From the IMG/VR virus record IMGVR_UViG_3300020200_002792: a stretch of DNA of 64,000 bases. One strand, written 5' to 3'. This document shows, piece by piece, positions 1-64,000 of the stretch. Below the pieces are notes generated by a model. That model searched no databases. It was given only the letters and a program-made list of their open reading frames with translations, and had not been told where the DNA came from. The first letter of the stretch is position 1. Every line of letters starts with the position of its first letter. Made by a program: the position numbers and the translations under genes. The DNA comes from a virus. Lineage: Duplodnaviria > Heunggongvirae > Uroviricota > Caudoviricetes.

Positions 1-322
1 CATCTGTAATTATGAAGACTGCTTTTGGATAGGCACACTTATCTTCTTTCATTACCTTTTGGATATGTGCTTCTATGATTCCAAAATTTGTGCCACCACC
101 ACCATATATTTTTCTTGAAATCAAAGTAGTCTCTCTGACTTGTGTATCAAAACAAAATAATCTTACATTGAAATTTTTAGGCAAAGATAAAGCTGCTTTG
201 AAAAACCTATTTTTGTAACCAATGCACGAACCACTTGTATCCAAAAAGAAAAATACTTCTATTTTAGTCTTATCTAACGCATCTTCTTCCATCTCAGATG
301 GCAACACTAAGTCTTGAGACAT
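1..322 (-). CDS. VWA (von Willebrand A) domain protein, N-terminal part; runs off the window start
   Basis: Own translation of the minus strand from ATG at 320-322: MSQDLVLPSEMEEDALDKTKIEVFFFLDTSGSCIGY...YGGGGTNFGIIEAH...KAVFIITDG. MIDAS-like DxSGS, GGGT and ITDG motifs. Not in the ORF track because it is truncated by the window edge. Confidence 0.5.
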   Translation of the reverse strand, partial: MSQDLVLPSEMEEDALDKTKIEVFFFLDTSGSCIGYKNRFFKAALSLPKNFNVRLFCFDTQVRETTLISRKIYGGGGTNFGIIEAHIQKVMKEDKCAYPKAVFIITD

Positions 323-373
323 GCCAACAAATCGCCTATTAAGCCTAGCCCACTGTTCTATTTCTTTGTGATC

Positions 374-1117
374 CTATTTTAATTCCTTAAATGCCCATTT
401 CTTTATTATAGTTTCCCACTTCTTTTTTGGTTTTACAGCAGTAACATCAACAAAAGTCCAGCCACCCGATCCAGTGCTAGCCTGTGCATTATTCTTTTCC
501 ACTAAGCCCCTCAAAGAATTCTTTTCTTGTGGGGTTAATTCTTTATCTAGCTTGTCAATAACTTCATCCGAATCTGGAAGTGTATCGTGCAAGTCTACAG
601 TATGCAATCCAGCAGGTATTTTGGGCAATAAATTGTAGTAAAATTCAAATGACTCATTAGTTGGCAATCCAGGCTTATCCTTGAATACTGTATCAACCCA
701 ACAAAGTTCATTGCTGTTTTTTATTTTCAACCTATCAAAGCCAAAATTGTTAACTAAGGCATGGTTCACTACAATATCTAAGGTAACATTTTTGGCTTCT
801 GTAACCTGCCCACCAATGCGTTTGCCATGATTTAAAATTACATGTAGACATTCATGGGCAATTACAAATAAGCGTTCATATGGAGTTTTTTCTTCCCAGA
901 ACTTAGGATTAAATAAAAATTCTAGGAATTCGCCCTGCTTGTTGAAACGTACTGCTGCTGTTTCAATACTATCAGTGAAAATAGGACGCCCCATCAGCCA
1001 ACATTGGTAAAAAATGGCGTGATGGATTTCCAAATCTTGACTGATGCCGATCCAGTCTTCTTTTGTTATATCCATTAGAATAAAATGTATCCAGCATTCT
1101 TCATTTTGTCCATGCAA
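374..1117 (-). CDS. DUF2201_N-like putative zinc metallopeptidase domain protein
   Basis: HExxH in a conserved context (VIAHECLHVILNHG). It sits between a MoxR-type AAA ATPase and a VWA ORF, as in MoxR-VWA(DUF2201) systems. Confidence 0.5.
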   Translation of the reverse strand: MHGQNEECWIHFILMDITKEDWIGISQDLEIHHAIFYQCWLMGRPIFTDSIETAAVRFNKQGEFLEFLFNPKFWEEKTPYERLFVIAHECLHVILNHGKRIGGQVTEAKNVTLDIVVNHALVNNFGFDRLKIKNSNELCWVDTVFKDKPGLPTNESFEFYYNLLPKIPAGLHTVDLHDTLPDSDEVIDKLDKELTPQEKNSLRGLVEKNNAQASTGSGGWTFVDVTAVKPKKKWETIIKKWAFKELK

Positions 1118-2484
1118 TAATCATAATGTTTGTAGAATGGTAACATACCTGATGCAGTGAAAAGCTTTTTAAATTCACTTTCACTTAATAAAGCGGAACC
1201 TGATGTAGAAATAGTTTGGCAACGGATATTATCTATCAATGTTTTAGCTAATGGGCATAATGCTGCTGTTTTTCTTTTTAAATATTTTTCACTGGTGCTT
1301 TTGACACATTTCATAAAAATTAGAAATGCGTCTTGAGCTTCTATTAAACTCATATTTGCTGGATAGGATGCAACTAATGTGTCAAAAATTGCCCGCCTAT
1401 GTTGGGTAGTAGTTGTAATTGCTGACTTTAATTGCGATATAGTGGTTGCCCATTTTGATGCTTTGTGTTTATCAAAATAAGTAGAAGGCATCGCTTTTTT
1501 AATTTTAAATATCAAAGAATTGTTGGTATTAGCATCGATTATTTCTTTGATTAGATCATTGTAGCACTTTGATGTCGCCTTTTTTTCTGATTCTAAAATA
1601 AATTCCCTGATTTTATTATTAGCTGAAAATAAACAAGATAGTTTTTCTTTTGGTATTAAAGGTAAAAAGAATTCCATCCAACTGCGATGAAATTCTAATT
1701 TGCATGAAGTAAAATTGTTTTCAATAGCCAAAAATTGTCTCGCCGCCTCGGTATTTTTATCTTCTATGAATTTCCAAAGCTTGTCATCTACAGGACCATT
1801 TTTCAAAACACTAAGAAGACTGCCTGGATTGCAACCCTTTGGCAGAACGTCCCTTACATCTCCACCTAAGTTAAACATTTTTAAAGCATAATCAAGCGTT
1901 CTTGGATCAACTAATTTTTTAATTTCAGCAGGAAGTTTTTGCCACCATGCAACAGCAGAATTTGCCAATGATGCGTTGTACGCTTGTGTAAAATAAGCTT
2001 TAGATGGTTCAGAAGGAACATTGAATTTTACATGAAATCTACCTTTTTGAGCCGGGTCTAATTCCTCTACTTGGTACTCTTCAGTATCCTCTGGATTGAT
2101 CGCCGCCCAAACAACTTTGAGATTGTTAAATTTTCTGCCGTTGATGGATTTAAATTGAATTAATTCCATTACGGCGTTACGGACTTTCTTTTGACTTCTG
2201 TTAAATTCATCAAAAAATAGTGCATCAATGTTATCGTCACGAAGTTCTTTGGGTAAAACTAGTTCCAAATAACCACCTTTGTCATCTTTGGCTTCCTTTG
2301 GGATTCCAATAAAATCTACCCAAGGGTCCATTGTTGAGGCACTGAAGTATTTGTATTTTAACTTTGCTCGTCCAAAAGCTGCTAAAACACGACTAGTCTT
2401 TCCTACCCCATGCGGCCCTATTAGCAGCACGTTGAGGTTATTAGCAAGCCAAAAATCTAATTTTTCGTCTCTGAGTTCAGCCAT
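1075..2484 (-). CDS. MoxR/AAA_5-family ATPase with a ~250 aa C-terminal extension
   Basis: Walker A LLIGPHGVGKTS; Walker B ALFFDEFNR; sensor-like NLKVVWAAINP. AAA_5 architecture. Confidence 0.7.
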   Translation of the reverse strand: MAELRDEKLDFWLANNLNVLLIGPHGVGKTSRVLAAFGRAKLKYKYFSASTMDPWVDFIGIPKEAKDDKGGYLELVLPKELRDDNIDALFFDEFNRSQKKVRNAVMELIQFKSINGRKFNNLKVVWAAINPEDTEEYQVEELDPAQKGRFHVKFNVPSEPSKAYFTQAYNASLANSAVAWWQKLPAEIKKLVDPRTLDYALKMFNLGGDVRDVLPKGCNPGSLLSVLKNGPVDDKLWKFIEDKNTEAARQFLAIENNFTSCKLEFHRSWMEFFLPLIPKEKLSCLFSANNKIREFILESEKKATSKCYNDLIKEIIDANTNNSLIFKIKKAMPSTYFDKHKASKWATTISQLKSAITTTTQHRRAIFDTLVASYPANMSLIEAQDAFLIFMKCVKSTSEKYLKRKTAALCPLAKTLIDNIRCQTISTSGSALLSESEFKKLFTASGMLPFYKHYDYCMDKMKNAGYILF

Positions 2485-2490
2485 AGAATT

Positions 2491-2889
2491 TTAAAGTAAC
2501 GAAATTTGTTTTAAGTTGATTGGTTTTACAAAAATTATATTTCGGTTATCTCTATGATGTTTTCGATGACAATTACAACAAATTAGTTCACATTTAGACA
2601 TTTCTGCAAGTATTTTTTCTTTGGGTGCGCAATCACTTAGTAGTCTAGAAATTTCATATAATTTTTCACTTTCATTTGTATGATGAAAATCCAAACAAGC
2701 AATATCACGTTCACCACATCTTTCGCATCCTCCTATTAATAATTTAATTTGATTAACCCATTCTTTTAATCGCTTTTTCTTAAGTTTTATTCTTTGGAGT
2801 TCTTCTTTTCTATATGCCGGGTCTTTTCTGTGATTCTTTTGATAAGCTCGCAAATATTCTTTTTGCTTTTCTTTGTCTTTGTAGCCCAT
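2491..2889 (-). CDS. HNH endonuclease, small stand-alone
   Basis: CERCGERD...LDFHH...N...CELICCNCHRKHH: a zinc-knuckle HNH motif. Confidence 0.6.
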   Translation of the reverse strand: MGYKDKEKQKEYLRAYQKNHRKDPAYRKEELQRIKLKKKRLKEWVNQIKLLIGGCERCGERDIACLDFHHTNESEKLYEISRLLSDCAPKEKILAEMSKCELICCNCHRKHHRDNRNIIFVKPINLKQISLL

Positions 2890-2980
2890 TGATTCTCCGA
2901 GTTTACTAGTTTAATAAGATAGTAAACTCAAATAATTTTTATCTATCCATCTCCATTGTATCAAGTTTTTTTTGTTTTGT

Positions 2981-3235
2981 CTATTGATAATTCGCTGCAC
3001 CACTATAAAGTGCATCTCTATTTGGTTTGTAATAAAACATAGCATCATTTATAAAAGAATCAATTTCTTTTTCTAATCTATTAAAAATTGCATTCGCATC
3101 TTGCCCAATTTTAATTTTATTTAGAGCATCTTGTAGTTTAGCATGGATCATTTTTTTAGCATTCTCTATTTCCCACTGAAATGCTTGTGCTTCTTGATTT
3201 TCCTGCATTTCATTATAAAATTGTAAAAAGCTCAT
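2981..3235 (-). CDS. hypothetical protein; weak member of the capsid-targeting N-terminus family
   Basis: Starts MSFLQFYNEMQE, loosely like the shared M-x-x-F-x-[EQ]-[YWF]-[LI]...E signature. Confidence 0.3.
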   Translation of the reverse strand: MSFLQFYNEMQENQEAQAFQWEIENAKKMIHAKLQDALNKIKIGQDANAIFNRLEKEIDSFINDAMFYYKPNRDALYSGAANYQ

Positions 3236-3452
3236 GTTTTATTTACCCGTTGACAAACAAAAAAACTAAAATATAATAAGACTATGATAGGCAAACGAGT
3301 CTCATTTTGGGAAGATTTAGGCCATAAACGCTGCATGGTCATCGAAGTAGAGTATTCTGGGGCTATTACCTCTTTGCAGGGGACAAATGCCCAAATTGCC
3401 GTAGATTTTGTAGACGGCATGAACATTGATCCTCCTGTTCTAAAAACTAAAT

Positions 3453-4049
3453 CTATTTCTGATTTACAATTCTAGGATTAAACTTATTCACTAAATTTCT
3501 TGGAACGTCAAATATTCTAGCACTACCTAGACCGTAATGGACATTTATCATGTTGGGGTTCGGGTTCTTGTCGTCAGCGTTTATGTAATTCCAAGGCACA
3601 GCTATACTGATGACTGTAGGATTTTGATTTTTTATTTGTGCTTGTCCTCTTGCTACCTGAGCCGCTGTTGCCATATTATCTGAAAAGGACTGATATGCAG
3701 ATTTCCATTCTGGATCATAATTACCAGCTATACCTCTGTAAAGTTTAAGATTATTTTGGTTAGCATGAGCATTTATAGCATTTAAATCTACTCCTTGTTG
3801 TTGTGGCTTATTTTGTATTTTTTGCATTATAGCTTGGGCAAATTGGGAACTCATCTGAACAGTTATGCCTACTGGATTGCCTTTGCGAAATACTTGCCAG
3901 TAATTGCCTTGAATTTGTTTTATACTAGCAATTGGTCCCATTTTTCGGCCATCTTGAAATTTAAGATATGTTCCATCTGGACCCCTATCTATTACATTCG
4001 CAACAAGTCCCTGAGTTTCTTCTAGAAATAACCATTGTTTGAATCGCAT
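3453..4049 (-). CDS. hypothetical protein with T4-CTS-like N-terminus
   Basis: Starts MRFKQWLFLEE. No other recognisable domain. Confidence 0.4.
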   Translation of the reverse strand: MRFKQWLFLEETQGLVANVIDRGPDGTYLKFQDGRKMGPIASIKQIQGNYWQVFRKGNPVGITVQMSSQFAQAIMQKIQNKPQQQGVDLNAINAHANQNNLKLYRGIAGNYDPEWKSAYQSFSDNMATAAQVARGQAQIKNQNPTVISIAVPWNYINADDKNPNPNMINVHYGLGSARIFDVPRNLVNKFNPRIVNQK

Positions 4050-4118
4050 TCATTATTTATTTTATTTTAAAATTAATTTCGTTGACAAAACTTGAAGCGT
4101 TTTAAATTATATATTGCA

Positions 4119-4592
4119 ATGAAAACATTCATGCAATACATAGAGGAGTCAAATCCTGTCCTTGATAAAATGTCTGGTTACTTAAATCAATTAGCGGCAA
4201 ATTTTCAATTAATTGCTCATCAAACAATGGACACCATTGCTCCTTCTATCATGAAAACTGGCTTTGGCAAAAGTGGATTGTATGGTACTAGCCTTTTGGT
4301 TAATCCACAAAGTATTATTCAAACAGCATCCACTATGTTTAGTGGCGATGGCGTGGCTCAAATTCACAAAGGAGCTAATTCTCTAGTTGTACTAGCATTT
4401 CCTAAACAAATTATCCAAAAATACAATCTCAAAGACATGAGAGATATTGACGACCACCTAATGGAATTATACTCTCAAGGCAGAATACCAATCTTTGGTT
4501 TGCCTAGTAAATATATTGTTGGCTATTTTGCCAACAGACAATTTTTTGCCAACGGACAATTTAACCCAGATATAAAATTATTGATGATTTGA
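4119..4592 (+). CDS. hypothetical protein with T4-CTS-like N-terminus (start at the internal Met of ORF 4092..4592)
   Basis: MKTFMQYIEE aligns residue-for-residue with the T4 internal-protein capsid targeting sequence MKTYQEFIAE. Confidence 0.45.
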   Translation: MKTFMQYIEESNPVLDKMSGYLNQLAANFQLIAHQTMDTIAPSIMKTGFGKSGLYGTSLLVNPQSIIQTASTMFSGDGVAQIHKGANSLVVLAFPKQIIQKYNLKDMRDIDDHLMELYSQGRIPIFGLPSKYIVGYFANRQFFANGQFNPDIKLLMI

Positions 4593-4927
4593 TTCCTTCA
4601 ACCAACTCTTCTGCCTGTACCTTCCAATGTTCTTTCAATTGGTCTTTAAATGACACACAATCATCTACGAACTCATTACATATACTTTTGTCGCCAAAAA
4701 TAACACCTATCGCCATTATTATATACCTAATGAAAATTACATGCAAAGCAAATAATAAAATGCAAATAATCTCAACCATTAGCTGCCTCTATTTCGGATT
4801 CTTCTTCACTTATAATGGTTACGGGCGGGCAATTCTCTTCGTAAAAGACTGAAACAATAAATTACTTGAATCCTTTCTGGCAACACACCAACTGTAGGGC
4901 TACGACTCCCATGCTAGTGGATGGTAA

Positions 4928-6052
4928 ATGTCTAAAGCTTTTATTACTGTTGGTCCTGAAGGTAAAAGCCATACCTTTTCTCAATTCGGCTCAGGTACAC
5001 TTGCAAATGTGCCAACCTACTTAGGCCCTAATGTCGTAGTTTGGCCAGAAGCACTCCTTAAAGAAGCCCAGCACTTGCTAGAAATTGGCCTCAGTTATCC
5101 ATTAAAGAGCGTATCTATTGATTCTAAATGCCTTATTACGACTGCATATCATAGAGCATTAAATAGATTAAGAGAAATAAAACGTGGGTTCGTTAGACAT
5201 GGCTCTTGTGGACACGGAATTGCTGAAACAAGAAAATATTGGCTTAAATACAACCAAGATTCTATTTTCGCAAAAGACCTTAAATTTCCTCATGTTCTAG
5301 AAGAAAAATTAAATCTGATCCGCCAAAGAATATTACTTGAAATACAGGAAATACAATTATCTCAAACAGAATCTGTAACAGAACAACTTGAAGTTTTTGA
5401 CTTGCCAATTAAAAAAATGGCAAAAAAACTATGGCAAACTAATTTAAAGATCGTAGAACAAATACCAAATTACAGGACAGCAGTATTTGAAGGTGCCCAA
5501 GGCGTTCTTCTGGATGAATGGTTTGGATTTTTTCCTTATGTAACCAGATCAACTGTAACTTCCAAACATGCTCATGAATTAATTACAGAAGGAGATGAAG
5601 TTACAACTATAGGTTGTATCAGACCTTATGCCACAAAACATGGAGCAGGCCCGCTTCCTAATGAAGATAAAGAATTAACAAAACATGTAAATGACACTGG
5701 TAATCCCTGGAATCAATGGCAAGAAAATTTCAGAACAGGATGGTTAGACCTGGGGTTACTTAAATATGCTCTTGATATAGAAAAAGTTGATTGCTTGGCG
5801 GTTAGCTGTATTGACCATTTAGAAAATTATCAAGAAACTCGTCTTTATGATGGTGCCTTCGATTTCAGTAAGCCAAAGTATAATATAAGGTTAATGGAAT
5901 CAAACACAGAAATATTAAAATCAACAAGACATAAGGGACATTTTATAGCCTTAGATGAATTACTAGAAAGAATAGCAATTGTCCCTATTGGCATCGAAGG
6001 AAGAGGTCCAACCTGGAAAGATAGGAAATCTAATGTATACCAAAACTTGTAA
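4928..6052 (+). CDS. adenylosuccinate synthetase family protein (PurA/PurZ-like) with degenerate N-terminal catalytic motifs
   Basis: FEGAQGVLLD...FPYVTRSTVTS (PurA GAQG...TYPYVTSS), HGAGPLPNE (VGAGPFPTE), RTGWLD. The GDEGKGK P-loop is GPEGKSH, the GGHNAGH block is absent, and IGTTGRGIGP is HGSCGHGIAE. 374 aa versus ~430 for PurA. Confidence 0.55.
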   Translation: MSKAFITVGPEGKSHTFSQFGSGTLANVPTYLGPNVVVWPEALLKEAQHLLEIGLSYPLKSVSIDSKCLITTAYHRALNRLREIKRGFVRHGSCGHGIAETRKYWLKYNQDSIFAKDLKFPHVLEEKLNLIRQRILLEIQEIQLSQTESVTEQLEVFDLPIKKMAKKLWQTNLKIVEQIPNYRTAVFEGAQGVLLDEWFGFFPYVTRSTVTSKHAHELITEGDEVTTIGCIRPYATKHGAGPLPNEDKELTKHVNDTGNPWNQWQENFRTGWLDLGLLKYALDIEKVDCLAVSCIDHLENYQETRLYDGAFDFSKPKYNIRLMESNTEILKSTRHKGHFIALDELLERIAIVPIGIEGRGPTWKDRKSNVYQNL

Positions 6053-6260
6053 TGAAAATGGAAGAATAATTTACGAAAAATATCAAAGCTGGTATGATGT
6101 ACTCCTGGATGGATATAAAATGAGTCTAATGTTCATCCTTGTAGGAATGATAGGTTTAGCCATAACTCCAATTATGGTAATAATCAATTTTTATAGACCT
6201 AAATGTATAGGCTCTGGGTCTGTAAAACCACAAACGGATCATGAATATCATTGTTTATGA
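6036..6260 (+). CDS. small hydrophobic protein (questionable)
   Basis: Internal Met of ORF 5979..6260. Hydrophobic stretch LMFILVGMIGLAITPIMVIINF. Fills the PurA-like/MetRS gap. Confidence 0.25.
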   Translation, partial: YTKTCNENGRIIYEKYQSWYDVLLDGYKMSLMFILVGMIGLAITPIMVIINFYRPKCIGSGSVKPQTDHEYHCL

Positions 6261-7783
6261 GCAAATTTTTTCTTACTACAGCTATTGATTATCCAAATAG
6301 TCTACCCCATATCGGTACTGCCTTTGAAAAAATTGGTGCTTATGTTCAGGCTAGATATCGTCGTTTCAAAGGCGATGATGTATTTTTCCTAATGGGGAAT
6401 GATGAAAATACATGGAAGGTTGCCAAACGTGCTAATGAATTAGGAGAAGAACCTAAAGCATATGTTGATCGCATGGCTTTAGAATTTAAGAAAACTTGGA
6501 ACGCCCTTAATATATCTTATGATGATTTTATTCAAACTACCGAAAAAAGACATATTCAAGGAGTAGACTTTTTTCTGAGACGTGTTATTGATCAAGGATT
6601 CGTTTATAAAAAACAATATAAAGGACTTTATTGTGAAGGTTGCGAAGCCTTTAAAACCACAAAAGAAATTGAAGAAGGCCATTGTATAAATCATAAAAAT
6701 CAAGAACTTAAAGAAATAGAAGAAGAGAATTATTTTTTCAAGCTAAGTGAATTTAAACAACCTTTAATTGATTTGTTGACTTCAAAGCAATTATTAATAC
6801 AGCCGGAATCTCGTTACAACGAAATCATGTCTGTCCTTAATGATGACCTAGAAGATATTTCAATAAGCAGGCGAAATCTAGGATGGGGGATACCTTTTCC
6901 TGGTGATCCTAGCCAGGTCGTCTATGTCTGGTTTGATGCATTGCTTAATTACATGACAGGTTGCGGTTATCCTAATAAGTCTGAATGGTGGCCTGCTGAT
7001 ATTCATTTTATTGGCAAGGATATCACTCGCTTTCATTGTTTGATCTGGCCAGCAATGATCTTAGCTTACAATACCAAATCACCTGAAATAGCACAGCCAA
7101 AGGCAGTCTTTGCTCATGGTTTTGTTAAGAACAGGGGCACAAAAATAGGCAAATCTACAGGTAATTTTGTAGACCCGCTTGAAATTGTTAAGGAATTTGG
7201 TTGTGATGCTTATCGTTACTACTTCCTAAGCCGCTGTGATTATGGAAGCGATGGCGAATATGACCGTAAACACTTCATTGAAGTTTATAACGCAGATTTA
7301 GCAAATAATTTAGGAAATCTCCTCAGTCGTGTTATTAGCATGACAATTAAATACTTTAAAGGAGATATAAGTATATCTAACTATAAACCACGTAACATAA
7401 GTGGTTGTGATGATTACTGCAAAAACATAGAAGAATGCGAATATAAAGTTGTGCTGGAAAAAATCTGGCATATATTTAGTCTTATGAATGCTTACGTTGA
7501 TGAAAATAAACCTTGGGCACTAATCAAGGAAGATAAACAAAAAACAGCAGGTGTTTTATGTGAGCTAATAAATGGATTGCGATTAATGGCTATCCTTCTA
7601 AAACCTTTCCTACCAGATACGTCTCGTAAAATATATGAATCATTTAACTTTGGATATCCTTGGAGAAAATTAACATTAGATTCTTTTTCTTCAGACTATA
7701 ATTCAAGTAATAACATTAACATAATTGCTGTGGATAAACCATCTTCTTTATTCCCAAAATATGAAATAGAAACAGCTATATAA
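6251..7783 (+). CDS. metG: methionyl-tRNA synthetase catalytic core; no C-terminal tRNA-binding extension
   Basis: HIGH-type motif YPNSLPHIGTAFE; zinc knuckles CEGCE...GHCINH; KMSKS-type KIGKSTGN; WPADIHFIGKDI. Confidence 0.8.
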   Translation: MFMSKFFLTTAIDYPNSLPHIGTAFEKIGAYVQARYRRFKGDDVFFLMGNDENTWKVAKRANELGEEPKAYVDRMALEFKKTWNALNISYDDFIQTTEKRHIQGVDFFLRRVIDQGFVYKKQYKGLYCEGCEAFKTTKEIEEGHCINHKNQELKEIEEENYFFKLSEFKQPLIDLLTSKQLLIQPESRYNEIMSVLNDDLEDISISRRNLGWGIPFPGDPSQVVYVWFDALLNYMTGCGYPNKSEWWPADIHFIGKDITRFHCLIWPAMILAYNTKSPEIAQPKAVFAHGFVKNRGTKIGKSTGNFVDPLEIVKEFGCDAYRYYFLSRCDYGSDGEYDRKHFIEVYNADLANNLGNLLSRVISMTIKYFKGDISISNYKPRNISGCDDYCKNIEECEYKVVLEKIWHIFSLMNAYVDENKPWALIKEDKQKTAGVLCELINGLRLMAILLKPFLPDTSRKIYESFNFGYPWRKLTLDSFSSDYNSSNNINIIAVDKPSSLFPKYEIETAI

Positions 7784-7833
7784 TGCATGCTGACTTTTTC
7801 AGCCAATAATTAATCATAATACTAATATAGTTT

Positions 7834-8013
7834 ATGACCTTAGCTTTACATTTAGTGGAATTATACGATTCAGGAGCGATAACTGAATATGAGTTGTATG
7901 CAAGGGCGAGAGAAAAGGGATGTTGGATGGATTTACCAAAAGCTTATAGAAAAGAATATGAGAAGTGGGATAAGGAGCATCCAGCGGACAAATGTTTTTC
8001 AATAGAGGCATAA
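7834..8013 (+). CDS. small hypothetical protein (59 aa)
   Basis: Own translation MTLALHLVELYDSGAITEYELYARAREKGCWMDLPKAYRKEYEKWDKEHPADKCFSIEA. Lies in an otherwise empty 290-bp gap. Confidence 0.25.
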   Translation: MTLALHLVELYDSGAITEYELYARAREKGCWMDLPKAYRKEYEKWDKEHPADKCFSIEA

Positions 8014-8077
8014 AATGAAAGAACAATTTAAGTTTGAGGCTGTTTTTCCAGGTGGTGTGATTAATCCTGTATGAATA

Positions 8078-9544
8078 TCAACCTTCTTGGGCGGTGGGAT
8101 AGTCTAAAACAAACCTCATTTGCCCTGCATCCCAGATTCTGTCATATCCATTTAGTTGCATGATTTCCCATTCTTTCAAATTTTTGTCATAAAATGGCAT
8201 GCTAATAAGATTCTTTTTTTGAAAACTTAGCCTACTGTGCATTGTATTGTTTCTTATATTAAAGTATGAAAAACTAGGGCGGCTCACTCCATCAAACTTA
8301 AATCCAATAGCTTTGTATAACTTTCCTTGTGAATAACGTCTGTCAGCGTAAGTAATGATGCTGCCTTTATATTTAGTCCTAAAATGATTTAAAAGTTTAC
8401 TTGCACCACCAACTACAGATGTGAAATTTTTAGTGCAGAATCTAATCATTTCATATTTGTAACTTCTGTTAAAACGACTCCCATCAAATGTCATGCAAGC
8501 AACAATATTGCCATTATACTCTAATCCATATTTTATTTTGGCGTTGTCTGGACCTTGAATGTGATTTATTGTTAAAAACTCTTCCGTTTCATACCTTTTT
8601 AATTCAACAATTTTTGTCTTTCTTGCATAAATTTTATTGCTTTTGCCCAATAAGTTAATTACTTTAGACTTGATTATGTCTTTTTTATCTTCCCATTCTG
8701 TACTGTATATTTGCACTAAATTTATATTTTTTCCCAAGGCTGCATTGCATTTGTTATAATGATACTTTCTGCCTCTTACTGTTTCTAAATGCCAATATAT
8801 TCCATGATATTCAAATCCCAAATTTAGTTCTGGAAGGTAAATATCAATTTCTTTATCTTCTAATATTTTCCTATCATTTTGCAGTATCGTTCCATTATAA
8901 TTTTCTTTAATGTATTCGTATATTTCTTTCTGTGGTTGAGAAATTTTTATTATGGCCCCACATGAAGGACAACCATTCTTTAAATGAATGTGATTCCCGG
9001 CTCTTTGTTCAAAATCTCCATGAATCGGGCATGTTATAATTATTTTATCTGACATCCTAACGAAAACTGTTTTTGCATAACTATATTTGTTTTCATGGAT
9101 GACATTAGCTATATTGATGAGAGATGTTAGTGAATGTTTGCTTATTCCTCTGCCATTACAGAATTGGCATCCGTGCTTTAAATGTTGAGTTGGCAATTGA
9201 TGCTGGATACCGTGCTTTTCGCAAATGTATTTAATTTTAGTTTGTTTATTTTTATATTCGGTAATTGAATAATTATACTTGTTTCCCCATTTATCTTTTG
9301 CTTGATTTATAAATTGCTCATTAGTTTTTTGTAATGGGTGTTTTCTTTTTTCAATTCCACATTTATAACACCCTTGTTTTTGGTGTATATGTGCATAAGG
9401 CAATATTTCAAAAATGCCATGTTTACATTTTATTTTAACTTTGGTATGTGCGTTAACGTATTCAGTTAAACTATAATCGTAAACAGAGCCATGCACCGCT
9501 ATAGCTTCAGAAATAAAAACAGGGGTTGTCTTTTTATTAGACAT
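8078..9544 (-). CDS. homing-endonuclease-like protein: three zinc-ribbon repeats, a Vsr/DUF559-type nuclease core, and an unknown C-terminal domain
   Basis: Three repeats of KxxCxxHGxF...HLxxGCxxCxG. Then LPELNLGFEYHGIYWH...R...NxxK...LGKNINLV, resembling the Vsr/DUF559 restriction-endonuclease-like core. Confidence 0.45.
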   Translation of the reverse strand: MSNKKTTPVFISEAIAVHGSVYDYSLTEYVNAHTKVKIKCKHGIFEILPYAHIHQKQGCYKCGIEKRKHPLQKTNEQFINQAKDKWGNKYNYSITEYKNKQTKIKYICEKHGIQHQLPTQHLKHGCQFCNGRGISKHSLTSLINIANVIHENKYSYAKTVFVRMSDKIIITCPIHGDFEQRAGNHIHLKNGCPSCGAIIKISQPQKEIYEYIKENYNGTILQNDRKILEDKEIDIYLPELNLGFEYHGIYWHLETVRGRKYHYNKCNAALGKNINLVQIYSTEWEDKKDIIKSKVINLLGKSNKIYARKTKIVELKRYETEEFLTINHIQGPDNAKIKYGLEYNGNIVACMTFDGSRFNRSYKYEMIRFCTKNFTSVVGGASKLLNHFRTKYKGSIITYADRRYSQGKLYKAIGFKFDGVSRPSFSYFNIRNNTMHSRLSFQKKNLISMPFYDKNLKEWEIMQLNGYDRIWDAGQMRFVLDYPTAQEG

Positions 9545-9581
9545 TATTGACTATTTTAGCATTTTTTGTTTAAAAGTCAAT

Positions 9582-9613
9582 AAAAAAGGCATGCCAATTT
9601 GACATGCCTTTTT
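9582..9613 (-). terminator. rho-independent terminator-like hairpin downstream of the major capsid gene
   Basis: Perfect 11-12 bp stem aaaaaaggcatg / catgcctttttt with a 9-nt loop and flanking T/A runs. Lies between two minus-strand genes. Confidence 0.5.
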
Positions 9614-9640
9614 AATTAGTTGTTAAAAAAAATTATCTGC

Positions 9641-11116
9641 TTAAACGATAAAATTGGCTATTGACATTCTTGCATAGAATTTAGCACCTTCACGTAGAAG
9701 TTTCTTGCCATAGCGGGTTAAGATACCCTTTCTTGGGCAGAAACTCTCTGGGTCAAGAACAACAGGTGTCTGAGTTAACGGAACGTATGGACAGTAAAAA
9801 TATCCGCTATCCATATAACTGTCTCCCTTGTAACCAGCTAAAAGCTGATTGTTTGGGAATAATGGGTCTTTGTATAGACGCCATCTGTTGTTAATTGTTC
9901 CGACGTACTGGATGCCTAAGCTGCTGGTGAAAGTCTCAGAAGGACTTGGTGCAAAACCAGCGGTTGCGGTTTCGAACATGGAAGCGACTTCAGGAGAAGT
10001 AACAATCCAGTTGCAACCACCACGCAGGGTCTTTCTGTGGACGACTGCGGAAAGTTCGACTACTTTAACATAAAGAGACTCGTACTTCTCTTTAAAGGTT
10101 TCGCCCAAAGCGGTATTAAAGTCCCAAGCGGCAACTGTACCGGCATTGTTACGAAGGTCAGTTAAGACTTCACGGTCGATTTCCAGGTTAATTTCTTGAG
10201 CCAGAACTGCGGTCAATTCGGCTTCGGCGTCTAGGTTATGCTGAGAACGCAAGTCCTGTTGAGCCTCATAGCTCCAAACTGCCTTTAACTTACGGGTACG
10301 GGCAGCGATTTCTTCGGACTCGACAACCAAGTTAATCTCAGGCAAATCTTGGTTGCACTCCATGTTGTACTCATAAGAGACAACAATGTGGTTAGGACCG
10401 GCAGCAGATGTCCACTGAACAACAACTTCGCCAGTCTCAAGATCGATGCTGGAACCAGAAGATTGGCCCTTAGCAGTTAGACCAGAAACCAAGTCGGTGA
10501 AAGTAAATGTACCAGATGCATTAACAGTGAAGGTCTGGATAGCAACGGAACCATCATAGACTGTACCTGTTACTGTTCCGGCGAATACTGGAGTGTGCTG
10601 GAGTGGAGCATAAGTAGCTGTAGTGATAACACCAGCGTCAGTGCTAGAAACTTCATTCTGCACAAACTGAGAAGCGTACCAAATGTCCAGGTTAGCAGTA
10701 CCATCGGCCAACTGCTGCAATGAATTTGCGTCATCGCCAGGGAATCCGCCATTATTGGTTGCGCCCTGAATAGCACCTTTATTGCTGCTATAACGGAAAC
10801 GCAGGTAATATACTAAACCAGTTGGGCCTAGTAATGGCTGTACGGAAACGATCTTGTTAGCGATCAACTGAGGATAGATACGACGAACAAGAGGAATAGA
10901 AATTCTCTTGAACATAGCAATATCGCCAGTGTCGGTAGCGACTTCGTTCATAAGATACTGGTTTTCAAGCAGTACGGCGCAAGCCTCTTTTTGGTGGCGA
11001 TTTTCGGTGAAATTACCTTTGCGATCATATTCACCGATACCTTCTAGCAAGCCAGTTTGAGTCCATTTCTCAGACAGCTGACGAGCTTCGTTTAAAAATC
11101 TAGCATTAGCGTTCAT
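9641..11116 (-). CDS. major capsid protein, T4 gp23-like (HK97 fold)
   Basis: Blocks matching recalled T4 gp23: VRRIYPQLIANKIVSVQPLLGPTGLVYYLR (gp23 VRRAIPNLIAFDICGVQPMNSPTGQVFALR), QQDLRSQHNLDAEAELTAVLAQEINLEIDREV (AQDLRAVHGMDADAELSGILATEIMLEINREV), YKGDSYMDSGYFYCPYVPLT (YKGPNEMDAGIYYAPYVALT). Synteny with scaffold and protease. Confidence 0.85.
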   Translation of the reverse strand: MNANARFLNEARQLSEKWTQTGLLEGIGEYDRKGNFTENRHQKEACAVLLENQYLMNEVATDTGDIAMFKRISIPLVRRIYPQLIANKIVSVQPLLGPTGLVYYLRFRYSSNKGAIQGATNNGGFPGDDANSLQQLADGTANLDIWYASQFVQNEVSSTDAGVITTATYAPLQHTPVFAGTVTGTVYDGSVAIQTFTVNASGTFTFTDLVSGLTAKGQSSGSSIDLETGEVVVQWTSAAGPNHIVVSYEYNMECNQDLPEINLVVESEEIAARTRKLKAVWSYEAQQDLRSQHNLDAEAELTAVLAQEINLEIDREVLTDLRNNAGTVAAWDFNTALGETFKEKYESLYVKVVELSAVVHRKTLRGGCNWIVTSPEVASMFETATAGFAPSPSETFTSSLGIQYVGTINNRWRLYKDPLFPNNQLLAGYKGDSYMDSGYFYCPYVPLTQTPVVLDPESFCPRKGILTRYGKKLLREGAKFYARMSIANFIV

Positions 11117-11133
11117 ATTTTTCCTTTAATTAA

Positions 11134-12054
11134 TTAACTCTTTTTTGTTCCTGCGAGCAAGTTGGCGGTATTACGATCCAGTCCCATATGCTCTAGGAGT
11201 TTTGTGTCAACTGCTTCTCGGACTGCTGGTTTGGCATCAGTTGTAGTCTCTTTAATAACTTCAACTTGCGAATCCTCAACTACACGTCCTTTCCCCTTTA
11301 CATTCTTTGCATTCTGGTTTCTTTCGTGCTTTTCATTCTTTCTACCTTCTGTCAATAATGCCTCATTATTCTTAACAGCTTCAGTTAATTTGGCGTTAAG
11401 CTGAGTATTCTGACGAGAAATATTAATGTTTCTTGATTCAACTAGCTTGACTTGAGCCTTAAGAGCTTCAACTTGCCTGTTGACTTCTTCAAGTTTGCTG
11501 ATTGCGGTTATATCTTCATCTGCTAGGTAATGGGCTGCGATATTTACGATCTTGTCTAATGCAACCTTGTACTCTGCCATGCGTGGATGGCTAAGAACGT
11601 CACGTTTTGCGTTCTCATAAATCTCTGCTCCCTTGAACTGAAGATAGGCGTCTAATTTATCGACAACATATTCTTTCATTTCCTGAAGTTTGCCGTCATA
11701 CTCATCATAAATTTCAGCTTCTCTTGAGTTGGTGGCGTTTTGAACTTCTTGAATCTTTTGTGCAGCGACTGCATACTGCTCATTCATGAATCGTGTCCAC
11801 TCTTCATTCTGGAACTCAAGACGATTACGAAGTTCAGTGATATGAGCGAAAGCTTCCTGATAGCCTTCATAACCTGTTTTTTCTGCTTCTTCTTTTTTAG
11901 CTGTCAATTCTGTGAATGCCTCTTTAAGATTGGCATCGAATTCAGCTTCTAATTCTTCCCTGGCTTCTGCCATTAATGCGTCAACAGCAGCGGTGACTTC
12001 TTTAAGTTGGTCGGCAGGAATAAATTTCTTTAATGCTTCAAGAATCTTGTCCAT
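11134..12054 (-). CDS. prohead scaffolding protein (gp22-like)
   Basis: Acidic, E/K/A-rich predicted coiled coil of 306 aa, between the protease and the major capsid gene. Confidence 0.55.
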   Translation of the reverse strand: MDKILEALKKFIPADQLKEVTAAVDALMAEAREELEAEFDANLKEAFTELTAKKEEAEKTGYEGYQEAFAHITELRNRLEFQNEEWTRFMNEQYAVAAQKIQEVQNATNSREAEIYDEYDGKLQEMKEYVVDKLDAYLQFKGAEIYENAKRDVLSHPRMAEYKVALDKIVNIAAHYLADEDITAISKLEEVNRQVEALKAQVKLVESRNINISRQNTQLNAKLTEAVKNNEALLTEGRKNEKHERNQNAKNVKGKGRVVEDSQVEVIKETTTDAKPAVREAVDTKLLEHMGLDRNTANLLAGTKKS

Positions 12055-12056
12055 AA

Positions 12057-12707
12057 TTATAATTCGCCTTTCACTTTGTTTGTTGCTTCTTTAATAACGC
12101 TACTTAATGCAGCAATAAATAAATCCTTGCTATTATGTATGCTCTCGTTCGTGATTTTTGTTGAAGAATCTGGCAGGAAATATTCTTTTTTAGAACCTGT
12201 AACTTTTTCACTGAATCCTGCATCTGGGCATGAAGCATCAGCAACAGCATCAAAGGTAATTAACTTATAGCTTTCACTGATTACTAATATGCCATTTTCA
12301 TTGACTTTTCCATTGCCAACACCACGACTACTGACACCAACGCTGACACCATTATTAAGCAATTCTTTTAATATAGAACCGTGTGGTGTAGTTAATATTT
12401 CAGCTTCACCCATTAATGTATTTCCATCCCACCATAGTTTTGTAATTAAATGGCTAGCTTTTTCGAAATGGATGATTGAATCTGCTGGATGATCAAGTTC
12501 ACCTAGAAGGCGTCTTGCTGCGACAACTTCTTGTAGTCTCTTTACATTTTCATCAAGAACTTCAAATGGATACATTCTTTTGTTCTTGTTAATTTGATTT
12601 GCCTCAGAAAACCTTCCTCTAAACTTCAGTAAATTTCTTTCACCTGTAGCTTCATTGATACAAAGTTCCAAGCCTGCATTAAAACTGTCTATTAAAAGCA
12701 TTTGCAT
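12057..12707 (-). CDS. prohead (head maturation) protease, gp21-like
   Basis: 216 aa (T4 gp21 is ~212). Sits first in a protease-scaffold-capsid order. GELDHP and SSRGVG blocks. Assignment rests mainly on synteny and size. Confidence 0.55.
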   Translation of the reverse strand: MQMLLIDSFNAGLELCINEATGERNLLKFRGRFSEANQINKNKRMYPFEVLDENVKRLQEVVAARRLLGELDHPADSIIHFEKASHLITKLWWDGNTLMGEAEILTTPHGSILKELLNNGVSVGVSSRGVGNGKVNENGILVISESYKLITFDAVADASCPDAGFSEKVTGSKKEYFLPDSSTKITNESIHNSKDLFIAALSSVIKEATNKVKGEL

Positions 12708-12737
12708 AATATTTATATATTCTGACTTATTTAATTT

Positions 12738-13850
12738 ATGCTAGCTAATTATCAAGACATATCGAATTTCCTTAACTCAAAGAGTCTTTTAGGGAATTTA
12801 ACGGATATACAACAAATTTCCTTATTAAGTGAAGCTTTATCAATTCTAGAAGAAAATGATTCTGATTTAATGGTTGCGGTGGAACATGAAATGGCTTCTT
12901 TAATACAGAGTTATTTTGTAGAGAGTAGAACAATGGGAGTTCAATTTGACGAAGGTGACGTTATTGGCTGGGTTAAAAGTTTTTTTACATGGTGGAGAGG
13001 GTTAGTTAAACACGAATGGTTGATGCCAGCTGAACCAATTATTGTTGGAAATAAGTTAAGAATGGGTGTTTTTGGTGATTGGGGGACTGGCTTATATGGC
13101 GCAGTTCCGTTAGCTAAAAGTATAGAAAAAGATGGCAATTTTGATATTTTAGTGCATTTAGGAGACGTGTATTATTCTGGAACTGAAAGCGAAGTTAAGG
13201 ATAGGTTTTTGAATTTTTGGCCAAATACCAGAGCTATATGTCGCTCTTGTAATTCAAACCATGAGATGTATACTGGTGGCTATGGATATTTTAAGCACAT
13301 TTTACCTGCTTTTAATCAATCTTCTAGTTGTTTTGCTTTTAAGAATGATAAATGGTTGATTGTAGGTTTAGACTCTGCATATCATAATTTTGACTTTAAT
13401 GAAGAACAGATGATTTGGTTGGAAAATATAGCTGATAGAAAGATTGTTTTGTTTACTCATAATCAACCATTTTCTTTGTTAAGTGTGCAGGGGACTAAAT
13501 TGGTTACTAAACTTGGCAGGCTATTAGAAGAAAAGAAGATATTTGCTTGGTATTGGGGGCATGAGCATAGGTGTGTTATTTATGATTACCATCCTGTGTT
13601 GAACTTTCATGGACGTTGTTTGGGTCATGCTGGTTATCCTTATTATAGAAGAGAAGGTGGTGATTGGATTAAGTTAGATGGTAAAAACTTTATGCCAGGT
13701 GGTTTATTATTGAATATGCCTAACCCTTATATTGATGATAGATATGGGGTTAATGGATATGCTGTCTTGGAGATTGAAGGCAATAAAATACATGAAATTT
13801 ACTATAATGCTGATGGAGTAATATTAAATGAAAAATTATTGGTTGGATAA
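12738..13850 (+). CDS. calcineurin-like metallophosphoesterase
   Basis: GDWGTG, GDVYY, NHEMY and GHEH metal-ligand motifs in canonical order. Confidence 0.75.
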   Translation: MLANYQDISNFLNSKSLLGNLTDIQQISLLSEALSILEENDSDLMVAVEHEMASLIQSYFVESRTMGVQFDEGDVIGWVKSFFTWWRGLVKHEWLMPAEPIIVGNKLRMGVFGDWGTGLYGAVPLAKSIEKDGNFDILVHLGDVYYSGTESEVKDRFLNFWPNTRAICRSCNSNHEMYTGGYGYFKHILPAFNQSSSCFAFKNDKWLIVGLDSAYHNFDFNEEQMIWLENIADRKIVLFTHNQPFSLLSVQGTKLVTKLGRLLEEKKIFAWYWGHEHRCVIYDYHPVLNFHGRCLGHAGYPYYRREGGDWIKLDGKNFMPGGLLLNMPNPYIDDRYGVNGYAVLEIEGNKIHEIYYNADGVILNEKLLVG

Positions 13851-14136
13851 AGGTAAAGTTCAAGTTAAAATATGGAAAGATGATAAGATAATTAAAAGCT
13901 TTAAGATGAATGATACCCTTGGAATTGATGGAATTAGCAATCCTTTTAAAGAAGCACATTTATTATTGGAAGCATTTAGAGAGCATCTTTCTTATTTTTA
14001 TTGTTTAGAATCGTGGGAGAAACCTGTGCCTTTATCTGAACAAGAAATTAATGAATTTAAAGCTTCTTGGCAAAAATTAAGTGGTAATCAAAAAACATAT
14101 ATTCCAGGATATAAAGTATGTTACGAGAAAATATAG
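13828..14136 (+). CDS. small protein, NYWLD-N-terminus family member 1
   Basis: Starts MKNYWLDKGK. Overlaps the phosphoesterase stop. SD-like ggag upstream. Confidence 0.4.
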   Translation: MKNYWLDKGKVQVKIWKDDKIIKSFKMNDTLGIDGISNPFKEAHLLLEAFREHLSYFYCLESWEKPVPLSEQEINEFKASWQKLSGNQKTYIPGYKVCYEKI

Positions 14137-14384
14137 CTAATGGTCAAAGTAATGATGAATATGTCACAATAATATTTGAATTGTGTGGTATAAAAGAGAC
14201 TTGGACGCAGCCAGAGATTGGCAAATGGGTAAGTGATCAGGTTGAATTAAGAAATAATTTAAGAGAATTAGTTCAATTAATTAAAAATCGTGTTGTACAA
14301 AATGTTCATGATCATCAAAAAATGGAAAGTGCTACTGAATTTATAAAGATGTGGATAGAATTTAAAAAAAATGAAGTTGGTTAA
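14118..14384 (+). CDS. hypothetical small protein
   Basis: Overlapping, same-strand member of the compact operon. Confidence 0.3.
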   Translation: MLRENIANGQSNDEYVTIIFELCGIKETWTQPEIGKWVSDQVELRNNLRELVQLIKNRVVQNVHDHQKMESATEFIKMWIEFKKNEVG

Positions 14385-14393
14385 GGAGATAAA

Positions 14394-14579
14394 ATGACTA
14401 ATTATTGGTTAGATAGAATTGAAAAACAGAAGAAAGAAGCCAACGATTATTGGACGGAATTCTTTTATACAAGTAAGAAACAAATATTAACAAGATATGG
14501 TAAAAAGAAGGTTGTTCCTTATGGAGCAACTTTCTTAAAAGATAATAAACCTATTGACTTAGATAATAAAAAAGATTAA
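14394..14579 (+). CDS. small protein, NYWLD-N-terminus family member 2
   Basis: Starts MTNYWLDRIEK. aaggag SD 7 nt upstream. Confidence 0.4.
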   Translation: MTNYWLDRIEKQKKEANDYWTEFFYTSKKQILTRYGKKKVVPYGATFLKDNKPIDLDNKKD

Positions 14580-14588
14580 CATATAGTA

Positions 14589-15035
14589 ATGAAAAAATTA
14601 CCTATATTGTTAATATTTGCTATAGGATGTAGAAATACGCCTCCTCCTGATTCAACTGGTATAGATGTTAAAGAAATACTTAAATTTGTTAATATTGAAA
14701 GAACTACTAGAAATCTTGAACCATTAGTTACAGATGACATTTTACAATTTGAAGCAGAAGATTATGCTGAAGCAATGGCTGCTATGAATAGAATGCAACA
14801 TGGTCTTAAAGGGCCATTAATGAAAAGATTAAGTGATGCAGGCTATAATGCTTCTGCTGCGGGAGAAAATATAGCTTGGAATTATAGGTCATCTTCGGCA
14901 GTTGTTAGGGGTTGGATGGATTCTTCTGGACATAGAGCTAATATATTAGGTAATTATCAAGATACTGGTATTGGTGTTGGTTATAACATTAAAGGCGAAC
15001 CATACTTTTGCCAGGTTTTTGGGAGAAAACGATGA
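14589..15035 (+). CDS. CAP/SCP (PR-1-like) domain lipoprotein
   Basis: Signal peptide with lipobox-like LIFAIGC. CAP motifs GENIAWN and SGHRANILG...GVG. Confidence 0.65.
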   Translation: MKKLPILLIFAIGCRNTPPPDSTGIDVKEILKFVNIERTTRNLEPLVTDDILQFEAEDYAEAMAAMNRMQHGLKGPLMKRLSDAGYNASAAGENIAWNYRSSSAVVRGWMDSSGHRANILGNYQDTGIGVGYNIKGEPYFCQVFGRKR

Positions 15036-15134
15036 ATTTATGGCTTGCTGGATTGTTTACTGTGATGTTCTTTGTTGATTTGTTTTGGAAATGGCGAATA
15101 GAAGCTAGATTAAAAGAGCTTGAAAGGAAATAAC
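15033..15134 (+). CDS. small single-pass membrane peptide (33 aa)
   Basis: Own translation MNLWLAGLFTVMFFVDLFWKWRIEARLKELERK. ATGA overlap with the CAP gene stop. Confidence 0.3.
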
Positions 15135-15389
15135 ATGCAAAACTTTTGGTTAGATAGAAATAAAAAAATAATTGTAGATTGGGGGAAACCAATTACACTT
15201 ACTTGTCGTGTGACAGTTGAAGGTCCAGACTTTCAAGCTTTGCAAAGGGCACCAATAACTTCAGCTACAGACTCAGAGTTAGCCCAAGCTACTGCAATTA
15301 GATTTTCTCCTGAACAGGTTACTTTTCTAAAGCTAAATGGTTCGGCTAATGATCAGGTTTTCCCCGGAGATTTGCATATTGAATCCTAA
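15135..15389 (+). CDS. small protein, NYWLD-N-terminus family member 3
   Basis: MQNFWLDRNKK at the second Met of ORF 15120..15389. Confidence 0.4.
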   Translation: MQNFWLDRNKKIIVDWGKPITLTCRVTVEGPDFQALQRAPITSATDSELAQATAIRFSPEQVTFLKLNGSANDQVFPGDLHIES

Positions 15390-15809
15390 TTGCTTAAGCC
15401 TAGAGTGTTGAAATAGTAACTGATATGCATTGAATTTACTGGTATCAAAGTCTCTGCTGGCTTGATTATTCTGATTTCTTGTTTGTATTTTCTTTTGTCT
15501 TTGACTATCAAGAGCTTCTGGATGTATTTTAAGCTTCATTACTGGTGTGTTGTTAAATAAATCAATTATAGCTTGTTCTAATACTTGAAATAACTTAAAT
15601 AATGTTTGCATAGGTACTGGTTCTGGATCAAAAGGGTCTTGATGAAACCCAGCTGTCCAATCCTTATCGCTATAAAGGTGCCAAAAATCAATGACGAATG
15701 TTATTCCGTCTAAAGTAATTTTGCCACGCCAATCTTTATCTTGTTCTATCCATGTTATCTGTGGTGATGGGCCAGTTAACTCCATTAACCATTGTGCAAA
15801 AGAAAGCAT
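15333..15809 (-). CDS. hypothetical protein with T4-CTS-like N-terminus
   Basis: Starts MLSFAQWLMELTG. ATAAATA motif just upstream. Confidence 0.4.
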   Translation of the reverse strand: MLSFAQWLMELTGPSPQITWIEQDKDWRGKITLDGITFVIDFWHLYSDKDWTAGFHQDPFDPEPVPMQTLFKLFQVLEQAIIDLFNNTPVMKLKIHPEALDSQRQKKIQTRNQNNQASRDFDTSKFNAYQLLFQHSRLKQLGFNMQISGENLIISRTI

Positions 15810-15841
15810 ATGGTATTTATGGCATTGACTTTAATAGTAAT

Positions 15842-16135
15842 TTAAATTATATTGAACAAATGAGAAAAGATTGGACTAAAGAAGAATTGAAGATATTGCA
15901 TACTAGAATTGAGATTCCTTTGGTCGAAATGTGCAAGCTTCTTCCTGGAAGAACAGGCAATGCTGTGAAGTACCCACGACCCTAAAGGGTCGGGGCTTCC
16001 TCTTTCACCCACAGTCGCTTGTGTTCCATTTAGGAGGTAAGTCTTATACCATGTCCACAGGCTTAAATTCCCCCACTTCCTGGGGTATAAGAGCCTTAAA
16101 TTTTGGTTCTCAAATACATCACACTTGGTTATCAT
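15842..16135 (-). CDS. questionable ORF whose N-terminal 57 aa are encoded by repeat A copy 1
   Basis: Shares MITKCDVFENQNLRLLYPRKWGNLSLWTWYKTYL...GSPDPLGSWVLH with ORF 63530..63976. The rest is low-quality sequence. Confidence 0.2.
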   Translation of the reverse strand: MITKCDVFENQNLRLLYPRKWGNLSLWTWYKTYLLNGTQATVGERGSPDPLGSWVLHSIACSSRKKLAHFDQRNLNSSMQYLQFFFSPIFSHLFNII

Positions 16136-16159
16136 GCGATGTATATTGAAGACGCTTTA
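15965..16159. repeat. 195-bp direct repeat A, copy 1; GC-elevated with several internal hairpins
   Basis: Near-identical (~94% then 100%) to 63806..64000. Internal stems tcttatacc/ggtataaga, cccca/tgggg and atacatc/gatgtat. ORFs read across it on both strands. Confidence 0.8.
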
Positions 16160-16202
16160 ACTTAGTATTTAGTTTGAAATTATTTCATAATTAGTCCTAT
16201 GG

Positions 16203-16303
16203 GCGACTTCATCCTCTACCCTAAAGGGCAAGCCTCTGTTTGCCTCACTCGCTTCACTCGTTCGTCTGCACAGAGGCTTGTGCTAAAGCATAGAGGTTTT
16301 CGC
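16203..16303 (+). repeat. GC-rich hairpin element X, copy 1
   Basis: cttcatcctctaccctaaagggcaagc; 10-bp stem caagcctctg/cagaggcttg; 32-nt loop; ggttttcgccgc. Present as an inverted copy at 63396..63507 with compensatory stem changes. Confidence 0.6.
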
Positions 16304-16824
16304 CGCCAAGAAGGATAAAATATATTTGGCGCAGCTGGTATATTGTGAGGTTTTATCCATTTTCTAAATTCTTTTGTATTCTTAAAATTTTTATTTCTAA
16401 CTATTTTTCTAGCTATTTTAAAAGCAAGAAATACCTTACATTTGTTAGCTAACCTATTAGTGCCAAGCCAATCACCCCAATTCGACCATTCTTTATATAC
16501 TTCGTTTGGATTTGCAGGAATATCAGTTGGTCGATCTTCTGATTTACAAAACAACCTCCATTCTTTTTGACCAGATAATTTTAAACTTACCACAATAGCT
16601 TTTGCTTTTAAAAATGGCAACCACCCTCCACGACGGCTATTAGTGCCAAGCCAATCACCCCAACATTGCCAATCATCTTTGTAAATGATATTAGGGCACC
16701 TGGGAATATCATCTGGCTTATTATCAGATTTACAGTATCTACGCCAGTCTGGGTTTTCGCTTTTTAAATTTAAAGAATGAACAAAATATTTTGCTTCTTC
16801 AAATGGTCTATATTTATTGTACAA
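16216..16824 (-). CDS. W-rich triple-repeat protein (IPxxPNxxYKxxWxxWGDWLG x3); possibly the detached C-terminal module of the upstream recombinase
   Basis: Three tandem repeats. Starts with TTG immediately after, and in frame with, the TAA of ORF 16825..18861. C-terminal tail reads into the X hairpin. Confidence 0.4.
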   Translation of the reverse strand: MYNKYRPFEEAKYFVHSLNLKSENPDWRRYCKSDNKPDDIPRCPNIIYKDDWQCWGDWLGTNSRRGGWLPFLKAKAIVVSLKLSGQKEWRLFCKSEDRPTDIPANPNEVYKEWSNWGDWLGTNRLANKCKVFLAFKIARKIVRNKNFKNTKEFRKWIKPHNIPAAPNIFYPSWRRKPLCFSTSLCADERVKRVRQTEACPLG

Positions 16825-18861
16825 TTAAATATTTCTTTTCTTTCTTGATTTAAATCGTGCAATTGTGCTTGGGCATTTATGTTTTTTCTTAGTTGCCATT
16901 GATCCCTCATAGAATTTACCGGCAAGATAATCAAACTCTTTACCTTTTGCCCAAGGATAAGACCTTGCCCTATAAAATTTTTGATAGTCTTCTTCACTAA
17001 CTTCAAGTTTCGCATCTACTCTAGTTGAATAAACACTAACGTATTTTTCTTTGTTTTGACAGTTTATATGTATTTTAATATCCATTTTATTCATAATCAA
17101 TTTTAAATCAATATCAGATGCTATGCCCTTTTTTAATTTCAATATTGCTTCTTCTAGTAAAAGTATATTCTTTTTTTCTGATAAATATTTTGGAAGGAGA
17201 TTTGGTTTTACATCCTTTTCTAATTCTATTTTTTCTCTTTCCAATTCTAAAGCTTTTTGCTTCAAGGTAGGCATACTCTCTTTTCCAATAAAGCGATACA
17301 TATTAGAAAGCTGTTCATCTATAAGTTTAATTTTGCTTACAATACCAGAATTTACCTTGTCTAATGCCAAAGAATATAGATATTCAAAATCACCATTACC
17401 AATATCAAATTGGCTTATCAAGTCCTGCATCGATAAAGCGGTATTTATTTTATAAGTGCTTAGATCATAGTTTTGCCAAAATGATAATCTAAAATAATCA
17501 TTTATTATACACACTAACATATTAAGAGCAAAAGACATACAAGCACCTGACTTATTTGTTCTATATCGTGTATTCTCCGATCTAACTACACAATGAACCT
17601 GCCTACCTCCAGAAACAAAATGGCAATCATGCACATCATCCCAAATAAAATCACTCAACCAATGAGCAGGTTTCTTTTCATAATTTCTCCTGCATAAATT
17701 ACTAAGCCCTTTACTTGCTCTAATCTTGTTCACCTTTTTTATATTTTCTGTTTGGCCAACTTCCAATGAAAGTATGTGTTGCCTTAATTCTTTCCATTCA
17801 TCAAATGGCAACAAATTAAAAATAGGCTTGTCTGGGTACACCCAATTTGATTCTGGAACATCATCGGGTTTACATTTCCCTAATCTTGCATTTCTATTCC
17901 TTTCGAATCCATCTGCTTCTTTTTTATTTCTAAAAAACATAGCGGGTGATGATGGTTTTGTAGTTTTACCAATAACAGGCAATCCAACACATACCGAATT
18001 AAGAATAAGTTTGCGACATCTTTCACCAGTCCAACCACAACCATACGAATCTTCAAAATGTTTGGTTAATTCAATAGCCAATTGATTCCAAGTGTAGCCA
18101 ATACCCATTTTTCTTTGCTCTTGACACCAATTAAAAATATACCATAATATTTCTATTCTTTCTTTGTCGCCAGTTAAACAAAGTCGTTGAATGTCCTTTG
18201 TTTTTTCGTGCTTAGACGGATTTTCTTTTTTAATTTCTCCATTAGGCATAATCACTATATGTCGTGTTTTAATACCTAACTTTTTAGCTTTCATTTTACT
18301 AATTATTTCTCGCCAAGTAAAAATATGATTGCCAAACAAATCCTCTCTTCTTACGTCACACAACCAAGGAATATTAAACCCAACATATAACCCCATTTTG
18401 GCCATCGCTTCATGTTTGCCCTTTATTCTTTTTGACAAAGATTCTAATTCATCTGTAGCAATAGCAAACAAACAAGTGGTCATAACTCTTTCAGTAATAG
18501 TTTCTGGAAAACATATATCCCATAACATATTCGGAGTAAAAATTGAGATTTTATGCGGGATAAAGAATTCATTTTTCTGTTTTTCCCATAATTCATAAGT
18601 TCCAAAACGAGTTGCATCTGAATACCACAAATTAAACCCATCAGGATGCAGACAAGATATTTCTTCTAGCTTTTTGAATGAATCTCTTTCAATGCATCCT
18701 CTTTTTTGGCCTTTATCTTCCAGCCACACATCATATTTAATTCCTAAATTATAGGCTAAATTTGCTAAAGTTTCTTTTTGACGATCACAATCTTGGTTAT
18801 TGGTTGAAACACGAACAGCAGCAACATTAATCTTTTTCTCTAAAAATTTCTTATCAGACAT
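16825..18861 (-). CDS. large serine recombinase (resolvase/invertase-type catalytic domain, 678 aa)
   Basis: N-terminal AAVRVSTNNQD...RQKE, the resolvase catalytic serine motif. Size like TnpX/phage large serine integrases. Confidence 0.7.
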   Translation of the reverse strand: MSDKKFLEKKINVAAVRVSTNNQDCDRQKETLANLAYNLGIKYDVWLEDKGQKRGCIERDSFKKLEEISCLHPDGFNLWYSDATRFGTYELWEKQKNEFFIPHKISIFTPNMLWDICFPETITERVMTTCLFAIATDELESLSKRIKGKHEAMAKMGLYVGFNIPWLCDVRREDLFGNHIFTWREIISKMKAKKLGIKTRHIVIMPNGEIKKENPSKHEKTKDIQRLCLTGDKERIEILWYIFNWCQEQRKMGIGYTWNQLAIELTKHFEDSYGCGWTGERCRKLILNSVCVGLPVIGKTTKPSSPAMFFRNKKEADGFERNRNARLGKCKPDDVPESNWVYPDKPIFNLLPFDEWKELRQHILSLEVGQTENIKKVNKIRASKGLSNLCRRNYEKKPAHWLSDFIWDDVHDCHFVSGGRQVHCVVRSENTRYRTNKSGACMSFALNMLVCIINDYFRLSFWQNYDLSTYKINTALSMQDLISQFDIGNGDFEYLYSLALDKVNSGIVSKIKLIDEQLSNMYRFIGKESMPTLKQKALELEREKIELEKDVKPNLLPKYLSEKKNILLLEEAILKLKKGIASDIDLKLIMNKMDIKIHINCQNKEKYVSVYSTRVDAKLEVSEEDYQKFYRARSYPWAKGKEFDYLAGKFYEGSMATKKKHKCPSTIARFKSRKKRNI

Positions 18862-18945
18862 GATTATCCTACATAAAAGTTTATACTCTTATATAGTATC
18901 ACCGACAATTTTTTTCTATTGCTATGGTTACAACAAAATATGCTA

Positions 18946-19464
18946 TCATAATTTATTTAGTCCGGTCGAACCAAAACCGCCTTCTGATCGTGCTGTATCG
19001 TCAACCATTCCTTCAATAAAATCAACATAAGTCCTAGCTCTAGGTATTATTTGAACATACCTGCCAGGAAGGTCTAAAGGAAAATAAAAACGCTCCTTGT
19101 CTGTATTGCTAAAATTATACATTACAACCAATATTTCGCCCCTATAACTCTCATCTATGATCCCTATTGAATTAGCTAACATCCTTCCAGACTTAAACAA
19201 AGAACTTCTTGCTACTAAATTAAAATAATATCCAGGTGACGGCTTAATCTTAATTCCAGTCCCATAAACCTCTATCCTGTCATTAACCTGCTTTAAGTCC
19301 AATAAAGTTAAATCATAGCCAGAATCAGATTCATGCTTTTTAAATGGTTCAACCGCATCTTCTCTAATTTTCTCCCAAATAACCTGTTTTGCCTCTAATT
19401 TACGCAAATCTGCACAAAAATTAGGCAAAATAGATGTTACCTCACCTTTTTTCGATTTTGCCAA
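18946..19464 (-). CDS. dut: dUTP diphosphatase
   Basis: dUTPase motifs ARSSL, GIIDESYRGE and RSEGGFGSTG. Confidence 0.8.
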   Translation of the reverse strand: MAKSKKGEVTSILPNFCADLRKLEAKQVIWEKIREDAVEPFKKHESDSGYDLTLLDLKQVNDRIEVYGTGIKIKPSPGYYFNLVARSSLFKSGRMLANSIGIIDESYRGEILVVMYNFSNTDKERFYFPLDLPGRYVQIIPRARTYVDFIEGMVDDTARSEGGFGSTGLNKL

Positions 19465-19672
19465 GACTAATTACCTTCCAAATTATAGTTGTTATTAAAG
19501 TAGAAATAATACCGAAAGGTCCAAGAAGGGCAAGAATAAAATGATAAATAAAATCTTCTCGCCATAATCGTTGGCAATGTTCATCTTTACCTACACAAAT
19601 CCTAAAACTTAACCAAAGGCTCATATACGCAATAGGAATGCTTATAAGCCACGCAATTAGCAAATAGGTCAT
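19442..19672 (-). CDS. small membrane protein
   Basis: Two hydrophobic helices. Overlaps the dut start. Confidence 0.3.
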   Translation of the reverse strand: MTYLLIAWLISIPIAYMSLWLSFRICVGKDEHCQRLWREDFIYHFILALLGPFGIISTLITTIIWKVISLGKIEKR

Positions 19673-19920
19673 ATGGGTTCTTTCATCCTTTCGAAGCCTT
19701 CTGTGGGCATTGTAGGCGTTTTAATGGGCTTTGTAGTCTGTTTTATGTAATTGTTGATTTCTTTATGCAATTCTGGGCTGGCTAAATAACAATTATCCAA
19801 GGTAACTTCGTTTGTAACAGCATCAATTTTAACAAGAGCTTTATTTTCGTGACCTTTATCATCCAAAAAGGTGACAATAGCTGGCATTAAAGCCCTAATA
19901 CCCAATATTTTCAAATTCAA
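19669..19920 (-). CDS. hypothetical small protein
   Basis: Tight overlap with the downstream gene on the same strand. Confidence 0.3.
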   Translation of the reverse strand: MNLKILGIRALMPAIVTFLDDKGHENKALVKIDAVTNEVTLDNCYLASPELHKEINNYIKQTTKPIKTPTMPTEGFERMKEPI

Positions 19921-19935
19921 CTCCTTAAATAAATA

Positions 19936-20337
19936 ATGACCTTTAGAGAATTTCTAGAATTCACTGATACTAAGCCTTTAGGAAGTATATATCAGCCATC
20001 AAATGTTTATACTGGCGTAGTTCCTTCTGCTTGGACAGGAACTCAAGCACCCGTTGCTAACTTTCAAGATGCTGCTCCCATACCTCCTGGACAGACTGAT
20101 TTCGATTTAGAACTCCCTTCTGTCACTAAAACTGCACAAATCAAATACATGAATGAAAAACGCAATCCTATATTGGTTTATCTCTCTGATGGCACACAAC
20201 TATTCCTTAGCCACGATGAATTCCGCAGAATAAAAGGCGAACCAAGAATTGGCAAAACGATAACTGTAGTAATGCAACGCAGAGCAGACGACAGATCAGG
20301 ATTGCCTTCTAAAATAAAAGACATTACTGTGCATTAG
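19936..20337 (+). CDS. hypothetical protein with T4-CTS-like N-terminus
   Basis: Starts MTFREFLEFTD. taaataaata just upstream. Confidence 0.4.
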   Translation: MTFREFLEFTDTKPLGSIYQPSNVYTGVVPSAWTGTQAPVANFQDAAPIPPGQTDFDLELPSVTKTAQIKYMNEKRNPILVYLSDGTQLFLSHDEFRRIKGEPRIGKTITVVMQRRADDRSGLPSKIKDITVH

Positions 20338-20725
20338 CCGATAAAGAAACGTTATCTACAGCCATTAAATACCATTCATTGCCTATAAATTCGTAAGTCA
20401 ATTTAGCCAAGCCATTCAAATTGACCTTTGTTGGTGCTTTGGAATCTTTCTGATCTTTAGGTAACTTAGCTGTAGCATTCATTTGAACTACAACAAAAGT
20501 AAATTCAGGTGTAGTTTTTTTACCAATTACCTTAACTGTTAAATTCTGTGTAGTGTCAAAAGGCCAAACCTGTCCAACTCCTAAAGGTGCAGTTCTGCCA
20601 TTCAAATCAGTTAAAATTCTTTCATTGGATACTGTAAAATCTGGGCTATGAGACATATTAGACTGCCAAATATAAGCACCCACTAAAGCCACTAAAAGAA
20701 CCAAAACTGCAATTAATTTATTCAT
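20324..20725 (-). CDS. secreted or membrane-anchored protein
   Basis: Start at the internal Met MNKLIAVLVLLVALVGAYIW of ORF 20324..20794. Signal/anchor-like segment. Confidence 0.35.
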   Translation of the reverse strand: MNKLIAVLVLLVALVGAYIWQSNMSHSPDFTVSNERILTDLNGRTAPLGVGQVWPFDTTQNLTVKVIGKKTTPEFTFVVVQMNATAKLPKDQKDSKAPTKVNLNGLAKLTYEFIGNEWYLMAVDNVSLSANAQ

Positions 20726-20768
20726 TGTTATCTCCTTGATTTTAATATAACTAAAAATAAATTTAAAT

Positions 20769-21812
20769 TCAAGCCATCTTCTTAGAAAATTCACTTACAG
20801 AGACAGAAGGATACTTTTCTTCCATTTCTGCTAATTTCTCAACTGCACTTTTATAGTCTTTTTTAATATTTTTAGGTATTTCTAGAATGGGCCTGATGAC
20901 AATATCCCCTAATTTCTTATTATTGAATACAGGAACACCTAGATTTTTTAATACTATAGGATCAAGGCTTCCAGGCTTAATTTCAAATTTTAATTTTTCA
21001 TTTTTCAAATCTTTAATATTTAGTTTTGCCCCAAAAACCAATTGCGAAAAAGTAACAGGAAAATCTACAATAAGATTTCCACCTTCACGCTGAAAGAAAG
21101 GATGGTCTTTTACAATAACAATAAGAAACAAATCACCAGGATTACGCCCAGGCACTTTAGATGGTTCGCCTTCGCCTGGAATCCTGATTTGCATGCCAGA
21201 ATCTATACCAGCAGGAATATCGACATTAATATTCTTATGGCCAGAAACTTTAAAGCCACTTCCAGTGCATTCCTTACAATCGACTGCACTTTCTCTACCT
21301 GTTCCTGCACATTCTTTACAAGTTTGAAATATTTTAAAAGGAGGTTGAACGACAAATTGTTTACCGCTACCTGAACATGTTTTACATCCAACCCAATCAG
21401 TGAAACCTTTGCCTTCGCATTTATCGCATTTAGAATATTGATTAACTTTAACACTTCTAGGGCATTGAACCAATATATCTTTTAATTCAAGTTCTACTTT
21501 GCATTGTATATTGCGGCCTTTTTGACTACCTCCACCAAACATACCCTCAAAGATTGAATCGAAATCAGGGAATGGGTTAGCTCTATGATGGTGATGCTTA
21601 CCTACTGTGCCAAAACTATCATATTCTGCCTTTTTATTGGCATCAGATAGGATTTCATAAGCTTCACTAACTTCTTTGAATTTAGTTGCTGCTGCTTCAT
21701 CCCCTGGATTTCTATCAGGATGGAACTGTAAAGCTAACTTTCTGAAAGATGATTTAATTTCATCTTCAGTGGCAGTTTTACTTATCCCAAGGACATCATA
21801 AGGGTTATTCAT
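20769..21812 (-). CDS. dnaJ: DnaJ (Hsp40) type I co-chaperone
   Basis: J-domain with HPD (YDVLGI...FHPDRN); G/F region; four CxxCxGxG zinc-finger repeats. Confidence 0.85.
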
Positions 21813-22122
21813 CTTCTTCTTCTATGACTGCTTTCACATTATGTGCTTCTATAATGCCCAGCACACGATCTTGTCCAGGAGGCTTTGGCATTGGTATATA
21901 ATGTCCTTGAATTACTACACGGCTACCTATCTTAAATCCTAAATTAGCTGTTTCTAATGCTGGCCCCATATCAAGGATATAAGCTTGAGGGGCACCCATA
22001 TCAGCATTCTCGTTTAAGGCAAGCCTGCTACCACTTGCCTCTTGTGCGGTTAACTGTTCAACAAGAATTTGAGACAAAACAGGACGGACTCCTTTTATTC
22101 TTCCAGGTATTTTCTTTTTCAT
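21805..22122 (-). CDS. GroES/Cpn10-family co-chaperonin (T4 gp31-like)
   Basis: 105 aa; [11 protein letters not shown]...[13 protein letters not shown] resembles Cpn10. Overlaps dnaJ by 8 nt. In T4, gp31 is required for gp23 folding. Confidence 0.5.
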
Positions 22123-22345
22123 ATAAATAATTCCTCTACTTTAGAATTAGAATGAATAAACAATGTATCGTTATTCATTTCTGGTTTATTTTCTTCTTCG
22201 TATTCTCTTTAAATACTCAAACAAAGAGTATTCGCTGATTCACGATTATAATGATAGCCTTTGTGATAAGCAGCTATCATTAAATCCATTACTTCATTTC
22301 TATTAAAATACATTGTACCTCCTTTGTTATAGTAAAATTTTAAAT

Positions 22346-23182
22346 TTATACTACGACTCTACCTTTTAATTCTTCCCAATCTTTTTCTGGCCTTACTTCA
22401 AGATTCTTTTCCCACACACCATTCATAACCTTTGGGTCAATACTCAACTCCTTAGCCAAACACATTAAAGCGTTTAAATCTTTAGGGAAACATGCAAGGC
22501 CAAATCCACACTTAGAATCCGGTCCAGGCACAGCCCAATGCGATGTTCCTAAACGCTTATCTTTTGTACTATATTCCACAACTTTATCATAGTCAATGCC
22601 AAGTTTTTGACATATTTGGTATATTTCATTAGCAAAAGAAACCTTTGTGGCTAAAAAACAATTTGTTACATATTTAACCATTTCAGCTATAGTCGAACTA
22701 GTTTTTGTAGTAGGAACATCTGGATAAGCTTGTTGATACATTTGTTTTACGACATCAACAGCATCATGCGGCCCACCAATAATAATCCTGTCTTGTTTCG
22801 CAAAATCCTCTAAAAAATTTGCTTCCCTTAAAAATTCTGGATTAAATACACATTTTACATGCTTTGATTTATTATTTATTCTTTCAGTGGTTCCAGGAAC
22901 AATCGTAGACTTTATAATTACTATTTGTTCTTTTCCTACAGCATCTATTTCATCTATAACGCTTTCGACAATACTAGTATCACATGATCCATCTTCTTTC
23001 ATTGGAGTAGGAACACAAACAAAAATTGGCCCATCAACTGCATCAACTAATTCAGCAACAGAAAATATAGAAGAATCAATAGGTTTTATGTGCCTGTCAT
23101 AAAAAAACACTTCAAATGCATGATTCATTCCAGAAATAACAGCATTGCCAACAAAGCCTTTGCCTATGACACCAAGTTTCAT
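22346..23182 (-). CDS. UDP-glucose/GDP-mannose 6-dehydrogenase family protein, truncated at the start of the C-terminal UDP-sugar-binding domain
   Basis: IGKGFVGNAV; VCVPTP; KSTIVPGTT; FNPEFLREANF; GFGLACFPKD (catalytic Cys). Ends at ...LKGRVVV, where the C-terminal domain of Ugd would begin. Confidence 0.6.
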   Translation of the reverse strand: MKLGVIGKGFVGNAVISGMNHAFEVFFYDRHIKPIDSSIFSVAELVDAVDGPIFVCVPTPMKEDGSCDTSIVESVIDEIDAVGKEQIVIIKSTIVPGTTERINNKSKHVKCVFNPEFLREANFLEDFAKQDRIIIGGPHDAVDVVKQMYQQAYPDVPTTKTSSTIAEMVKYVTNCFLATKVSFANEIYQICQKLGIDYDKVVEYSTKDKRLGTSHWAVPGPDSKCGFGLACFPKDLNALMCLAKELSIDPKVMNGVWEKNLEVRPEKDWEELKGRVVV

Positions 23183-23454
23183 TTGAAAGCTTCCTCCACG
23201 ATATCTTTAGCAAATTTATTATAAATTCTTTTCTTTTTTAATATCTTGTCTACTTTATCAACAAGATATCTTTTTGTTTCAATTAGTGAATTTCTATAGT
23301 CTTCATCTAACTTGTTTTTATAATTAATGAATTTTTCTTCTTCCAATGCCATGAATGTATTAACTTTTTCGTTAAGTTCATCCATTTCTTCATAACATTT
23401 AAGTTGAATATGCTCTACTTCACGTTCCATTTTTCGATATAGTTTACTCATCAA
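23179..23454 (-). CDS. hypothetical small protein
   Basis: Charged, coiled-coil-like. Part of a same-strand overlapping array. Confidence 0.3.
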   Translation of the reverse strand: MMSKLYRKMEREVEHIQLKCYEEMDELNEKVNTFMALEEEKFINYKNKLDEDYRNSLIETKRYLVDKVDKILKKKRIYNKFAKDIVEEAFK

Positions 23455-23683
23455 TATGCTCTCTTTTAGCTAAAACTTTTTTGGTTAATGCATGGTTGTC
23501 TTTCCATGCTTGGCTACTTTTGACTATTTTTCCGGCCCGTCCGGTATGCCAATCATCATCCCAATCAGGAGTTTCGTGACAACTATGCAAACTCCTTAAA
23601 TAAGCCAATAAATTACGTGTAGACAATTTTTCAAGTTCACTTTCAGTTAAAAGTTTTGATTTACCACGTTTTCCCATAAACAA
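23444..23683 (-). CDS. hypothetical small protein
   Basis: Same-strand overlapping array. Confidence 0.3.
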   Translation of the reverse strand: MFMGKRGKSKLLTESELEKLSTRNLLAYLRSLHSCHETPDWDDDWHTGRAGKIVKSSQAWKDNHALTKKVLAKREHIDE

Positions 23684-23942
23684 ATGTCCTTATTTTATCT
23701 GTCAATTCTTTATCAGTAACAACAGTAAGACTATTTCTACTAGGAATAAAATAAATCATAGTATTTTCTTCTATACCTTCATCCCACACCTTCTTTGCTT
23801 CTTCATCCCTATACCAAAAAAAACTATCAATTTCATCACACTCAATAACGGCATTTTCCCATTCAACAAAATTCATAATTTCTTTAATGACTTTTGTTGG
23901 GTTATTTGTTGGAATTATTGTATCGTAGCCACCTATTTCCAT
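23661..23942 (-). CDS. hypothetical small protein
   Basis: Same-strand overlapping array. Confidence 0.3.
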   Translation of the reverse strand: MEIGGYDTIIPTNNPTKVIKEIMNFVEWENAVIECDEIDSFFWYRDEEAKKVWDEGIEENTMIYFIPSRNSLTVVTDKELTDKIRTFVYGKTW

Positions 23943-25396
23943 TACTTTAATCCTTGCGCCATTTGGAAACCTTTTTCGTCATGATTAACAGTCCAAGCTA
24001 CTTTGTGAACTACTGCATCGAAAGTACCTGCTGCTGAAGGCCAACCGTATCCACTGGCCTTAACACCACCAAAAATTTGTTGTGATTCAGCCCCCACGCC
24101 TGGCAAATTAGCATACCCCAAACCGAAATCACAATTGTCCCTGACATATCTCATTTTACGATAGTCATTAGTACAAACAGCACAAGATAAACCAAATTCT
24201 GTGTCATTGTATATTTCTACTGCCTCTTCTAAACTATCAAATGGAATTATTGCGACATGTGGGCCAAAAACCTCTTGATGAAGAAATGGCAGATCACTCC
24301 ATTCACAGGTATAAACATGAGGAGTTAGAAAATAACCCTTTCTATTTAATCTTTCCCCCTTTAACAAAATATCAGCATTCCCTTCAGTGCTTCTATTATA
24401 ATCTTCTACCTTTTTTAATTGGGTAGAACTAATAAGTGGCCCCATGAAAACATCAGGTTCATCAAAAGCACCAACTTTTATATTCTTAGAAGCTTCAACA
24501 AAACGTTCAATAAATTCCTGCACCCCACTTCTTTCAATCAACAATCTTCCAGAAGAAACACATCTTTGTCCACTTAATTTATAAGCACTAATCACACATG
24601 CATTAACAGCTAAATCCATATCAGCATCAGAAAAGACTATAACCGCTGACTTGGAACCCATTTCACAAGAACAGGTTTTTCCAGTTGCAACGGCATCTTC
24701 TTTAATAAATTGTCCTACTGCTACACTTCCAGTAAAACAAATATGGTTTATATCCTTGTGGGCCGAAAGAAAATGTCCAGTAAAGCCATCTCCATGAACA
24801 AGATTAAAAACACCTTTAGGAAAACCTGCATCATGATAAAGCTCTGCCATCATTTCACTAGCAGCAGGTGCATCTTCTGATGGTTTAAGAACAACTGTGT
24901 TTCCTTCAAGAATGGCAGGAGCAGCACACCAGGCAGCACCAATAGCACAGCAAAAATTCCAGGGGGCTATCACGCCCACAACACCTTTAGGTTTTCTGAT
25001 TACATACGAATCCTTTTCAGCTATCTCAGAAGGTATAATTTCTCCGTTAGGCATTCGTCCTTTAGAGAAGGTATATTGAAGCATATGCAGAGTTTCATTT
25101 ACTTCTGCTACGCTTTCGTTTAAAGTTTTACCTGTTTCATTTGATATGCATTGCACTAAAGAATCAAATCTAGCTTTAAGCAAACCACACATATTATCAA
25201 AATATTCGGCTCTTTTTACACGACTAACCTTTCTCCACTCAGCAAATACATTTTTAGCACTTTTAACTGCATCATTTACTTCTTCGTATCTAGAATTTTG
25301 AAATTCACCTAATGATTCTTCTGTTGCTGGATTTATATTTGAGAACTCTTTACGATTTGGGATAAAGACACCATTAACATAATTATTACCGTTCAT
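23942..25396 (-). CDS. NAD(P)-dependent aldehyde dehydrogenase
   Basis: ALDH motifs VIAPWNF, LKPSE, EMGSKSA (ELGGKSP) and GQRCVSSGR (catalytic Cys). Confidence 0.85.
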   Translation of the reverse strand: MNGNNYVNGVFIPNRKEFSNINPATEESLGEFQNSRYEEVNDAVKSAKNVFAEWRKVSRVKRAEYFDNMCGLLKARFDSLVQCISNETGKTLNESVAEVNETLHMLQYTFSKGRMPNGEIIPSEIAEKDSYVIRKPKGVVGVIAPWNFCCAIGAAWCAAPAILEGNTVVLKPSEDAPAASEMMAELYHDAGFPKGVFNLVHGDGFTGHFLSAHKDINHICFTGSVAVGQFIKEDAVATGKTCSCEMGSKSAVIVFSDADMDLAVNACVISAYKLSGQRCVSSGRLLIERSGVQEFIERFVEASKNIKVGAFDEPDVFMGPLISSTQLKKVEDYNRSTEGNADILLKGERLNRKGYFLTPHVYTCEWSDLPFLHQEVFGPHVAIIPFDSLEEAVEIYNDTEFGLSCAVCTNDYRKMRYVRDNCDFGLGYANLPGVGAESQQIFGGVKASGYGWPSAAGTFDAVVHKVAWTVNHDEKGFQMAQGLK

Positions 25397-25701
25397 AAAA
25401 CGCTCCTCCTTTATTGCCGAAAGTTTTTATATAACTCTCGCCAGATATAGAATAAAAATAATTATAAATATCTTTTAGAGCTTGCACAATACCAGTTTCA
25501 TTTAATTGGCAACGAACTGCTGCAATTTAATAGGAAGGTCAGCCGAATTCTGGTTTTTGAAGTGTTTCTTTAAGGGATAGTCTATAACCTTTATACCATC
25601 CCCATGTATTAGGCCCGGTCCAAAGATTTGATATATATAATATTATTTTACGTTCTTGAAGAGTCAGCATTCATATAGATTAATATAAGTTCAATAATTA
25701 G

Positions 25702-26091
25702 TCAATTGAACTTTCTGTTTAAAAGTTCTAAAATCTTAATTCTTTCTTTTAATTTTTCAATTTCTTCAGCGGCTTCTTGAGCTAACTTATCTGGGAATAC
25801 AATTCTTGGGTCATATCTCGATTTGAGCCTTTCTAATATCCATTCAGAATTATGGTATTTTACACTCATGTCAAAAGAAAAAGTTAATTTGACGCCCTTA
25901 TAAATTTCTTCTACATAATTTTTAACAACATTATATTCACAAATAGAAACAATGCTGTCGCTAGAAACCAGTTGAATTTTCATGCTATTCAAATCTGGAT
26001 TAAATGAACATGCGAATATCGATCCGTCATCAAGTTCGACAAAAACACGTTCTGCATTGCATCCTTGAACTTTACAATTAATTACTTTCAT
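25702..26091 (-). CDS. hypothetical protein
   Basis: No recognised motif. Confidence 0.3.
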   Translation of the reverse strand: MKVINCKVQGCNAERVFVELDDGSIFACSFNPDLNSMKIQLVSSDSIVSICEYNVVKNYVEEIYKGVKLTFSFDMSVKYHNSEWILERLKSRYDPRIVFPDKLAQEAAEEIEKLKERIKILELLNRKFN

Positions 26092-26369
26092 TATGTTTCC
26101 TCTGAATCATTTAACAGATCAATAATTTCTTGTTGGGTAATAACCTTAAAACTATCAAACGTATTGATATCTATTGCTATTGGTGCTTTATTAATCTCTG
26201 TTAAAATGATAGCAAATAACGATCCATTTGTTGCGTGAAAGGTTGTTTCATACAAGCCATAGAAAACCGAACTGTTCCCACCATAAGTAAACCTACAATA
26301 ATCCCCTTCTTCGACTAATGTATTATCAAAAAAACTAACTAAACTTCCATATTCATCACAATTTAACAT
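26091..26369 (-). CDS. hypothetical protein
   Basis: No recognised motif. Confidence 0.3.
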   Translation of the reverse strand: MLNCDEYGSLVSFFDNTLVEEGDYCRFTYGGNSSVFYGLYETTFHATNGSLFAIILTEINKAPIAIDINTFDSFKVITQQEIIDLLNDSEET

Positions 26370-26370
26370 T

Positions 26371-26892
26371 TTAATCTCCTAAAGGTTTAATTAAACAAAA
26401 TATTCTTGACCCATTTAACTTAGGTTTCTGGTCAATAATAGCCTCTTCTCCTAATGCACTAATAACATAGTTCATTACTTTGAATCCTTCTTCTTTATGC
26501 GTAATTTCCCTATTTTTAAATTCTAGACTTAATTGCACTCTTTTGCCTTCAGATAAGAATTTTTTAATATTATTGATTTTAATATCGACATCGTGTATTT
26601 GTATAGCAGGACGCAGCCTGATTTCTTTAGTTTCAACAAAAGCTTCTCTTTGTTTTTTATGCTGTTCTTTTTCTTTCTGCTTCTGTTGATAGCGATACTT
26701 ATTATATTCAACGATGTGGCAGACGGGTGGATTGGCTTGAGGTACAACTTCAACTAGGTCTAAACCAGCTTCTTGGGCCATTGTCCTTGCTTTATCGGTA
26801 GGCATTATACCTATTTGTTCACCATCTCTTATTACCCTTACATTTGGAACTCTTATTTGAAAATTGACTCTGGTAAATTTCTTGTTTTGCAT
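26371..26892 (-). CDS. infC: translation initiation factor IF-3, bacterial type
   Basis: IRV..VRVI...GEQIGIM...AQEAGLDLVEV.P.ANPPVC.I..Y.KY and the C-domain KEIRLRP..DVDIK align along the whole length with bacterial IF3. Confidence 0.8.
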   Translation of the reverse strand: MQNKKFTRVNFQIRVPNVRVIRDGEQIGIMPTDKARTMAQEAGLDLVEVVPQANPPVCHIVEYNKYRYQQKQKEKEQHKKQREAFVETKEIRLRPAIQIHDVDIKINNIKKFLSEGKRVQLSLEFKNREITHKEEGFKVMNYVISALGEEAIIDQKPKLNGSRIFCLIKPLGD

Positions 26893-26895
26893 AAT

Positions 26896-28542
26896 CTAAT
26901 TTGTCTTAACTTTCTTAGAAATAGCTTCTGCCATCCTTTTCAAAGCTGGTGATATATCAAGAGAATCAACTTCACAATTTATTACGTAAAAATTCCCACT
27001 TTTAAAAGCTTTTTCCACAGCTACATCCAATTCCTTTTCGTTTTTCACTATCATGCCATCTCCTATTCCTAATAATTCGTTAACTTTATGATAGTTCCAA
27101 TTCAAAACATCATTGAATTTTCCATCTAATATAAATCTTTCTGTTGTATATCCTTTATTATTCAAAACAAAAATAATTGGGTTAAGCTTCCATCTAGCAA
27201 TTGTACTTAATTCAGTAAAAGACATTTGGAAAGCACCATCACCCACAATAACAATAGGACGTAATTTTTTATTAGCAAGACCAGCACCTAAAGCAGCAGG
27301 AATTGCAAAACCCATACTTAAATAAAACGCTTGCCCAAGAAAAGTATCGACACTTTGAGTATGCGTTAAATCAGAAGCCCCTAATAATGAGTCACCAACA
27401 TCAGCAATAATCAATGTATCTTCACTAATTATAGAATCAATCTTTTCAAACAACCTAACCGTAGTAAGTTTAACGTCATTGGCTATAAATTTAGGCAGCT
27501 TTTCCTTTGAAGGCAAAGTAGGCGTTTCACGTTTTTTAATATCTTGCCCAAATAAATTCTTGCAAAAGTCGATAAAATGCACATTGGAATAAGCATGATT
27601 TTTAACTTTTAGCTGGTCCACTGTACAAGTAACCATATCACGCTTATTGAACGCTTTAGATGGTCTATAACCAACTGTAGCTTCTGTAATTACTTCGCCA
27701 CAAACCAATAAACAATCAGAAGACTCAACCATATCCCTTACATGCTCTTTACTACTGTTGCTTCCTGCGTAAACACCTATGTATAAAGGGTGCGTTTCAT
27801 TGACAACAGATTTACTTAACAAAGTGCAAGCAACAGGAATGTTATGTCTTTCAGCAAACTTAATTAACTCTTTGCCAAGTTGAAATCTAGCTATCTCAAC
27901 GCCTGCCAAAATTACAGGAGATTTGGCATTATTAATCCAAGTTAGAACTTCTTCAATAGCATCTTCTAGATTGTGCTGATCAGTAGGTTTAGTTTTTGGA
28001 GTGCCTTGAGTATAGACATCATAATCAACAAACTTAGAAACTATATCTCTAGGTAATTCAATATAGACTGGTTGTTTTTTGTACTTTAAACATTCAAGAA
28101 CACGGTCGATTTCATAACCAGCAGTAGCGGGATTATCAAGTACCGTTTGGGCACAAGTTATATCTTTAAAGCAAGTTTTTTGGTAATCATATGTGCCAAC
28201 GCTATGATGTAATGGAGCATCGCCACGTTCTGTCATGCCTGGAGAGCCGCTAATTACAATTACAGAAGACCTTTCAGCAGATGCACCGGCAATTGAATTG
28301 GTTAATTTTAAGGCACCTACATTATAAGTGGCAATAACGCAACCAAGTCCCTTTATTCTAGCATAAGCATCAGCAGCAAAGCCAGCACCGGCTTCGTCAA
28401 CGCAATTTACTACTTCTATTTTTTTACTTTTAGAAGCAAGTTGACCAAAATAATTTAATATGTAATCTCCTGGAACACCAAAGACGTGTTTAATTCCAGC
28501 ATTTTCTAATCTTTCAATTAAAAATTCTGCTACACTTAGCAT
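26896..28542 (-). CDS. thiamine-diphosphate-dependent 2-keto-acid decarboxylase (pyruvate/indolepyruvate/KdcA family)
   Basis: N-terminal GVPGDYILNYF; ThDP motif IVIVGDGAFQMSFTELSTIARWKLNPIIFVLNNKGYTTERF. 548 aa. Confidence 0.75.
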   Translation of the reverse strand: MLSVAEFLIERLENAGIKHVFGVPGDYILNYFGQLASKSKKIEVVNCVDEAGAGFAADAYARIKGLGCVIATYNVGALKLTNSIAGASAERSSVIVISGSPGMTERGDAPLHHSVGTYDYQKTCFKDITCAQTVLDNPATAGYEIDRVLECLKYKKQPVYIELPRDIVSKFVDYDVYTQGTPKTKPTDQHNLEDAIEEVLTWINNAKSPVILAGVEIARFQLGKELIKFAERHNIPVACTLLSKSVVNETHPLYIGVYAGSNSSKEHVRDMVESSDCLLVCGEVITEATVGYRPSKAFNKRDMVTCTVDQLKVKNHAYSNVHFIDFCKNLFGQDIKKRETPTLPSKEKLPKFIANDVKLTTVRLFEKIDSIISEDTLIIADVGDSLLGASDLTHTQSVDTFLGQAFYLSMGFAIPAALGAGLANKKLRPIVIVGDGAFQMSFTELSTIARWKLNPIIFVLNNKGYTTERFILDGKFNDVLNWNYHKVNELLGIGDGMIVKNEKELDVAVEKAFKSGNFYVINCEVDSLDISPALKRMAEAISKKVKTN

Positions 28543-28570
28543 TGTTATATTTATAGTTATTATTTCTTTT

Positions 28571-28903
28571 TTACATTAAACTTAAAGGACATAAACCACC
28601 AGTTATAACCAACATAAACACAAACTGAACAGCGGCTATAATGAAGGCCACAATAAACGCTTTAACTCTGCTGTAATTATAATAAACTATTAAAAAAGCT
28701 AAAGCAAGACATGTGCCGAAAAACTTTATGGAAATAAGCAAAGGCAAATTTTCACCACTATAAATAAGCACCAATTTTGCCAAAGGATTATGCTCATAGC
28801 TAGATGTTACGGGATACTTAAGATTCAGGTAAGTATCCAGAACAGAAACTAAAACTATGATAAACAAAAATATGCTAAAGATAATATCTATAAATCTTTT
28901 CAT
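28571..28903 (-). CDS. small polytopic membrane protein
   Basis: Three or four hydrophobic helices. Confidence 0.3.
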   Translation of the reverse strand: MKRFIDIIFSIFLFIIVLVSVLDTYLNLKYPVTSSYEHNPLAKLVLIYSGENLPLLISIKFFGTCLALAFLIVYYNYSRVKAFIVAFIIAAVQFVFMLVITGGLCPLSLM

Positions 28904-29142
28904 TCCTTATCTTCTTCTTGATCATCCTTGGAATCTTCTATATTATCTTTTTCTTTTGGTTTTTGCAATTCCTCTTTTTCTGATTTTTCTACTTTTTTAA
29001 CATTTGGTTTTTTATCTTTAACATCTTCTGGCTTTTCTTGAGGAACTGGTTTTTTCTTTTCGACTTGTTTTTTATCGACCACATCCTTTAATTTTGCCAA
29101 TTCTTTCTTTAAACTGTCTACAGATGCAAGCCAGTTATCCAT
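28900..29142 (-). CDS. K/E-rich low-complexity protein
   Basis: Highly charged repeats (KKPVPQEKPEDVKDKKPNVKK). Confidence 0.3.
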   Translation of the reverse strand: MDNWLASVDSLKKELAKLKDVVDKKQVEKKKPVPQEKPEDVKDKKPNVKKVEKSEKEELQKPKEKDNIEDSKDDQEEDKE

Positions 29143-29153
29143 ATCATGAGAAA

Positions 29154-29360
29154 CTATTGGCTCTTTCTTTTTTTTTTGGAACCCTTTTTCTTCTTGTTTC
29201 TCTTTACAATGGCATCTTTAACAGCAGGAGTAGCTGTATTTCTTGAATTGATTTCTGCATCTGGGATTGTTGGGCCTAAACCAAGTGCAGCTTGCTTTCT
29301 AGATCGACCAAAAGCACTATCTTCATTCTTGGCAAGCAACCAATCATTAAATGTGATCAT
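29154..29360 (-). CDS. small basic protein with T4-CTS-like N-terminus (candidate internal protein)
   Basis: MITFNDWLLAKNE at the internal Met of ORF 29154..29375. C-terminal KRNKKKKGSKKKRKSQ. gatatataaatta abuts the ATG. Confidence 0.4.
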   Translation of the reverse strand: MITFNDWLLAKNEDSAFGRSRKQAALGLGPTIPDAEINSRNTATPAVKDAIVKRNKKKKGSKKKRKSQ

Positions 29361-29441
29361 TAATTTATATATCAATTTACATAAAAAAACAGAAAGAAGA
29401 ACTTAATCTTCTTTCTGTTTTAAAAAGAAAGAACTGCTACA

Positions 29442-30188
29442 TTAATTCTTTTGCGACAGACCCATTTCAGCTTTCATCTTATCCAAAACTTCCTTAGCTT
29501 CTTCTCTCCTAAGGGACTCTTCAGCTTCAATTTCTTCCAAGCCAACTCTGGAAAGTTCTCTTGATACTTGAGACTTGCCACGGTTAACATCGATTTGCCT
29601 TTGAATTTCGGCTTCAACTTCTCCAAGGCCATCAAATTGGTTAACCTTCATATCAAATCTTTCTGCTAAACTAGCCGTTTCAGCATCAACTTTACTAAGG
29701 CGAAGTTCTGCCTGCAACCTTCTAGCTTTCTCATTAGCATCCGTAATTTTTTGCTTGGCATATTGAATTTTCTTTAAGTTATTTTGGAAAGTTTCATTTA
29801 CCAAGGAAAGTTGCTGACTCTTTTCTTGCAAATCACCTTCAGCTTTTTTAAGTTGAATAGCATATTCGGAAGCTCTATTCTCGTCGCCAGTAGTCAAGGA
29901 ACTTTTAACCTTAACTGTTAAAAGTTCCACATCCTTCTTACCATTAGTTATAGCTCTTTTCATGCTTTCAACCAATGCACTATATTCATCCAAGCCTTTT
30001 CTAGCATCACTTAATTCTTCAGCGGCCCTATCGACTTCGCTTTGGTAGACAGCCACAGGATCAGCCCGCCAAATAAACCTAGAAAGTTTACCAAATTGCG
30101 CACCTAAAGCCGCCAAAATGCGCATCACATTTCTTCGTTGTGTCAAAAACAATACTACTACTACACCCACAATAATCCATGTCGTCAT
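29442..30188 (-). CDS. PspA/IM30-like coiled-coil protein with an N-terminal TM segment
   Basis: TM helix, then MRILAALGAQFGKLSRFIWRADPVAVYQSEVDRAAEEL and long heptad coiled coil, as in PspA/Vipp1. Confidence 0.45.
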   Translation of the reverse strand: MTTWIIVGVVVVLFLTQRRNVMRILAALGAQFGKLSRFIWRADPVAVYQSEVDRAAEELSDARKGLDEYSALVESMKRAITNGKKDVELLTVKVKSSLTTGDENRASEYAIQLKKAEGDLQEKSQQLSLVNETFQNNLKKIQYAKQKITDANEKARRLQAELRLSKVDAETASLAERFDMKVNQFDGLGEVEAEIQRQIDVNRGKSQVSRELSRVGLEEIEAEESLRREEAKEVLDKMKAEMGLSQKN

Positions 30189-30200
30189 TTTGTTTTCTCC

Positions 30201-30755
30201 TTAGTAAATCTTTATCTTATCAACACAAATCTCATGCCCATGCCACAACTGAAACCAACCTATATCAGAACTCATTTCAACAAAAAGATGTTCCACAATA
30301 GGTTGATTGGCTTCATTTTCAATCTGCCTAACATAATGCCAATATGAAAGCTTACCAGATGCTCCATCAATTGTTGCAGCTACATCAAAGTTATGAGCAG
30401 AAGTCCTAAAATATTTATCAATGTGCGAACCTTGTGATATCTCAAGTTCTCCTGATTCGCATTCTAAAAGATCATAAAACTCCTGCGAATATCCAAACTG
30501 ATCATAAAGCTTAAGCAGCAATGCAATTTCTTTTCCATCTTTACATAACCAGGGATCACTTCTTATGTGGATTTCTTCATCCAAACAATAATCTGCAAAT
30601 TGACTGCCTTTACTTGAATATTGTAAAATATCCCTAACAGTTCCTTCTAACTCATGGTCAACAGCTTCCACACATATAACTGACCCAATATGAGCTTTCA
30701 AAGGATTAAAAGCATTACTCTGAAATATATTTGTAAAAAAGGACCATATCGACAT
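30201..30755 (-). CDS. hypothetical protein (start taken at internal Met MSIWSFF)
   Basis: No recognised motif. Confidence 0.3.
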   Translation of the reverse strand: MSIWSFFTNIFQSNAFNPLKAHIGSVICVEAVDHELEGTVRDILQYSSKGSQFADYCLDEEIHIRSDPWLCKDGKEIALLLKLYDQFGYSQEFYDLLECESGELEISQGSHIDKYFRTSAHNFDVAATIDGASGKLSYWHYVRQIENEANQPIVEHLFVEMSSDIGWFQLWHGHEICVDKIKIY

Positions 30756-31609
30756 TACTCTTTTTTCCTCAGTATCATGACAAGCATAACAAAAATAACA
30801 ACACAAAAAATAGCAATTAAAATAAATTTCAAATTTTCTGGTATTTCAAATTCATCAAATGTATTCGCAAACATGTCAGCGTACATTAGATCACCATCCA
30901 TACCTTCTGGCACAAATGACTCATCTCTTGTAATATTTTGATTTTCCATTTCCTCTATGATGCCATGAAGCTTGGAATTACTGTGCAAAAGATCGTTATA
31001 CCTCTGTTGGTCCATTGTCTCTCTGTGGTGATACAGCCATGCAGCTTGTTCTCTCAAATTCCTATCTAAGAGCCACAAGAAGAAAAGATCGGAATAATGA
31101 TCATTATATCGCTTTATTTCCCTATTTCTATAATCTCTGTAAAAAGAGTTTTGCCTAGTCACTCTATCTTTAATTTTATCTTTTTCAAAATGTTTTTGTA
31201 TTTTACTTTGATCTGCTCCTTTTTGCAAAAATGCTTTTTTACTAGCTTCTTTTTTTTGATGCATGTTAGCTTTTGGATCATAATTTACATTAGGCTTAAC
31301 GCCCACAATAGGTTTCGGGCTAGAATTGCTTTTAGCTGATCCATATTTATCTGGAGGAGGGTTATTCTTTGGTGGATTATTTTTAGGAGTGTTCTTTGGC
31401 CTATCATCTTTTACTAGTATTTGTTTAGAAGGATTAGTAGGGTCAAATATAGGAACAGGCTTAGAATTTGGTTTACCTGTGCCAAAATCTTCCTCTTTTT
31501 CTTGCTCTAAAATGTCTTTTTCTATTTTTTTAACTGGTAGGTCTGGTTCCTGAGAAGAAACAATCCCTAATGCCAGAAAGAAAAAAGTAAAAGTAAAAAA
31601 TAACCTCAT
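30755..31609 (-). CDS. secreted Pro-rich protein with a C-terminal membrane anchor
   Basis: Signal peptide MRLFFTFTFFFLALGIVSS; PKNNPPKNNPPPD low complexity; C-terminal TM FILIAIFCVVIFVMLVMIL. Confidence 0.4.
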   Translation of the reverse strand: MRLFFTFTFFFLALGIVSSQEPDLPVKKIEKDILEQEKEEDFGTGKPNSKPVPIFDPTNPSKQILVKDDRPKNTPKNNPPKNNPPPDKYGSAKSNSSPKPIVGVKPNVNYDPKANMHQKKEASKKAFLQKGADQSKIQKHFEKDKIKDRVTRQNSFYRDYRNREIKRYNDHYSDLFFLWLLDRNLREQAAWLYHHRETMDQQRYNDLLHSNSKLHGIIEEMENQNITRDESFVPEGMDGDLMYADMFANTFDEFEIPENLKFILIAIFCVVIFVMLVMILRKKE

Positions 31610-31633
31610 GATTTAATACTACCATGAAATAAA

Positions 31634-31945
31634 TCAAGTTTCAATAGCACATAAAGACATTTTTCCAGCTTCGATAAAAGCCAAAGTCTTCATATCCATT
31701 TCTTCTTTAGCTTTTTTATGACTTTCCATTATAACAATCAACCTTCTTTTCATCACTCCAATCCATTTTTTTGCAGCATATACCCCTGTATGATCAACAA
31801 AATTTTCAAAATCACCATTAAAACAGAAATAATAATTTACAAAACTTCTTTCGACTGCCGTGCTATAATACTTATATAAATATCTATGTTCTTTTGGCAA
31901 TTCATATTCAAAAAGTTCACCGCTAATTAACTTCAAGTCTTTCAT
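31634..31945 (-). CDS. hypothetical protein
   Basis: No recognised motif. Confidence 0.3.
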   Translation of the reverse strand: MKDLKLISGELFEYELPKEHRYLYKYYSTAVERSFVNYYFCFNGDFENFVDHTGVYAAKKWIGVMKRRLIVIMESHKKAKEEMDMKTLAFIEAGKMSLCAIET

Positions 31946-32376
31946 TTAATTTTAACTTTATACCCTTCACATATTTCTAAATACATCACAGTTATTCCTA
32001 CAGAAAAACATTTAGGAACGCCCGCAACGCAGCAATTTGACAACAATTCTAAAAGATATTTAACATCTTCTGGGATTTGTCCAACGTGTTCTAAACCCTC
32101 AAGTTGATCTTTAGAATAATCTTTGCCAATTGCATCATAAATGAAATCTGCGCTATTGCATACATTATAATTGGTAACTAAATCAATATATCTTGCTGAA
32201 TGTAAAATCTTTTTTGGGATTGGGCCACCACAAAAAAGTGATTTATCAGCAAAAAACTTATCAATATAGTATTTGGCAAGCATTTCCACATCCTTGTGAA
32301 AATAATCAAATTCAAATTCAGGTTCTTTGTCAGACTCATACAAGTTTTCTTCTAATTCTTGATTTTTCAAAATCAT
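31942..32376 (-). CDS. hypothetical protein
   Basis: No recognised motif. Confidence 0.3.
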   Translation of the reverse strand: MILKNQELEENLYESDKEPEFEFDYFHKDVEMLAKYYIDKFFADKSLFCGGPIPKKILHSARYIDLVTNYNVCNSADFIYDAIGKDYSKDQLEGLEHVGQIPEDVKYLLELLSNCCVAGVPKCFSVGITVMYLEICEGYKVKIK

Positions 32377-32394
32377 GCGAACCTCGATCAGTAG

Positions 32395-32694
32395 TCATAA
32401 TCCCTGTTCGATATGTTTAAGAATTGGATAACCATCACAATTATCACCCAATGGTATTCCAGCCTTCTTAGGATCATTCCCTTTTTTCTTATAATCCTTA
32501 ATTAAGTCTGTAACCGAATCATCAATTTCAGTTTTTTTGGAAGATTTTTTCAAACAATACCACTTTGTCGGGTCAATTTCATCTCTAGCTAAGTAACGAC
32601 AACGCTTGGAGTTACCGTTAAAAGCCAAGCATACATTCTGGATTTGTTTTAAACTAAGCATTATAGTTTCCTTTATGCTTAGCAACCGCAACAC
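32395..32694 (-). CDS. small Cys-containing protein (probable start at internal Met)
   Basis: CLAFNGNSKRCRY...WYC. Overlaps the downstream HNH gene end. Confidence 0.25.
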   Translation of the reverse strand: MLRLLSIKETIMLSLKQIQNVCLAFNGNSKRCRYLARDEIDPTKWYCLKKSSKKTEIDDSVTDLIKDYKKKGNDPKKAGIPLGDNCDGYPILKHIEQGL

Positions 32695-33244
32695 AAAAAT
32701 TGATAAAATCTTCTTGCTTAAAATCTTGTTTCATAAAATTTATCCATTTATGCACCCACTGAACATTGTCTTTGGTATAGCCTTTCAAAGAATCTATTCT
32801 ATCCAAAGAAGCCGTAGTTTCACCATACATATCCCCCTTTATTGTGTTTGCAAAAACTATAGGGAATCCAGACAAAGCACACAAGCCTTTTTGTTTCTCA
32901 AACAAATTATATAAAAATTTCTTAATTTCATCATTTGTATTTCCCAAACAAACATCAAACTTTTTACATTGTTTGATTCTAGAAAACATCCTTGATGGTA
33001 CTCTGTTTTTATTTTTTTGTTCTGAACATTTTCTACAAGATAAGCTTTTGCCTAATCTTAAATGCGAGCCATTTACAGGTTTCTCTAAACCACATTCACA
33101 TCTACAAAGCCAATATGCATTATAATCATTGCACTTGTATTCATTGTCACGCTTTAAAACTGTCCATTTACCAAAACATTTGCCTGCTAAATTTTCTGTC
33201 TTTTTACCACGCAAATTATCTCCAAACTGTGTATTCAACACCAA
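32654..33244 (-). CDS. HNH_3-type homing endonuclease, paralog of 47443..48036
   Basis: Cys pairs, then GLCALSG...ASLDRIDSLKGYTKDNVQWV...N..K. Same architecture and length as ORF 47443..48036. Confidence 0.55.
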   Translation of the reverse strand: MVLNTQFGDNLRGKKTENLAGKCFGKWTVLKRDNEYKCNDYNAYWLCRCECGLEKPVNGSHLRLGKSLSCRKCSEQKNKNRVPSRMFSRIKQCKKFDVCLGNTNDEIKKFLYNLFEKQKGLCALSGFPIVFANTIKGDMYGETTASLDRIDSLKGYTKDNVQWVHKWINFMKQDFKQEDFINFCVAVAKHKGNYNA

Positions 33245-33701
33245 TGTCTGAAATCAAAATCCCAAAACAATGCTCTATTTCATGCTGATGCACAATGGCA
33301 TCCGTATTAATAAATTCCAAGTTTATATCAGTAATAACTAATTTGTCAAGAGCAAGTAATTCTTTTCCAATAACTTTTATTTTATCAAACCTCTTCACAA
33401 AATAATATCGTAAATCACCGTTTTCTTTTTTTAATGACAAACATCCTTCTAAAGAATCACTTTTATTTCCAATGCCTTCGTAACTACAATTCAAGAAATA
33501 TCGATGCCCGCTGCCAGATTTAATTAAATACAATTTCCAAGGAATACCAACTTGCGAAGCAGAAATGCCTATGCCATTTTCTTTTGTACATAAATCTGAA
33601 AGCAATAAACAAATACGATAAATCTCCTTCAAATCACCTTCTGGACAATTTGCTATTTCCTTTGGTATGTCTGCAACAGGGACTAATTTCAATTTTTGCA
33701 T
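33216..33701 (-). CDS. def: peptide deformylase
   Basis: PDF motifs GIGISASQVG (GxGxAAxQ), EGCLS and QHEIEHCFG (HExxH). Confidence 0.8.
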   Translation of the reverse strand: MQKLKLVPVADIPKEIANCPEGDLKEIYRICLLLSDLCTKENGIGISASQVGIPWKLYLIKSGSGHRYFLNCSYEGIGNKSDSLEGCLSLKKENGDLRYYFVKRFDKIKVIGKELLALDKLVITDINLEFINTDAIVHQHEIEHCFGILISDIGVEYTVWR

Positions 33702-33702
33702 A

Positions 33703-33960
33703 TTAACTACAAAAATGGTTTACAAGTGCGTCACTCTTTTTTTCAAGCCAACTCTTTAACCCTTCTTTATCACCTTTCAAATTAATAGGAATCTTCACTA
33801 TCACAGGTATAATATCGTCATCTAAAATCAAAAATCTATCTAACACATCACGAATAAGTTGAGATACATTATTTAAACCTTTTTGTTTAGATAAAGATTT
33901 CAATTTATCGTGCATCTCTGGTTCTAAAGATAAACTAACAACTTTAACGTTCCTGCTCAT
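33703..33960 (-). CDS. ribbon-helix-helix (CopG-like) DNA-binding protein, putative
   Basis: 85 aa; N-terminal beta-strand then two helices (VKVVSLSLEPEMHDKLKSLSKQKGLNNVSQLIRDVL). Confidence 0.35.
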   Translation of the reverse strand: MSRNVKVVSLSLEPEMHDKLKSLSKQKGLNNVSQLIRDVLDRFLILDDDIIPVIVKIPINLKGDKEGLKSWLEKKSDALVNHFCS

Positions 33961-34204
33961 AATTATTCCTTTGGAAAAAATGCTCTTTTAATTTTTCACG
34001 AAGTTTGAAGGCTTCCGATTCTTTCCTTTTTCTACGCCTCTTCCTAGACCTGCTTTCATATGCTTCATGATCCCTATATGCTTGTAAAACACCTGCTTTA
34101 CTACACTGCTTTTTAAATTCATTATGCATTTTCTTGAAAGCTACATCACGGTCATCATATGAATTCGATTTAGCTTCAATTCTTACCCTCACCATATTTG
34201 CCAT
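33944..34204 (-). CDS. rpsU: ribosomal protein bS21
   Basis: VRVRIEAK...DVAFKKMHNEFKKQCSKAGVLQAYRDHEAYE...RKRRRKRK, typical of bS21. Confidence 0.7.
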   Translation of the reverse strand: MANMVRVRIEAKSNSYDDRDVAFKKMHNEFKKQCSKAGVLQAYRDHEAYESRSRKRRRKRKESEAFKLREKLKEHFFQRNNYEQER

Positions 34205-34207
34205 TAT

Positions 34208-35350
34208 TTACTCCTTTGATCTACTAAAAAATCTCACTCCAAGCCTTTTAATCTTCTTTTTTCTAACTATAGCATAATCAATTATCTCTGTAGAACTTCC
34301 AGTTGAGGGCCATTCTTCTCTATCCAACAAAGGCAAAAAAGAATTCAACCTAGTCATAATATTATCCACTAAATTATAACCCCAAACCAAGTCATTCCCG
34401 CCACCTATAATAGTAGGAAAACTAAAAATATACTGTTTAGGTAATGTAGGGGCACAAAGGTCATCAATTTCATATTCTCTTAATTTTGTATATCTAGACC
34501 TTTCATCAACTGCAATAAAAGGACATCTGGCGGCTAAAGCAAACCTAGAAATACCAGTAAATACATCCAAAACACAGCCAGTTACTCGCATTGTAGAAAA
34601 AACCTTGCCCATGTCAGACTCATTTGTATATAAGCAATTATTTAAAAACACGGAAGAAAGATCATGAGTCAATGGCCCCTTATAAATAACTGGCATAAAC
34701 TTATCATCAAGCAATCTTTTTACTAAATATACCCAAAAATCTTTAGAAGCAGCTATTTGCGTTATAGAATTTAACTTCCAAGATTGCAAATATACAGAAG
34801 GATATAAAAATACTTTATAACCACCCCTTTTATTTAATTCATTATTAAATTCTTTGCCTAAAATAGCAGAAGATGGAATTTCTGGCAATGCCCTTTTTAT
34901 AACTTTATACTTATTCCAAAATTCATCAGTTATCCCATTATTATAAAACTTACTAAATTCTTCACCAGGAATAACATCTTCAAAAAAATATTGATTAATA
35001 TTCCTAAAATAAGTAGACAAATGCCCATTATTGTTATCAAATTTAGAGGCATTATAATATAATCTCTGCAATGAATCTTCATTACCTATTTCCCAATATT
35101 CGTCCACATACGGAAACAACACCTTAAAGCCAGGCCAAGAACAAAAAATTAAATATTTACTAGCTTTATCTTCTTCTCGAAATCGATTTAAAATTAAACT
35201 ACTCATTACGAAAAGGGATCGAAAATCGCCAAAAAATGGAACTACACAAATATTGACTGGATCAACAGGTATATTGCGTTCATTGTAGCAAATCCTGTTG
35301 AATCCACATTTTTCAGCTGCTTTTTTCAAAAAACCTTTTACATCACTCAT
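34208..35350 (-). CDS. GT9-like glycosyltransferase (heptosyltransferase fold), paralog A
   Basis: N-terminal ICVVPFFGDFRSLFVMSSLILNRF...LIFCSWPGFKVLFPYVDEYWE and C-terminal VFTGISRFALAARCPFIAV resemble GT9 (GDxIxxxP...VDEV; DSGPMHLAAALGTP). Paralogous to 35671..36816. Confidence 0.4.
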   Translation of the reverse strand: MSDVKGFLKKAAEKCGFNRICYNERNIPVDPVNICVVPFFGDFRSLFVMSSLILNRFREEDKASKYLIFCSWPGFKVLFPYVDEYWEIGNEDSLQRLYYNASKFDNNNGHLSTYFRNINQYFFEDVIPGEEFSKFYNNGITDEFWNKYKVIKRALPEIPSSAILGKEFNNELNKRGGYKVFLYPSVYLQSWKLNSITQIAASKDFWVYLVKRLLDDKFMPVIYKGPLTHDLSSVFLNNCLYTNESDMGKVFSTMRVTGCVLDVFTGISRFALAARCPFIAVDERSRYTKLREYEIDDLCAPTLPKQYIFSFPTIIGGGNDLVWGYNLVDNIMTRLNSFLPLLDREEWPSTGSSTEIIDYAIVRKKKIKRLGVRFFSRSKE

Positions 35351-35418
35351 ATTTCAGATATAATAGTGAACTATCCCTCCTTTAAGATAGCAGCTTTCTG
35401 GCGTAAAAAGGAAATAAT

Positions 35419-35688
35419 ATGCATGCATGTTGTTTAGCAGTAATTGGTGCCATTTGTCCAAGATTTCTTTTATTTTTTATTTGGCTTTTGACAGATTGGA
35501 TTGGACAAGCTTATCAAACATCCATCTGGCCCTTTCTTGGCTTTCTTTTCATGCCCTATACAACCCTGGTCTATATGGCCTCTTTCTTTAACCAAGGACA
35601 ATTAATAGGCTGGTGGATTCCACTCTTTATCTTAGCGGTACTTTGTGATTGCGGGACAATAACCATAACTCTAAAATCCGAACGGTAA
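35419..35688 (+). CDS. small polytopic membrane protein
   Basis: Hydrophobic throughout. Lies between the two GT9-like paralogs on the opposite strand. Confidence 0.3.
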   Translation: MHACCLAVIGAICPRFLLFFIWLLTDWIGQAYQTSIWPFLGFLFMPYTTLVYMASFFNQGQLIGWWIPLFILAVLCDCGTITITLKSER

Positions 35689-36816
35689 TCTGTGTTTGTT
35701 GCTCTCAACCATAGAAGAAACCGCAACAGGAGAATCAACCATACCTATTTTCATCTTCCAATTATCTGCTTGCATTTCTTTAATACACTTCTGCACTAAA
35801 AACATAGCTGATTCATGATTATTATAAACGCTCAAATAATGACTTAAAACAACCTTAGCTTTTCCAGTTGTACACAAAGACAACCTGTAAGCCTCTTGCC
35901 CTTGACCAAATAACTGATCTGGACTTTCAAAAATTATATAAGGCGTTTCTACCAAAGCAGCTAATCTAGTGCTTGCTGTCCAAAACTGTACTGTAAAATT
36001 CAATTGTTTAATAATAGCTAAAGTTAATTCTAAATCTCTAGCCTCTGGCATCCTGCTTAAATCTATTATATCATTCGCAGGGCAAGCTAACGTCGATTGC
36101 TTCTCTCCAAACCAAATAGGAGTATAACCCATATTTCTTAACAACTTAATTAATTTAACATAAAATTCAGGCTGTAAATTACGCCCATAAGTTGATCTAT
36201 TCCTTGCTACTATTCCAACAGGATTAACCCCCAAAAATTTCTTGGCTTGCTCCATTTTTTGCTGAGAAGGAAGGGGAACAGGTGTCATAGTCTTTTTATA
36301 ACCATGCACATCAGCAAATAAACCCCTTTTTATTTCTTCTGAATTACATTTGGGACAAAATTGTACATGATCAGATTGCCCCCAAAAGTGTTTGCATTTT
36401 AAACAATTATTTCCAACAGTCACTCTGCCCATATAATCAGAAGAAAAAACGTTGCCATACTTAATCGCCACTTTTTCTAACTTTTGAAGATTTCTGCTAT
36501 TATTATGAAAAGCTAAACAATAATCTCTTAACCATTGTACTTCTTCCTTAGTTTCCCAATATTCATCAACCAAATGCTTATACAAATACATTCTTCCATA
36601 CCAGCCCATTACTATAAAATAAGCATTAGGGTTTTCCTTGATGATTCTAGGAATGCAATATAAAACGCTCATTATTTCACAACCAAATTCAGAAAAACAA
36701 CAAATTACAATTATATCCTTTGTGTTTTCTGGTTTTGGCCTATCCGTGAACTTATAAATATTAAAATCAATATTTACAATAGGTTCTTTATTTTTTCTAA
36801 ATATAGTCATTGACAC
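35671..36816 (-). CDS. GT9-like glycosyltransferase, paralog B
   Basis: DIIVICCFSEFGCEIMSVLYCIPRIIKENPNAYFIVMG...LVDEYWE; GVNPVGIVARNRSTYGRNLQPEFYVKLIKLLRNMGYTPIWFG; ETPYIIFESPD. GTG start. Confidence 0.5.
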   Translation of the reverse strand: MSMTIFRKNKEPIVNIDFNIYKFTDRPKPENTKDIIVICCFSEFGCEIMSVLYCIPRIIKENPNAYFIVMGWYGRMYLYKHLVDEYWETKEEVQWLRDYCLAFHNNSRNLQKLEKVAIKYGNVFSSDYMGRVTVGNNCLKCKHFWGQSDHVQFCPKCNSEEIKRGLFADVHGYKKTMTPVPLPSQQKMEQAKKFLGVNPVGIVARNRSTYGRNLQPEFYVKLIKLLRNMGYTPIWFGEKQSTLACPANDIIDLSRMPEARDLELTLAIIKQLNFTVQFWTASTRLAALVETPYIIFESPDQLFGQGQEAYRLSLCTTGKAKVVLSHYLSVYNNHESAMFLVQKCIKEMQADNWKMKIGMVDSPVAVSSMVESNKHRLPFGF

Positions 36817-36980
36817 TTTAACCTAAACATTTTAATTATAGTCCCACAATCAGGACATTTAAATTTTCTTATACCATGACAATTAGCACATGGTTTAAAT
36901 TCAACAAGACCCTTAAGTTCATCCTTTGTACCTAAAGTCTTCTTATACCACTGACATTTCTTACATTTTAAAATAAACAT
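36807..36980 (-). CDS. small zinc-ribbon protein (57 aa, two CxxC pairs)
   Basis: Own translation MFILKCKKCQWYKKTLGTKDELKGLVEFKPCANCHGIRKFKCPDCGTIIKMFRLKCQ. Below the size cut-off of the ORF track. Confidence 0.3.
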   Translation of the reverse strand: MFILKCKKCQWYKKTLGTKDELKGLVEFKPCANCHGIRKFKCPDCGTIIKMFRLKCQ

Positions 36981-37018
36981 ATTGACTCACCTTTTAATTA
37001 AGTTATAATAGTTATAAA

Positions 37019-38200
37019 GTGAGGTTTAATATGACTCCAGGACAAACAAAAGCATGTATCATTAGTGGTATTGTAATATTTTTACTTTTATTCGTATGGT
37101 TCTTCTTCGTTCCACCTTATAATACACCAAAATTTCAAGCAATTGACAATAACCAAACAGGATTCTTAGTCCCATTGGATCAAGGAACATCAGATCAAGC
37201 CCATTTTGAATCAGCAGCCTTCTTAAAAGATAGAAAAGTTGCTACAAAAAGAGTGCAAATACATAGAAGATGGGTACAACAAGGATGGCTTTATACCACA
37301 GGTGAATATCTTGACACAGAAAGATTAATCGTAGTTGATAGAAGCCCTGTTATTAGAGAATGGGCAGAATCAGATGAAGGAAAAACTGATGATTCACTTA
37401 GGGCACAAACTAAAGATGGAACAGGACTTAAATTAAATTTTACTTGCACAGCTTATATTCCTGAGTCTGACCAAAATAATGCAGAAGGTGCAGAACACTT
37501 CCTTTATTATTACAAAGGAGACAATTTAGCACATGTTATGGACAAAGAAGTAAAAGCCAAAGTGCAAGCTGTGGCTTCTGAATTTACTGCACAATACCCT
37601 CTAGAAACTCTTCGTGGAACACAGCACAAACTTGTAGAAGCAGTTAGAGAAGATGTAATACCATTTTTCAAGAAAAGAGGTATTTCAATAACTAATATCG
37701 GTATGGTAGGAGGATTTCATTACGTAAACAGACAAATCCAGAAATCTATTGACGATGCTATCAGTGCCCAACAATTAAAAATAGCAGCACAAGCTATGCA
37801 AGAAAAAGAAAAGGTAGAACAACAAACAAAACTTTATAATCAAGAAATTTATAATAAAACAATGGTATTAGAAGCAGAAGGTAAAGCAAAAGCCGCTGTA
37901 GCACAAGCAGAGGGTGAAGCCAAAGCTAAATTAGCAGCAGCACAAATTGATGCAGAAGCAGCCAAACTAAGAGCAAGCGGTGAAGCAGCAGCAATAAAAA
38001 TCCAAGCTGATGCGGAAACATATAAATATAAGCTATATGACCAGTTCAAAGATATGATTATATCTCTAAAAAATATAGAATTGGAAAAAGCTTGGAAAAC
38101 ACAATGGAATGGTTCTGTACCAAGTATGATTCTGCAAGGTACATCGCAATCAGGACTTATGCCTATATTTCCATTAAATTTAGATAAAAGTCATAAATAA
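37019..38200 (+). CDS. SPFH/band-7 (flotillin/HflK-like) membrane protein
   Basis: N-terminal TM; SPFH core; Ala/Glu-rich coiled coil EAEGKAKAAVAQAEGEAKAKLAAAQIDAEAAKLRASGEAAAI. Confidence 0.6.
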   Translation: MRFNMTPGQTKACIISGIVIFLLLFVWFFFVPPYNTPKFQAIDNNQTGFLVPLDQGTSDQAHFESAAFLKDRKVATKRVQIHRRWVQQGWLYTTGEYLDTERLIVVDRSPVIREWAESDEGKTDDSLRAQTKDGTGLKLNFTCTAYIPESDQNNAEGAEHFLYYYKGDNLAHVMDKEVKAKVQAVASEFTAQYPLETLRGTQHKLVEAVREDVIPFFKKRGISITNIGMVGGFHYVNRQIQKSIDDAISAQQLKIAAQAMQEKEKVEQQTKLYNQEIYNKTMVLEAEGKAKAAVAQAEGEAKAKLAAAQIDAEAAKLRASGEAAAIKIQADAETYKYKLYDQFKDMIISLKNIELEKAWKTQWNGSVPSMILQGTSQSGLMPIFPLNLDKSHK

Positions 38201-38203
38201 TGA

Positions 38204-38428
38204 ATGATTACTTTTAATCAGTTTTTGGAAATAGAAAAAGCGCCCATCATTGACTTAGGAGGGAGAATTGCTGTAATAGATGATACACAAGACCCTCCTA
38301 AATGGAAAACTATAGCCAAAATATTTCCTGCATCTAGAGCAAAAGCCATAGAAGTTGCAATTAAAAACAATTTAAAATCTTTTTGGTTAATTGATGATAC
38401 AGGAAACAAACAATACATTAATCTCTAA
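38204..38428 (+). CDS. small protein with T4-CTS-like N-terminus
   Basis: Starts MITFNQFLEIEKA. cataaataatg just upstream. Confidence 0.4.
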   Translation: MITFNQFLEIEKAPIIDLGGRIAVIDDTQDPPKWKTIAKIFPASRAKAIEVAIKNNLKSFWLIDDTGNKQYINL

Positions 38429-39084
38429 GACAAGTATTCTTTTCTAAACTCTGGATTCAATTCGCTACTAAGTTCATCAATCTTAGTCATCAAAGAATCA
38501 ATTTGAGAAATAATCTTTTGAACTCCTGAATCCTGAGTCATTGGATCAGCAGCCAGTTTAGCCGTAAGATTATTTAATTCTTCCTTCATTTTATGCAATG
38601 TCATTAATTCACTACCACCAGTCCAATCAGGGGTAACTCTAGTAACCTTTGTAACTTCATCACTTGTATCTGGGCCTCTAGTTGTAAAAGAAACAGGATT
38701 AGCCAACTTCCCCATATCATCAGTAATTGTAGCCACACTCTTGCCGTCAAATTTACTGGTAGGTGCTAAATCCTTAGGTTTAACAGGAGCGTCTTCATTA
38801 AGGTTTGCCATTTCGTCACCAGTTAAAGAAGAATCATGAGTTTCTTCATCTGCAAAAATATCAGGAGTATCTGCTGCGTTTCGTGATAGTTTATAAACTT
38901 TTGTCCAATAATCATGGTCTGCATCTTTTAAAGTAGACTCACTGCTAGGCTTATTTAAACCAAAAAAGTCACTTCCATAAGAAGTCTGTGTTGGTGGTTG
39001 CGGTTTAGATTTGAAAGCCTCAGATTTTTGTGCTTTGTCCCACTGATCTACCCATTTATCGAAATTATCACGTATGTCTTCCAT
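38425..39084 (-). CDS. hypothetical acidic protein
   Basis: No recognised motif. D/E/T-rich. Confidence 0.3.
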   Translation of the reverse strand: MEDIRDNFDKWVDQWDKAQKSEAFKSKPQPPTQTSYGSDFFGLNKPSSESTLKDADHDYWTKVYKLSRNAADTPDIFADEETHDSSLTGDEMANLNEDAPVKPKDLAPTSKFDGKSVATITDDMGKLANPVSFTTRGPDTSDEVTKVTRVTPDWTGGSELMTLHKMKEELNNLTAKLAADPMTQDSGVQKIISQIDSLMTKIDELSSELNPEFRKEYLS

Positions 39085-39105
39085 AGAATTATATAGTTAA
39101 ATGAA

Positions 39106-39375
39106 CTAAACTTTTGGCTTACTAGACAACGGATTAAGTCTGGAATAAGCTATCTTTCTCCAACCAAATCTTTTCTTTGGTTCATTACTGCCTGTTAAAG
39201 CGTAGTATACATATGGTAAAGTTCCTGATGCTGCTGTCATCATAGTTTGGTCAAAGCCAGAATCTGGTCCAAGAGCCAAATCCGCAGCACCATGAATAAT
39301 TCCTTTAGCGCCGCCAACTACTTTATCCCAGACACCTTCACCCTTAAGAGTTAGATATTCATTAAAAGTAATCAT
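39106..39375 (-). CDS. small Gly-rich protein with T4-CTS-like N-terminus
   Basis: Starts MITFNEYLTLKGE. aatatataaa abuts the ATG. Confidence 0.4.
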   Translation of the reverse strand: MITFNEYLTLKGEGVWDKVVGGAKGIIHGAADLALGPDSGFDQTMMTAASGTLPYVYYALTGSNEPKKRFGWRKIAYSRLNPLSSKPKV

Positions 39376-39400
39376 TTATTTATATATTATAATTTTAGTG

Positions 39401-40516
39401 CTATTTCAGCCATTTCGGGATATAAGTTGAAGGACTTACCCAAATTAATTCTTCTTCTGCTCTAGATGCAGCAGTATAATTCCATCGCTTCATATCCCAC
39501 AAATCACAGTTTTGCTCATAAACCATTACCTTTGGGCATTGACTACCTTGAAATTTATGACACGTAATAGCATAAGCATAATCAAAAGGATGTGGTGTAT
39601 CTCTGCCAAATTCAAATTGATTCTTTTCTTTGCCCCACTGATTTCCATTAAATTTTACATCACAATAATACAAATCATCTGCAATAAAACTAATTTTTTT
39701 CTTTTTCAAATCAACTTTATCAACTATTCCTTGTAACCCATTAAACAAACCAAAAGGTTTACTATTTCTAAGGCATATAATTCTATCACCTTTTTCTACT
39801 AATTCCTTTTTACCTAAAAAATTTCTGACATTATTGTTTATTTCTACTCTGGTTCTATTAAAACCACAAATAATTTGATCAACTTCTGCTTGCATTTTAT
39901 CAGTGACAGATGAAGAAGCAACAAACTTAACCTTATCACCCCCTTTAAACTTAGTTGGTTTTCCTCCCTTACGGATATGATCTGCAAAAAAAGCAATTTC
40001 TCCAGCATTTCTATGAATAGTTTCCAATTTAAACATAGGATTAGCCATTACATTAATATCCTTGCCAATAGGCTCAAGCTGGCCATGATCACCTATAAAT
40101 ATAATTGGCAAAGAAAAAGAAAGAAGATCACCATAAAGGTCTTCACTCAACATACTAGATTCATCGACAAGAAAACCATCTATAAACAATTCATTTCTCT
40201 GTTTTAAAACAAATTCCAAGGTGCCTTCGTCATCTTTGAATGGTTTATAAATAAGACTATGAATTGTAGAAGAATCTAATCCCTTCTTCCTAAGAACTTG
40301 TGCGGCTTTTCCTGTATAAGCACATATTGCATAAGAAGGAAGAATCTGAGATAAAGTTGCAAGGCATGTGCTTTTGCCACACCCCGCTGCGCCGCCTAAA
40401 CTAATAATTTGTTCATTGCCTTTTTTTAAAGCATTAATTATTCCTGAAACAACTATTTTTTGTTCATGCGTCAATATTATCATGTTTAATGTATTTTTCG
40501 ACAAAAAGATTTTCAT
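39401..40516 (-). CDS. SF1B DNA helicase, Dda/RecD-like
   Basis: Walker A GGAAGCGKST; GDHGQLEPIG (motif III/IV region); YAITCHKFQGSQ (motif VI). Confidence 0.65.
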   Translation of the reverse strand: MKIFLSKNTLNMIILTHEQKIVVSGIINALKKGNEQIISLGGAAGCGKSTCLATLSQILPSYAICAYTGKAAQVLRKKGLDSSTIHSLIYKPFKDDEGTLEFVLKQRNELFIDGFLVDESSMLSEDLYGDLLSFSLPIIFIGDHGQLEPIGKDINVMANPMFKLETIHRNAGEIAFFADHIRKGGKPTKFKGGDKVKFVASSSVTDKMQAEVDQIICGFNRTRVEINNNVRNFLGKKELVEKGDRIICLRNSKPFGLFNGLQGIVDKVDLKKKKISFIADDLYYCDVKFNGNQWGKEKNQFEFGRDTPHPFDYAYAITCHKFQGSQCPKVMVYEQNCDLWDMKRWNYTAASRAEEELIWVSPSTYIPKWLK

Positions 40517-41306
40517 AACGTTCAGTAAATTTAATAACGCCTGACTTTCTTAACAGTGCTATCTCACGATCAGATAACAATGCATGATCTTTTAATTGAT
40601 ATATTAAATTATTTTCTTCACAATATTTACACGCTGCTTCTTTTTTAAGTTTAACAATTTTTGATTTATGAAGTTTAATTGGTTTGATTTCAATTAAATA
40701 TTTTTTGTTTACTAAAAAATCAGGACTATATGTTCTTTCCTTCCCATCCCAATTAACATATTTTATTTTTATCCTTTCAGCACTCTCCCAATTACTGTCG
40801 CTTTCATCCAAATAAATCATATAAGACAATTCTCTTAAACTTCTAAAGAAAATGTTTTTATACCACCCACTCCATCCATTGCCAGCCCCTTGAGGAGTTG
40901 GTTTACCATACATCGGATTATTTGATCCGCTTGAATTCTTACGTTGTTTTTCTTTAAAAGATTCCATTAATTCATTAGCTCTTATTTCTCCATATTTCTT
41001 AACCCACACTTCGTAAACAGTTTTGCCATACATCGCATTGTTTGACCCGCTAGAAAGTGCAGACATTTTTTTCTTATAAGAATCTGTTTGTGTAAAAGAA
41101 ACATCTCTATTCTTTGAAATCTTCTCCTTAGTTGCTTTTGAATGTTTTTTTCCGTAAAATGGATTTTTTTCACCTACCCAATTTAAATTTTTAACAGTAC
41201 AAGAACAACATAGACTATTTTTAGACAAAGCATACGAACAACCATATTTGCTTGCATACTCTAAAACTTTATTACATTGAGGGCAATTTCTTTTATATTG
41301 AACCAT
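40464..41306 (-). CDS. homing-endonuclease-like protein: N-terminal zinc ribbon, three NUMOD3 repeats, C-terminal PD-(D/E)xK nuclease domain
   Basis: CPQCNK...CCSC; NPFYGKKHSKATKEKIS, NAMYGKT, NPMYGKP (NUMOD3); YSPDFLV...YLIEIKP (D...E.K). Confidence 0.5.
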   Translation of the reverse strand: MVQYKRNCPQCNKVLEYASKYGCSYALSKNSLCCSCTVKNLNWVGEKNPFYGKKHSKATKEKISKNRDVSFTQTDSYKKKMSALSSGSNNAMYGKTVYEVWVKKYGEIRANELMESFKEKQRKNSSGSNNPMYGKPTPQGAGNGWSGWYKNIFFRSLRELSYMIYLDESDSNWESAERIKIKYVNWDGKERTYSPDFLVNKKYLIEIKPIKLHKSKIVKLKKEAACKYCEENNLIYQLKDHALLSDREIALLRKSGVIKFTERYENLFVEKYIKHDNIDA

Positions 41307-41334
41307 ACTTTAAAACAGTAAGGTTCCGACATAT

Positions 41335-44300
41335 TCAGCAAACAAGTTCATGTTCGCTCCTCAAAACACAAAGCCTAATATCATCTTCTTTACGTTTGGC
41401 TACCTTATGTCTTTCCCATTTAGGAGGACTTTCAAAAGTAAATCTCCTAAAGCCACCTGACGGCCCCTTTAACCTCATCCTTAACAACTTGCCTGGAATT
41501 ATTTCTTCTTTAAATCTTTCAAAGTCTTCTTTCCATACCTGAATCTGTTGCATTTCGCTATTTGCATCCTCTGCTTCGACTAACCAATATGTGTTGTTTT
41601 TCTTAGACATCATGCTCTTGACAGTCAAAATCCTTAATTCAACAGGATTATTTTCCTCTATACATACTTTAAAATCTTCAAATGTCATCCCACCACAATA
41701 GTCAGGACTCTTAGAAAGAGGATGATCCCATAAAAACCCATAATAAGCAAGTTGGGATGCTTCTAAAGATTCATAGTTTTCAAGAATCTTGTCAGCTATT
41801 TCATATTCTTCAGAAACAAAAGGTTTTTCTTCCAAACCAGTCTTAGAAGTTTCCAATCCTCTATAATAATTCTTTAAAACTGTCAAACCTTTCTTCAAAC
41901 TGTTCTTCATACAATAATCATAAATTTCCTTATTGTTATCTGGAAAATGCCATAACTCCTCTGGGACGATTGCCTCAATTTGTTCCTTCAATTCCTTTTG
42001 TCTTCTAATCCACCGCCTTCTTTTTTCATCAATTCTCTTCCTAGACTTCTTAACCCATTCAGCATACTTCAATAAATGGACAACATCTTCGCCAAAAATT
42101 CTAAGACCAATCAAAGGTTTAAGAACTGCCGTATCCGTACCAAATTTATTCAAAAAGTCATCAAAATCATTATAGGGTTGGTTATCTACTACCCTTTGGA
42201 CTACAGCATCTCCAATCCCAACAATATTAGAAATTCCATAATATATTTCTTCATCAACAATAGCTGCTTTAGCTTTAGATTTGCTAATATCGATTGGATT
42301 TACCTTGATATTATGCAATTCAGCTTCCATTTTGTATTCTTTGAGTTTGTCAACCTTATCTTCACAAACAAGACTAGATGTATAAAACTCAATTGGATAA
42401 TGAGCTTTAAAATAAAGAAGCCGCATAGCAATAACACAGTAACCGCAAGAATGACTATTATGGACTAGAATGCCATTAGCAATATAATTATGATTATTTT
42501 TAATACAAATATCATAAGTTTTATCTTTGCCGCATTTCTTAATTGATTTTACTTGCGTCCAAAAAATATTACTGTTAACTATTTTCAATAATTCAACATG
42601 CTTAAAAGTTTTAGCAATTATTTCAATAGTTTTTCTTAAAAAAGACTTCTTGTTTTTATCTTTCAAAAGAATTCTATGAGTCAGTCCACATTTATCTAAG
42701 CAATATCTGCCATACGACTTTCTAATTTCAAGGAGATAAGGCATTACAAGATTATATGGCAGCATATCACGTTCGTTACAGAAGATACTATATTTATAGA
42801 GAAAACTTTGATCACATTTTTTAGAACACATATATTTGCCTATACTTTTAGCAAATCTTTCCCTCCAATTATACCCTCCAACTTTAACTATATAACCTAT
42901 TTTTCTCATTCCCCGATAATTAAAAAATTTCTTATTTAACACAGAAACAAAACCTATTCTGAGCAAAAGTTCTTGCACTTGCTCTGCTAATTTCAAAGAA
43001 GATGTGGCATAGTAAGTGTTGCTTCTATCTACACATCCATCCCCTTCCCACATTCGTCCAAGCAATAACATGATTTGCTTAGAAGATAATTGAAAAACCC
43101 AATCAGGTAAAAATTTTTGAGGAGCTTTTTTCCAACACAAATCATTTTTCCTGGCCCATTGCAACAAATTAGTGGGAACATATTTTTTATAACTTCCAGA
43201 ATGGCCTGAATTAATACAGATTACCCACTTATCTTTGTAGTATTGCTTAGTAATATGAGACTTTCCAAATTTCTTAGCTGCCTTTACAAAATCATCAACA
43301 TAAAATTCATCTTGATTAAAAAAATACAAAGAACTAGGATGACAGGTATTACCTTCTGTAATTAAACCAGCTAAAACTATCAGTTCATGACTTTCAACTT
43401 TATGAGTGGCTACACAATCTCTTTTGGAAGGTAAAGCTACCCAATCACCAAGCTTCAAATCACTTAAAGGAATCCATCCTATATCAGTTAAAAATTTATG
43501 TTTTTCTGTACATTTAATAGCATGGTGAGATTTAGTGATTAATTCAAAAATTGATTTTTCACCATTATCAAAAACATCTTCTATAACAGATATTTCAAAT
43601 TTGCCATTCTTATCTAAAGAACCAGTCTTCATTCCCTTTTTAGCTTCACGGACCTTAAATGGTATTCCAAATTCATCGTATAAAACAGAATCGCCATGCA
43701 AGCACTTGTTGAAGCTGTACCCACTAAATGCCTCTATTTGAGTCCAAAATTCATTCATCTTTTCCAAACTATATCCCAATCGTTTCATGCCATTCTCAAT
43801 GAAACGATTTTTATAAGTCTGGAATAAATCAAGCCTCTTTTTGGATATAGCTTTTCTGACAATCTCACAATCTTTTAATGGCACATCACCTATTTGATTC
43901 AATATTCGCATGATTTGTTCTTGATAGATCATACAACCATAAGTTTCTCCCAAAATAGGTTTCAAAAGAGGATGAAGTCCATAAGCTTCACCCTTTTTTC
44001 TTTTTATATAAACTTCTGATTGTGCAATGGCCCCTGGACGATAAACGCTAAGATACGCCATCAAATCATTGAACCCATCAACACCGCCTTTTTTAACCAA
44101 TTGTCTCATGCCTTCGCTATCAAACTGAAATATGCCTCTTAAATCTGCTTTATTTGCCATTTCAATCGATTTAGGAGCATTCAAATAAGAAGTATCTGAC
44201 CAATCTTTCTTTCCAGGCTTTGCACAAATACTAGTTAAACCATGTCTATCTTTTACTAATTTTTTAGCTATAGCTATTTGTTTTAAATTAGACAAAGACA

Positions 44301-45048
44301 ACAAATCAAACTTAACCAAACCAACAGGCCCTAAATCCTGACCATGTAAACCTTCCACCCAAGCTGTACAAGGCAAATCATCTTTGTCTTTAACCAATGG
44401 GACAAAATTATTGATAGGTTTGCTGGATATAATTAATCCTCCAGCATGCTTACCCATACTATTGTTTCTATGCAAAAGCTTTTTAGCCGCTGTTGCTACT
44501 TCTGGATGATCCTCACAATACTTCTTCATTTCTGGAAATAACTCAACAGCTTTATCCCAGGTTAATGTTTTGCCTTCATCGTCCTTTAAACCCAATTTTT
44601 TAGTTACAGCCGTTACTTCATCTTTATCACAACTATACACTCTGGCCATATTTTGAAGTGCTGATTTAATGCCGAAAGTGTTATAGCTACCAATATTGGC
44701 TACAAATTCTTGGCCATAAAATTTTGGTGCCCAGATGTTCTTCAGATAATCTCGAACTTCTGGAAGAAAGTCGCAGTCCGAATCAGGCATGTCACCGTAA
44801 ACGTAGGTAGGCTCTTTGTCTATCTCTAAATCGTCTACTATGCCTAAAAGATATGGGATTAAGAGGTTTTTTTGATTATAAGGATATCTGATTTGCTTTT
44901 TGTGTAAATCTAGAAAATAATCATGCTTGTTTTGAGCATCTATTTCTTTTAATTCCAGGGCTAATCTCTTAGTATACTTCTCTTCTTTAAGCCCTTTACT
45001 TTCTAACCTAGCATTTAGAATTATAATCAATTCATCTTTAGCTTCCAT
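41335..45048 (-). CDS. dnaE: DNA polymerase III alpha (DnaE), C-terminal part; contains an intein. DnaE-homologous start is Met87 (44788..44790); aa 1-86 are a degenerate duplicate of an N-half segment
   Basis: MGKHAGGLIISS (AGKHAGGVVIAP), GLVKFDLLSLSNL (GLVKFDFLGLRTL), GIFQFDSEGMRQL...YRPGA (GVFQLESRGMKDL...FRPGP), FSGYSFNK[intein]SHSCGYCVIAMRLLYFKAHYPIEF ([32 protein letters not shown]). MPDSDCDF matches MPDFDVDF. Confidence 0.85.
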   Translation of the reverse strand: MEAKDELIIILNARLESKGLKEEKYTKRLALELKEIDAQNKHDYFLDLHKKQIRYPYNQKNLLIPYLLGIVDDLEIDKEPTYVYGDMPDSDCDFLPEVRDYLKNIWAPKFYGQEFVANIGSYNTFGIKSALQNMARVYSCDKDEVTAVTKKLGLKDDEGKTLTWDKAVELFPEMKKYCEDHPEVATAAKKLLHRNNSMGKHAGGLIISSKPINNFVPLVKDKDDLPCTAWVEGLHGQDLGPVGLVKFDLLSLSNLKQIAIAKKLVKDRHGLTSICAKPGKKDWSDTSYLNAPKSIEMANKADLRGIFQFDSEGMRQLVKKGGVDGFNDLMAYLSVYRPGAIAQSEVYIKRKKGEAYGLHPLLKPILGETYGCMIYQEQIMRILNQIGDVPLKDCEIVRKAISKKRLDLFQTYKNRFIENGMKRLGYSLEKMNEFWTQIEAFSGYSFNKCLHGDSVLYDEFGIPFKVREAKKGMKTGSLDKNGKFEISVIEDVFDNGEKSIFELITKSHHAIKCTEKHKFLTDIGWIPLSDLKLGDWVALPSKRDCVATHKVESHELIVLAGLITEGNTCHPSSLYFFNQDEFYVDDFVKAAKKFGKSHITKQYYKDKWVICINSGHSGSYKKYVPTNLLQWARKNDLCWKKAPQKFLPDWVFQLSSKQIMLLLGRMWEGDGCVDRSNTYYATSSLKLAEQVQELLLRIGFVSVLNKKFFNYRGMRKIGYIVKVGGYNWRERFAKSIGKYMCSKKCDQSFLYKYSIFCNERDMLPYNLVMPYLLEIRKSYGRYCLDKCGLTHRILLKDKNKKSFLRKTIEIIAKTFKHVELLKIVNSNIFWTQVKSIKKCGKDKTYDICIKNNHNYIANGILVHNSHSCGYCVIAMRLLYFKAHYPIEFYTSSLVCEDKVDKLKEYKMEAELHNIKVNPIDISKSKAKAAIVDEEIYYGISNIVGIGDAVVQRVVDNQPYNDFDDFLNKFGTDTAVLKPLIGLRIFGEDVVHLLKYAEWVKKSRKRIDEKRRRWIRRQKELKEQIEAIVPEELWHFPDNNKEIYDYCMKNSLKKGLTVLKNYYRGLETSKTGLEEKPFVSEEYEIADKILENYESLEASQLAYYGFLWDHPLSKSPDYCGGMTFEDFKVCIEENNPVELRILTVKSMMSKKNNTYWLVEAEDANSEMQQIQVWKEDFERFKEEIIPGKLLRMRLKGPSGGFRRFTFESPPKWERHKVAKRKEDDIRLCVLRSEHELVC
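42457..43704 (-). mobile_element. LAGLIDADG intein in DnaE at the GYGFNK/SHS site (416 aa)
   Basis: Starts CLHGDSVLYD, ends ILVHN followed by S. LAGLIDADG blocks ELIVLAGLITEGNT and LLLGRMWEGDGCV. Junction codons checked against the DNA. Confidence 0.8.
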
Positions 45049-45075
45049 CCATCATTTATATCGTTTACTTAATTT

Positions 45076-45279
45076 TCAGTCAATACTAAATAGACCCCCA
45101 ATAGAATTTGGATAAGCACTTAAATCATCCCCCTGATACTCGCTAACTCTCACAACAGACAACCATTTATTGCTTTTCATATATTTATTCGCTTCTTCCT
45201 CATCAATAAAAACCTTAGTTAAAAACCAAGGAGAAAAAAGCCCACCATAATCATCTTCATAAATTAAGTAGACTTTCAT
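45076..45279 (-). CDS. hypothetical small protein
   Basis: 67 aa, overlaps the upstream gene stop. Confidence 0.3.
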   Translation of the reverse strand: MKVYLIYEDDYGGLFSPWFLTKVFIDEEEANKYMKSNKWLSVVRVSEYQGDDLSAYPNSIGGLFSID

Positions 45280-47345
45280 TTGAATCCCATTGACCTTTCT
45301 ATATCCTGGTCAGAAGAAATGTATTCCTTCATTGAAGACAAAGTAAAAATAGCATCTTCGTATTCATCACCAAGGATTATAACGGCAACAAACAATTCTT
45401 TCAAATGTGCAATACTAAATCCATTCGTATCTTCAATCCATTTAGAAAGAGGAACTTTTAATTCTTTTACTTTATCACCCATCAAATATTCAAAATACAA
45501 TTTTCTACTTTCTTCATTTGGATGACCTATCTTGAACCTCTTATCAAACCTGCTTGGCCTATTAATGACTCTTGGACCTAATTCTTCTGGATAATTAGTA
45601 GTTGCCAAGAATACGCACTTGTGGACACATTCAACACCATCCAATATATTCAAAACACCAGATTCATCACCATAATTATGCATTATCGCATCTAAATCTT
45701 CCATCAAAACTACAACAGGTGTTTCTGGCTGAATTGTTCTGAATATTCTCATGCCTTCTATGAAAATATGAGGATGACAAAATTTAACTACTATGCCGCC
45801 TCTTTCAACCACATCTTTCATAATAAGTTGAATAGAACTCGATTTACCACTATTATGATGAACAATATAATCAGAAGTTAAATATAAATGATCACCCGAA
45901 ATTGTAAACCCATAAAACTTCCCTTTGCCAAGAGATTCAATTTTTCTAATGCCTGTTCTTAACGGGTCTTTATTAGGCATTCCAACTAGTGCTTTTTTTC
46001 TTGCAAGTTTTACAGGAATTCTAGAAATATCACCAAATATGTTAAGCCGCCAATAATCTCCTTCAAAGTCTATTTCTTTAATTCCTTTTTTTACTTTTTT
46101 AATTGTCACACCAAAACCAAGACTTCTAGCCAATTCAACTATCTGCCAAGCCAACCTTTCTCTTTTCTGAATAATTTCAAAATAATCTTTATAACCTTTT
46201 TTCTTAAATTTAGCACTTTTCCTCCAGGTAGCAACACAATAACCTCCATCAGTATCAACTAACCCTGCCAATAAACCTAGCCTTTGCTGCACTGAAGAAT
46301 ACATATAATTATCTGGGATGTGCTTATCCTCCAATACATTTAAATTTCTTAATTCATTTAAAACATAATTGCCGCCTTTTGATCCATCGCCAACTATATT
46401 CAAAGCCCAACAAATAGAATCTGTTTTACGCCTTTCTGTTAAAGATAGTCCAAAACAAAATGCATATTTTCTCAAATATTCTTTTATTTCCTGGTCAGCA
46501 GAATTAACCTCAGTTTTACCTTCAGAACCATCACCCAGCCAAACTCCTAAAAAATAAGGTTCCAATGGCAATTCTTGTTTTTTTTCAAAATTCACTCCAA
46601 TTCTGTACAACTTAAACGACCATTGAGAGCATTTGGTCAAATTCATATAATCATTTAATTTAATATTCATTACAGGAGGAAATCTCAATTCAACGCTACT
46701 AGTTCTTCTTAAACTTAAAACATGATTGCCATTTACTACAAAAGGTTCTCCCTTATTAGGATATACTCTGTACATTTCATCGATACCATGCCTTAATTCT
46801 AATACCCTACGTGGCTTAGAATCAGGCCCCATAAGTAAATCACCAACTTCTACGTCTTCTACTTTCTTAGTTTTCCCATCAAACATTCTAATCAATGTGC
46901 CTTTTCCATGACACCCAGCAGGGCCGTATAATATCACGCCCCTTTTGTATGCTAAACCAAATTCTTTAAATACCGCTTCCTTATCCCAGAATTTTTTAAT
47001 CTCATCAACAACCTTTTCTGAATTAGTTTGAGGAAATCTAATAAGACCTTCAGTTTTTACTGGAACTTTTTCAAAATATATACCAACTCCAGGAGCTTGA
47101 AGAATGTCATAAACTCCAGGAATAAGCTTATCTATTGTGTGACTAGCAGGTATGAAAGTTCTTTTGTCAGAAGTAGTCCATTGAACTAAATTGCCAAGCT
47201 TAACTTGTTGTTCTTCTTTTTCTTCTGACATATCACTACCACGACAAGAAGTAGCATATGCTTTATTGTAAGGTTTATATGCTGGTTCTTTTTCTGCCGC
47301 ACTTTTTAATAACTCAATTAACTCACTATCTTCTTCTCTTGACAT
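45276..47345 (-). CDS. classic-clade AAA ATPase with an intein in the Walker A loop
   Basis: Extein reads VILYGPAG[intein]SGKSSSIQ (Walker A), then VVVLMEDLD (Walker B) and second region of homology ATTNYPEELGPRVINRPSRFDKRF. Confidence 0.7.
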   Translation of the reverse strand: MSREEDSELIELLKSAAEKEPAYKPYNKAYATSCRGSDMSEEKEEQQVKLGNLVQWTTSDKRTFIPASHTIDKLIPGVYDILQAPGVGIYFEKVPVKTEGLIRFPQTNSEKVVDEIKKFWDKEAVFKEFGLAYKRGVILYGPAGCHGKGTLIRMFDGKTKKVEDVEVGDLLMGPDSKPRRVLELRHGIDEMYRVYPNKGEPFVVNGNHVLSLRRTSSVELRFPPVMNIKLNDYMNLTKCSQWSFKLYRIGVNFEKKQELPLEPYFLGVWLGDGSEGKTEVNSADQEIKEYLRKYAFCFGLSLTERRKTDSICWALNIVGDGSKGGNYVLNELRNLNVLEDKHIPDNYMYSSVQQRLGLLAGLVDTDGGYCVATWRKSAKFKKKGYKDYFEIIQKRERLAWQIVELARSLGFGVTIKKVKKGIKEIDFEGDYWRLNIFGDISRIPVKLARKKALVGMPNKDPLRTGIRKIESLGKGKFYGFTISGDHLYLTSDYIVHHNSGKSSSIQLIMKDVVERGGIVVKFCHPHIFIEGMRIFRTIQPETPVVVLMEDLDAIMHNYGDESGVLNILDGVECVHKCVFLATTNYPEELGPRVINRPSRFDKRFKIGHPNEESRKLYFEYLMGDKVKELKVPLSKWIEDTNGFSIAHLKELFVAVIILGDEYEDAIFTLSSMKEYISSDQDIERSMGFK
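45852..46913 (-). mobile_element. LAGLIDADG intein in the P-loop of the AAA ATPase (354 aa; coordinates from codon arithmetic)
   Basis: Starts CHGKGTLIRMFDG, ends YIVHHN followed by SGKS. LAGLIDADG blocks YFLGVWLGDGSEG and LGLLAGLVDTDGGY. Confidence 0.7.
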
Positions 47346-47442
47346 TAAAAAACTCCATCCGATTATAGATGGAGTATAAGAAATAAAAATAATTATTACA
47401 AGGCCAAAAAATAACCCCAGCTTTTTATGGCTAGGGTTATTG

Positions 47443-48036
47443 CTAAGGGAAAGTCAAATAACTTGAAACTGCTTTACAAAACTCAACCAAATTATTCTCA
47501 GGCCATTCAAATTTGGCAAGTTGTGCTATTAAAGCTACAAACTGAATATTGCCTTTTATATAACCTTTACCACTATCTATCCTATCTAAACTTGCCCTGT
47601 CGGGAGTGCGTGGTAATTTTGAACCAATAGTAGGCAAATTTTTAAGTTGCCATCCAGTATACGGGCAAACACCTTTTTGTTTTTCCCACTGTTCTTTAAG
47701 ATCAATTAATGTAACGCCACATTCTTTATTATTTCTTCTTATAATGTTTCGATAATGCCAACGAAAAGGCGAATATTCATCTGGTGTCCGTACTTTTAAA
47801 TTTTCAGGTCTACCACCACCTAAATGTTTATAATTATCCTTTCCTGCACATCTAAGAGAACAATAAATTTTCCTGCCTAGCTTTTCATTTCTTGATAGCT
47901 CACCAACTTCTCTTAAAAATGTTTTACCACAAATAAAACACTGAACTTCTTTTTTCATAAAAACCTCCATTATAACATAGTAAGTTATAATGGAGGTTGT
48001 CGAAATTTTATTGGAGGCGTTGGGGATTGAACCCAA
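47443..48036 (-). CDS. HNH_3-type homing endonuclease, paralog of 32654..33244; true start probably an internal Met near 47955
   Basis: CFICGK...CSLRCAG...GVCPYTG...ASLDRIDSGKGYIKGNIQFV...N. The N-terminal 25 codons of the ORF overlap the tmRNA 3' end. Confidence 0.55.
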   Translation of the reverse strand: MGSIPNASNKISTTSIITYYVIMEVFMKKEVQCFICGKTFLREVGELSRNEKLGRKIYCSLRCAGKDNYKHLGGGRPENLKVRTPDEYSPFRWHYRNIIRRNNKECGVTLIDLKEQWEKQKGVCPYTGWQLKNLPTIGSKLPRTPDRASLDRIDSGKGYIKGNIQFVALIAQLAKFEWPENNLVEFCKAVSSYLTFP

Positions 48037-48362
48037 GTGAACGTGTAATGATGATTAAGCCTCTACATGCTTATCTCCTTGTTCATTACAGTTTTAGAAC
48101 TACAAAGAGCAAAAGTCCACAAACTGTTACGACATATTTTCTCATCTAAAAGCAAGTCGTCCGCTAATAGACCAGCTAGATTTTACATCAGGCTTTTGGA
48201 CGCATCCAGCATTAGCTTCCTGAGCCTGTTGGCCGACTTAAGCAGCCAAAGAGTAAGAAACTTCCTCAATTAAGAGTAATCGCATTTTATACTGGCCTTG
48301 CGATTAACCAGTGCATGCCACATTAACCACGCAACTTACCGTTTCGAAACCAATTCGCCCCC
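48012..48362 (-). ncRNA. ssrA: tmRNA (ssrA), ~351 nt; ends approximate
   Basis: RC reads 5' GGGGGCGAAUUGGUUUCGAAACGG...GUGGCAUGCACUGG (cf. E. coli GGGGCUGAUUCUGGAUUCGACGGG...GUGCAUGCCGAGG) and ends ...CUUGGGUUCAAUCCCCAACGCCUCCA (T-arm plus 7-bp acceptor pairing with the 5' end, discriminator A). Internal tag frame ...GAG GAA GUU UCU UAC UCU UUG GCU GCU UAA = EEVSYSLAA-stop (E. coli ends YALAA). Confidence 0.65.
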
Positions 48363-48435
48363 GATTTGTCAAAGACCTACTAATCTATTTATTCTATAGT
48401 AAAAAGTTTTAAAATCAAGCCCCCTATATAGAAAT

Positions 48436-49221
48436 ATGATAAAATTCTCTGAATATTTGGACAACCAAGGCAAAATGGAAAAAACAAAAATCTCTGTGGA
48501 TGGAGATACAGGCCCAAGTCCAACAAAAGCACCAGAACCAGCCGCAAAAAAGGGCAAAAACTGGAAATGCGAAACCACTTTGGCTGAAAAACCAAAGGAT
48601 TACGCAACCAGTACACAACCAGACAAACAAATGGTTATGAAAGACAAGGACGCCAAGCCTGGTTTGGGCACTGAAGGAGATAAAAAACTAATTTATGAAC
48701 CAGAAACTCCTACAAAATCAACCGCTGATGGCATGGTAAATATCAAACCTACTTGGCCAAAAGCTACTGAGAAAACTACAGCTACAGCAGAAAGTTTTAT
48801 CAATGCCACCAAAGATATGTCTACAGAAGAGTTTGTAGCTTATTTGTCTGAAACTAAAGAAAAAGAAGAACACCCATTAAAGACAATCATTAATGCCGTT
48901 CGCTTAATGAAAGACAATGATAAGCTTACTGAAACCTTTGTAAGAGAAACACGCAGACAAGGCTCTTTGGATATTCTAGTAAATGAAATGTTCAAATTAG
49001 AAGAATCATACAAAGGTTTAGCTACATTACTTTCAGATATCAGCCATCAGAATAGACTAAACGATGCTATTAAAGAAAGCACTGAAGCACCTGCATCCGA
49101 AACAGAAGGCGAAGATAAGAAAGCAGTCGGTAAAAGGAAAGCCAAATCCATAAAAGGACAACCAATGGATATGGGAAACGATGTTGTAAGTTCTAAAGCT
49201 TCTATGTCGAACAAGAAGTAG
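48436..49221 (+). CDS. low-complexity K/E/T/P-rich protein with T4-CTS-like N-terminus (candidate internal/ejected protein)
   Basis: Starts MIKFSEYLDNQGKME. 261 aa, largely predicted disordered. Confidence 0.4.
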   Translation: MIKFSEYLDNQGKMEKTKISVDGDTGPSPTKAPEPAAKKGKNWKCETTLAEKPKDYATSTQPDKQMVMKDKDAKPGLGTEGDKKLIYEPETPTKSTADGMVNIKPTWPKATEKTTATAESFINATKDMSTEEFVAYLSETKEKEEHPLKTIINAVRLMKDNDKLTETFVRETRRQGSLDILVNEMFKLEESYKGLATLLSDISHQNRLNDAIKESTEAPASETEGEDKKAVGKRKAKSIKGQPMDMGNDVVSSKASMSNKK

Positions 49222-49236
49222 TTTTTCTACTTTCAA

Positions 49237-49377
49237 CTAACCAAAGCTGTTTATATTTGGTTCATCAGGTGGATAATAGTATTCATTACAGTTTTTATAT
49301 AAACAGATATACATTTTACACCTTGCATCCCAAGAAACGCCTCTTTGTTTGCATGATGGACAGTTATACATATACAT
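49237..49377 (-). CDS. small Cys-rich protein (46 aa), questionable
   Basis: Own translation MYMYNCPSCKQRGVSWDARCKMYICLYKNCNEYYYPPDEPNINSFG, preceded by gagg. Below the ORF-track cut-off. Confidence 0.2.
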   Translation of the reverse strand: MYMYNCPSCKQRGVSWDARCKMYICLYKNCNEYYYPPDEPNINSFG

Positions 49378-49381
49378 AGTT

Positions 49382-50041
49382 TTACCTCTCATACTTGTAA
49401 TTATCCACAAAATCTTTCAAGTGCTTCTCGTAGTCTGTAAGTTCTCCAAGAGCAAACCGTGGTGCTAATAAATCGCAATAATTTGCCAGTGTTTTGCAAG
49501 CGTGTTCATAACTGTTATAAATACCTGGATATTCTGATCTTTCATTAATATGCTTATTTCGGGCATTATCCAACCAATCATTTATGGGAACAAGCATTTT
49601 TTGCCAGCTTCCATTCCTGTGCATTGACCAGCCTGGAGATTCGACGTTCCAATGGAAGTAATCTTCACCTTCGTTACAAAAAAGATCGAAACCATCAGCG
49701 AGTGCTTGTAGTAATTCGGCATCCGTGAGATACTTGCGAGGGTGCTTCTTGTCCCAGGCTTCTTGACGACGATCATCCCATATCTTCTCATACTTCTTGT
49801 ACAAATTTTTCTCATCATCCCAATAACCATAGATAGTCCACTGCCCTGGCCACAAATGACGTGCTGATTCTTTAATCTCAACGTGCCATATCTCTTTCAA
49901 CCACTGCAAGTATGCTGGGTCTTTCCAACGTGATTCATCTTTGCCCCAAGGGTTGTTGTTGTTTTCCATGCTATTATTACAGTTAAATTGGGTCCAAGTT
50001 CTCAAATTCCAAACTAATACTTTTACCGCCTCTAGCTTCAC
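49382..50041 (-). CDS. W-rich hypothetical protein
   Basis: 219 aa with many W/K/D residues. Overlaps the dnaE N-half stop by 59 nt. Confidence 0.3.
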   Translation of the reverse strand: MKLEAVKVLVWNLRTWTQFNCNNSMENNNNPWGKDESRWKDPAYLQWLKEIWHVEIKESARHLWPGQWTIYGYWDDEKNLYKKYEKIWDDRRQEAWDKKHPRKYLTDAELLQALADGFDLFCNEGEDYFHWNVESPGWSMHRNGSWQKMLVPINDWLDNARNKHINERSEYPGIYNSYEHACKTLANYCDLLAPRFALGELTDYEKHLKDFVDNYKYER

Positions 50042-52547
50042 TTAAAAATCTGCTAAATAACAAACCATGTTCAACAGGGTCTACATCAGTAATACCAAGT
50101 ACATAACAAATTAATGAGCCTAAGTTAGAGTTGTGAGCAATAAATGAAGATGTTAAATAATTACTTTCATTCTCTACTTCAATGTCATAAACTTTGCCGC
50201 CAGAAGAAACTTTTGTTATTTCTCTCACTTGAACTAAATAACCATTGTCTTTAATTCTATAGCGATAAGATTTTTGATAATTATTTTCGGACAATCCTTT
50301 TATATGAGGAATATTAATGCTATATTCAACGTTTCTAGTATCACTTCTTTTGTCATATCTATTATAAAGATTAATAGAAGCAGGAATATCTATAGACAAA
50401 CAAATATGTCTTACCTCATGAGCCATTCTTACTGAACTTGTAGTAAATTTTATTTTATTTTTGTCTAATCCACCATCAGTAAGAAAAAATCCTTTTAAAA
50501 ATGCCAGTTTTAATTTCTTAGGCAAATTAAACACAACATCTGGAACGTGTTTGGTCTGCGCAGTTAGTTTATAATCACAAAACAATTCTTTCATCAATTT
50601 TTTAAGAAGAAGGTTAGTCGAATGAAACTGGACAAGTTTTTTAGTTTTTGAATAATATCTTCTCATGCAAAGCCCGAATTCATCTTCGAACATATGTCTA
50701 CAGAACTCAAAAACATCCGTGTTTTCGCTATGAGTACATAAAGAAACTCTATTAGGAGCATTTGTTATAAAAAATCCATTGCCACAAAACATGCCAATAA
50801 ACGTAGCAAAATCTTCATTCCATTGAATAAATCTGTTTATTTTATATTTCTTATAATTATTCGTATAACTTATCTTATTTTCTGTTATATCTAAATTTTC
50901 TCCATATTTAGCCAAATCAATAATTTCTGGCACTCCTTCTTTTATATCAAATCTAGGAATAAACAACCAATCTCCAACTTCAATTTGATCGACTGGAATC
51001 CAGTTCATATCTCCAGTAGGTTCCAGAGTTAATTTTACTTTTTTCTTATTCTCCTCTGAATAATGATCGAATTTATGATCTATTCTTTTCTTCTCACACA
51101 ATATTTTATGGTCAGAAGTAAAAGATTCTCCTTGATTGAATCCATAATATGTCTTTATATTAATCAACTCTTCATCACAAGGATATTCGAATAAATTCAA
51201 TATTTTCCTTTCCTTGCCGCTTGCGCTGTAAACCAAATCACCAAGTTTGGCTTCTCCTAATTTTTTCACTTTCCCATTAGGCATGAAAAGCAAATTATTA
51301 TAATGGCCACAACCTCTGCCCGGCCCATAAGCATCACTTCCGTCACCCCATCCTAGTATCTCAGGACAAACTCTTATAGCCTCATCCATAATCTGTTTTT
51401 GAATCAAAAAATAAGAAGAAAATTCCTTATGGCATATCAAATTATATTCTTCTTTTAATCTATTTAAATATTCTCTAGTTGTTGGCAAGCCTCTTTCTTT
51501 AAATCCTTGTATCATCAAATCTTGCAATTTATCGTCATCATTATCAAGTTTAGGCAACTTCATTGATGTATCAAGCTGGACATTACCTGCTTTTCTGGCT
51601 ATTTCAACAGTATTCATCTTAGCTTGTTTGAAAATGTCATAATCTATCTCTTGATAATCTTTAGCCCATTTTTCATTTAATTCTTCTTCAGTCTTCATCC
51701 ATAAATTACTGTCTTGCAGTTCAAAGAAATCTTTATAATTATCATCCGTCATTTTTTTCTGAATTTCTTTTATGGTATTTTTTGTTTGCACCATCAACAT
51801 TAATCTTTGAAATTGGCTATCGCCTGGTGAAAGATAATGGCAGTCATTAGTTAAAATTATTTTCAATCCATACTTGTCAGCAGCTTTAATAATGAATAAG
51901 TCATAAGGCTTCTGTTTTACAAAATCCAAAAGCATTATTTCCAGATAAAAATACTCCTTACCAAACATAGAAATGTACTTTTCTATCATTTGGTAGCCAG
52001 CTTCTTCTCCACCATTCTCAAATGCCTGTCCTATTTCGGAAGCATAACAACAGGAAGTGAATATAATGCCTTCTTTGTACTTTAAAAGCTGTTCATGATT
52101 GACTCTAGGTTTATAATAAAAACCTTTGTTCCAAGCTAAAGAAGAAAGCGTAACTAAATTGCTATATCCTGTTAAATTATAAGCCAAAGCTAATAAGTGA
52201 AAACCCCTTCTTCGCATCAACTTAAGTTCTTTGGGATTTAATGAATCTAGATATTTCTGCAATTCATTTTCAGAAGAGTATTCGATTTGCAAAGGATTAA
52301 CATAAAACTCAATTCCGAAGATGGGTTTTAAAGATTTATTTTTATACGAATCATCTTTCTTATTGGATGCTTTACAGTATTTAATTTGATTTGGAGGAGC
52401 CGCTAACATGCCATGATCAGTTACACATAAATAATCTCCATGTCCTTTCCAATATGCTGCATATTCTGAAATTTCCCCAAAACCATCTAGTAAAGAGTAT
52501 GAACTATGAACATGAAGCGGCTCATATCCAACTATTTCATTTTTCAT
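49983..52547 (-). CDS. dnaE: DNA polymerase III alpha (DnaE), N-terminal part (PHP domain onward); contains an intein and ends 11 aa after the position equivalent to E. coli ...NPERVS
   Basis: PLHVHSSYSLLDG and CVTDHGML (PHP motifs), KPIFGIEFYV, ILTNDCHYLSPGDSQFQRL (VATNDVRFIDSSDFDAHEIRV), SYFLIQKQIMDEA, YGPGRG[intein]SNLGSLICYVLGITDVDPVEHGLLFSRFL ([35 protein letters not shown]). Confidence 0.85.
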   Translation of the reverse strand: MKNEIVGYEPLHVHSSYSLLDGFGEISEYAAYWKGHGDYLCVTDHGMLAAPPNQIKYCKASNKKDDSYKNKSLKPIFGIEFYVNPLQIEYSSENELQKYLDSLNPKELKLMRRRGFHLLALAYNLTGYSNLVTLSSLAWNKGFYYKPRVNHEQLLKYKEGIIFTSCCYASEIGQAFENGGEEAGYQMIEKYISMFGKEYFYLEIMLLDFVKQKPYDLFIIKAADKYGLKIILTNDCHYLSPGDSQFQRLMLMVQTKNTIKEIQKKMTDDNYKDFFELQDSNLWMKTEEELNEKWAKDYQEIDYDIFKQAKMNTVEIARKAGNVQLDTSMKLPKLDNDDDKLQDLMIQGFKERGLPTTREYLNRLKEEYNLICHKEFSSYFLIQKQIMDEAIRVCPEILGWGDGSDAYGPGRGCGHYNNLLFMPNGKVKKLGEAKLGDLVYSASGKERKILNLFEYPCDEELINIKTYYGFNQGESFTSDHKILCEKKRIDHKFDHYSEENKKKVKLTLEPTGDMNWIPVDQIEVGDWLFIPRFDIKEGVPEIIDLAKYGENLDITENKISYTNNYKKYKINRFIQWNEDFATFIGMFCGNGFFITNAPNRVSLCTHSENTDVFEFCRHMFEDEFGLCMRRYYSKTKKLVQFHSTNLLLKKLMKELFCDYKLTAQTKHVPDVVFNLPKKLKLAFLKGFFLTDGGLDKNKIKFTTSSVRMAHEVRHICLSIDIPASINLYNRYDKRSDTRNVEYSINIPHIKGLSENNYQKSYRYRIKDNGYLVQVREITKVSSGGKVYDIEVENESNYLTSSFIAHNSNLGSLICYVLGITDVDPVEHGLLFSRFLSEARGGKSISLEFENLDPI
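50130..51311 (-). mobile_element. LAGLIDADG intein in DnaE at the GPGRG/S site (394 aa)
   Basis: Starts CGHYNNLLFMPNG, ends FIAHN followed by SNLGS. LAGLIDADG blocks FIGMFCGNGFFI and LAFLKGFFLTDGGLD. Junction codons checked against the DNA. Confidence 0.8.
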
Positions 52548-53527
52548 TTCTTACTTATAAACCTTATGCCCTTTTTAGTCAACCATTCCTCAAAATCTGC
52601 CAAACAATATTTTCCGCTTTTACTGTTATTTTCAAAAGCTTCTAAAGGTCGTAAATTTTCTAAACAATTAATGAGCGATAAATCATATAATCCATAATCT
52701 ACAAAAGCTTTTATAGGCCAAATGTGATCAATATGCCATTTATCATTCTTAATTTTCTCATAATTTGGGTGATTCAAAATGTGTTCTTGCAATTGTTTAT
52801 AATCATATCCCAACAACGTCGCTGTCCTTTTATTCTTGACTCTTCCAGTGGCATTCAAAGACATTCTAACTAATTTATAACACCTTTGACGGAAAATAAG
52901 CTCATTTGCTAATGCCTTTCTGTCACTTCGCCATTCATAATGATTTTTTCCTGATCTGCTTTTAATAGAACATTGTAAACACATACCACTTTTTCTAAAG
53001 TTACCCCAAGTAACAACAGATTTCTCTCCACACTTACAAATATAATCTAATTTTTTATTAGCTTTCTCATATCGGCTCAGAAGAATACAACCTTTTTCTA
53101 CAAATTTTTGGGCAACATAATCATGACTTAAAGTTTGTTTTTCAGAAGATTTTTTATTACCACATTTTTTGCATCTATTGCCTGATTTAAACCTCCAAAA
53201 AGTAATTTTAGATTCTCTCCCACATTTACAAACATATCTTAAAGGAATTCTAGCATTTACATATTCTGTTTCTAACAATACACATTTATTTTCCTTAAAA
53301 TATTGCCTAACATAATCAATACTTAATCTAAATCTTTCAGACTGCTTCCTAGCATGACATTTAGAACAAAAAATTGATTTTCTAAAATTAATAAAACTTT
53401 TAACAAAAACATTACCACAAACACAAACATATTCTAGTGGCAACTTTATATCTTGGCATTCTTTAGACAAAAGAGTACATTGTTTTGATTCAAAAAAGTT
53501 TTTAACATCTTCATAAGTATATTTCAT
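52544..53527 (-). CDS. zinc-ribbon-repeat HNH endonuclease
   Basis: Four tandem ~45-aa modules (Y.C.CG......F...G..C..C). Then HIDHIWP...N...N HNH core. Confidence 0.55.
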   Translation of the reverse strand: MKYTYEDVKNFFESKQCTLLSKECQDIKLPLEYVCVCGNVFVKSFINFRKSIFCSKCHARKQSERFRLSIDYVRQYFKENKCVLLETEYVNARIPLRYVCKCGRESKITFWRFKSGNRCKKCGNKKSSEKQTLSHDYVAQKFVEKGCILLSRYEKANKKLDYICKCGEKSVVTWGNFRKSGMCLQCSIKSRSGKNHYEWRSDRKALANELIFRQRCYKLVRMSLNATGRVKNKRTATLLGYDYKQLQEHILNHPNYEKIKNDKWHIDHIWPIKAFVDYGLYDLSLINCLENLRPLEAFENNSKSGKYCLADFEEWLTKKGIRFISKK

Positions 53528-53547
53528 ACTTTATCATAGTAATTCCC

Positions 53548-54261
53548 CTAATCAATATCCGGTAACATGAAGCTGTGCATGGTTCCATAAATCACACCCA
53601 TTCTAGGGAAGAAACAATCATGCCCGGCAGAAGTTTCAAGAATAGAATTTTTTTTCAATGCTTCGCTTACCCACCAAGGACTTGAACGATTGCCAATGAA
53701 CAGTTTGCATCCAGCTATAATCTGAGCTAGCTCCATATAATCTTGTATTGGATAAAAAGGGATATGACCAGCTATTGGGCAAAAAATATCATGTTCATAT
53801 TTAAACCCAACAAAAACTGCATTTTTACCATATTTTTCAACAATTGTACGCCAAGGAAAATGACTTGTTGTATACCTTATACTTCTATGCATTATAACTT
53901 GGGCAACATACTTTGGTTCTGGAACTTTAATCCAAGGTTCTTCTAGAGGATGTTCTGGCATGTCATAACAATTTGTATGCATTTCCGCCAAATTCTTACC
54001 TTGTCCAAAGCATCTTCTCCATTTATCTAGATTTTCTCCCACAACATGTTGCTTCCATTCTACACTTTTAATATATGATTGATATTCAAGAAGTGGTTTC
54101 AAAACTGCAACTCTATCAGGGGTCATTCTTCCTTGTGGACCGGAAGGAAATAAAACTAAATGCCCACCGCCTAATGCTTTAATTAAAGTAAGGCCAGCAA
54201 TTAAATCGCCTATGTCACCAGTATGGCTAAAATACTTTATTACTTTTTGAACATGTAACAC
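53548..54261 (-). CDS. short GT9-like (heptosyltransferase-fold) protein, third paralog
   Basis: HTGDIGDLIAGLTLIKALG... and ELAQIIAGCKLFIGNRSSPWWVSEAL resemble the GT9 N- and C-terminal signatures. Only 237 aa. Confidence 0.35.
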   Translation of the reverse strand: MLHVQKVIKYFSHTGDIGDLIAGLTLIKALGGGHLVLFPSGPQGRMTPDRVAVLKPLLEYQSYIKSVEWKQHVVGENLDKWRRCFGQGKNLAEMHTNCYDMPEHPLEEPWIKVPEPKYVAQVIMHRSIRYTTSHFPWRTIVEKYGKNAVFVGFKYEHDIFCPIAGHIPFYPIQDYMELAQIIAGCKLFIGNRSSPWWVSEALKKNSILETSAGHDCFFPRMGVIYGTMHSFMLPDID

Positions 54262-54277
54262 AAAAAGTATTTATTAA

Positions 54278-54490
54278 TTAATCAGCCTTTTTAGTAACAC
54301 TCTTTTTCCACTCTTCAAACTCATTTTGAATAGTCATTGCTGCATTTTCCAGTTCTTTCAAATCAGACTGGAATTTATCATAAACTACCTTAAATTCAGC
54401 CTTTAAACGCTTTTTTTGTTCAGCAATTTCAACTATCTTCTTGGAAAATTCAACAAAGCTATCACTTAATAGAAATTCAACTGGTTCCAT
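54278..54490 (-). CDS. hypothetical small coiled-coil protein
   Basis: Same-strand overlapping array. Confidence 0.3.
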   Translation of the reverse strand: MEPVEFLLSDSFVEFSKKIVEIAEQKKRLKAEFKVVYDKFQSDLKELENAAMTIQNEFEEWKKSVTKKAD

Positions 54491-54698
54491 TTTTACCCCT
54501 TATTAACAGAGTAAATTTATTTCCATTTTTATCGTTAAATGTAATATTAGATTCGCCCTCAAGAGTTATTGTTACCTTGTTATCCATATTTAATTGAGAA
54601 TAAAAAACAATAGGTTCATCATTACCAAATTGAAAGCAAAATTCCAGCTTTTTAGATTTATTATTTAACCAAAAGTTATCAAAAAACATAGGCAACAT
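54477..54698 (-). CDS. hypothetical small protein
   Basis: Same-strand overlapping array. Confidence 0.3.
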   Translation of the reverse strand: MLPMFFDNFWLNNKSKKLEFCFQFGNDEPIVFYSQLNMDNKVTITLEGESNITFNDKNGNKFTLLIRGKNGTS

Positions 54699-54891
54699 TG
54701 TCCTTTATTGTAATTTCTTTAGCTTTACCAGTCATCACAAAATATGGTTGACTCTTTCTTATCCTGCCATGAGTAAACACATTGCAGAAAATATTATCTA
54801 CCAAAAAACATTTGTTGTGATAATGAACACTAATTACTGGTTTGCCTGCTTTTTTACTAGCTGGCTTATTATAATGGTAAAAGAAGGTCAT
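54679..54891 (-). CDS. hypothetical small protein
   Basis: Same-strand overlapping array. Confidence 0.3.
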   Translation of the reverse strand: MTFFYHYNKPASKKAGKPVISVHYHNKCFLVDNIFCNVFTHGRIRKSQPYFVMTGKAKEITIKDNVAYVF

Positions 54892-55580
54892 GAAAAAAGA
54901 TACTCCGGTGGTTCAATCATTTCTACTATGTTAGCCTTATCCGCAAATAATTGTAAGGGCAAGTAGCACAATATCTTTTTAAGCCCCGAATCATAACTTT
55001 TCTTGCCTGAATCTCGCTTAAACCTCAATTCTGCACCTGGGCATTCTTCGGACTTGAAACACCTATTTTTGTCATGTAATTCAGAATCACTCATCAACCA
55101 TTCTTTCAAAACCTTTACATAAGCTGGTTTCATCAATTCTGGATATGGAATCATCATTAGTTTTTTCCATGAATTATCCAAAACATTATAATAAATGCCA
55201 TCAAACTTAAAATCCCTTGCTATAAAATCAGCTTCAATTTTTGAATTTCTTAGAATTAAATTATTTACTTCATCTTTTCCTGGATATGGTTGCAACAAAG
55301 CACACCCTATGTCCGTTCCACTGTTTGGCTGTCTGAATTTATTTTGGCAATATAAATAATTACCATCTACCAAAGTCTTTGCATCTCTTTTGTTATTTTT
55401 ATCTTCTTTTTCTGAACATTCTTCCCAATTTTTGATATTTTGTCCTTTATAGGGTATTCCGTGAAAATTAATGGTATCAAGAATCCAATTTTCTACTAGT
55501 TTTGATTTTTTAAGTCGGACTGGAAATGGTAATTTGTGCAAATCCTCATACGAATTCATTAATGATGTTAATTTATCCAT
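54888..55580 (-). CDS. hypothetical protein
   Basis: No recognised motif. Confidence 0.3.
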   Translation of the reverse strand: MDKLTSLMNSYEDLHKLPFPVRLKKSKLVENWILDTINFHGIPYKGQNIKNWEECSEKEDKNNKRDAKTLVDGNYLYCQNKFRQPNSGTDIGCALLQPYPGKDEVNNLILRNSKIEADFIARDFKFDGIYYNVLDNSWKKLMMIPYPELMKPAYVKVLKEWLMSDSELHDKNRCFKSEECPGAELRFKRDSGKKSYDSGLKKILCYLPLQLFADKANIVEMIEPPEYLFS

Positions 55581-55618
55581 AAATGATAAATTAACACAAT
55601 CATTAAATTAAAACAATA

Positions 55619-57232
55619 TCATTTATAATCATCGTATTCAAGTCGTTTCATTACAACAGTATCTTTATCTGCATCCTTGCCAACACACAAGAATACAACT
55701 TCATCGCCACCATAATTTCTACTAGCAAGCACAATTTCACTGCCCCATAAAGAATACAAAGCAGTCATTGTTTCCCTAGTATATCTTTCTTCTAACATCC
55801 TGCCATCCCAAACATGTTGTAAAAGCATCCAGCCTTTATTTCTGTGATTAGGATCGGTTAATCTTATATCAGGAAGACCTCTATTTAACTTACTTCTTAC
55901 TAAATTATTCTTAATTTTCTTGAAACTTTCTGGCGTATCCCCTCTGTTTTCAATAACATGATCACCATTAGGCTGTCTCTTCCATTCAAAGAACTCGTAC
56001 TTCTGGCAGAAATCTTGTGTGAAAAATTCATTAATCAACATCACATCATCATAATATTTCCTAACTTCAAATACTTTTTCCCTACCTTTACCCAACTTTT
56101 CATCCCAATTTTCTTTTTTATTCAAATCTCGACAATTTTCCCATTCATCTCCAAATTTACCTTTATCCCATCTATCTTCTATATCCATAAGAAGTTGGAA
56201 CCCAAGTCTATACGGATTAGCACCATATTTGTCACCTAAAACCATCATTTTGTGTTTTGCATATTCAATAATACCACATCCATAATTTGTACCAATCATA
56301 TCTGCCCAACCACGGCGGCACATCATGTCAAAATCGCCATAACTTGCAAATCCCTCATTAATTGTCTTAGTCATTCCTTGAGGACTAAAATACAAAGCTT
56401 CATCATAAAGCATGCTTGCAATATCAGCTTGCCACGGTTTTAGAGGAGCATAATTCTTTATAAAACCAAATATATCCTTTTCTGGTTCGGCAAAAATACC
56501 CAAATCCTTAATTTTATCAATATGCTTTATTCTTTCATCTTCTTTTTCTTTAAATTCTTTGGTATTAAAATAAGGTTCCATGTAATCATGACCCACAGGC
56601 ACCATTACTCTTCTTGGCAACTCATATTCTTTTTTATCTTGAATAATTGGTTCTTGAATTTGTCTTTCATCCCATATCTTTACTGGATCAATCAATGTTT
56701 CAATTGCCAAAATATTATCAATAAATTCAAAAACCGTCTCTGCTCCGTATCTGTCAATATATTTTCTAATTCTATTTCCGTGATTGGCCATCTTATTCAT
56801 CATGCCAGTATTTGTTGGCTTGAACACTATGTTGTTTTTAAAGAAATCATTATGAAATGTAGCATGAGCAACAACTGTAGCATTATCTAAAAGCGTATTT
56901 GAATTCAAAAGATACATTACACAAGGAGATGTGTTGATCACGATTTCGAACACTCTTTGCATGCCATATTCATAACCTTTATGAAATTCTTCGTATGCCA
57001 TTCCAAACCGCCAATGAGGATAACGATTTGGAAAGCCGTTATAAGCCACAATCTCGCTCATCTCGTCATAAGTTAGTTTTTGGATAATGGTAGGATAAAA
57101 ATCGGCACCGGCTTCACGACAGGCAACAAGAATCTTAGAAAATAAATCTTTTTCAATTTCTGTTAAGTGCTGCCCAGGAACAGTAGCATTTCCTGAAAGT
57201 AATGGGGCACCACGACCAAATTTTGAATACAT
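55619..57232 (-). CDS. SpoVR/YcgB family protein
   Basis: ADFYPTIIQKL..DEM.EIVAYNGFPNRYPHWRFGMAYEEFHKGYEYGMQRVFEIVINTSPCVMYLL matches the SpoVR N-terminal signature. Operonic with YeaH-like and PrkA-like genes. Confidence 0.7.
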   Translation of the reverse strand: MYSKFGRGAPLLSGNATVPGQHLTEIEKDLFSKILVACREAGADFYPTIIQKLTYDEMSEIVAYNGFPNRYPHWRFGMAYEEFHKGYEYGMQRVFEIVINTSPCVMYLLNSNTLLDNATVVAHATFHNDFFKNNIVFKPTNTGMMNKMANHGNRIRKYIDRYGAETVFEFIDNILAIETLIDPVKIWDERQIQEPIIQDKKEYELPRRVMVPVGHDYMEPYFNTKEFKEKEDERIKHIDKIKDLGIFAEPEKDIFGFIKNYAPLKPWQADIASMLYDEALYFSPQGMTKTINEGFASYGDFDMMCRRGWADMIGTNYGCGIIEYAKHKMMVLGDKYGANPYRLGFQLLMDIEDRWDKGKFGDEWENCRDLNKKENWDEKLGKGREKVFEVRKYYDDVMLINEFFTQDFCQKYEFFEWKRQPNGDHVIENRGDTPESFKKIKNNLVRSKLNRGLPDIRLTDPNHRNKGWMLLQHVWDGRMLEERYTRETMTALYSLWGSEIVLASRNYGGDEVVFLCVGKDADKDTVVMKRLEYDDYK

Positions 57233-57240
57233 GTTAATCC

Positions 57241-58458
57241 TTATAAAGACATGTCAAATAAAACAGCTTCTTTTTTGCCTAAAAGTTCAATAATAGCTTT
57301 TTTAATAGCCAAGTTGCGTTCGTCATCTGACAATTCATCAGGTTCCCAACTTCCAGAAGAATAATCAATACTTTTTTCTTTTCCTATGGAAACTGATCTG
57401 TAATTAGCTTTATTCTCCAAATTATCATCAACAAATTTCTTCAAACTTCTTTTATAATCATAAGCCATAATCTGAGTGATACCAAATAGATTGCAGACAT
57501 TAGGAGGAAATTTTTCTTTCAAAGTATTCAGAAAAACATCATTATCTTCATCATAATTATCCCCATCCGTGAAATAGAACACATAAATATTCCATTTTTC
57601 TGGAGGAAATCTGTCTATAAATTGATTAGCCATTAATTTTAAACAGCTACTGCAAGTTGTACCGCCGCCATACCTATATGAATAAAATTTCTTTTCATCA
57701 AGTTCCTGAGCAACTGTATCATGCCAAAAATAACATCTCTCAACTCGTTCATAGAAATGCCTAATCCAAACATCAATCCACCAACACATGTCACTAACCA
57801 CATTACATTTCCAATCATCCATAGAACCAGAACCGTCCCTGCCAAACATAATTACTGCATTGCTACTAGGCTTTTTAATTTCCTTCCATTGTCTAAACCT
57901 GAAATCTCTATCGATTGGAGTTATCAGTTGGATAGGCTGATTTAATCCAGGAAGTTGATGCAAATTATTGATTTCACCTGTAGCACACAAACGCCTTAAA
58001 GCTTCCAACATGGTCCTGCGAAGATGTCTTAAGCTATCTGGACCATTTAAAGATATGTTATTGTATTTTATATCGAATTCATCAACCGTATCATTTTCTT
58101 TGGGTCTAAGATCGGGTAAACACAGTTGGTCCTTCATGAATTGAAGTATATATTCCATAGGAACACTTACCTCAACTCCTTCGCCTTCTTCTTGCCCTGC
58201 ACCATTGCCTTTTTCACCTTCTTTATCACTATCTATAACATCGCCTTTTTTACCAGGCCCACGACCAATACCAGTTGTTGGATCACCATAAATAATGTGC
58301 GGAGTATTAATGCGTGGTAAAGCTATAGACATATGACCATTTTTACCCTTTTTGGCAGTAAAACGTCCCGTATCGAAAAACTTTTTCAGGGCTTTACGTA
58401 AGTTTCCTCCTATAACGTCCCAAAAATGTTTTCGGTCTATTTCAATATTTTTTGGCAT
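57241..58458 (-). CDS. YeaH/YhbH (DUF444) family protein
   Basis: IALPRINTPHIIYGDPTTGIGRGPGKKGDVID... resembles DUF444. Middle gene of the prkA-yeaH-spoVR arrangement. Confidence 0.65.
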   Translation of the reverse strand: MPKNIEIDRKHFWDVIGGNLRKALKKFFDTGRFTAKKGKNGHMSIALPRINTPHIIYGDPTTGIGRGPGKKGDVIDSDKEGEKGNGAGQEEGEGVEVSVPMEYILQFMKDQLCLPDLRPKENDTVDEFDIKYNNISLNGPDSLRHLRRTMLEALRRLCATGEINNLHQLPGLNQPIQLITPIDRDFRFRQWKEIKKPSSNAVIMFGRDGSGSMDDWKCNVVSDMCWWIDVWIRHFYERVERCYFWHDTVAQELDEKKFYSYRYGGGTTCSSCLKLMANQFIDRFPPEKWNIYVFYFTDGDNYDEDNDVFLNTLKEKFPPNVCNLFGITQIMAYDYKRSLKKFVDDNLENKANYRSVSIGKEKSIDYSSGSWEPDELSDDERNLAIKKAIIELLGKKEAVLFDMSL

Positions 58459-58465
58459 TTATAGC

Positions 58466-61400
58466 CTAATCCTTATTGCTTTGAGTACCAGCAAATAGAC
58501 TGCCAACATAATTTAATACATCCGTGGCAGACTGCTGATTATATTTATACTGATCTATTAATCTCTTCTTGACCAAATCAATCTTTTCTTGCAAATCAGG
58601 TTGAACAGTACCAGCAGACTCCACATCTAATGAAGACAATTTAACATGTTCCTTGACATCATCAAATAGTTTAGCTTTCAAAGCTTTTTTCAACTGCTGG
58701 TCACTATCCCATCTAAACTTCTCGCCTTTATTAGCCAAATCACCGATAAAAGCAGCTATAGAAGTTCTAAAAGCGTCAATGCCTCTTTCTGGAACGTCAA
58801 TCTTTTCTTCAATTGACCTCATTAACTTCTCGCTAGGTGGTTCTTCCCTTTGAGTGAATGGGTTCTTGATTTTAGATTTCCTAATATATGCCATCACATT
58901 ATCGATGTAATTAGCACAAATTCTTTCAAGAGCCTTGGCATCACCGCTTAAAGCTTCTCTTACCTCATCTTTTAAAATTTCATTCAATTCTTGTATTGTT
59001 AGCTCCACACAGGTATGGTATCTAGCTAATTCTTCTTTATCTTTGATCAAAGCGTGATTATCCAATCCTTCTCTAATTTCATTCATAACCATAAAAGGAT
59101 TAATATAATCATAATTTGCACTCAAACAATTGCTAATCTTATCTTGTGTATACCTAGCACTGATACCAAATTCCATTCCCTCTTCTGGATATTTGTCCTT
59201 ATATTCCTTGACTGTTTCTTCATTAAACCCAGGTAATATTTCGCCATTATACAACTTAGCTTTCTGTACTGGTGTTAATTTACCTTCTTTATCTGGAGAT
59301 AACCTTGTTAGAATTGTCCACAATGCAGCGACTTCAATAGTATGAGGAGCAATATGTTGTGGAACTTTGCCTTCGCCATAATCTTGCTCCAAAACTTTAA
59401 TTTCATCAGCCAATCTTGTCAAGTATGGAACGTCTATCTTAACAGTACGATCTTTCAAAGCTTCCATGAAAGGATTGCCGAGAAGTTTCTTGTACTCTGG
59501 TTGATTTGAATGGCCCAAAAGCATCTGATCCACAGAAACTTGACTAAACTTCTTAGGTTTAATTTGTTTCTCTTGGCTTGCTCCTAAAAGATCATATAAG
59601 AACTCTTGTGCCAATTTCAGCATTTCAATGAATTCAACTAATCCTCTATTACCAACACATAATTCGCCATTAAAACCAAACGAATTATGGCTAACAAAAC
59701 CGTTGGCCCAATAAGCATGTGTTTCAGGAACGCTCAAATCATAAACATTAATTTTACCTACTTTAGATATGCTTTGGATTGGCAACCAAATAAATTCATC
59801 AGTTAATATTTGTTTTAATGTTTGATAATCAACATCATCATGTGATACTTCTATACTTTCCAAGAAATGTGCCAAAGTTTCATAAGCAACATTAGGTTTT
59901 CTTATTGCATCATGCAAACTACCATTATATTTGCTAATCAAACTAGCCTTATTAGTAGCTTTTTTAAACAAATTAAGCATCAAAGGCTTAATATTAGGCA
60001 AAACATCTACATTAGGAGATGCTTTAGTATCAGTCAAATATCCAGCAGTAAATCTTTTTTCCAAAGAAGGAATAAATTTCAATAATTTGTTGACATTTTT
60101 TCCATAACAACGAACTCGCCAACATCCTTCGTCTTGATATATACCGGATATTACACCAAATGCAAGCAAAACAGATTGAACTTGATCACATAAAACTTCA
60201 GAACAAGAAACAAAAACAGATGTATTAGAACCATTGTTGTTTCTTAAATTTCCATCTGTCTCAAACAATCCCCGCAAAAATTCTGCAACTATAGGAGCAG
60301 GAGAAGCTAAGATACAATCTGGAATGGTCTTAAAAGCAGCATGAGAACAAACCCCTAAAACTTCTTTAAACCAAGATACAAGTTTATTACAACAAACTCT
60401 AGCCACTCCGCTATGATCTTCACGTTGATCGTTTCTTAATTCAATATTGAAACATTCTTGGCATAAATCAATAAAGTCTTGCCTTCTATCATCTTCTTTT
60501 TGAGTATACCCAAATTCATAATTATGAGAATTTTCATTAACATAAATATGGCCATCTCCAGTCCACAAACCTAATAAATATGCTAATTTCTTAGTAACTT
60601 TAGTTGGGAAAATTAAATTATGCTTTTCATTTCCATACATTTCTGGATTAAATGGAGGCAGTTCTACCTCTTTACCAGCCTCCATTTTTAAATATGGACT
60701 TGCTCCTCTAATTAAAGCAATATAATCTCCACTATTTAAATGTTTAACATGTTTCCAAACAACTTGACCATTTTCTAATGTCAAAAACCTATGTTGTTTC
60801 GTACAAGTAATTGAATATCCCAACTTAGTTTTAACTTTATAAGCAGTTTTCTTCCCGCCATTATAAACACTATTAATAGAATTTAATTTATCCTTATCAA
60901 AACTTTGCACCATCAAATCAGAATAAGCAAAACAATCTGCTTTTAATTCATTAGGAACAAACTTTTTAATTTTTCCAATGCCATTGTTTGTAAAAATTAA
61001 AGTATCTCCAGCAACACATCTCGCATCAGCGTCACTGCCAAAATGGGCAAGATTTCTAAAATTAACATCACCAGTTAACTCTGTAGCATCTTGGTTTTTT
61101 TCATCTTTAGGTTGGAAAGTACCAATACCAACTCGATCTGATTCGGAGTGAACCTTTCTCATTACAACGATATGTTCTTTTAATACTTTTTCCCAATCCC
61201 CATCATACAAATTCATTAGCTCATCCATGAATATCTTACATCTTGGGCACAATTCTCCATCACATTTCAACCTATAAACCTTATTTCTTTGTTCCTTAGG
61301 CAAACTATCAAGGTAAACCTCATTTAACTCTGCAAACATCTTAGTTCTGATATTTTGCGGAACTAACTTAATTGGGTCTTCATTCATAGGACAACAATCT

Positions 61401-61876
61401 TCGTCACTAATAAAAACCTTTTGAGGAAGTTTAATCCATTTAAAGGAATACCAAGCTCCTGCATCTGTCCTTGAATATCTTTCCAGACCCTTTTTAAGAA
61501 GTCTCGCTATAGTTGATTTAGCTGAGCCTACTGGACCGTGTAACAACAAAATACGCTTTTCAGTACCATAATTACCTGCTGCACCTTTAATAAACTTAAC
61601 AATACTATCTAATGTTTCTTCTAAACCAAAAATGGGTACTTCTTCGTCATCAAAAAACTTATAATGATTAAGACTCTTGTGGTATTTTATGAAAGGCTCA
61701 TATCCTTTAGAACAAACCATATCATAAATTCTCTGATAAGCTGTTCTGACAAGCAAAGGATTTTCAAAAACCTTTCCAAGATATTCGTCAAATGATATCT
61801 TTTCATGCAAATTAGCGTATAAATTTTTATCGAATCTCTCTGCAAGCTTACTTAAAGAGTCAAATTTCTTTTCCAT
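58466..61876 (-). CDS. PrkA/YeaG-type AAA+ serine protein kinase interrupted by an intein (extein ~691 aa)
   Basis: N-terminal AAA block ILLLHGPVGSAKSTIARLLK. Extein length after intein removal fits PrkA (~640-700 aa). Confidence 0.75.
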   Translation of the reverse strand: MEKKFDSLSKLAERFDKNLYANLHEKISFDEYLGKVFENPLLVRTAYQRIYDMVCSKGYEPFIKYHKSLNHYKFFDDEEVPIFGLEETLDSIVKFIKGAAGNYGTEKRILLLHGPVGSAKSTIARLLKKGLERYSRTDAGAWYSFKWIKLPQKVFISDEDCCPMNEDPIKLVPQNIRTKMFAELNEVYLDSLPKEQRNKVYRLKCDGELCPRCKIFMDELMNLYDGDWEKVLKEHIVVMRKVHSESDRVGIGTFQPKDEKNQDATELTGDVNFRNLAHFGSDADARCVAGDTLIFTNNGIGKIKKFVPNELKADCFAYSDLMVQSFDKDKLNSINSVYNGGKKTAYKVKTKLGYSITCTKQHRFLTLENGQVVWKHVKHLNSGDYIALIRGASPYLKMEAGKEVELPPFNPEMYGNEKHNLIFPTKVTKKLAYLLGLWTGDGHIYVNENSHNYEFGYTQKEDDRRQDFIDLCQECFNIELRNDQREDHSGVARVCCNKLVSWFKEVLGVCSHAAFKTIPDCILASPAPIVAEFLRGLFETDGNLRNNNGSNTSVFVSCSEVLCDQVQSVLLAFGVISGIYQDEGCWRVRCYGKNVNKLLKFIPSLEKRFTAGYLTDTKASPNVDVLPNIKPLMLNLFKKATNKASLISKYNGSLHDAIRKPNVAYETLAHFLESIEVSHDDVDYQTLKQILTDEFIWLPIQSISKVGKINVYDLSVPETHAYWANGFVSHNSFGFNGELCVGNRGLVEFIEMLKLAQEFLYDLLGASQEKQIKPKKFSQVSVDQMLLGHSNQPEYKKLLGNPFMEALKDRTVKIDVPYLTRLADEIKVLEQDYGEGKVPQHIAPHTIEVAALWTILTRLSPDKEGKLTPVQKAKLYNGEILPGFNEETVKEYKDKYPEEGMEFGISARYTQDKISNCLSANYDYINPFMVMNEIREGLDNHALIKDKEELARYHTCVELTIQELNEILKDEVREALSGDAKALERICANYIDNVMAYIRKSKIKNPFTQREEPPSEKLMRSIEEKIDVPERGIDAFRTSIAAFIGDLANKGEKFRWDSDQQLKKALKAKLFDDVKEHVKLSSLDVESAGTVQPDLQEKIDLVKKRLIDQYKYNQQSATDVLNYVGSLFAGTQSNKD
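59684..61018 (-). mobile_element. LAGLIDADG intein in PrkA (445 aa)
   Basis: Starts CVAGDTLIFTNNG, ends GFVSHN followed by SFG. LAGLIDADG blocks LAYLLGLWTGDGHIY and EFLRGLFETDGNL. Confidence 0.75.
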
Positions 61877-61930
61877 TATATCTCCTTACTAATAAATTAT
61901 AACTAATATAAAAGTTAATGCAATACGTAT

Positions 61931-62263
61931 TTAAATTTTTCCGAAATCAAAATTAGCATCATTATTGAAATCATTAATGTCATTAAAAGGTTGTGTTCCC
62001 ATATGAGATGCCGCTTCTGCCCTGCGACGTTCACCTTTAGCCTGTTCCATGTTATGATCAGCCACATAAGAAAAAGAATCAGCTTTGCTGGTTCCTCTTG
62101 GATTAGTAAAAATAACTTCTAAACAAGCAGTTGGTAATTGAATTTTTCGCTTAGACTTGCAATTAGGGCATTTCACTTTACTATATTTGCCAGTAGCATC
62201 ATATGGAACTAAATCTATATAAACTAAATCACATTTTTTACACGAAAATCGATATGAAGGCAT
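61931..62263 (-). CDS. FmdB-like zinc-ribbon protein
   Basis: YRFSCKKCD...VKCPNCKS: CxxC...CxxC within the first 40 aa. Confidence 0.35.
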   Translation of the reverse strand: MPSYRFSCKKCDLVYIDLVPYDATGKYSKVKCPNCKSKRKIQLPTACLEVIFTNPRGTSKADSFSYVADHNMEQAKGERRRAEAASHMGTQPFNDINDFNNDANFDFGKI

Positions 62264-62548
62264 TTATTCCTCTTCTTCGTCTTCCTGAAATTCGGCCATT
62301 ACCAAATATTTAAATATATTATAGGTTTCTATGATTATTTTTAATTTATTTTTTTTAGTTCTAAACTTCCAAAACCAAGATTTTTCAAGAAATTGAACAG
62401 TTTTATGAAGTAACTTCTGGTTCATATCTATTTGGACCAAATTTAACTGCATCAATTCCAAAGAATTATTCATTTGTTCCTGTTCGTTATTACCTTCTGT
62501 ATCTGGGAACAAGTTTTCATCCTCTTCATCATCGTCAAATCTTCTCAT
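62264..62548 (-). CDS. acidic hypothetical protein
   Basis: D/E-rich N- and C-termini. Confidence 0.3.
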   Translation of the reverse strand: MRRFDDDEEDENLFPDTEGNNEQEQMNNSLELMQLNLVQIDMNQKLLHKTVQFLEKSWFWKFRTKKNKLKIIIETYNIFKYLVMAEFQEDEEEE

Positions 62549-62550
62549 TT

Positions 62551-63087
62551 TTACCTCAAATTTAAGTAAATATTAGCTATCTGCTTCCAAATTCTAAGAA
62601 CTTTAACACCATTAACATCCAATTTATCATCCATAAAATTATCTGCTAATACAAATGGGCAATCTACTTTATTATCTATCCACTCAGATATAACAAAGTT
62701 ACCAAAACCATTTTTATAAGAAACAAATGAATAATATTTATCTTCATTTACGTCACACAAAAACTTGTCAGTATTATCTAAAGTAGTATTTAAGACATTA
62801 AGCGTCTCTTCGCTCAATTCTCTAATAGCCACAACAAATGAGTCTAAAACTAATAAATTACTATTTTTAGGTGGATTTTTAGATAAATGAAAGGGAACTT
62901 GACACTTTCTAGGCCATGAAAATATCTGATCTTTTATATCAGCGGCGTTGCAATAAATAGAAACTTCTGCATCTGGCACATTCTTTTTAAGAGAATACCA
63001 ACAGCAGAAGGCTGACCAATCACCTGAATAGCTAAAATTGGTTTTAATAGCTATTTTAAGATTCATTCCTAATGGATTTATCTGCAC
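62551..63087 (-). CDS. hypothetical protein
   Basis: No recognised motif. Confidence 0.3.
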   Translation of the reverse strand: MQINPLGMNLKIAIKTNFSYSGDWSAFCCWYSLKKNVPDAEVSIYCNAADIKDQIFSWPRKCQVPFHLSKNPPKNSNLLVLDSFVVAIRELSEETLNVLNTTLDNTDKFLCDVNEDKYYSFVSYKNGFGNFVISEWIDNKVDCPFVLADNFMDDKLDVNGVKVLRIWKQIANIYLNLR

Positions 63088-63099
63088 ATTCTAATAGAG

Positions 63100-63384
63100 T
63101 TAATGTTTGCGATTAGCTATGCCAGTTTTGTTTAAAATATATGGTCTAGCAGGAAGATGTCCAGTTTTGAAAGGATTCATATGCTCTGGACCGCCTTTTC
63201 GAAAGATTTGTCTTGGAATTTGCTTGCCAAAATCTAAATTACTTATTCCACGTAATTTTAATTCATCAAGTGCTAAAAACTCCTTAAAAGTCATATTGTA
63301 TTTATCACAATAATAAGTTATTCTGGCTCCCAAAATTCCTCTCCATTTTTCCAATAATGGACAATATATCCAGGACCAGACCAA
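63100..63384 (-). CDS. hypothetical protein
   Basis: No recognised motif. Confidence 0.3.
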   Translation of the reverse strand: MVWSWIYCPLLEKWRGILGARITYYCDKYNMTFKEFLALDELKLRGISNLDFGKQIPRQIFRKGGPEHMNPFKTGHLPARPYILNKTGIANRKH

Positions 63385-63395
63385 TGATATTTTTT

Positions 63396-63507
63396 ATCTA
63401 ATTGAGCGGCGAAAACCCCTACTTCGCTAGAAGCAAGCATACGGCAGGGAGTTGAGCGAAGCGAAACGACCAGAGTATGCTTGCCCTTTAGGGTAGGGGA
63501 TGAAGCC
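63396..63507 (-). repeat. GC-rich hairpin element X, copy 2, inverted relative to copy 1
   Basis: The reverse complement matches X1 in both flanks (cttcatcccctaccctaaagggcaagc; ggttttcgccgc). Stem gcaagcatac/gtatgcttgc has compensatory changes relative to X1. Confidence 0.6.
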
Positions 63508-63529
63508 GTCTCCTAAAAATAACACCTAA

Positions 63530-63976
63530 TCAACCAATCATTGAACACTGATTGCACTCACTAACATTTGCACCGCTAGAAAGTGCCTCAAAATCTTCCT
63601 TCTCTTCCATGTCATATAACTGATACAATATTTCATAGTAATCATGCTCTGTCGCACCAATATGCAAATCATAGAAGTGCTGTCTTCCTGCATCCGATAA
63701 CAAATACTCGGTCATGCGATATATGGCATCCTTCTCATTCTTGCCAGCAGGAGCAATAAGTTCTCCAATAGCAGCAGAAACTAAATTTGTATCACCGACA
63801 TAAGGGTGAAGTACCCACGACCCTAAAGGGTCGGGGCTTCCTGCTTCATCCACAGTCGCTTGTATTCCACTTGGGAGGTAAGTCTTATACCATGTCCACA
63901 GGCTTAAATTCCCCCACTTCCTGGGGTATAAGAGCCTTAAATTTTGGTTCTCAAATACATCACACTTGGTTATCAT
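63530..63976 (-). CDS. hypothetical protein; N-terminal 57 aa encoded within repeat A copy 2, unique C-terminal 91 aa
   Basis: Unique part ...GDTNLVSAAIGELIAPAGKNEKDAIYRMTEYLLSDAGRQHFYDLHIGATEHDYYEILYQLYDMEEKEDFEAL looks protein-like. N-terminus shared with ORF 15842..16135. Confidence 0.3.
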   Translation of the reverse strand: MITKCDVFENQNLRLLYPRKWGNLSLWTWYKTYLPSGIQATVDEAGSPDPLGSWVLHPYVGDTNLVSAAIGELIAPAGKNEKDAIYRMTEYLLSDAGRQHFYDLHIGATEHDYYEILYQLYDMEEKEDFEALSSGANVSECNQCSMIG

Positions 63977-64000
63977 GCGATGTATATTGAAGACGCTTTA
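63806..64000. repeat. 195-bp direct repeat A, copy 2; truncated by the window end
   Basis: Matches 15965..16159. Confidence 0.8.

Follow-up and report, generated by a model that had tools for sequence, protein, structure and literature searches.

Bacterial-type translation genes on a 64-kb sequence from a putative large freshwater phage: a repertoire known from huge phages and apparently, for the most part, of clade-level age

Results

Five translation-related genes in a phage context

The 64-kb stretch of DNA analysed in this study (hereafter the window) carries five genes for translation-related functions, namely those for methionyl-tRNA synthetase (MetRS), IF3, peptide deformylase (PDF), ribosomal protein bS21 and tmRNA (Table 1), and taken together the data are, quite probably, best explained by a large phage with genuine, resident translation genes that top up the translation of its host. 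An earlier note on this DNA had listed the five genes as bacterial in type. Family-profile and Rfam matches bear out the identifications as well as the bacterial type, all five genes look intact, and the E-values of the matches, ranging from 1e-9 to 1e-162, make chance resemblance implausible. The tmRNA, which had been given as 48012-48362 with no strand, proved to be a real gene, albeit with slightly different bounds and on the minus strand according to Rfam. The same note regarded the set as unusually complete and the combination of IF3 with tmRNA as noteworthy. Both descriptions were overstated: Al-Shayeb et al. 2020 (PMC7162821) report huge phages, of more than 200 kb, with IF1/IF3, S21, PDF, aaRS and tmRNA/SmpB, i.e., the same categories, as a feature of the class, and in LR756511.1, the closest published genome, the genes for IF3, bS21, PDF and tmRNA are arranged as they are here. 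The repertoire is ordinary for the huge-phage class and its kind is already known; the huge phages of PMC7162821 resemble the window in the T4-type capsid and in the gene categories aaRS, IF3, bS21, PDF and tmRNA. Less ordinary than the gene repertoire are the two-piece DnaE around the tmRNA, the four inteins and the lack of SmpB, which are described below.

Table 1. Features of the window, with coordinates, strand and basis of assignment.
Feature	Coordinates	Strand	Basis
Methionyl-tRNA synthetase (metG), single-Zn-knuckle 'core' form	6251..7783	+	TIGR00398, Pfam
T4-type major capsid protein Gp23	9641..11116	-	Pfam Gp23 E=2e-83
Prohead core serine protease (Peptidase_S77)	12057..12707	-	Pfam E=9e-29
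Translation initiation factor IF3 (infC)	26371..26892	-	IF3_N + IF3_C, TIGR00168
Peptide deformylase (def), divergent phage-clade type	33216..33701	-	Pfam, motifs
Small ribbon-helix-helix (RHH) protein	33703..33960	-	Pfam RHH_1 E=2e-4
Ribosomal protein bS21 (rpsU)	33944..34204	-	Pfam, TIGR00030; AAGGAG ribosome-binding site
DnaE C-terminal gene, downstream flank of tmRNA cassette	41335..45048	-	DNA_pol3_alpha 100-259, DNA_pol3_finger, HHH_6, intein
Classic-clade AAA+ ATPase (FtsH/CDC48-like) with Hom_end intein	45276..47345	-	Pfam AAA, Hom_end_hint, Hom_end
Free-standing HNH endonuclease, directly 3' of tmRNA terminator	47443..47958	-	PHROGs phrog_3322 / phrog_1035
Intrinsic-terminator-like hairpin + U5, directly 3' of tmRNA	47959..47995	-	12-bp stem
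tmRNA (ssrA), one-piece	48009..48362	-	Rfam RF00023
Sigma-70-like promoter candidate TTGATT-16-TAGAAT	48391..48418	-	consensus match only
DnaE N-terminal gene, upstream flank of tmRNA cassette	49983..52547	-	Pfam PHP, DNA_pol3_alpha, Intein_splicing, LAGLIDADG_3

The window appears to be part of a large T4-capsid-type phage genome from a freshwater metagenome, in a clade that includes LR756511.1, an uncultured phage of 595 kb and the nearest relative. The genes for the Gp23 capsid protein and the prohead protease lie between metG and infC, inside the 42-kb interval that holds the five genes, which upholds the phage context over a bacterial chromosome. Their products were 77.7% and 59% identical, respectively, to the homologs in LR756511.1, where the protease gene is syntenic with the scaffold and MCP genes. 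The coding density of the window is ~97%, with many ORFans. No rRNA, tRNA or ribosomal-protein operons were found within the window, and genes for SmpB, Fmt, IF1 and tRNAs (including tRNA-Met and tRNA-fMet) were likewise not found within these 64 kb. Relatives sharing the module with the window are 187-686 kb in size, the window itself being 64 kb and proteins identical to those of the window occurring on contigs of up to 74,250 bp. Other genes in the window look bacterial as well (DnaJ, PrkA-DUF444-SpoVR, DnaE and metabolic enzymes), and a large serine-recombinase-like gene is located at 16825-18861.

IF3, bS21, RHH, PDF, tmRNA, DnaE and PrkA-DUF444-SpoVR are syntenic between the window and LR756511.1, at 48-62% protein identity. 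Nevertheless, the capsid module of LR756511.1 lies ~200 kb from IF3, compared with 16 kb in the window, and LR756511.1 has no detectable MetRS and a single-gene DnaE with the tmRNA cassette upstream. Comparisons of this kind indicate that IF3, bS21, PDF and tmRNA are old, clade-level phage genes and not a special assembly in the window. The five genes occupy at least four transcription units on both strands, interleaved with capsid, metabolic and replication genes, and are not a cluster in the functional sense. Such dispersal, with no obvious co-regulation, makes a concerted 'initiation package' less likely; bS21-RHH-PDF looks like the sole operon-like grouping among them.

MetRS, the variable member of the set

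The MetRS matched TIGR00398 metG with 446.7 bits (cut-off 336.35), as well as the Pfam families tRNA-synt_1g (E=1e-90) and Anticodon_3 (E=5e-11). A database protein of 508 aa (P0001) is identical to the window MetRS and begins at ATG 6257, which is the probable true start. Against the full-length equivalog PRK12267 the score remained below the cut-off (540 vs 598), because the C-terminal domain is absent. The earlier description of the protein as a 'MetRS core' holds as a description but not as a phage truncation, as enzymes of the subfamily, those of Planctomycetota included, normally have ~510-545 aa and lack the C-terminal tRNA-binding domain. The motifs HIGT, KIGKS, CxxC...CxxH and KPW were found in the window protein. 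The first two stand where class-I synthetases carry the signatures HIGH and KMSKS, and are non-canonical forms of them. HIGT and K-[IAV]-S-K-S occur in all of the aligned homologs, including those of Isosphaera, Gemmatales, Pirellulales and Singulisphaera, and are therefore traits of the subfamily, whereas the KIGKS loop of the window protein (Ser to Gly) is unique among them. The Zn knuckle C128-x2-C131...C145-x2-H148 is present, and none of its residues (C126, C129, C143 and H146 when numbered from ATG 6257) varies in the alignment.

The window MetRS was 58-64% identical to proteins on other environmental contigs, at least one of which is a huge phage; the 58%-identical copy, whose contig of 670 kb also carries gp32, RecA and DnaB, stands in a different context from that in the window. 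The closest cellular relatives are Planctomycetota enzymes (43-49% identity). Class-I MetRS are likewise present in the large phages Microcystis phage MaAM05, LR756504.1 and LR745206.1, but the window enzyme is only 31-41% identical to these and belongs to a different lineage. No MetRS match was detected in LR756511.1. The gene lies on the strand opposite to the other four, in a variable region adjoining the capsid module, and MetRS is the variable member of the five-gene set.

IF3 and the bS21-RHH-PDF operon

The IF3 comprises IF3_N at residues 9-77 and IF3_C at 86-170, and matched TIGR00168 with 166.5 bits (cut-off 60). It is 52% identical to the product of the syntenic gene in LR756511.1; about 80 environmental clusters are 48-68% identical, after which the values fall to 44% or less for bacterial IF3. 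The gene starts with an ATG, unlike E. coli infC, which has an autoregulatory AUU start. This ATG lies 3 nt past the stop of the upstream gene for a TPP-dependent decarboxylase, to which infC may be translationally coupled.

The bS21 gene, with its strong AAGGAG ribosome-binding site, heads a three-gene operon. The protein scored 35.4 bits against Pfam (cut-off 27) and 30.9 bits against TIGR00030, barely over the cut-off of 28.95, and is thus divergent, like the PDF; it matched ribosome-bound bS21 chains in PDB (E=3e-4). The conserved core FK-x-C-x-KAGVL...E-x-YE reads FKKQCSKAGVL...HEAYES in the window. Among deposited phages, only LR756511.1 was matched by tblastn with bS21. The RHH gene, overlapping that for bS21 by 17 nt, lies between bS21 and PDF and encodes a protein 48% identical to its homolog at the same position in LR756511.1; in relatives this slot is occupied by a small ORF of varying family.

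The PDF gene begins 1 nt downstream of the RHH gene. Its product scored 47.8 bits against Pfam Pep_deformylase (cut-off 22.8) but remained under the NCBIfam equivalog and subfamily cut-offs (44.9 vs 103.95 and 38.4 vs 125), and we therefore regard it as a divergent member. All motifs are intact: GIGISASQ at 43, EGCLS at 85 and HEIEH at 140 correspond to G-x-G-x-A-A-x-Q, E-G-C-x-S and H-E-x-x-H, which hold the metal ligands (Cys and two His) and the catalytic Glu, and the match to PDFs in PDB (E=2e-4) is aligned over all three. Past motif 3, the C-terminus is short (17 residues), and that of the cyanophage peptide deformylase is reportedly similarly short. Environmental homologs, 77 in number and 36-54% identical, are in many cases located on 167-691 kb contigs, and no named bacterial PDF was among them. 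By tblastn, only LR756511.1 and one Vibrio phage were matched, with no detectable similarity to cyanophage PDFs. Like the cyanophage enzyme (Frank et al. 2013, ref. 21 of PMC7162821), the window PDF is of type 1, is encoded by a phage and has every metal-binding and catalytic motif, but it falls in a separate clade of environmental sequences.

The gene order paralog pair, S21, small ORF, PDF ... TPP enzyme, IF3 was found on a 286- and a 686-kb contig, and S21, small ORF and PDF occur in the same order on a 673-kb contig. Chen et al. 2022 (PMC9723584) described bS21-encoding phages of freshwater Bacteroidetes, up to 331 kb in size, and proposed that phage bS21 substitutes into host ribosomes. 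Those phages share with the window the freshwater (lake) origin, the conserved core of bS21 and a divergent basic C-terminal tail. Nevertheless, their bS21 lies within a structural module (terminase, capsid, protease and portal) with late expression, whereas the window bS21 is 23 kb away from the capsid gene, among genes for replication and metabolism.

tmRNA and its neighbourhood

The tmRNA matched RF00023 over model positions 1-374 of 374 with 82.5 bits (cut-off 47). The tag reading frame, GAG GAA GUU UCU UAC UCU UUG GCU GCU UAA, encodes EEVSYSLAA (9 codons) and is in register with the tags of six relatives called by ARAGORN, including ANPEFAMAA, AENTYALAA and DKTNFAMAA; the resume codon GAG (Glu) was assigned by alignment. 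Across eight lineages, 97.9% of the cells in the acceptor and T stems were paired and both-side (compensatory) changes were seen in 8 of the 12 pairs, while none of 500 shuffles reached the observed score and slid controls were only 51-63% paired. All eight lineages have G3.U70, and A73 is conserved. A consensus scan placed a promoter candidate ~28 nt upstream of the mature 5' end, and the terminator-like hairpin on the other side has a dG of -15.1 kcal/mol (z = -7.95 vs shuffles), its U-run being read from the sequence. The tmRNA may form a small transcription unit of its own within the replication module, where it is flanked by the two genes into which DnaE is divided.

Like the tmRNA of the bacterial tmRNA-SmpB system, the window tmRNA is one-piece and has a tRNA-like domain with G3.U70, A73 and T-arm, together with a short tag ORF ending in ...LAA followed by UAA. 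It differs in the GAG resume codon instead of the usual GCN, in its location within a phage replication module and, as far as the window and the closest complete genome are concerned, in having no SmpB partner gene. SmpB was not found among the window ORFs using profile families, and two SmpB queries detected none in LR756511.1; the same queries found SmpB in five other huge-phage records and in Lak phages. Genomes of 634-735 kb and Lak phages encode SmpB, whereas LR756511.1, representative of the clade of the window, does not. The tmRNA presumably uses host SmpB, and its activity would therefore rely on the fit to that protein. ARAGORN made no call for the tmRNA in the window, and missed two of ten phage tmRNAs that Rfam found. 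As this program was also used to call tmRNAs in the main huge-phage survey, phage tmRNAs may be undercounted.

The DnaE was judged to be split by comparison with that of LR756511.1, a fused, intein-free protein of 1183 aa. The N-terminal gene encodes the PHP domain, the start of the palm and one intein; the C-terminal gene encodes the catalytic palm, the fingers, HhH and one intein. The AAA+ ATPase, which also matches NCBIfam modules for FtsH/CDC48/PAN AAA proteins, adjoins the tmRNA in the window, LR756511.1 and the relatives L016, L017 and L023/24. The HNH ORF as listed extends to 48036, with ATG 47958 in frame, and in L017 and L023/24, too, a homolog follows immediately on the 3' side of the tmRNA. 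The tmRNA is near DnaE in 8 of the 13 IMG/VR relatives; the cassette lies inside the split DnaE in most relatives and upstream of the fused DnaE in LR756511.1 and L016. In total, there are four inteins in the window, as well as several free-standing endonucleases, while LR756511.1 has neither at the corresponding sites.

Discussion

The proposed role of these genes in taking over initiation and in ribosome rescue is reasonable and fits the published huge-phage model. On the basis of that model and the roles of the families, the phage would supplement or replace limiting translation factors of the host. With its MetRS, both initiator and elongator tRNA-Met would stay charged, IF3 and bS21 may bias the 30S subunit towards starting on phage mRNAs, and PDF may deformylate nascent chains as these surge in number. 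The tmRNA, proposed to be alanylated by host AlaRS because G3.U70 and A73 are conserved, would act with host SmpB to free ribosomes stalled on broken mRNAs, adding the ...YSLAA tag that sends the products to host proteases of the ClpXP type. Each of the five genes probably acts on its own and not as part of a single machinery.

That independence could be taken further: the genes may be accessory 'morons' that serve no common purpose and are found together because translation genes are generally enriched in very large phage genomes, with some copies decaying or repurposed. The scatter among unrelated genes on both strands, in no fewer than four transcription units, the MetRS that is missing from the closest relative and differently placed in another huge phage, the PDF below the equivalog cut-offs and the unique KIGKS loop are all in keeping with this idea. 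Nevertheless, all catalytic and metal-binding motifs are intact, and the order of IF3, bS21 and PDF is kept between contigs of 286-686 kb even with identities of only 40-68% while the tmRNA stems covary, indicating long-term purifying selection; we regard the idea as rather unlikely. Much less probable still, indeed close to negligible, is that the region is a bacterial chromosome or island, with translation genes that simply belong to the housekeeping set of the host. The bacterial type of all five genes and the other bacterial-looking genes noted above would suit such a region, but the interval contains a T4-type capsid gene, a gene in the scaffold position and a prohead protease gene, the majority of ORFs have no family, and rRNA, tRNA and ribosomal-protein operons are missing from the window. 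In addition, relatedness is closest to a deposited phage genome of 595 kb and to viral contigs in IMG/VR, and the IF3 is at most 44% identical to named bacterial homologs while the PDF has none. The capsid and protease genes, the ORFans and the phage relatives effectively refute the bacterial reading.

The tmRNA neighbourhood admits two further explanations, each of which we consider improbable. The tmRNA may be present chiefly as the cargo or target of a mobile element, or may mimic an integration site, rather than serve ribosome rescue. In bacteria, integration commonly takes place at the 3' end of ssrA, the tmRNA is immediately followed by an HNH gene in the window as well as in L017 and L023/24, the position of the cassette relative to DnaE differs between relatives, and the window contains the serine-recombinase-like gene. 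On the other hand, the tmRNA is of full length with its own promoter-like site and terminator, its canonical in-frame tag ends in LAA, and compensatory changes keep the acceptor and T stems with G3.U70 invariant over eight lineages; the full-length RNA, the tag and the covariation point to selection on RNA function rather than to a 3' att fragment. Conversely, the tmRNA, the split DnaE and the often adjoining AAA+ and HNH genes could be a functional unit instead of an accident of insertion, which we think as doubtful as the mobile-element reading. In one version, the unit would be a phage pathway of tagging and unfolding, in which the phage AAA+ protein recognises the tmRNA tag; in another, it would link the status of ribosome stalling to replication. 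If true, the unit and the ancestral bS21-PDF-IF3 block would amount to a semi-autonomous layer of control over host translation for the clade. The reading that we prefer remains that of resident phage genes topping up host translation.

By itself, the finding changes little: a phenomenon already described is extended to one further lineage of huge phages. The MetRS represents a separate lineage common to huge phages, with Planctomycetota enzymes as the closest cellular relatives. For bS21-PDF-IF3 and the tmRNA, the comparisons indicate ancient, syntenic, clade-level genes rather than sporadic captures, and this conservation would make the clade a good system for asking whether phage initiation factors reprogram ribosomes.

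Five translation-related features in a phage genome

All five translation-related features listed in the earlier note, the genes for MetRS (metG), IF3 (infC), PDF (def) and bS21 (rpsU) and the tmRNA (ssrA), proved to be genuine by profile or covariance-model matches, and lie where that note had located them (see the table). The same note had stated that its reading would fail if the contig were a region of a bacterial chromosome. We reject such an origin, as genes for a T4-type major capsid protein (Gp23) and an S77 prohead protease are found inside the interval, the former between metG and infC, the latter after the capsid gene and a gene in the scaffold position. Neither tRNA, rRNA nor a ribosomal-protein operon was found in the 64-kb window. 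Approximately 97% of the window is coding, with one strand dominant and the majority of ORFs assigned to no family. The capsid protein shares 77.7% identity with its counterpart in LR756511.1, the 595,163-bp genome of an 'uncultured phage' and the closest published genome. Proteins identical to ones encoded here were also found in several samples, on metagenome contigs of up to 74,250 bp. The GC content is 0.435 at 10001-12000, which covers the capsid and scaffold genes, against ~0.33 elsewhere. The genes for adenylosuccinate synthetase, the CAP-domain protein, dUTPase, DnaJ, nucleotide-sugar dehydrogenase, PspA/IM30 and the SPFH protein are host-like.

Coordinates of the features identified in the window
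Feature	Coordinates	Strand	Evidence or remark
Adenylosuccinate synthetase	4928-6052		short, under cut-off
MetRS (metG)	6251-7783	+	TIGR00398 446.7 bits (cut-off 336); catalytic Pfam domain E=1e-90; MetRS-type anticodon-binding domain
Free-standing endonuclease	8078-9544		
Major capsid protein Gp23	9641-11116		T4-type, E=2e-83
S77 prohead protease	12057-12707		
CAP-domain protein	14589-15035		
Resolvase-like/integrase-repeat pair	16216-18861	-	678 and 202 aa
dUTPase	18946-19464		
DnaJ	20769-21812		full-length
Nucleotide-sugar dehydrogenase	22346-23182		278 aa; family model covered in part only
Aldehyde dehydrogenase	23942-25396	-	
IF3 (infC)	26371-26892	-	both IF3 domains; TIGR00168 166.5 bits
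TPP enzyme	26896-28542	-	329 bits, under cut-off
PspA/IM30	29442-30188		
Free-standing endonuclease	32654-33244		
PDF (def)	33216-33701	-	Pfam 47.8 bits, above cut-off
bS21 (rpsU)	33944-34204	-	above both Pfam and TIGRFAM cut-offs
~380-aa paralog	34208-35350	-	
~380-aa paralog	35671-36816	-	
SPFH/Band-7 protein	37019-38200		
Free-standing endonuclease	40464-41306		
DnaE-C	41335-45048	-	with intein
AAA+ ATPase	45276-47345	-	with intein
Free-standing endonuclease	47443-47958		
tmRNA (ssrA)	48009-48362	-	Rfam full-length, model 1-374, 82.5 bits (cut-off 47)
219-aa ORF	49382-50041	-	local GC 0.386
DnaE-N	49983-52547	-	with intein
Free-standing endonuclease	52544-53527		
PrkA-DUF444-SpoVR triad	55619-61876	-	
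PrkA	58466-61876	-	with intein

The five features do not form a cluster: ssrA stands alone inside the replication module, and metG is located on the opposite strand beside the capsid module. The bS21 gene, a gene for an RHH protein and def are tightly packed (a 17-nt overlap and a 1-nt gap) behind a strong AAGGAG site, and by this arrangement appear to constitute a single operon. The bS21 core can be aligned with ribosome-bound bS21 chains. The PDF is divergent, as it falls under the NCBIfam equivalog cut-offs; all three motifs for catalysis and metal binding (GIGISASQ, EGCLS and HEIEH) are kept. The use of SD-like motifs is moderate, with 27 of the 87 ORFs preceded by one against a background of ~8%. 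We failed to find IF1, fmt, HPF, SmpB or tRNA genes in the window, and a separate inspection of the small ORFs at 32-64 kb detected no IF1, HPF or SmpB.

The ATG of infC lies 3 nt past the stop codon of the gene for a TPP-dependent decarboxylase, and this adjacency is maintained in relatives. The TPP enzyme, translationally coupled to infC, is nearest to indolepyruvate/phenylpyruvate decarboxylases, and an aldehyde dehydrogenase gene is found 1 kb downstream. Both enzymes are present in LR756511.1, and the TPP-IF3 adjacency recurs on contigs of 286 and 686 kb. The two enzymes may act as an auxiliary metabolic pair, catalysing two steps from an aryl-pyruvate to the acid. Directly upstream of bS21, in the window as in every sampled relative, we noticed a pair of ~380-aa paralogs with a mutual identity of ~19%. 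These were considered as candidate translation genes, and no Pfam, PHROG or PDB-profile match was found for them.

Conservation of the gene set in relatives

Among 50,697 phage records, no match was returned for 24.5 kb of the window by megablast or for the tmRNA by blastn; relatives are detectable only by protein or covariance-model comparison. An IMG/VR scan using the IF3 protein alone also gave no match, whereas the N-terminal region of DnaE recovered 13 loci on contigs of 13-572 kb, eight of which carry an Rfam-detected tmRNA within 10 kb of DnaE. The region at 310-360 kb of LR756511.1 keeps the gene order of the window at protein identities of 37-69%: aldehyde dehydrogenase, IF3, TPP enzyme, PDF, RHH, bS21, the two ~380-aa paralogs, DnaE, AAA ATPase, tmRNA (122 bits) and PrkA-DUF444-SpoVR. 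The 286-kb contig carries the paralog pair, bS21, a small ORF and PDF, followed further on by PspA and then by the TPP enzyme and IF3, downstream of DnaE. The 686-kb contig shares this order, PspA not being called there, and a 673-kb contig possesses the portion of bS21, small ORF and PDF. For IF3, ~80 environmental clusters (longest contigs up to 595 kb) show identities of 48-68%, falling sharply to at most 44% for bacterial IF3. None of the 77 PDF homologs, at 36-54% identity and on contigs of up to 691 kb, bears an organism name. This synteny and conservation indicate that bS21, PDF, IF3 and tmRNA are old, vertically retained genes in a clade of very large phages.

The synteny with LR756511.1 is broken between the capsid and IF3 blocks at a resolvase-like/integrase-repeat pair: the first protein (678 aa) has a weak resolvase (serine recombinase) domain at its N terminus, and the next (202 aa) contains an integrase repeat unit. 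The triad of PrkA kinase, DUF444 (YeaH-like) and SpoVR-like genes just upstream of DnaE is kept in that position in almost all relatives examined (the IMG/VR loci L016-L028 and L005, a stretch of LR756511.1); the literature mentions PrkA and SpoVR in at least one jumbo phage (PMC8504454).

Variability of MetRS within the set of five

A MetRS search of LR756511.1 was without match, and the surroundings of its capsid module contain no counterpart to window positions 1-9544. An identical 508-aa protein in the databases begins at the ATG at 6257, the probable true start. The best match among deposited phages, in Microcystis phage MaAM05, is only 40.7% identical, and closer relatives, at 58-64%, are environmental. 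One of the latter is encoded on a 670-kb contig between DnaB-like, PolA, gp32 and RecA genes, which identifies this contig as another huge phage that carries metG in a different context.

The nearest cellular enzymes belong to Planctomycetota, the phylum of all named matches in the protein search and of 12 of the top 13 species-genome matches (43-49% identity; at most 42% for other phyla). A recent capture from a Planctomycetota host is unlikely, as (i) the identity is no higher than that range, (ii) closer copies reside on other environmental contigs, at least one of which is a huge phage, and (iii) metG has the same GC content (0.34) as the remainder of the phage, whereas Planctomycetota genomes are generally GC-rich. 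The matching GC content argues for an old residence. The 'core' length might also be read as a sign of a truncated or decaying copy. We reject this possibility because the length and the unusual HIGT and K-x-S-K-S motifs are common to the Planctomycetota enzymes, and are thus traits of the subfamily. Conservation extends to the single zinc knuckle (CxxC...CxxH) and the anticodon PW motif, and a Ser to Gly change (KIGKS) is the only motif change unique to the window.

A tmRNA overlooked by ARAGORN

ARAGORN called neither tmRNA nor tRNA in the window. In the acceptor stem of the Rfam-detected molecule (GGGGGCG/CGCCUCC), the alanine identity pair G3.U70 and A73 are present, the G.U being found in eight of eight phage tmRNAs. 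Pairing in the acceptor and T stems of these eight reaches 97.9%, and 8 of the 12 pairs show compensatory changes; none of 500 shuffles matched the observed covariation, and slid controls were 51-63% paired. The tag frame (GAG GAA GUU UCU UAC UCU UUG GCU GCU UAA) encodes EEVSYSLAA and is in register with the tags that ARAGORN called in relatives (ANPEFAMAA, AENTYALAA, DKTNFAMAA, ANTFAVAA and ANDYVALAA). A candidate sigma-70-like site (TTGATT-16-TAGAAT) lies ~28 nt upstream, and a 12-bp hairpin (dG -15.1, z -7.95) with U5 directly follows the 3' end, so that the tmRNA looks like an independent transcription unit.

Of ten phage tmRNAs seen by Rfam, ARAGORN missed two, that of the window and that of the related locus L017 (17571-17929, 68.7 bits); the Glu (GAG) resume codon may account for the former. 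As tmRNAs in the main huge-phage survey were called with ARAGORN (PMC7162821), phage tmRNAs may be undercounted where surveys rely on this program alone.

The window lacks an SmpB gene. A search with two SmpB queries matched 68 phage records, among them Lak phages and the genomes of 634, 636, 642 and 735 kb; neither query matched LR756511.1. The clade presumably relies on host SmpB.

Two-gene DnaE, inteins and homing endonucleases

DnaE (Pol III alpha), spanning 41335-52547, is encoded by two genes, DnaE-N with the PHP domain and the palm start, and DnaE-C with the catalytic palm, fingers and HhH. The 5-kb cassette between them comprises the 219-aa ORF, an opposite-strand 261-aa gene, the tmRNA, an HNH endonuclease, the AAA+ ATPase and a 67-aa ORF. 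A two-gene DnaE with a variable cassette is also found in L017, L018/19, L022, L023/24, L027 and L028 (at least six lineages); LR756511.1 and L016 possess a fused DnaE (1183 aa) with the cassette upstream. Since at least six independent IMG/VR lineages show the two-gene form, we reject an assembly chimera as its cause. A split-intein 'fractured gene' (PMC2677866) is unsupported as well, because the end of DnaE-N and the start of DnaE-C match one common segment of the fused DnaE, and no IntN/IntC-like ends were found. From this overlapping homology, the DnaE-N tail and DnaE-C head represent a diverged duplication rather than a split intein.

The AAA+ ATPase is of the classic clade, with best matches to the AAA modules of FtsH, CDC48 and proteasome ATPases, and is not a clamp loader. 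It adjoins the tmRNA in five lineages: the window, L005 (30173-31177), L016 (7991-8851), L017 (19058-19927) and L023 (17265-18254). The 219-aa ORF, in a segment of raised GC content, is 71% identical to the gene that directly follows the capsid gene in LR756511.1 (22799-23341 of the stretch L029). In the window it adjoins DnaE-N and is separated from the capsid gene by 38 kb, and we saw no homolog in L016-L028; this placement points to a lineage-specific rearrangement.

Four inteins, in DnaE-N, DnaE-C, the AAA ATPase and PrkA, are found within 20 kb, and every one contains a homing-endonuclease domain (LAGLIDADG or Hom_end). None of the four is present in the LR756511.1 homologs, and the DnaE-N intein also occurs in L017. 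The window further encodes at least five free-standing homing-type endonucleases (HNH, or NUMOD3 with a TnsA-like domain), which directly adjoin the conserved genes for capsid, PDF, DnaE-C, tmRNA and DnaE-N. An HNH gene directly 3' of the tmRNA is also found in L017 and L023/24. The comparison with LR756511.1 covered two stretches (310-360 and 500-550 kb), in which neither the inteins nor the free-standing endonucleases have a counterpart. The split DnaE, the inteins and the endonucleases are more unusual than the five-gene translation set itself.

Implications for huge phages

The earlier note regarded the combination with IF3 and tmRNA as noteworthy. Of 50,697 deposited phage records, 102 have an IF3 homolog and 31 a MetRS homolog, and many of the records with such a homolog are short unannotated contigs bearing a phage label. 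The bS21 lineage found here is present in LR756511.1 only, and the PDF lineage in LR756511.1 and one Vibrio phage only. The combination is thus rare among deposited phages, yet typical for its clade. The gene repertoire belongs to a kind already described for huge phages, for which IF1/IF3, S21, PDF, aminoacyl-tRNA synthetases and tmRNA/SmpB have been listed and an interception of host translation proposed (PMC7162821).

The analysis establishes the identity of the five features, the integrity of their motifs, the covariation of the tmRNA stems, and a conservation that indicates purifying selection. Judging from the established functions of the families and the published models for huge phages (PMC7162821) and bS21-encoding phages (PMC9723584), MetRS would keep initiator and elongator tRNA-Met charged, and IF3 and bS21, acting on the 30S subunit, would bias initiation towards phage mRNAs or sustain it there. 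PDF would process formylated N-termini while phage proteins are made in a burst. With host AlaRS charging it and host SmpB as its partner, the tmRNA would free ribosomes stalled on truncated mRNAs, and its ...YSLAA tag would mark the products for host proteases.

Follow-up and report, generated by a model that had tools for sequence, protein, structure and literature searches.

Repeats at the locus

The stretch of phage DNA considered here (referred to below as 'the window') is 64,000 nucleotides long, has a GC content of 34%, and contains four sites that are its sole intergenic GC peaks. Two of these, A1 (15965-16159) and A2 (63806-64000), are direct repeats that are 97% identical, with their six differences clustered within approximately 35 nucleotides. 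The other two, X1 (16203-16306, plus strand) and X2 (63396-63508, minus strand), are mutually inverted, are approximately 72% identical, and are bounded by common flanks (CTTCATCC.CTACCCTAAAGGGCAAGC and GGTTTTCGCCGC). X1 and X2 each form a long hairpin of approximately 100 nucleotides (folding z-scores of -3.6 to -4.8; -3.6 to -5.9 for A and X together), the inner stem of which, 10 to 12 base pairs in length, is kept despite its changed sequence (CCTCTGT/ACAGAGG versus CATAC/GTATG). The window has exactly four occurrences of the motif CCCTAAAGGG, confined to A1, X1, X2 and A2, and no additional copies of A or X were found within it. The sequence features described in an initial annotation were all found where that annotation had placed them. 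A gene for a 678-residue protein with a resolvase N-terminal domain (16825-18861, minus strand) lies 0.5 kb from X1; neither tnpA nor tnpB was found anywhere in the 64 kb.

A complete mini element

A1 and X1 belong to a single unit of 350 bp on the minus strand ('copy 1'; 15965..16314), annotated as a complete, protein-less element of the IS200/IS605 type and of the PATE (palindrome-associated transposable element) kind. It reads in the order left end (LE, X1), spacer, scaffold of the guide RNA (omegaRNA; A1) and right end (RE), and it recurs with other flanks in two other contigs (L047 and L099). Its A1 portion (15965..16170, with an approximate 5' limit) comprises a terminal hairpin at the RE, with GACCCTTTAGGGTC and after it GTGGGTACTTCAC, and a TnpB-type omegaRNA scaffold of approximately 200 nucleotides, in which the core with covariation support extends over approximately 15973-16085. 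The LE (X1; 16203..16314 on the same strand) was delimited from its folds and by aligning it to the LEs found in L001, L002, L004 and L032; it is a long imperfect hairpin with CCCTTTAGGG and an inserted, variable stem-loop, and it is adjoined by the transposon-adjacent motif (TAM; TTTAT, 16315..16319, minus strand). At the opposite end, the RE-flanking DNA (15945..15964, minus strand) would provide a 20-nucleotide omegaRNA guide, AGCAUUGCCUGUUCUUCCAG, the position of which is predicted from the rule that a TnpB guide is the sequence directly beyond the RE (Meers et al., PMC10055086) and from the RE boundary seen in copies with differing flanks. An empty counterpart of the copy 1 site was not found; the insertion is present in every contig that covers that locus.

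The same ends around insertion sequence genes

A scan of viral sequences with the core of the A hairpin returned 36 loci. Elsewhere among viral and metagenome contigs, tnpB or iscB is found between these same A and X ends, at times accompanied by a Y1 tnpA. At six loci (L004, L006, L014, L015, L020 and L034), a reading frame of 346 to 389 codons ends at or in the hairpin; in the four of these that were scanned against Pfam (L004, L006, L015 and L020), it carries OrfB_IS605 and Cas12f1-like TNB domains, with HTH_OrfB_IS605 in two of the four. At L008, L025 and L036, an IscB protein (RRXRR plus HNH) is encoded in the direction leading away from the hairpin, and a Y1_Tnp domain was found in L015 and L025. 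The A ends of the IscB type correspond to the Rfam HEARO family, the first position of that model coinciding with the element boundary, and in these elements X is placed after the iscB stop codon; in full-length elements, X-type hairpins sit on the side of the tnpB start.

At more than 20 loci, A is followed by X in a single orientation, with a spacing of either 146 to 315 nucleotides (mini elements) or 1171 to 1915 nucleotides enclosing tnpB or iscB. Protein-less units elsewhere measure 250 to 450 bp, and A/X units are found amid unrelated flanking sequence, in genomes with 24 to 49% GC. Within one subfamily, the sequences of the copies part exactly before GTGAAG at the RE and directly after ATAAA or GTAAA at the LE. 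The mini subfamily of the window is present at no fewer than five further sites in contigs from Lake Tanganyika (L016, L044/L047, L045, L046 and L048), and in the metagenomes of one lake near-identical mini copies (97 to 100%) occupy at least seven sites, which argues for recent mobility. In one of these contigs (L047), a mini copy is accompanied by a full-length IS with tnpB that is related to those of L095 and L097 (83 to 84% identity over approximately 1.2 kb).

The RNA encoded by A

The initial annotation had suggested that A might encode a structured RNA and that selection acts on the structure of the elements, and both suggestions were borne out. The consensus fold of A contains 26 pairs, 11 of them with compensatory changes, and 99.5% of its cells are paired; none of 500 shuffled controls attained the observed values, and controls in which the fold was slid were 34 to 47% paired. 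The G-U pairs of the fold agree with the minus strand, the A sequence of the window aligns with the tnpB 3' end and adjoining RE in L015 and L034, and the covariation of the scaffold spans subfamilies that include protein-less members. No Rfam family matched A at E <= 10, including HEARO and the TnpB omegaRNA families cited by Meers et al. (RF03065 and RF02998). According to that paper, the models of these TnpB families cover only a small subset (PMC10055086).

One pair of helix 2, G-C in every other member of the family, is a G-G mismatch in copy 1, which may be decaying. No promoter-like site was found ahead of the omegaRNA on the minus strand, and its transcription would need read-through from the operon of the recombinase and INT_rpt.

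A second copy within a decayed insertion sequence

A2 (63806..64000, minus strand) is the RE and omegaRNA part of a second copy of the mini element ('copy 2'), which is cut by the end of the window. One contig (L099) overlaps the final 1000 nucleotides of the window with identity at 1000 of 1000 positions and continues through the whole of copy 2. A2 is accordingly truncated where the window stops, before the repeat is complete; the missing 155 bp and the TAM are visible in L099, and across element and TAM the two copies are identical at 349 of 355 positions. The X that belongs to A2 falls past the end of the window, outside the segment of approximately 47 kb between the repeats.

X2 itself belongs to a different element. 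Contig alignment identifies it as the LE (63398..63520, plus strand) of a separate full-length IS200/IS605 element of the type found in L095, L097 and L100, adjoined by that element's TAM (TTTAT, 63393..63397, plus strand). The window, L100 and L097 have this LE in common, and their sequences part directly after ATAAA/TTTAT. From 63392 to 63805 the window is 100% identical to L100 barring an indel of 75 nucleotides, 87% identical to L097 and 81% identical to L095. Elements of this type have the order RE, tnpB, tnpA, passenger reading frame, LE; in the window the IS to which X2 belongs is decayed, its tnpA, tnpB and RE being absent, and its passenger frame (63530..63805, minus strand) is retained only in part. 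The intact frame runs MVRFIYPYVGDT...CNQCS, and its homologues (P0003-P0005) start with MVRF(I/V)Y-PYVGDT; the copy in the window has lost its first six codons through the insertion of copy 2, and its apparent extension into A2 is spurious.

By sequence comparison, then, copy 2 is inserted into the passenger gene of a decayed IS, and a corresponding empty site is at hand. The predicted guide of copy 2 (63786..63805, minus strand) is CCUUAUGUCGGUGAUACAAA, and L100, which holds an intact tnpA, an intact passenger frame and an X2 identical to that of the window, contains the uninterrupted site TTTAT|CCTTATGTCGGTGATACAAA, a match at 20 of 20 positions. The equivalent site matches at 18 of 20 positions in L097 and L098 and at 17 of 20 in L095 and L096. 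In L099, the flank on the TAM side of copy 2 differs from the start of the passenger frame, owing either to recombination between the copies or to a contig that is chimeric across the repeat.

Weighing the alternatives

Very probably, A is the RE, together with a TnpB omegaRNA scaffold, and X the LE of insertion sequences of the IS200/IS605 family, with copy 1 a mini element of the PATE kind, copy 2 its second copy, and X2 part of a separate IS. The observations comprise the architecture, boundaries and TAM of the elements, their multicopy spread, the empty site, the covariation of the RNA and, in relatives, the linkage of TnpB, IscB and TnpA to the same ends. The initial annotation had instead proposed matched sites that bracket the 47 kb segment and are recombined by the adjacent 678-residue protein. 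The proximity of its gene to X1 and the inverted and direct arrangements of X1/X2 and A1/A2 invite such a model, in which A and X would be att-like or inversion sites used to invert or excise the segment, yet it is highly improbable. A tblastn search of the more than 85 other loci examined that carry A and/or X gave no homologue of the recombinase. Elsewhere, the ends enclose tnpB, iscB or tnpA or form units of 250 to 450 bp; furthermore, the X of A2 lies beyond the segment and X2 is part of a different IS, and the bracketing is a coincidence. IS607 transposases are small (approximately 200 residues), and the ends of IS607 elements are not known to carry hairpins of the A/X kind. Serine transposases of the IS607 type are, moreover, associated with tnpB and not with iscB (PMC10055086), whereas the ends described here also carry iscB and a Y1 tnpA. 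What survives of that proposal is that A and X are recombination sites in the sense of substrates for transposition; a role as packaging or replication signals found no support.

That A and X are regulatory RNA structures of the phage (terminators or riboregulators), kept for gene expression and not mobile, is likewise highly improbable. The strong folds are in keeping with such a function, as are the form of X (a GC-rich hairpin followed by TTTTC, at gene ends) and its placement after the iscB stop codon; however, none of the A or X sites passed a simple terminator scan, A has no Rfam counterpart, the units interrupt reading frames and are found in unrelated surroundings, and the uninterrupted homologous site in L100 contradicts fixed orthologous positions. 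A more serious, though still rather doubtful, alternative accepts the identity of the elements but regards them as inert relics, mobilised in the past, with an omegaRNA that is no longer transcribed or used and with three truncated reading frames as their sole effect. The lack of tnpA and tnpB in the window, the missing promoter-like site, the broken pair in copy 1 and the fixation of its insertion across all sampled contigs fit this view. Against it stand the near-identical copies in a single lake, the pairing of a mini copy with a full-length tnpB element in L047, the intact tnpA that adjoins the exact target of the copy 2 guide in L100, and a scaffold that covaries even among protein-less members.

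Relation to known elements and a possible mechanism

IS608 of Helicobacter pylori and ISDra2 of Deinococcus radiodurans are the reference elements of the IS200/IS605 family; they have subterminal hairpins at both ends, insert 3' of a fixed motif of 4 to 5 nucleotides without target duplication, and encode a Y1 HUH TnpA and an accessory TnpB, with an omegaRNA that overlaps both the tnpB 3' end and the RE. The elements described here display the same end hairpins and insertion 3' of a motif, but the copies in the window lack tnpA and tnpB, their TAM is TTTAT instead of TTAC or TTGAT, and their LE is unusually long (approximately 110 nucleotides) because of the extra variable stem-loop inserted in its hairpin. 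Haloarchaeal PATEs, described in the genome paper of Haloquadratum walsbyi, are reportedly short, gene-less and multicopy, with palindromic ends of the IS200/IS605 type; the likeness is one of definition only, as the hosts differ and there is no sequence relationship. HEARO RNA (RF02033, the IscB omegaRNA) is matched by sister elements that carry an identical terminal hairpin (L007, L008, L010, L018, L025 and L036; 123 to 156 bits, with the same boundary start), whereas A in the window gives no such match at E <= 10, is read from the other strand and has its homology with the scaffold of the tnpB type.

The closest parallel is the ISGst1-5 network of Geobacillus stearothermophilus, in which TnpB and IscB elements have LE and RE in common and a single Y1 TnpA mobilises both (Meers et al. 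2023, PMC10055086); the likeness concerns the arrangement described in that paper. There, as here, similar end hairpins are found on TnpB- and IscB-carrying elements, the omegaRNA of either type lies directly against the RE, and TTTAT serves the TnpB type (it is the TAM of TnpB2/ISGst2; PMC10055086), while a TTCAT-like motif lies beside the LEs of the IscB type in our set (L008 and L036). Geobacillus also contains PATE-like elements that 'often encode omegaRNAs', used in trans (PMC10055086), and the mini elements, gene-less yet omegaRNA-encoding, would similarly need TnpB in trans. The setting differs, in that these elements reside in a phage and in lake metagenomes instead of a bacterial chromosome, and in that the passenger gene of the autonomous IS has one of the copies nested within it.

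This kind of element has already been described; here it is found in a large T4-like phage. Since the window has neither tnpA nor tnpB, both activities must come from elsewhere, and for the mini elements we infer that they are transcribed, that their guide is used in trans, and that they are mobilised and still mobile. By the mechanism of the family, a Y1 HUH TnpA acting in trans would excise the element as single-stranded DNA and reinsert it directly 3' of TTTAT without target duplication. The omegaRNA, if transcribed, would end in a guide that is a copy of the RE-flanking DNA, and TnpB supplied in trans would cut any uninterrupted site composed of TTTAT and the guide sequence, which would favour copying of the element into that site.

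Repeats A and X as sequence features

In the initial annotation, two direct repeats (A) and two hairpin elements in inverted orientation (X) were put forward as possible recombination sites that bracket approximately 47 kb beside a serine recombinase; the structural part of that interpretation holds, and the part that concerns the recombinase and the bracketing does not. A1 (15965-16159) and A2 (63806-64000) are direct repeats with an identity of 97%, while X1 (16203-16306, plus strand) and X2 (63396-63508, minus strand) are inverted, GC-rich elements of approximately 100 nt that are about 72% identical. Each X forms a long imperfect hairpin (z -3.6 to -4.8), and the sequence of the inner stem differs between the two with its pairing preserved. 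Within the window, the motif CCCTAAAGGG is limited to A1, X1, X2 and A2, and these four are also the sole intergenic GC peaks (the window as a whole is 34% GC).

A search of Rfam (gathering score, and E <= 10) returned zero matches for A or X, the sole match in the window being a tmRNA elsewhere. A distant blastn search with A1 and X1 against the GenBank phage collection also returned zero matches. IMG/VR scanned with a 29-mer specific to the window gave none either, which indicates that the source genome is absent from it. Promoter and terminator scans of both regions gave nothing over a shuffled background.

A and X as the ends of IS200/IS605-type elements

An exact-match scan of IMG/VR with the hairpin core of A (GACCCTAAAGGGTCGGGGC) identified 36 loci (the viral and metagenome loci that were compared are given L numbers below). 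The element always starts with GTGAAC/GTCAAC...CCC(A)CGACCC, and the DNA upstream of that start is unrelated between loci. In L004, L006, L014, L015, L020 and L034, an ORF of 346-389 aa on the opposite strand terminates at or within the hairpin; Pfam, applied to four of them (L004, L006, L015 and L020), found OrfB_IS605 and a Cas12f1-like TNB domain in each, which identifies the proteins of these hairpin-adjacent ORFs as TnpB, with HTH_OrfB_IS605 in two of the four. TnpB is found in L002, L004, L006, L014, L015, L020, L027, L034, L095 and L097. At L008, L025 and L036, the gene adjacent to A points away from it and encodes IscB (RRXRR plus HNH), and A ends of this type correspond to the Rfam HEARO model (RF02033; 123-156 bits), the element boundary coinciding with model position 1; the same model gave zero matches to the window's A at E <= 10. 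A Y1 transposase (Y1_Tnp, PF01797) is present in L015 and L025, and also in L095, L097, L098 and L100. In relatives of the window elements, the same ends are linked to TnpA, TnpB and IscB.

Across all of the CCCTAAAGGG sites listed for these loci, an A-type end is regularly paired with an X-type hairpin in the same orientation, at a distance either of 1171-1915 nt around tnpB or iscB, or of 146-315 nt with nothing inside. From this pairing, together with the enclosed genes, it follows that IS200/IS605-family elements have A as their right end (RE), carrying a guide-RNA scaffold, and X as their left end (LE), and that A and X lying close together constitute a protein-less miniature. The RE hairpin (CCCCGACCCTTTAGGGTCGTGGG) is unchanged in seven of seven aligned sequences, and the LE is a long hairpin with CCCTTTAGGG inside; both ends thus display the subterminal imperfect palindromes of the IS200/IS605 family, without terminal inverted repeats. 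The arrangement of A and X is the same as that in Geobacillus stearothermophilus, where TnpB and IscB elements have a common LE and RE, the RE forms the boundary of the omegaRNA in both types, and the transposon-adjacent motifs (TAMs) are TTTAT for TnpB and TTCAT for IscB (Meers et al., PMC10055086).

The TnpB proteins of L015 and L034, when compared with the window by tblastn, matched nowhere except A1 and A2, where the final ~35 codons overlap the scaffold; the window is therefore without tnpB, and no tnpA was seen in it either. The window elements are IS200/IS605-derived palindrome-associated transposable elements (PATEs) with a TnpB-type omegaRNA, a kind of element that is already known: gene-less PATE-like elements 'often encode omegaRNAs', with TnpB then needed in trans (Meers et al., PMC10055086).

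Several other readings of A and X were weighed against this one. The protein that adjoins X1, as had been noticed at the outset, is 678 aa long (16825-18861, minus strand) and has a resolvase domain at its N-terminus; A and X were considered as serine-recombinase sites (att or inversion sites) or as an IS607-type element. When the recombinase was compared by tblastn with all loci that carry A or X, only contigs of the same genome (L040-L043) were matched, and no relatives of the protein were found in IMG/VR; it is absent from the other A/X loci, no link between it and the repeats was seen beyond adjacency, and that reading is not supported. A and X are not a bracketing pair either, as X2 partners neither A. 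The reading of the window is corrected accordingly: recombinase sites do not enclose a 47 kb cassette in it.

Intrinsic terminators were also considered for A and X; the terminator scan gave zero terminator-like sites in either region, the tail of X is TTTTC, and its loop and stem lie outside the terminator pattern. A1 and A2 were rejected as the template and variable repeats of a DGR, with no reverse transcriptase present among the scanned ORFs and with the differences between A1 and A2 falling in RNA stems. A group I or group II intron was rejected on the grounds of no Rfam match and of the occurrence of the unit in intergenic and antisense contexts, and prophage att sites on the grounds that the repeated 350-bp unit has internal structure and ends of its own, and is present at many loci.

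Copy 1 and its insertion site

The first of the two IS200/IS605-derived miniatures (copy 1, 15965-16314) is made up of A1 and X1 with a 43-nt spacer between them. Its boundaries are visible directly from L047, a contig that carries the same unit in other flanks, where the shared sequence extends from GTGAAG at one end to GGATAAA at the other. The LE abuts ATAAA at 16315-16319, which is TTTAT, the TAM, on the strand of the element. The LE-abutting motif varies by subfamily, being TTTAT at at least 10 sites, TTTAC in the L012 group and L027, and TTTCA in L001, L004, L008 and L036.

Copy 1 has hit an INT_rpt gene beside the recombinase: the TAM lies within the codons for ...NIFY, and the last 29 codons are LE sequence. 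When the flanks of the element are joined, ...GGCAATGCT runs directly into ATAAAATATAT... and the protein reads ...GRTGNAIKYIW..., with an improved Myb-like motif. A protein search for the corresponding vacant site returned the truncated allele only, with the insertion present in all three of the contigs found. Within the INT_rpt gene (16216-16824, minus strand), 27 bp of DNA are also perfectly repeated, at 16454 and at 16637, and the third repeat unit of its protein is interrupted at ...IPAAPNIFY by copy 1.

Copy 2, X2 and the vacant site

Copy 2 begins at 63806 and runs past the end of the window. The contig L099, in which the final 1000 nt of the window recur without a mismatch (1000/1000), holds it completely; TTTAT precedes it (L099 2254-2258), and copy 2 with its TAM is identical to copy 1 at 349 of 355 positions. 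Each of the three LEs in this genome has TTTAT directly beside it, the other two motifs being at 16315-16319 and, beside X2, at 63393-63397.

X2 belongs to a different element. Positions 63392-63805 of the window are 100% identical to L100 except for a 75-nt indel, and their identity is 87% with L097 and 81% with L095; in contigs of this type X2 closes a full-length IS, consisting of RE, tnpB, tnpA (Y1), a passenger ORF of ~100 aa and LE. The passenger ORF (MVRFIYPYVGDT...CNQCS) is found at 3001-3303 in L095, 3001-3294 in L097, 700-918 in L100 and 63530-63805 (minus strand) in the window. It is conserved in its place between tnpA and the LE, and has zero Pfam matches.

Copy 2 lies inside this passenger ORF, after codon 6. 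The uninterrupted form in the phage would read ...TTTAT/CCTTATGTCGG... (a slash marks the insertion point), and the vacant site is seen directly in L100 as TTTAT/CCTTATGTCGGTGATACAAA, where the sequence after the TAM agrees at 20/20 positions with the DNA beside the RE of copy 2; the match is 18/20 in L097 and L098, and 17/20 in L095 and L096. Comparison of the filled site (...GATTTAT, 350 bp, CCTTATG...) with the empty one (...TTTAT/CCTTATG... in L100 and L095-L098) reveals no target-site duplication, which shows insertion 3' of the TAM without duplication of the target. It also follows from the vacant site that the predicted guide of copy 2 is the vacant-site sequence itself, as the TnpB model requires.

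On the TAM side, the flank of copy 2 (L099 2069-2258) is an unrelated 73-aa ORF in place of the tnpA and ORF start of L100, and it supplies an in-frame ATG (ATGATTTAT/CCT). This flank could have arisen through recombination between copies, through deletion, or through chimeric assembly across the 350-bp repeat. The neighbours of the 73-aa ORF are a NUMOD3 gene and an IMPDH gene, the latter matching a Hint domain weakly.

The predicted omegaRNA and its guides

The RNA of A was aligned for seven sequences: the window's A1, the A2 type, L012, L026, L032, and the tnpB-bearing L015 and L034. The consensus fold comprises 26 pairs in four helices, with 99.5% of cells paired. Both sides have changed in 11 of the 26 pairs, and none of 500 shuffles equalled the observed pairing or covariation, statistics that are to be read as indicative with seven sequences only; slid controls were 34-47% paired. 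On the other strand, approximately 20 G-U cells would turn into A-C mismatches, in agreement with the orientation of tnpB. The predicted product of A is a structured RNA, encoded on the minus strand. Copy 1 has one G-G mismatch at a pair that is G-C in all other aligned members, and the invariance of the terminal hairpin is expected if TnpA also reads that hairpin as DNA.

A of the window aligns to the last ~35 tnpB codons plus the RE of L015 and L034, which is the position of an omegaRNA. The Rfam TnpB-omegaRNA models RF03065 and RF02998, which cover a small subset only (Meers et al., PMC10055086), had no match in the window at gathering score or E <= 10, and the tnpB-bearing relatives L015, L034, L095 and L097 likewise had zero Rfam matches. 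The guides predicted from the flank of the RE are AGCAUUGCCUGUUCUUCCAG for copy 1 and CCUUAUGUCGGUGAUACAAA for copy 2. The scan found no promoter-like site upstream of the omegaRNA, so that any transcription would probably be by read-through.

Distribution of the elements and breaks in the assemblies

In addition to the two copies in this genome, the miniature subfamily is found at at least five further Lake Tanganyika sites (L016, L044/L047, L045, L046 and L048), in contigs of 34% to 49% GC with no flanks that match the window. Besides its miniature copy, L047 carries an IS with tnpB whose relationship to the L095/L097 type extends over ~1.2 kb at 83-84% identity. The window ends inside copy 2 at the same base at which L044, L045, L046 and L048 stop, and contigs of the phage break inside X1 (L040-L043) and inside A2 (L039); the elements have fragmented the short-read assemblies of the phage, with contigs and window alike stopping inside them.

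The RE proper was found by a genome scan in scattered Bacillota and Bacteroidota MAGs. An otherwise different element, a REP-like double hairpin (GTAG..CCGAGGCTTTAGCCTCGG..CCCGACCCTAAAGGGTCGGGGCTAC) that has the GACCCTAAAGGGTC hairpin in common with the IS right end, is present in more than 20 copies (L049-L091), in the VGNX01 contigs of a Lake Tanganyika Chloroflexi MAG and in other Chloroflexi/Dehalococcoidia MAGs; it may be read by a related enzyme of Y1/RAYT type.

The phage genome around the elements

The window, which contains a gp23-type major capsid gene (9641-11116), derives from a large T4-like phage. Its Pol III alpha gene is split into two pieces (49983-52547 and 41335-45048, both minus strand) that are separated by ~5 kb, and the split falls close to position 99 in the DNA_pol3_alpha profile; a separate LAGLIDADG intein is present in each half, and the ends of the pieces have no obvious split-intein motifs. 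Between them lies the tmRNA gene (48009-48362, minus strand; RF00023, 82.5 bits against a gathering score of 47), for which ARAGORN made no call. Further inteins are found in an AAA ATPase (45276-47345, minus strand; Hom_end_hint/Hom_end) and in PrkA (58466-61876, minus strand; Intein_splicing plus LAGLIDADG_3). Taken together, the inteins and the IS elements indicate a genome that is heavily colonised by selfish elements.

The regions 55619-61876 (minus strand), 4928-7783 and 20769-28542 carry a PrkA/DUF444/SpoVR operon, MetRS, adenylosuccinate synthetase, DnaJ and a TPP enzyme, and the precomputed annotation of the contig adds an aldehyde dehydrogenase and a UDP-glucose dehydrogenase. Three small adjacent ORFs at 13817-15167 (plus strand) have a common ribosome binding site and start (AAGGAGATAAAATG..AATTATTGGTTAGATAGA; protein M.NYWLD...), and look like a small paralogous family.

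Proposed mechanism and implications

By analogy with the rest of the family, TnpA supplied in trans would excise the miniatures as single-stranded DNA, which would then reinsert 3' of TTTAT. Transcription of the omegaRNA, probably by read-through, would give it an end that forms a guide from the flanking DNA, and TnpB, also acting in trans, would cut vacant sites and so favour copying of the element into them.

It is rather doubtful, although conceivable, that the protein-less copies are working 'guide-only' parasites, with a guide set by the insertion site, the host or a co-resident IS as the source of a borrowed TnpB, and copy 2 homing into its helper IS. The guide of copy 2 matches at 20 of 20 positions, next to a TTTAT TAM, the intact passenger gene of an autonomous tnpA/tnpB IS; given that exact match, copy 2 would direct the cleavage of uninterrupted helper copies, or of competing phage genomes in which that IS is present, and then home into them.

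The use of TnpB in trans by omegaRNA-only elements has been raised as a possibility, without demonstration (Meers et al., PMC10055086), and the materials described here could address whether such elements exploit it. They comprise a small natural test system, with an element of 350 bp that carries only a guide RNA, the relatives that are likely to be its autonomous counterparts (Y1 tnpA plus tnpB), a defined TAM (TTTAT) and an exact natural target; lake metagenomes are the source of all of the parts, Lake Tanganyika being that of the miniatures, and a T4-like phage harbours the system at least in part. The nested insertion, with its exact natural target, lends itself neatly to testing the use of guides in trans and, if the parasitic reading of copy 2 were true, would represent a hyperparasite drive within a phage population.

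What the first reader, a model, noticed from the sequence alone, without database searches (positions are those of the whole stretch)
22346..28542. Auxiliary metabolic cluster: 2-keto-acid decarboxylase plus aldehyde dehydrogenase
A ThDP-dependent pyruvate/indolepyruvate/KdcA-type decarboxylase (26896..28542) and an ALDH (23942..25396) sit on the same strand within 5 kb, with IF3 and two unknown genes between them. Together they would convert a 2-keto acid to an aldehyde and then to the acid (Ehrlich-type or indole-3-acetic-acid-type route). This is an unusual phage-borne pairing that could reroute host amino-acid or pyruvate metabolism during infection.
Basis: partly seen in the sequence, partly recalled or inferred. 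Interest (0 to 1): 0.55.

Follow-up and report, generated by a model that had tools for sequence, protein, structure and literature searches.

The report
Two unlinked metabolic genes, huge phage
A giant bacteriophage really does carry an intact keto-acid decarboxylase and an aldehyde dehydrogenase 1.5 kb apart, but comparison with about 110 related viral loci indicates they are two separately inherited genes, the dehydrogenase looking like a lysine-breakdown enzyme, rather than two steps of one pathway.

Summary
The genes exist as described, all on the minus strand. They are a 548-aa ThDP decarboxylase of the PDC/IPDC/KdcA family (26896-28542), IF3, two ORFans and a 484-aa ALDH (23942-25396), inside a huge-phage genome. 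Catalytic residues of both enzymes are intact and invariant across relatives.

The proposed two-step route (keto acid to aldehyde to acid) is not supported.
- The decarboxylase is a core gene of one clade of roughly 0.4-0.67 Mb phages. It always sits next to IF3, is monophyletic, and is closest (43-48%) to Planctomycetota/Verrucomicrobiota genes.
- Only 15 of 28 such loci carry the ALDH downstream. One related locus keeps the ALDH but lacks the decarboxylase. In another genome the two genes lie about 59 kb apart.
- The ALDH family is much wider. In 74 of 80 ALDH-selected viral loci there is no decarboxylase nearby. There the ALDH sits in an operon with homologues of lysine ε-aminotransferase, lysine-6-dehydrogenase/saccharopine dehydrogenase and arginine dihydrolase, a VOC protein and a short UGDH-like dehydrogenase.
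- All 95 phage ALDHs keep the ALDH7A1 residues that bind α-aminoadipate.

Best reading: two independent auxiliary metabolic genes. No paper describing either was found. Interest is moderate.

The parts
26896..28542 (-). ThDP-dependent 2-oxo-acid decarboxylase of the PDC/IPDC/KdcA family, 548 aa ('KDC')
   Evidence: It has all three TPP domains. The best solved relatives are KivD/KdcA at E 7e-82. D26, E50, H112, H113, E468, GDG434-436 and N462 are present. Pocket residues are A288, V382, L386, L387, T467, I471, M537 and I541. It scores below the curated cutoffs of TIGR03394 (329 vs 554.5) and TIGR03393 (296 vs 946).
26371..26892 (-). Translation initiation factor IF3, starting 3 nt after the decarboxylase stop codon
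   Evidence: It matches IF3_N and IF3_C and scores 166 bits against TIGR00168, cutoff 60. An IF3 homologue follows the decarboxylase within about 0.1-2 kb in nearly every related phage locus.
26091..26369 (-). ORFan, 92 aa
   Evidence: No Pfam or PHROG match. Found only on contigs identical to the window.
25702..26091 (-). ORFan, 129 aa
   Evidence: No Pfam or PHROG match. Found only on contigs identical to the window.
23942..25396 (-). ALDH7-like aldehyde dehydrogenase, 484 aa; predicted alpha-aminoadipate (or glutamate) semialdehyde dehydrogenase
   Evidence: It scores 440 bits against Aldedh. N147, E245, C279 and K171/E174 are invariant. The ALDH7A1 substrate-binding residues E121, F168, W175, R301, A462, E463, F468 and Q506-G507 correspond to E101, F148, W156, R278, A436, E437, F442 and Q481-G482, all invariant in 95 phage sequences. 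An AAGGAGG ribosome-binding site precedes the ATG.
23179..23942 (-). Three small ORFs (93, 79 and 91 aa) between the ALDH and the short UGDH-like gene
   Evidence: No significant family match. Public gene calls on identical contigs agree.
22346..23182 (-). Short UDP-glucose-dehydrogenase-like protein, 278 aa, lacking the C-terminal UDP-binding domain. It recurs downstream of this ALDH in both phage contexts.
   Evidence: It matches the UDPG_MGDP_dh N and central domains only, and scores 199 bits against TIGR03026. The catalytic GFGLACFPKD cysteine is kept. It lies downstream of the ALDH in L174, L175, L177, L179, L181, L182 and L216, and in 22 of 74 operon loci.
29386..29421 (-). Terminator-like hairpin (15-bp stem plus T run) after the PspA gene; probable upstream boundary of the transcription unit
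   Evidence: It is the only minus-strand terminator-like site between 22000 and 30300. This is a consensus match only.

Best explanation
The region holds two auxiliary metabolic genes that were acquired and are kept separately. They sit inside a long syntenic 'host-takeover' block of a huge phage: ribosomal protein S21, peptide deformylase, PspA, decarboxylase, IF3, ALDH, short UGDH-like gene, GroES, DnaJ, dUTPase.

(1) The decarboxylase.
- Shown: it belongs to the PDC family and is catalytically intact. It is a clade-defining gene of phages on contigs up to about 0.4-0.67 Mb. It is monophyletic and sister to Planctomycetota/Verrucomicrobiota homologues.
- Inferred: with ThDP and Mg2+ it non-oxidatively decarboxylates a 2-oxo acid to an aldehyde and CO2. 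Its pocket is aliphatic and roomier than those of pyruvate decarboxylases. This points to a branched, medium-chain or aromatic 2-oxo acid rather than pyruvate. Host enzymes would deal with the aldehyde.

(2) The ALDH.
- Shown: it belongs to a phage-specific ALDH lineage that keeps every ALDH7A1 residue that ion-pairs or stacks with alpha-aminoadipate. In most other viral contigs it is operonic with homologues of lysine epsilon-aminotransferase, lysine-6-dehydrogenase/saccharopine dehydrogenase and arginine dihydrolase.
- Inferred: it oxidises alpha-aminoadipate semialdehyde/P6C (or the shorter glutamate semialdehyde) with NAD(P)+. In this phage the semialdehyde would have to come from host enzymes, because those partner genes are absent here.

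The two enzymes are therefore most likely not consecutive steps.
For: Decarboxylase:
- Domains and solved relatives are as stated.
- Catalytic residues are kept in 120 phage homologues: D26, E50 and E468 are invariant, H112 is kept in 119 and H113 in 118. They are also kept in nearly all of 138 cellular homologues.
- Pocket residues were mapped through the KdcA alignment.
- Homologues of 55-70% identity lie on contigs of 540-670 kb.
- The nearest cellular homologues (43-48%) are mostly Planctomycetota and Verrucomicrobiota MAGs.
- Phage sequences are monophyletic in an NJ tree.

Independence of the two genes:
- The ALDH lies downstream of the decarboxylase in 15 of 28 decarboxylase-selected loci and is absent there in 13.
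- L253 keeps the block and the ALDH but has no decarboxylase.
- On IMGVR_UViG_3300044796_000657 the two genes lie about 59 kb apart.
- 74 of 80 ALDH-selected IMG/VR loci have no decarboxylase within 10 kb.
- Decarboxylase pocket residues are the same with and without the ALDH.
- Cellular decarboxylase loci have an ALDH nearby in only 2 of about 155 cases.

ALDH function:
- Conserved same-strand neighbours in the 74 loci are a VOC protein (52), a LysDH/SDH-like protein (51), a LAT-like protein (17), an ArgZ-like protein (17) and the short UGDH-like protein (22). A LysDH-like or LAT-like gene is present in 61 of 74.
- The LAT-like protein best matches M. tuberculosis L-lysine epsilon-aminotransferase at E 2e-103, against 1.7e-45 for GABA aminotransferase.
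- The SDH-like protein best matches PH1688, then human aminoadipic semialdehyde synthase.
- The DDAH-like protein best matches Sll1336/Alr4995 at E 2e-56.
- The ALDH7A1 recognition residues named in PMC11362210 and PMC13162559 are invariant in 95 phage ALDHs.
- Only ALDH7-type structures (2jg7, 4pxn, 10fm) align through the extreme C-terminus.
- The NCBIfam P6C-dehydrogenase model aligns to residue 484.
Against: - In 15 huge-phage loci the two genes stay on the same strand within 1.5-6.7 kb. No terminator-like site lies between them here.
- Their pairwise distances co-vary (r = 0.79 over 16 loci). Any two genes of a vertically inherited block would do the same.
- ALDH7 enzymes are known to accept other aldehydes as well, so the ALDH could still oxidise the decarboxylase product.
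- The window and the decarboxylase-block loci lack the LAT-like, LysDH-like, ArgZ-like and VOC partners, so the ALDH's role here may have drifted.
- Overall identity to ALDH7A1 is only 28.6%. The protein scores below every NCBIfam equivalog cutoff.
It was checked only by its agreement with the residue numbers given in two papers.
- IMG/VR contigs are fragments, and the scans are pattern-seeded. Absence within 10 kb is therefore not absence from the genome.
- The trees are NJ trees without support values.
Confidence: 0.55

Rival explanations
1. One reading: the decarboxylase and the ALDH act one after the other. They turn a 2-oxo acid (pyruvate, a branched-chain keto acid, or indole- or phenylpyruvate) into the aldehyde and then the acid. 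This would be an oxidative Ehrlich-type or IAA-type bypass that drains host keto acids and yields NAD(P)H.
For: - The chemistry is sensible, and both enzymes are intact.
- The genes share a strand, lie 1.5 kb apart, and have no predicted terminator between them.
- The arrangement recurs in 15 huge-phage loci, and the two genes' pairwise distances co-vary.
- Both ALDH-selected contigs taken from the protein database had the decarboxylase 2-7 kb upstream.
Against: - Each gene occurs without the other within the clade: 13 loci lack the ALDH, L253 lacks the decarboxylase, and one genome separates them by about 59 kb.
- Basal decarboxylase lineages lack the ALDH.
- 74 of 80 ALDH loci have other, lysine/arginine-type partners.
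- The ALDH keeps the Glu/Arg pair that binds an alpha-amino acid group. That fits poorly with hydrophobic aldehydes.
- IF3 and unrelated genes always lie between the two.
- Even the gene that most constantly adjoins the decarboxylase ('up370') has a virion-type fold. Adjacency in this block therefore does not imply shared function.
- No aminotransferase gene is present in the window.
Confidence: 0.2
2. Loose coupling: the ALDH is a broad-range aldehyde scavenger. It protects the infected cell from reactive aldehydes in general, including whatever the decarboxylase releases, without being a dedicated pathway partner.
For: - ALDH7-family enzymes are reported to oxidise several aldehydes, including nonanal and aminoaldehydes (PMC11362210).
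- The ALDH persists in huge phages that have none of its lysine-pathway partners.
- Its neighbours include stress and chaperone genes: PspA, GroES and DnaJ.
Against: - The strict invariance of the E101/R278 pair and of the anchor loop in 95 sequences argues for a specific amino-acid-semialdehyde substrate.
- In most phages the ALDH is tightly operonic with enzymes that make such a semialdehyde.
Confidence: 0.17
3. The decarboxylase works mainly as a carboligase or on a non-amino-acid-derived substrate. Candidates are acyloin formation or a sugar-branching reaction linked to the glycosyltransferase and DegT genes seen near it in some relatives. Its decarboxylase annotation would then be misleading.
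For: - PDC-family enzymes are known to catalyse carboligation as a side reaction (established knowledge).
- Some relatives carry DegT aminotransferase, GNAT and GT2 genes downstream of the decarboxylase-IF3 pair.
Against: - The full decarboxylase catalytic set (D26, H112, H113, E468) is essentially invariant.
- The sugar genes appear only in a subset of relatives and are separated from the decarboxylase by IF3 and an unknown gene.
- Known sugar-branching ThDP enzymes are acetolactate-synthase-like. Here those families score far lower than the PDC family.
Confidence: 0.05

Closest known systems
KdcA / KivD, branched-chain 2-keto-acid decarboxylases of Lactococcus lactis (PDB 2vbf, 6vgs, 9msa)
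   Same: They are the best solved relatives, at E 1e-80 to 7e-82 over the full length. They share the three-domain ThDP fold, the GDG-X-NN motif and the catalytic residues D26, E49/50, H112, H113 and E462/468.
   Different: Identity is only 31.5%. Six of the eight pocket residues differ: S286 to A, Q377 to V, F381 to L, F382 to L, V461 to T and F542 to I. The phage and PVC clade forms its own subfamily with T467, L386 and L541. No substrate has been determined for any member of it.
Indolepyruvate and phenylpyruvate decarboxylases (NCBIfam TIGR03393, TIGR03394; PDB 1ovm, 2nxw)
   Same: Same family, and these are the top NCBIfam models. JGI labels many of the homologues 'indolepyruvate decarboxylase'.
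   Different: The scores are far below the curated cutoffs, 296 vs 946 and 329 vs 554.5. Valine sits where KdcA has Q377. From my memory of the E. cloacae enzyme, IPDC has a glutamine there that contacts the indole. No tryptophan aminotransferase is present.
ALDH7A1 / antiquitin and bacterial P6C (alpha-aminoadipate semialdehyde) dehydrogenases
   Same: All the residues reported to bind alpha-aminoadipate are invariant in the phage family: E121, R301, F168, W175, F468, the A462 anchor loop and the C-terminal Q-G. Only ALDH7-type structures align to the last residue. In other phages the gene neighbours homologues of LAT and LysDH, the enzymes that make AASA.
   Different: Identity is 28.6%, and T303 is valine. 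The protein scores below the NCBIfam P6C-dehydrogenase cutoff, 260 vs 730. The phage lineage is isolated: the nearest non-clade representatives are 35-38% identical. In the window its AASA-producing partners are missing.
Auxiliary metabolic and translation genes of huge phages (Al-Shayeb et al. 2020, PMC7162821)
   Same: Same type of genome. LR756511.1 from that kind of data set is syntenic with the window. IF3, S21, peptide deformylase and aminoacyl-tRNA synthetase genes are as described there.
   Different: That paper's main text mentions neither a decarboxylase nor an aldehyde dehydrogenase. Six further full-text searches found no description of either gene in phages.

Membership tests
PDC-like ThDP-dependent 2-oxo-acid decarboxylases | Three-domain architecture (PYR/TPP_N, middle domain, PP/TPP_C) | tested here: met
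   PF02776, PF00205 and PF02775 are all present and nearly full length.
PDC-like ThDP-dependent 2-oxo-acid decarboxylases | ThDP/Mg2+-binding motif GDG-X(24-27)-NN and the cofactor-activating Glu | tested here: met
   G434-D435-G436 ... N461-N462 and E50 are present. D435, N462 and E50 are invariant in 120 phage and 138 cellular homologues.
PDC-like ThDP-dependent 2-oxo-acid decarboxylases | Catalytic Asp, His-His and Glu (KdcA D26, H112, H113, E462) | tested here: met
   D26, H112, H113 and E468 align to the KdcA residues. D26 and E468 are invariant, and H112 and H113 are kept in 119 and 118 of the 120 phage homologues.
PDC-like ThDP-dependent 2-oxo-acid decarboxylases | Measured decarboxylase activity and substrate | not testable with these tools
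   Needs an enzyme assay.
Indolepyruvate decarboxylase (IPDC) / phenylpyruvate decarboxylase equivalogs | Score above the curated NCBIfam cutoff | tested here: not met
   TIGR03393 scores 296 bits against a cutoff of 946. TIGR03394 scores 329 bits against 554.5.
KdcA/KivD branched-chain keto-acid decarboxylase | Substrate-pocket residues S286, Q377, F381, F382, V461, I465, M538, F542 | tested here: not met
   Only I465 and M538 are kept; the other six differ.
ALDH superfamily (PF00171) | Catalytic Cys, general-base Glu, oxyanion Asn and the NAD(P)-binding Lys/Glu | tested here: met
   C279, E245, N147 and K171/E174 are invariant in 20 clade members and in 95 phage sequences.
ALDH7 (alpha-aminoadipate semialdehyde / P6C dehydrogenase) | The Glu121/Arg301 ion-pair residues, the aromatic box F168/W175/F468, the A462 anchor loop and the C-terminal crook | tested here: met
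   E101, R278, F148, W156, F442, A436-E437 and Q481-G482 are invariant in 95 sequences. T303 is Val. The residue roles come from PMC11362210 and PMC13162559.
ALDH7 (alpha-aminoadipate semialdehyde / P6C dehydrogenase) | Score above the curated cutoff of the bacterial P6C-dehydrogenase model | tested here: not met
   NF050084 scores 260 bits against a cutoff of 730. Membership is therefore by signature and gene context, not by HMM.
2-aminomuconate / hydroxymuconate semialdehyde dehydrogenases (best full-length PDB hit) | Carboxylate-binding Arg120 and Arg464 (4i1w numbering) | tested here: not met
   These positions align to E101 and A436 in the alignment, and both are invariant in the clade. 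The roles of the two Arg residues are from memory.
Ehrlich / indole-3-pyruvate (IAA) pathway | An aminotransferase supplying the 2-oxo acid, encoded together with the decarboxylase and dehydrogenase | tested here: not met
   No aminotransferase domain appears in any of the 53 ORFs of at least 120 aa in the window (two read from public gene calls).
Dedicated two-gene metabolic module (functional coupling of decarboxylase and ALDH) | Co-occurrence: each gene is rarely found without the other | tested here: not met
   The decarboxylase occurs without a downstream ALDH in 13 of 28 loci. The ALDH occurs without the decarboxylase in L253 and in 74 of 80 IMG/VR loci. The two are about 59 kb apart on one contig.
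Phage auxiliary metabolic gene | A metabolic gene of cellular type flanked on both sides by phage genes on a viral genome | tested here: met
   The capsid gene, prohead protease and PolIII alpha lie on either side. The block is syntenic on IMG/VR contigs and on LR756511.1. GC content matches the genome.
Phage auxiliary metabolic gene | Expression during infection | not testable with these tools
   Needs transcriptomes or proteomes of infected cells. The host is unknown.

The most novel reading that the evidence does not exclude
The ALDH marks an undescribed, phage-specific ALDH7-like lineage. It anchors a virus-encoded lysine to alpha-aminoadipate catabolic operon, with an arginine to ornithine branch: VOC protein, ALDH, ArgZ-like, LAT-like, short UGDH-like, LysDH-like. 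The window holds a reduced form of it, the ALDH plus the short UGDH-like gene.

Separately, the decarboxylase is a clade-defining gene that an ancestor of these very large phages captured once from Planctomycetota/Verrucomicrobiota-type bacteria. This would hint at the host range of the largest known phages. It would add two new classes to the list of phage auxiliary metabolism.
Probability: 0.4. Interest if true: 0.6.

Novelty: new member of a known kind. Interest (0 to 1): 0.42.

Why it matters
- Physical closeness of two chemically compatible genes in a huge-phage genome is weak evidence for a pathway. These genomes keep long syntenic blocks of unrelated functions.
- If the revised reading holds, huge phages carry a conserved ThDP decarboxylase of unknown substrate. 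That makes it a clean target for enzymology and a possible clue that the hosts are PVC bacteria.
- Many uncultured phages would also encode amino-acid (lysine/arginine) catabolic enzymes built around an ALDH7-like dehydrogenase. I found no description of this kind of viral metabolic reprogramming in the searchable literature.

Tried and rejected
- **Cellular gene context of the decarboxylase.** Clustering the neighbours of about 155 cellular loci gave no conserved partner, only DUF1501, FG-GAP, a histidine kinase and the like. This was uninformative.
- **AMSDH-type function for the ALDH (best full-length PDB hit).** The two carboxylate-binding arginines are absent. Rejected.
- **Alpha-ketoglutaric semialdehyde dehydrogenase (top NCBIfam model and the JGI label of distant relatives).** The score is 362 against a cutoff of 770. 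Not adopted.
- **Phosphonopyruvate decarboxylase plus PhnY-type ALDH.** This idea came from PMC8942020. The decarboxylase has the three-domain PDC architecture and its best family matches are PDC-type decarboxylases. No PEP-mutase domain turned up in any Pfam scan of the window or of related loci. Rejected.
- **IDO-like gene near the decarboxylase in relatives as a hint of tryptophan metabolism.** It is not present in the window. Left open.
- **A 48-residue C-terminal query against the PDB.** It found nothing useful.
- **IMG/VR loci L194-L214, with a PDC-family gene of 31-34% identity.** They form one separate low-GC lineage. Not pursued.
- **Literature.** Nine full-text searches found no report of these genes in phages.

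Full report
**What is in the sequence**

All genes of the finding lie on the minus strand.

| Window coordinates | Length | Identity | Evidence |
|---|---|---|---|
| 26896-28542 | 548 aa | ThDP decarboxylase; TPP_enzyme_N, TPP_enzyme_M and TPP_enzyme_C | |
| 26371-26892 | 173 aa | IF3; TIGR00168 166 bits, cutoff 60 | |
| 26091-26369 | 92 aa | no Pfam or PHROG match | |
| 25702-26091 | 129 aa | no Pfam or PHROG match | |
| 23942-25396 | 484 aa | ALDH; Aldedh 440 bits | |
| 23179-23942 | 93, 79, 91 aa | three small ORFs | |
| 22346-23182 | 278 aa | short UDP-glucose-dehydrogenase-like protein, no C-terminal UDP-binding domain | |

The window is phage DNA. It encodes a gp23-type major capsid protein, a prohead protease, PolIII alpha with inteins, PrkA/YeaH/SpoVR, MetRS, PspA, GroES and DnaJ. 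Identical copies of the region occur on JGI, ENA and Logan metagenome contigs.

The 'same strand' detail is uninformative, because 45 of 53 ORFs of at least 120 aa are on that strand.

**The decarboxylase**

- The best solved relatives are Lactococcus KivD/KdcA (E 7e-82 to 1e-80), followed by PPDC, PDCs and IPDC. Identity to KdcA is 31.5%.
- I mapped residues through the KdcA alignment. Its numbering reproduces the residues known from the KdcA/KivD literature. The catalytic set D26, E50, H112, H113 and E468 is present.
- In 120 phage homologues D26, E50, E468, D435 and N462 are invariant, and H112 and H113 are kept in 119 and 118. All are kept in nearly all of 138 cellular homologues.
The enzyme looks active.
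- The pocket is aliphatic: A288, V382, L386, L387, T467, I471, M537, I541. It differs from KdcA at six of eight positions. T467, L386 and L541 are shared by the phage sequences and their cellular sisters.
- The protein scores below the curated cutoffs for the IPDC and PPDC equivalogs.
- The substrate is therefore unknown. From the pocket I infer a hydrophobic, non-pyruvate 2-oxo acid.

**Where the decarboxylase occurs**

- Homologues of 55-70% identity are numerous. Many sit on contigs of 540-670 kb, including LR756511.1, a 595-kb 'uncultured phage' record.
- In every related phage locus an IF3 homologue follows within about 0.1-2 kb downstream. The pair lies inside a long syntenic block: S21, peptide deformylase, (IDO-like), PspA, dCMP deaminase, 'up370', decarboxylase, IF3, an unknown protein of about 400 aa, a HesB-like protein, (ALDH), (short UGDH-like), GroES, DnaJ, dUTPase, GT2.
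- The closest cellular relatives (43-48%) are mostly Planctomycetota and Verrucomicrobiota MAGs.
- There the gene stands alone, with no conserved neighbour. An ALDH lies within 10 kb in only 2 of about 155 loci.
- In an NJ tree the phage sequences are monophyletic and sister to these cellular ones.

**Are the two genes coupled?**

- Among 28 distinct decarboxylase-selected phage loci with enough flank, 15 have the ALDH 1.5-6.7 kb downstream and 13 do not. The basal branches lack it.
- Pocket residues of the decarboxylase are the same with and without the ALDH.
- I then searched IMG/VR starting from the ALDH. That gave 139 matching stretches, of which 80 loci at 47-58% identity were kept.
- Only five of the 80 have the decarboxylase within 10 kb.
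- One locus, L253, has the whole block with the ALDH but no decarboxylase.
- On the 430-kb contig IMGVR_UViG_3300044796_000657 the two genes lie about 59 kb apart.
- Adjacency in this block therefore does not indicate shared metabolism.
- The co-variation of decarboxylase and ALDH distances (r = 0.79) is what any two vertically inherited block genes would show.

**What the ALDH is**

- In the other 74 ALDH-selected loci the gene sits in a same-strand operon.

| Neighbour in the operon | Loci out of 74 |
|---|---|
| 184-aa VOC/glyoxalase-fold protein, directly upstream | 52 |
| 368-aa saccharopine-dehydrogenase-fold protein (LysDH/SDH-like) | 51 |
| 402-aa class III aminotransferase (LAT-like) | 17 |
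| 267-aa amidinotransferase-fold protein (ArgZ-like) | 17 |
| short UGDH-like protein | 22 |
| LysDH-like or LAT-like present | 61 |

- The aminotransferase matches M. tuberculosis L-lysine epsilon-aminotransferase at E 2e-103. The next family, GABA aminotransferase, scores 1.7e-45.
- The saccharopine-dehydrogenase-fold protein best matches PH1688, then human alpha-aminoadipic semialdehyde synthase. From memory, PH1688 is the Pyrococcus L-lysine dehydrogenase.
- The amidinotransferase-fold protein matches Sll1336/Alr4995 at E 2e-56. From memory, these are the cyanobacterial arginine dihydrolase ArgZ/AgrE.
- The two lysine enzymes both make alpha-aminoadipate semialdehyde.
- Two papers state that ALDH7A1 holds its product aminoadipate by ion pairs with Glu121 and Arg301. 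They also name the G461/A462 anchor loop and the aromatic residues F168, W175 and F468 (PMC11362210 and PMC13162559).
Its residues matched at every numbered position that I checked.
- These positions are invariant in all 95 sequences: E101, R278 (directly before the catalytic C279), A436-E437, F148, W156, F442 and the C-terminal Q481-G482. Only T303 differs; it is Val.
- Only ALDH7-type structures align to the very C-terminus.
- In contrast, the arginines of the best full-length PDB hit (AMSDH) are absent.
- The ALDH lineage is isolated. The next non-clade representatives are 35-38% identical.
- None of the lysine or arginine partner genes is in the window or in the decarboxylase-block loci.
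- Here the ALDH keeps only its other recurrent companion, the short UGDH-like gene.

**Conclusion**

The gene calls, the phage origin and the catalytic integrity are all confirmed. The proposed decarboxylase-to-ALDH pathway is not supported.

The better-supported model is two independent auxiliary metabolic genes:
- a decarboxylase related to those of PVC bacteria, core to one huge-phage clade, with an unknown and probably hydrophobic 2-oxo-acid substrate;
- an ALDH7-like amino-acid-semialdehyde dehydrogenase that in other phages belongs to a lysine/arginine catabolic operon.

A loose link remains possible, in which the ALDH also mops up the decarboxylase's aldehyde.

I found no paper describing either gene family in phages.

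**Limits**

- The trees are NJ trees without support values.
- My ORF calls for the loci are crude.
- IMG/VR contigs are fragments, and the collection scans are pattern-seeded. 'Absent within 10 kb' is therefore not 'absent from the genome'.
- No terminator-like site separates the two genes in the window, so co-transcription cannot be excluded.
- The host is unknown.

Noticed in passing
window 22346-23182 (-): A short (278 aa) UDP-glucose-dehydrogenase-like protein. It has the NAD-binding and central domains and the catalytic Cys (GFGLACFPKD) but no C-terminal UDP-binding domain. The same short form recurs downstream of the ALDH in huge-phage relatives and in 22 of 74 lysine-operon loci, so it is a conserved truncated form, not a pseudogene. 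Its substrate is unknown.
   Followed up: partly
IMG/VR loci L220-L296, e.g. L241 9400-15000, L243 600-5700, L291 9400-14500: A conserved phage operon: VOC/glyoxalase-fold protein, ALDH7-like ALDH, ArgZ-like arginine dihydrolase domain, lysine-epsilon-aminotransferase-like protein, short UGDH-like protein, lysine-dehydrogenase/saccharopine-dehydrogenase-like protein. It looks like virus-encoded lysine/arginine catabolism. No description was found in the literature.
   Followed up: partly
L170 6375-7367; L216 6570-7424; L217 2380-3435: An indoleamine-2,3-dioxygenase-family gene (PF01231, E 5e-20 to 2e-27) lies 3-7.5 kb upstream of the decarboxylase in three of the window's closer relatives. Weaker matches occur in six more loci. 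It is absent from the window.
   Followed up: partly
L173 5059-6171 and homologues (P0415-P0534): 'up370' is a very conserved protein (60-76% identity over a core of about 260 aa) with a Cys-rich N-terminus. It lies directly upstream of the decarboxylase in relatives. It has no Pfam family. Its AlphaFold model is all-beta and resembles phage capsid, tail and baseplate domains. It is absent from the window.
   Followed up: yes
L253 6800-13300: A relative (IMGVR_UViG_3300035670_013167, 107 kb, 30% GC) keeps the whole block, dCMP deaminase, up370, IF3, the unknown protein, HesB-like, ALDH, GroES and DnaJ, but has no decarboxylase gene between up370 and IF3.
   Followed up: yes
window 41335-45048 (-) and 49983-52547 (-): DNA polymerase III alpha is encoded as two separate ORFs about 5 kb apart. 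The PHP/N-terminal part is upstream and the finger/HHH part downstream. Each carries an intein with a LAGLIDADG endonuclease, and other genes lie in between. Relatives L170 and L216 have a single gene of 1177-1186 aa.
   Followed up: no
window 55619-61876 (-): A PrkA, YeaH-like (DUF444-type), SpoVR trio, a bacterial stress/sporulation-type operon, is present in a phage. An intein interrupts PrkA. A further Hint/homing-endonuclease insertion sits in the AAA protein at 45276-47345.
   Followed up: no
window 4928-6052 (+) and 6251-7783 (+): An adenylosuccinate-synthetase homologue (374 aa; its match to PurA starts only at PurA residue ~54) lies next to a methionyl-tRNA synthetase. Whether it is a PurZ-type enzyme was not resolved. 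The best PDB hits are ordinary PurA at E 4e-22.
   Followed up: partly
window 10001-12000 and 48001-50000: There are two local GC peaks, 43.5% and 38.6%, against about 33% elsewhere. The first covers the major capsid gene and its neighbour.
   Followed up: no
IMG/VR loci L194-L214: A second, unrelated set of 'viral' contigs carries a PDC-family gene only 31-34% identical to the window's. They form one closely related lineage of 30-37% GC, often with a DnaJ gene about 7 kb upstream. Their nature, phage or cellular, was not checked.
   Followed up: no
window 16825-18861 (-): A 678-aa protein has a weak serine-recombinase (Resolvase) N-terminal domain. The adjacent 202-aa protein has an integrase-repeat match. 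This is unexpected in a huge lytic-type phage.
   Followed up: no
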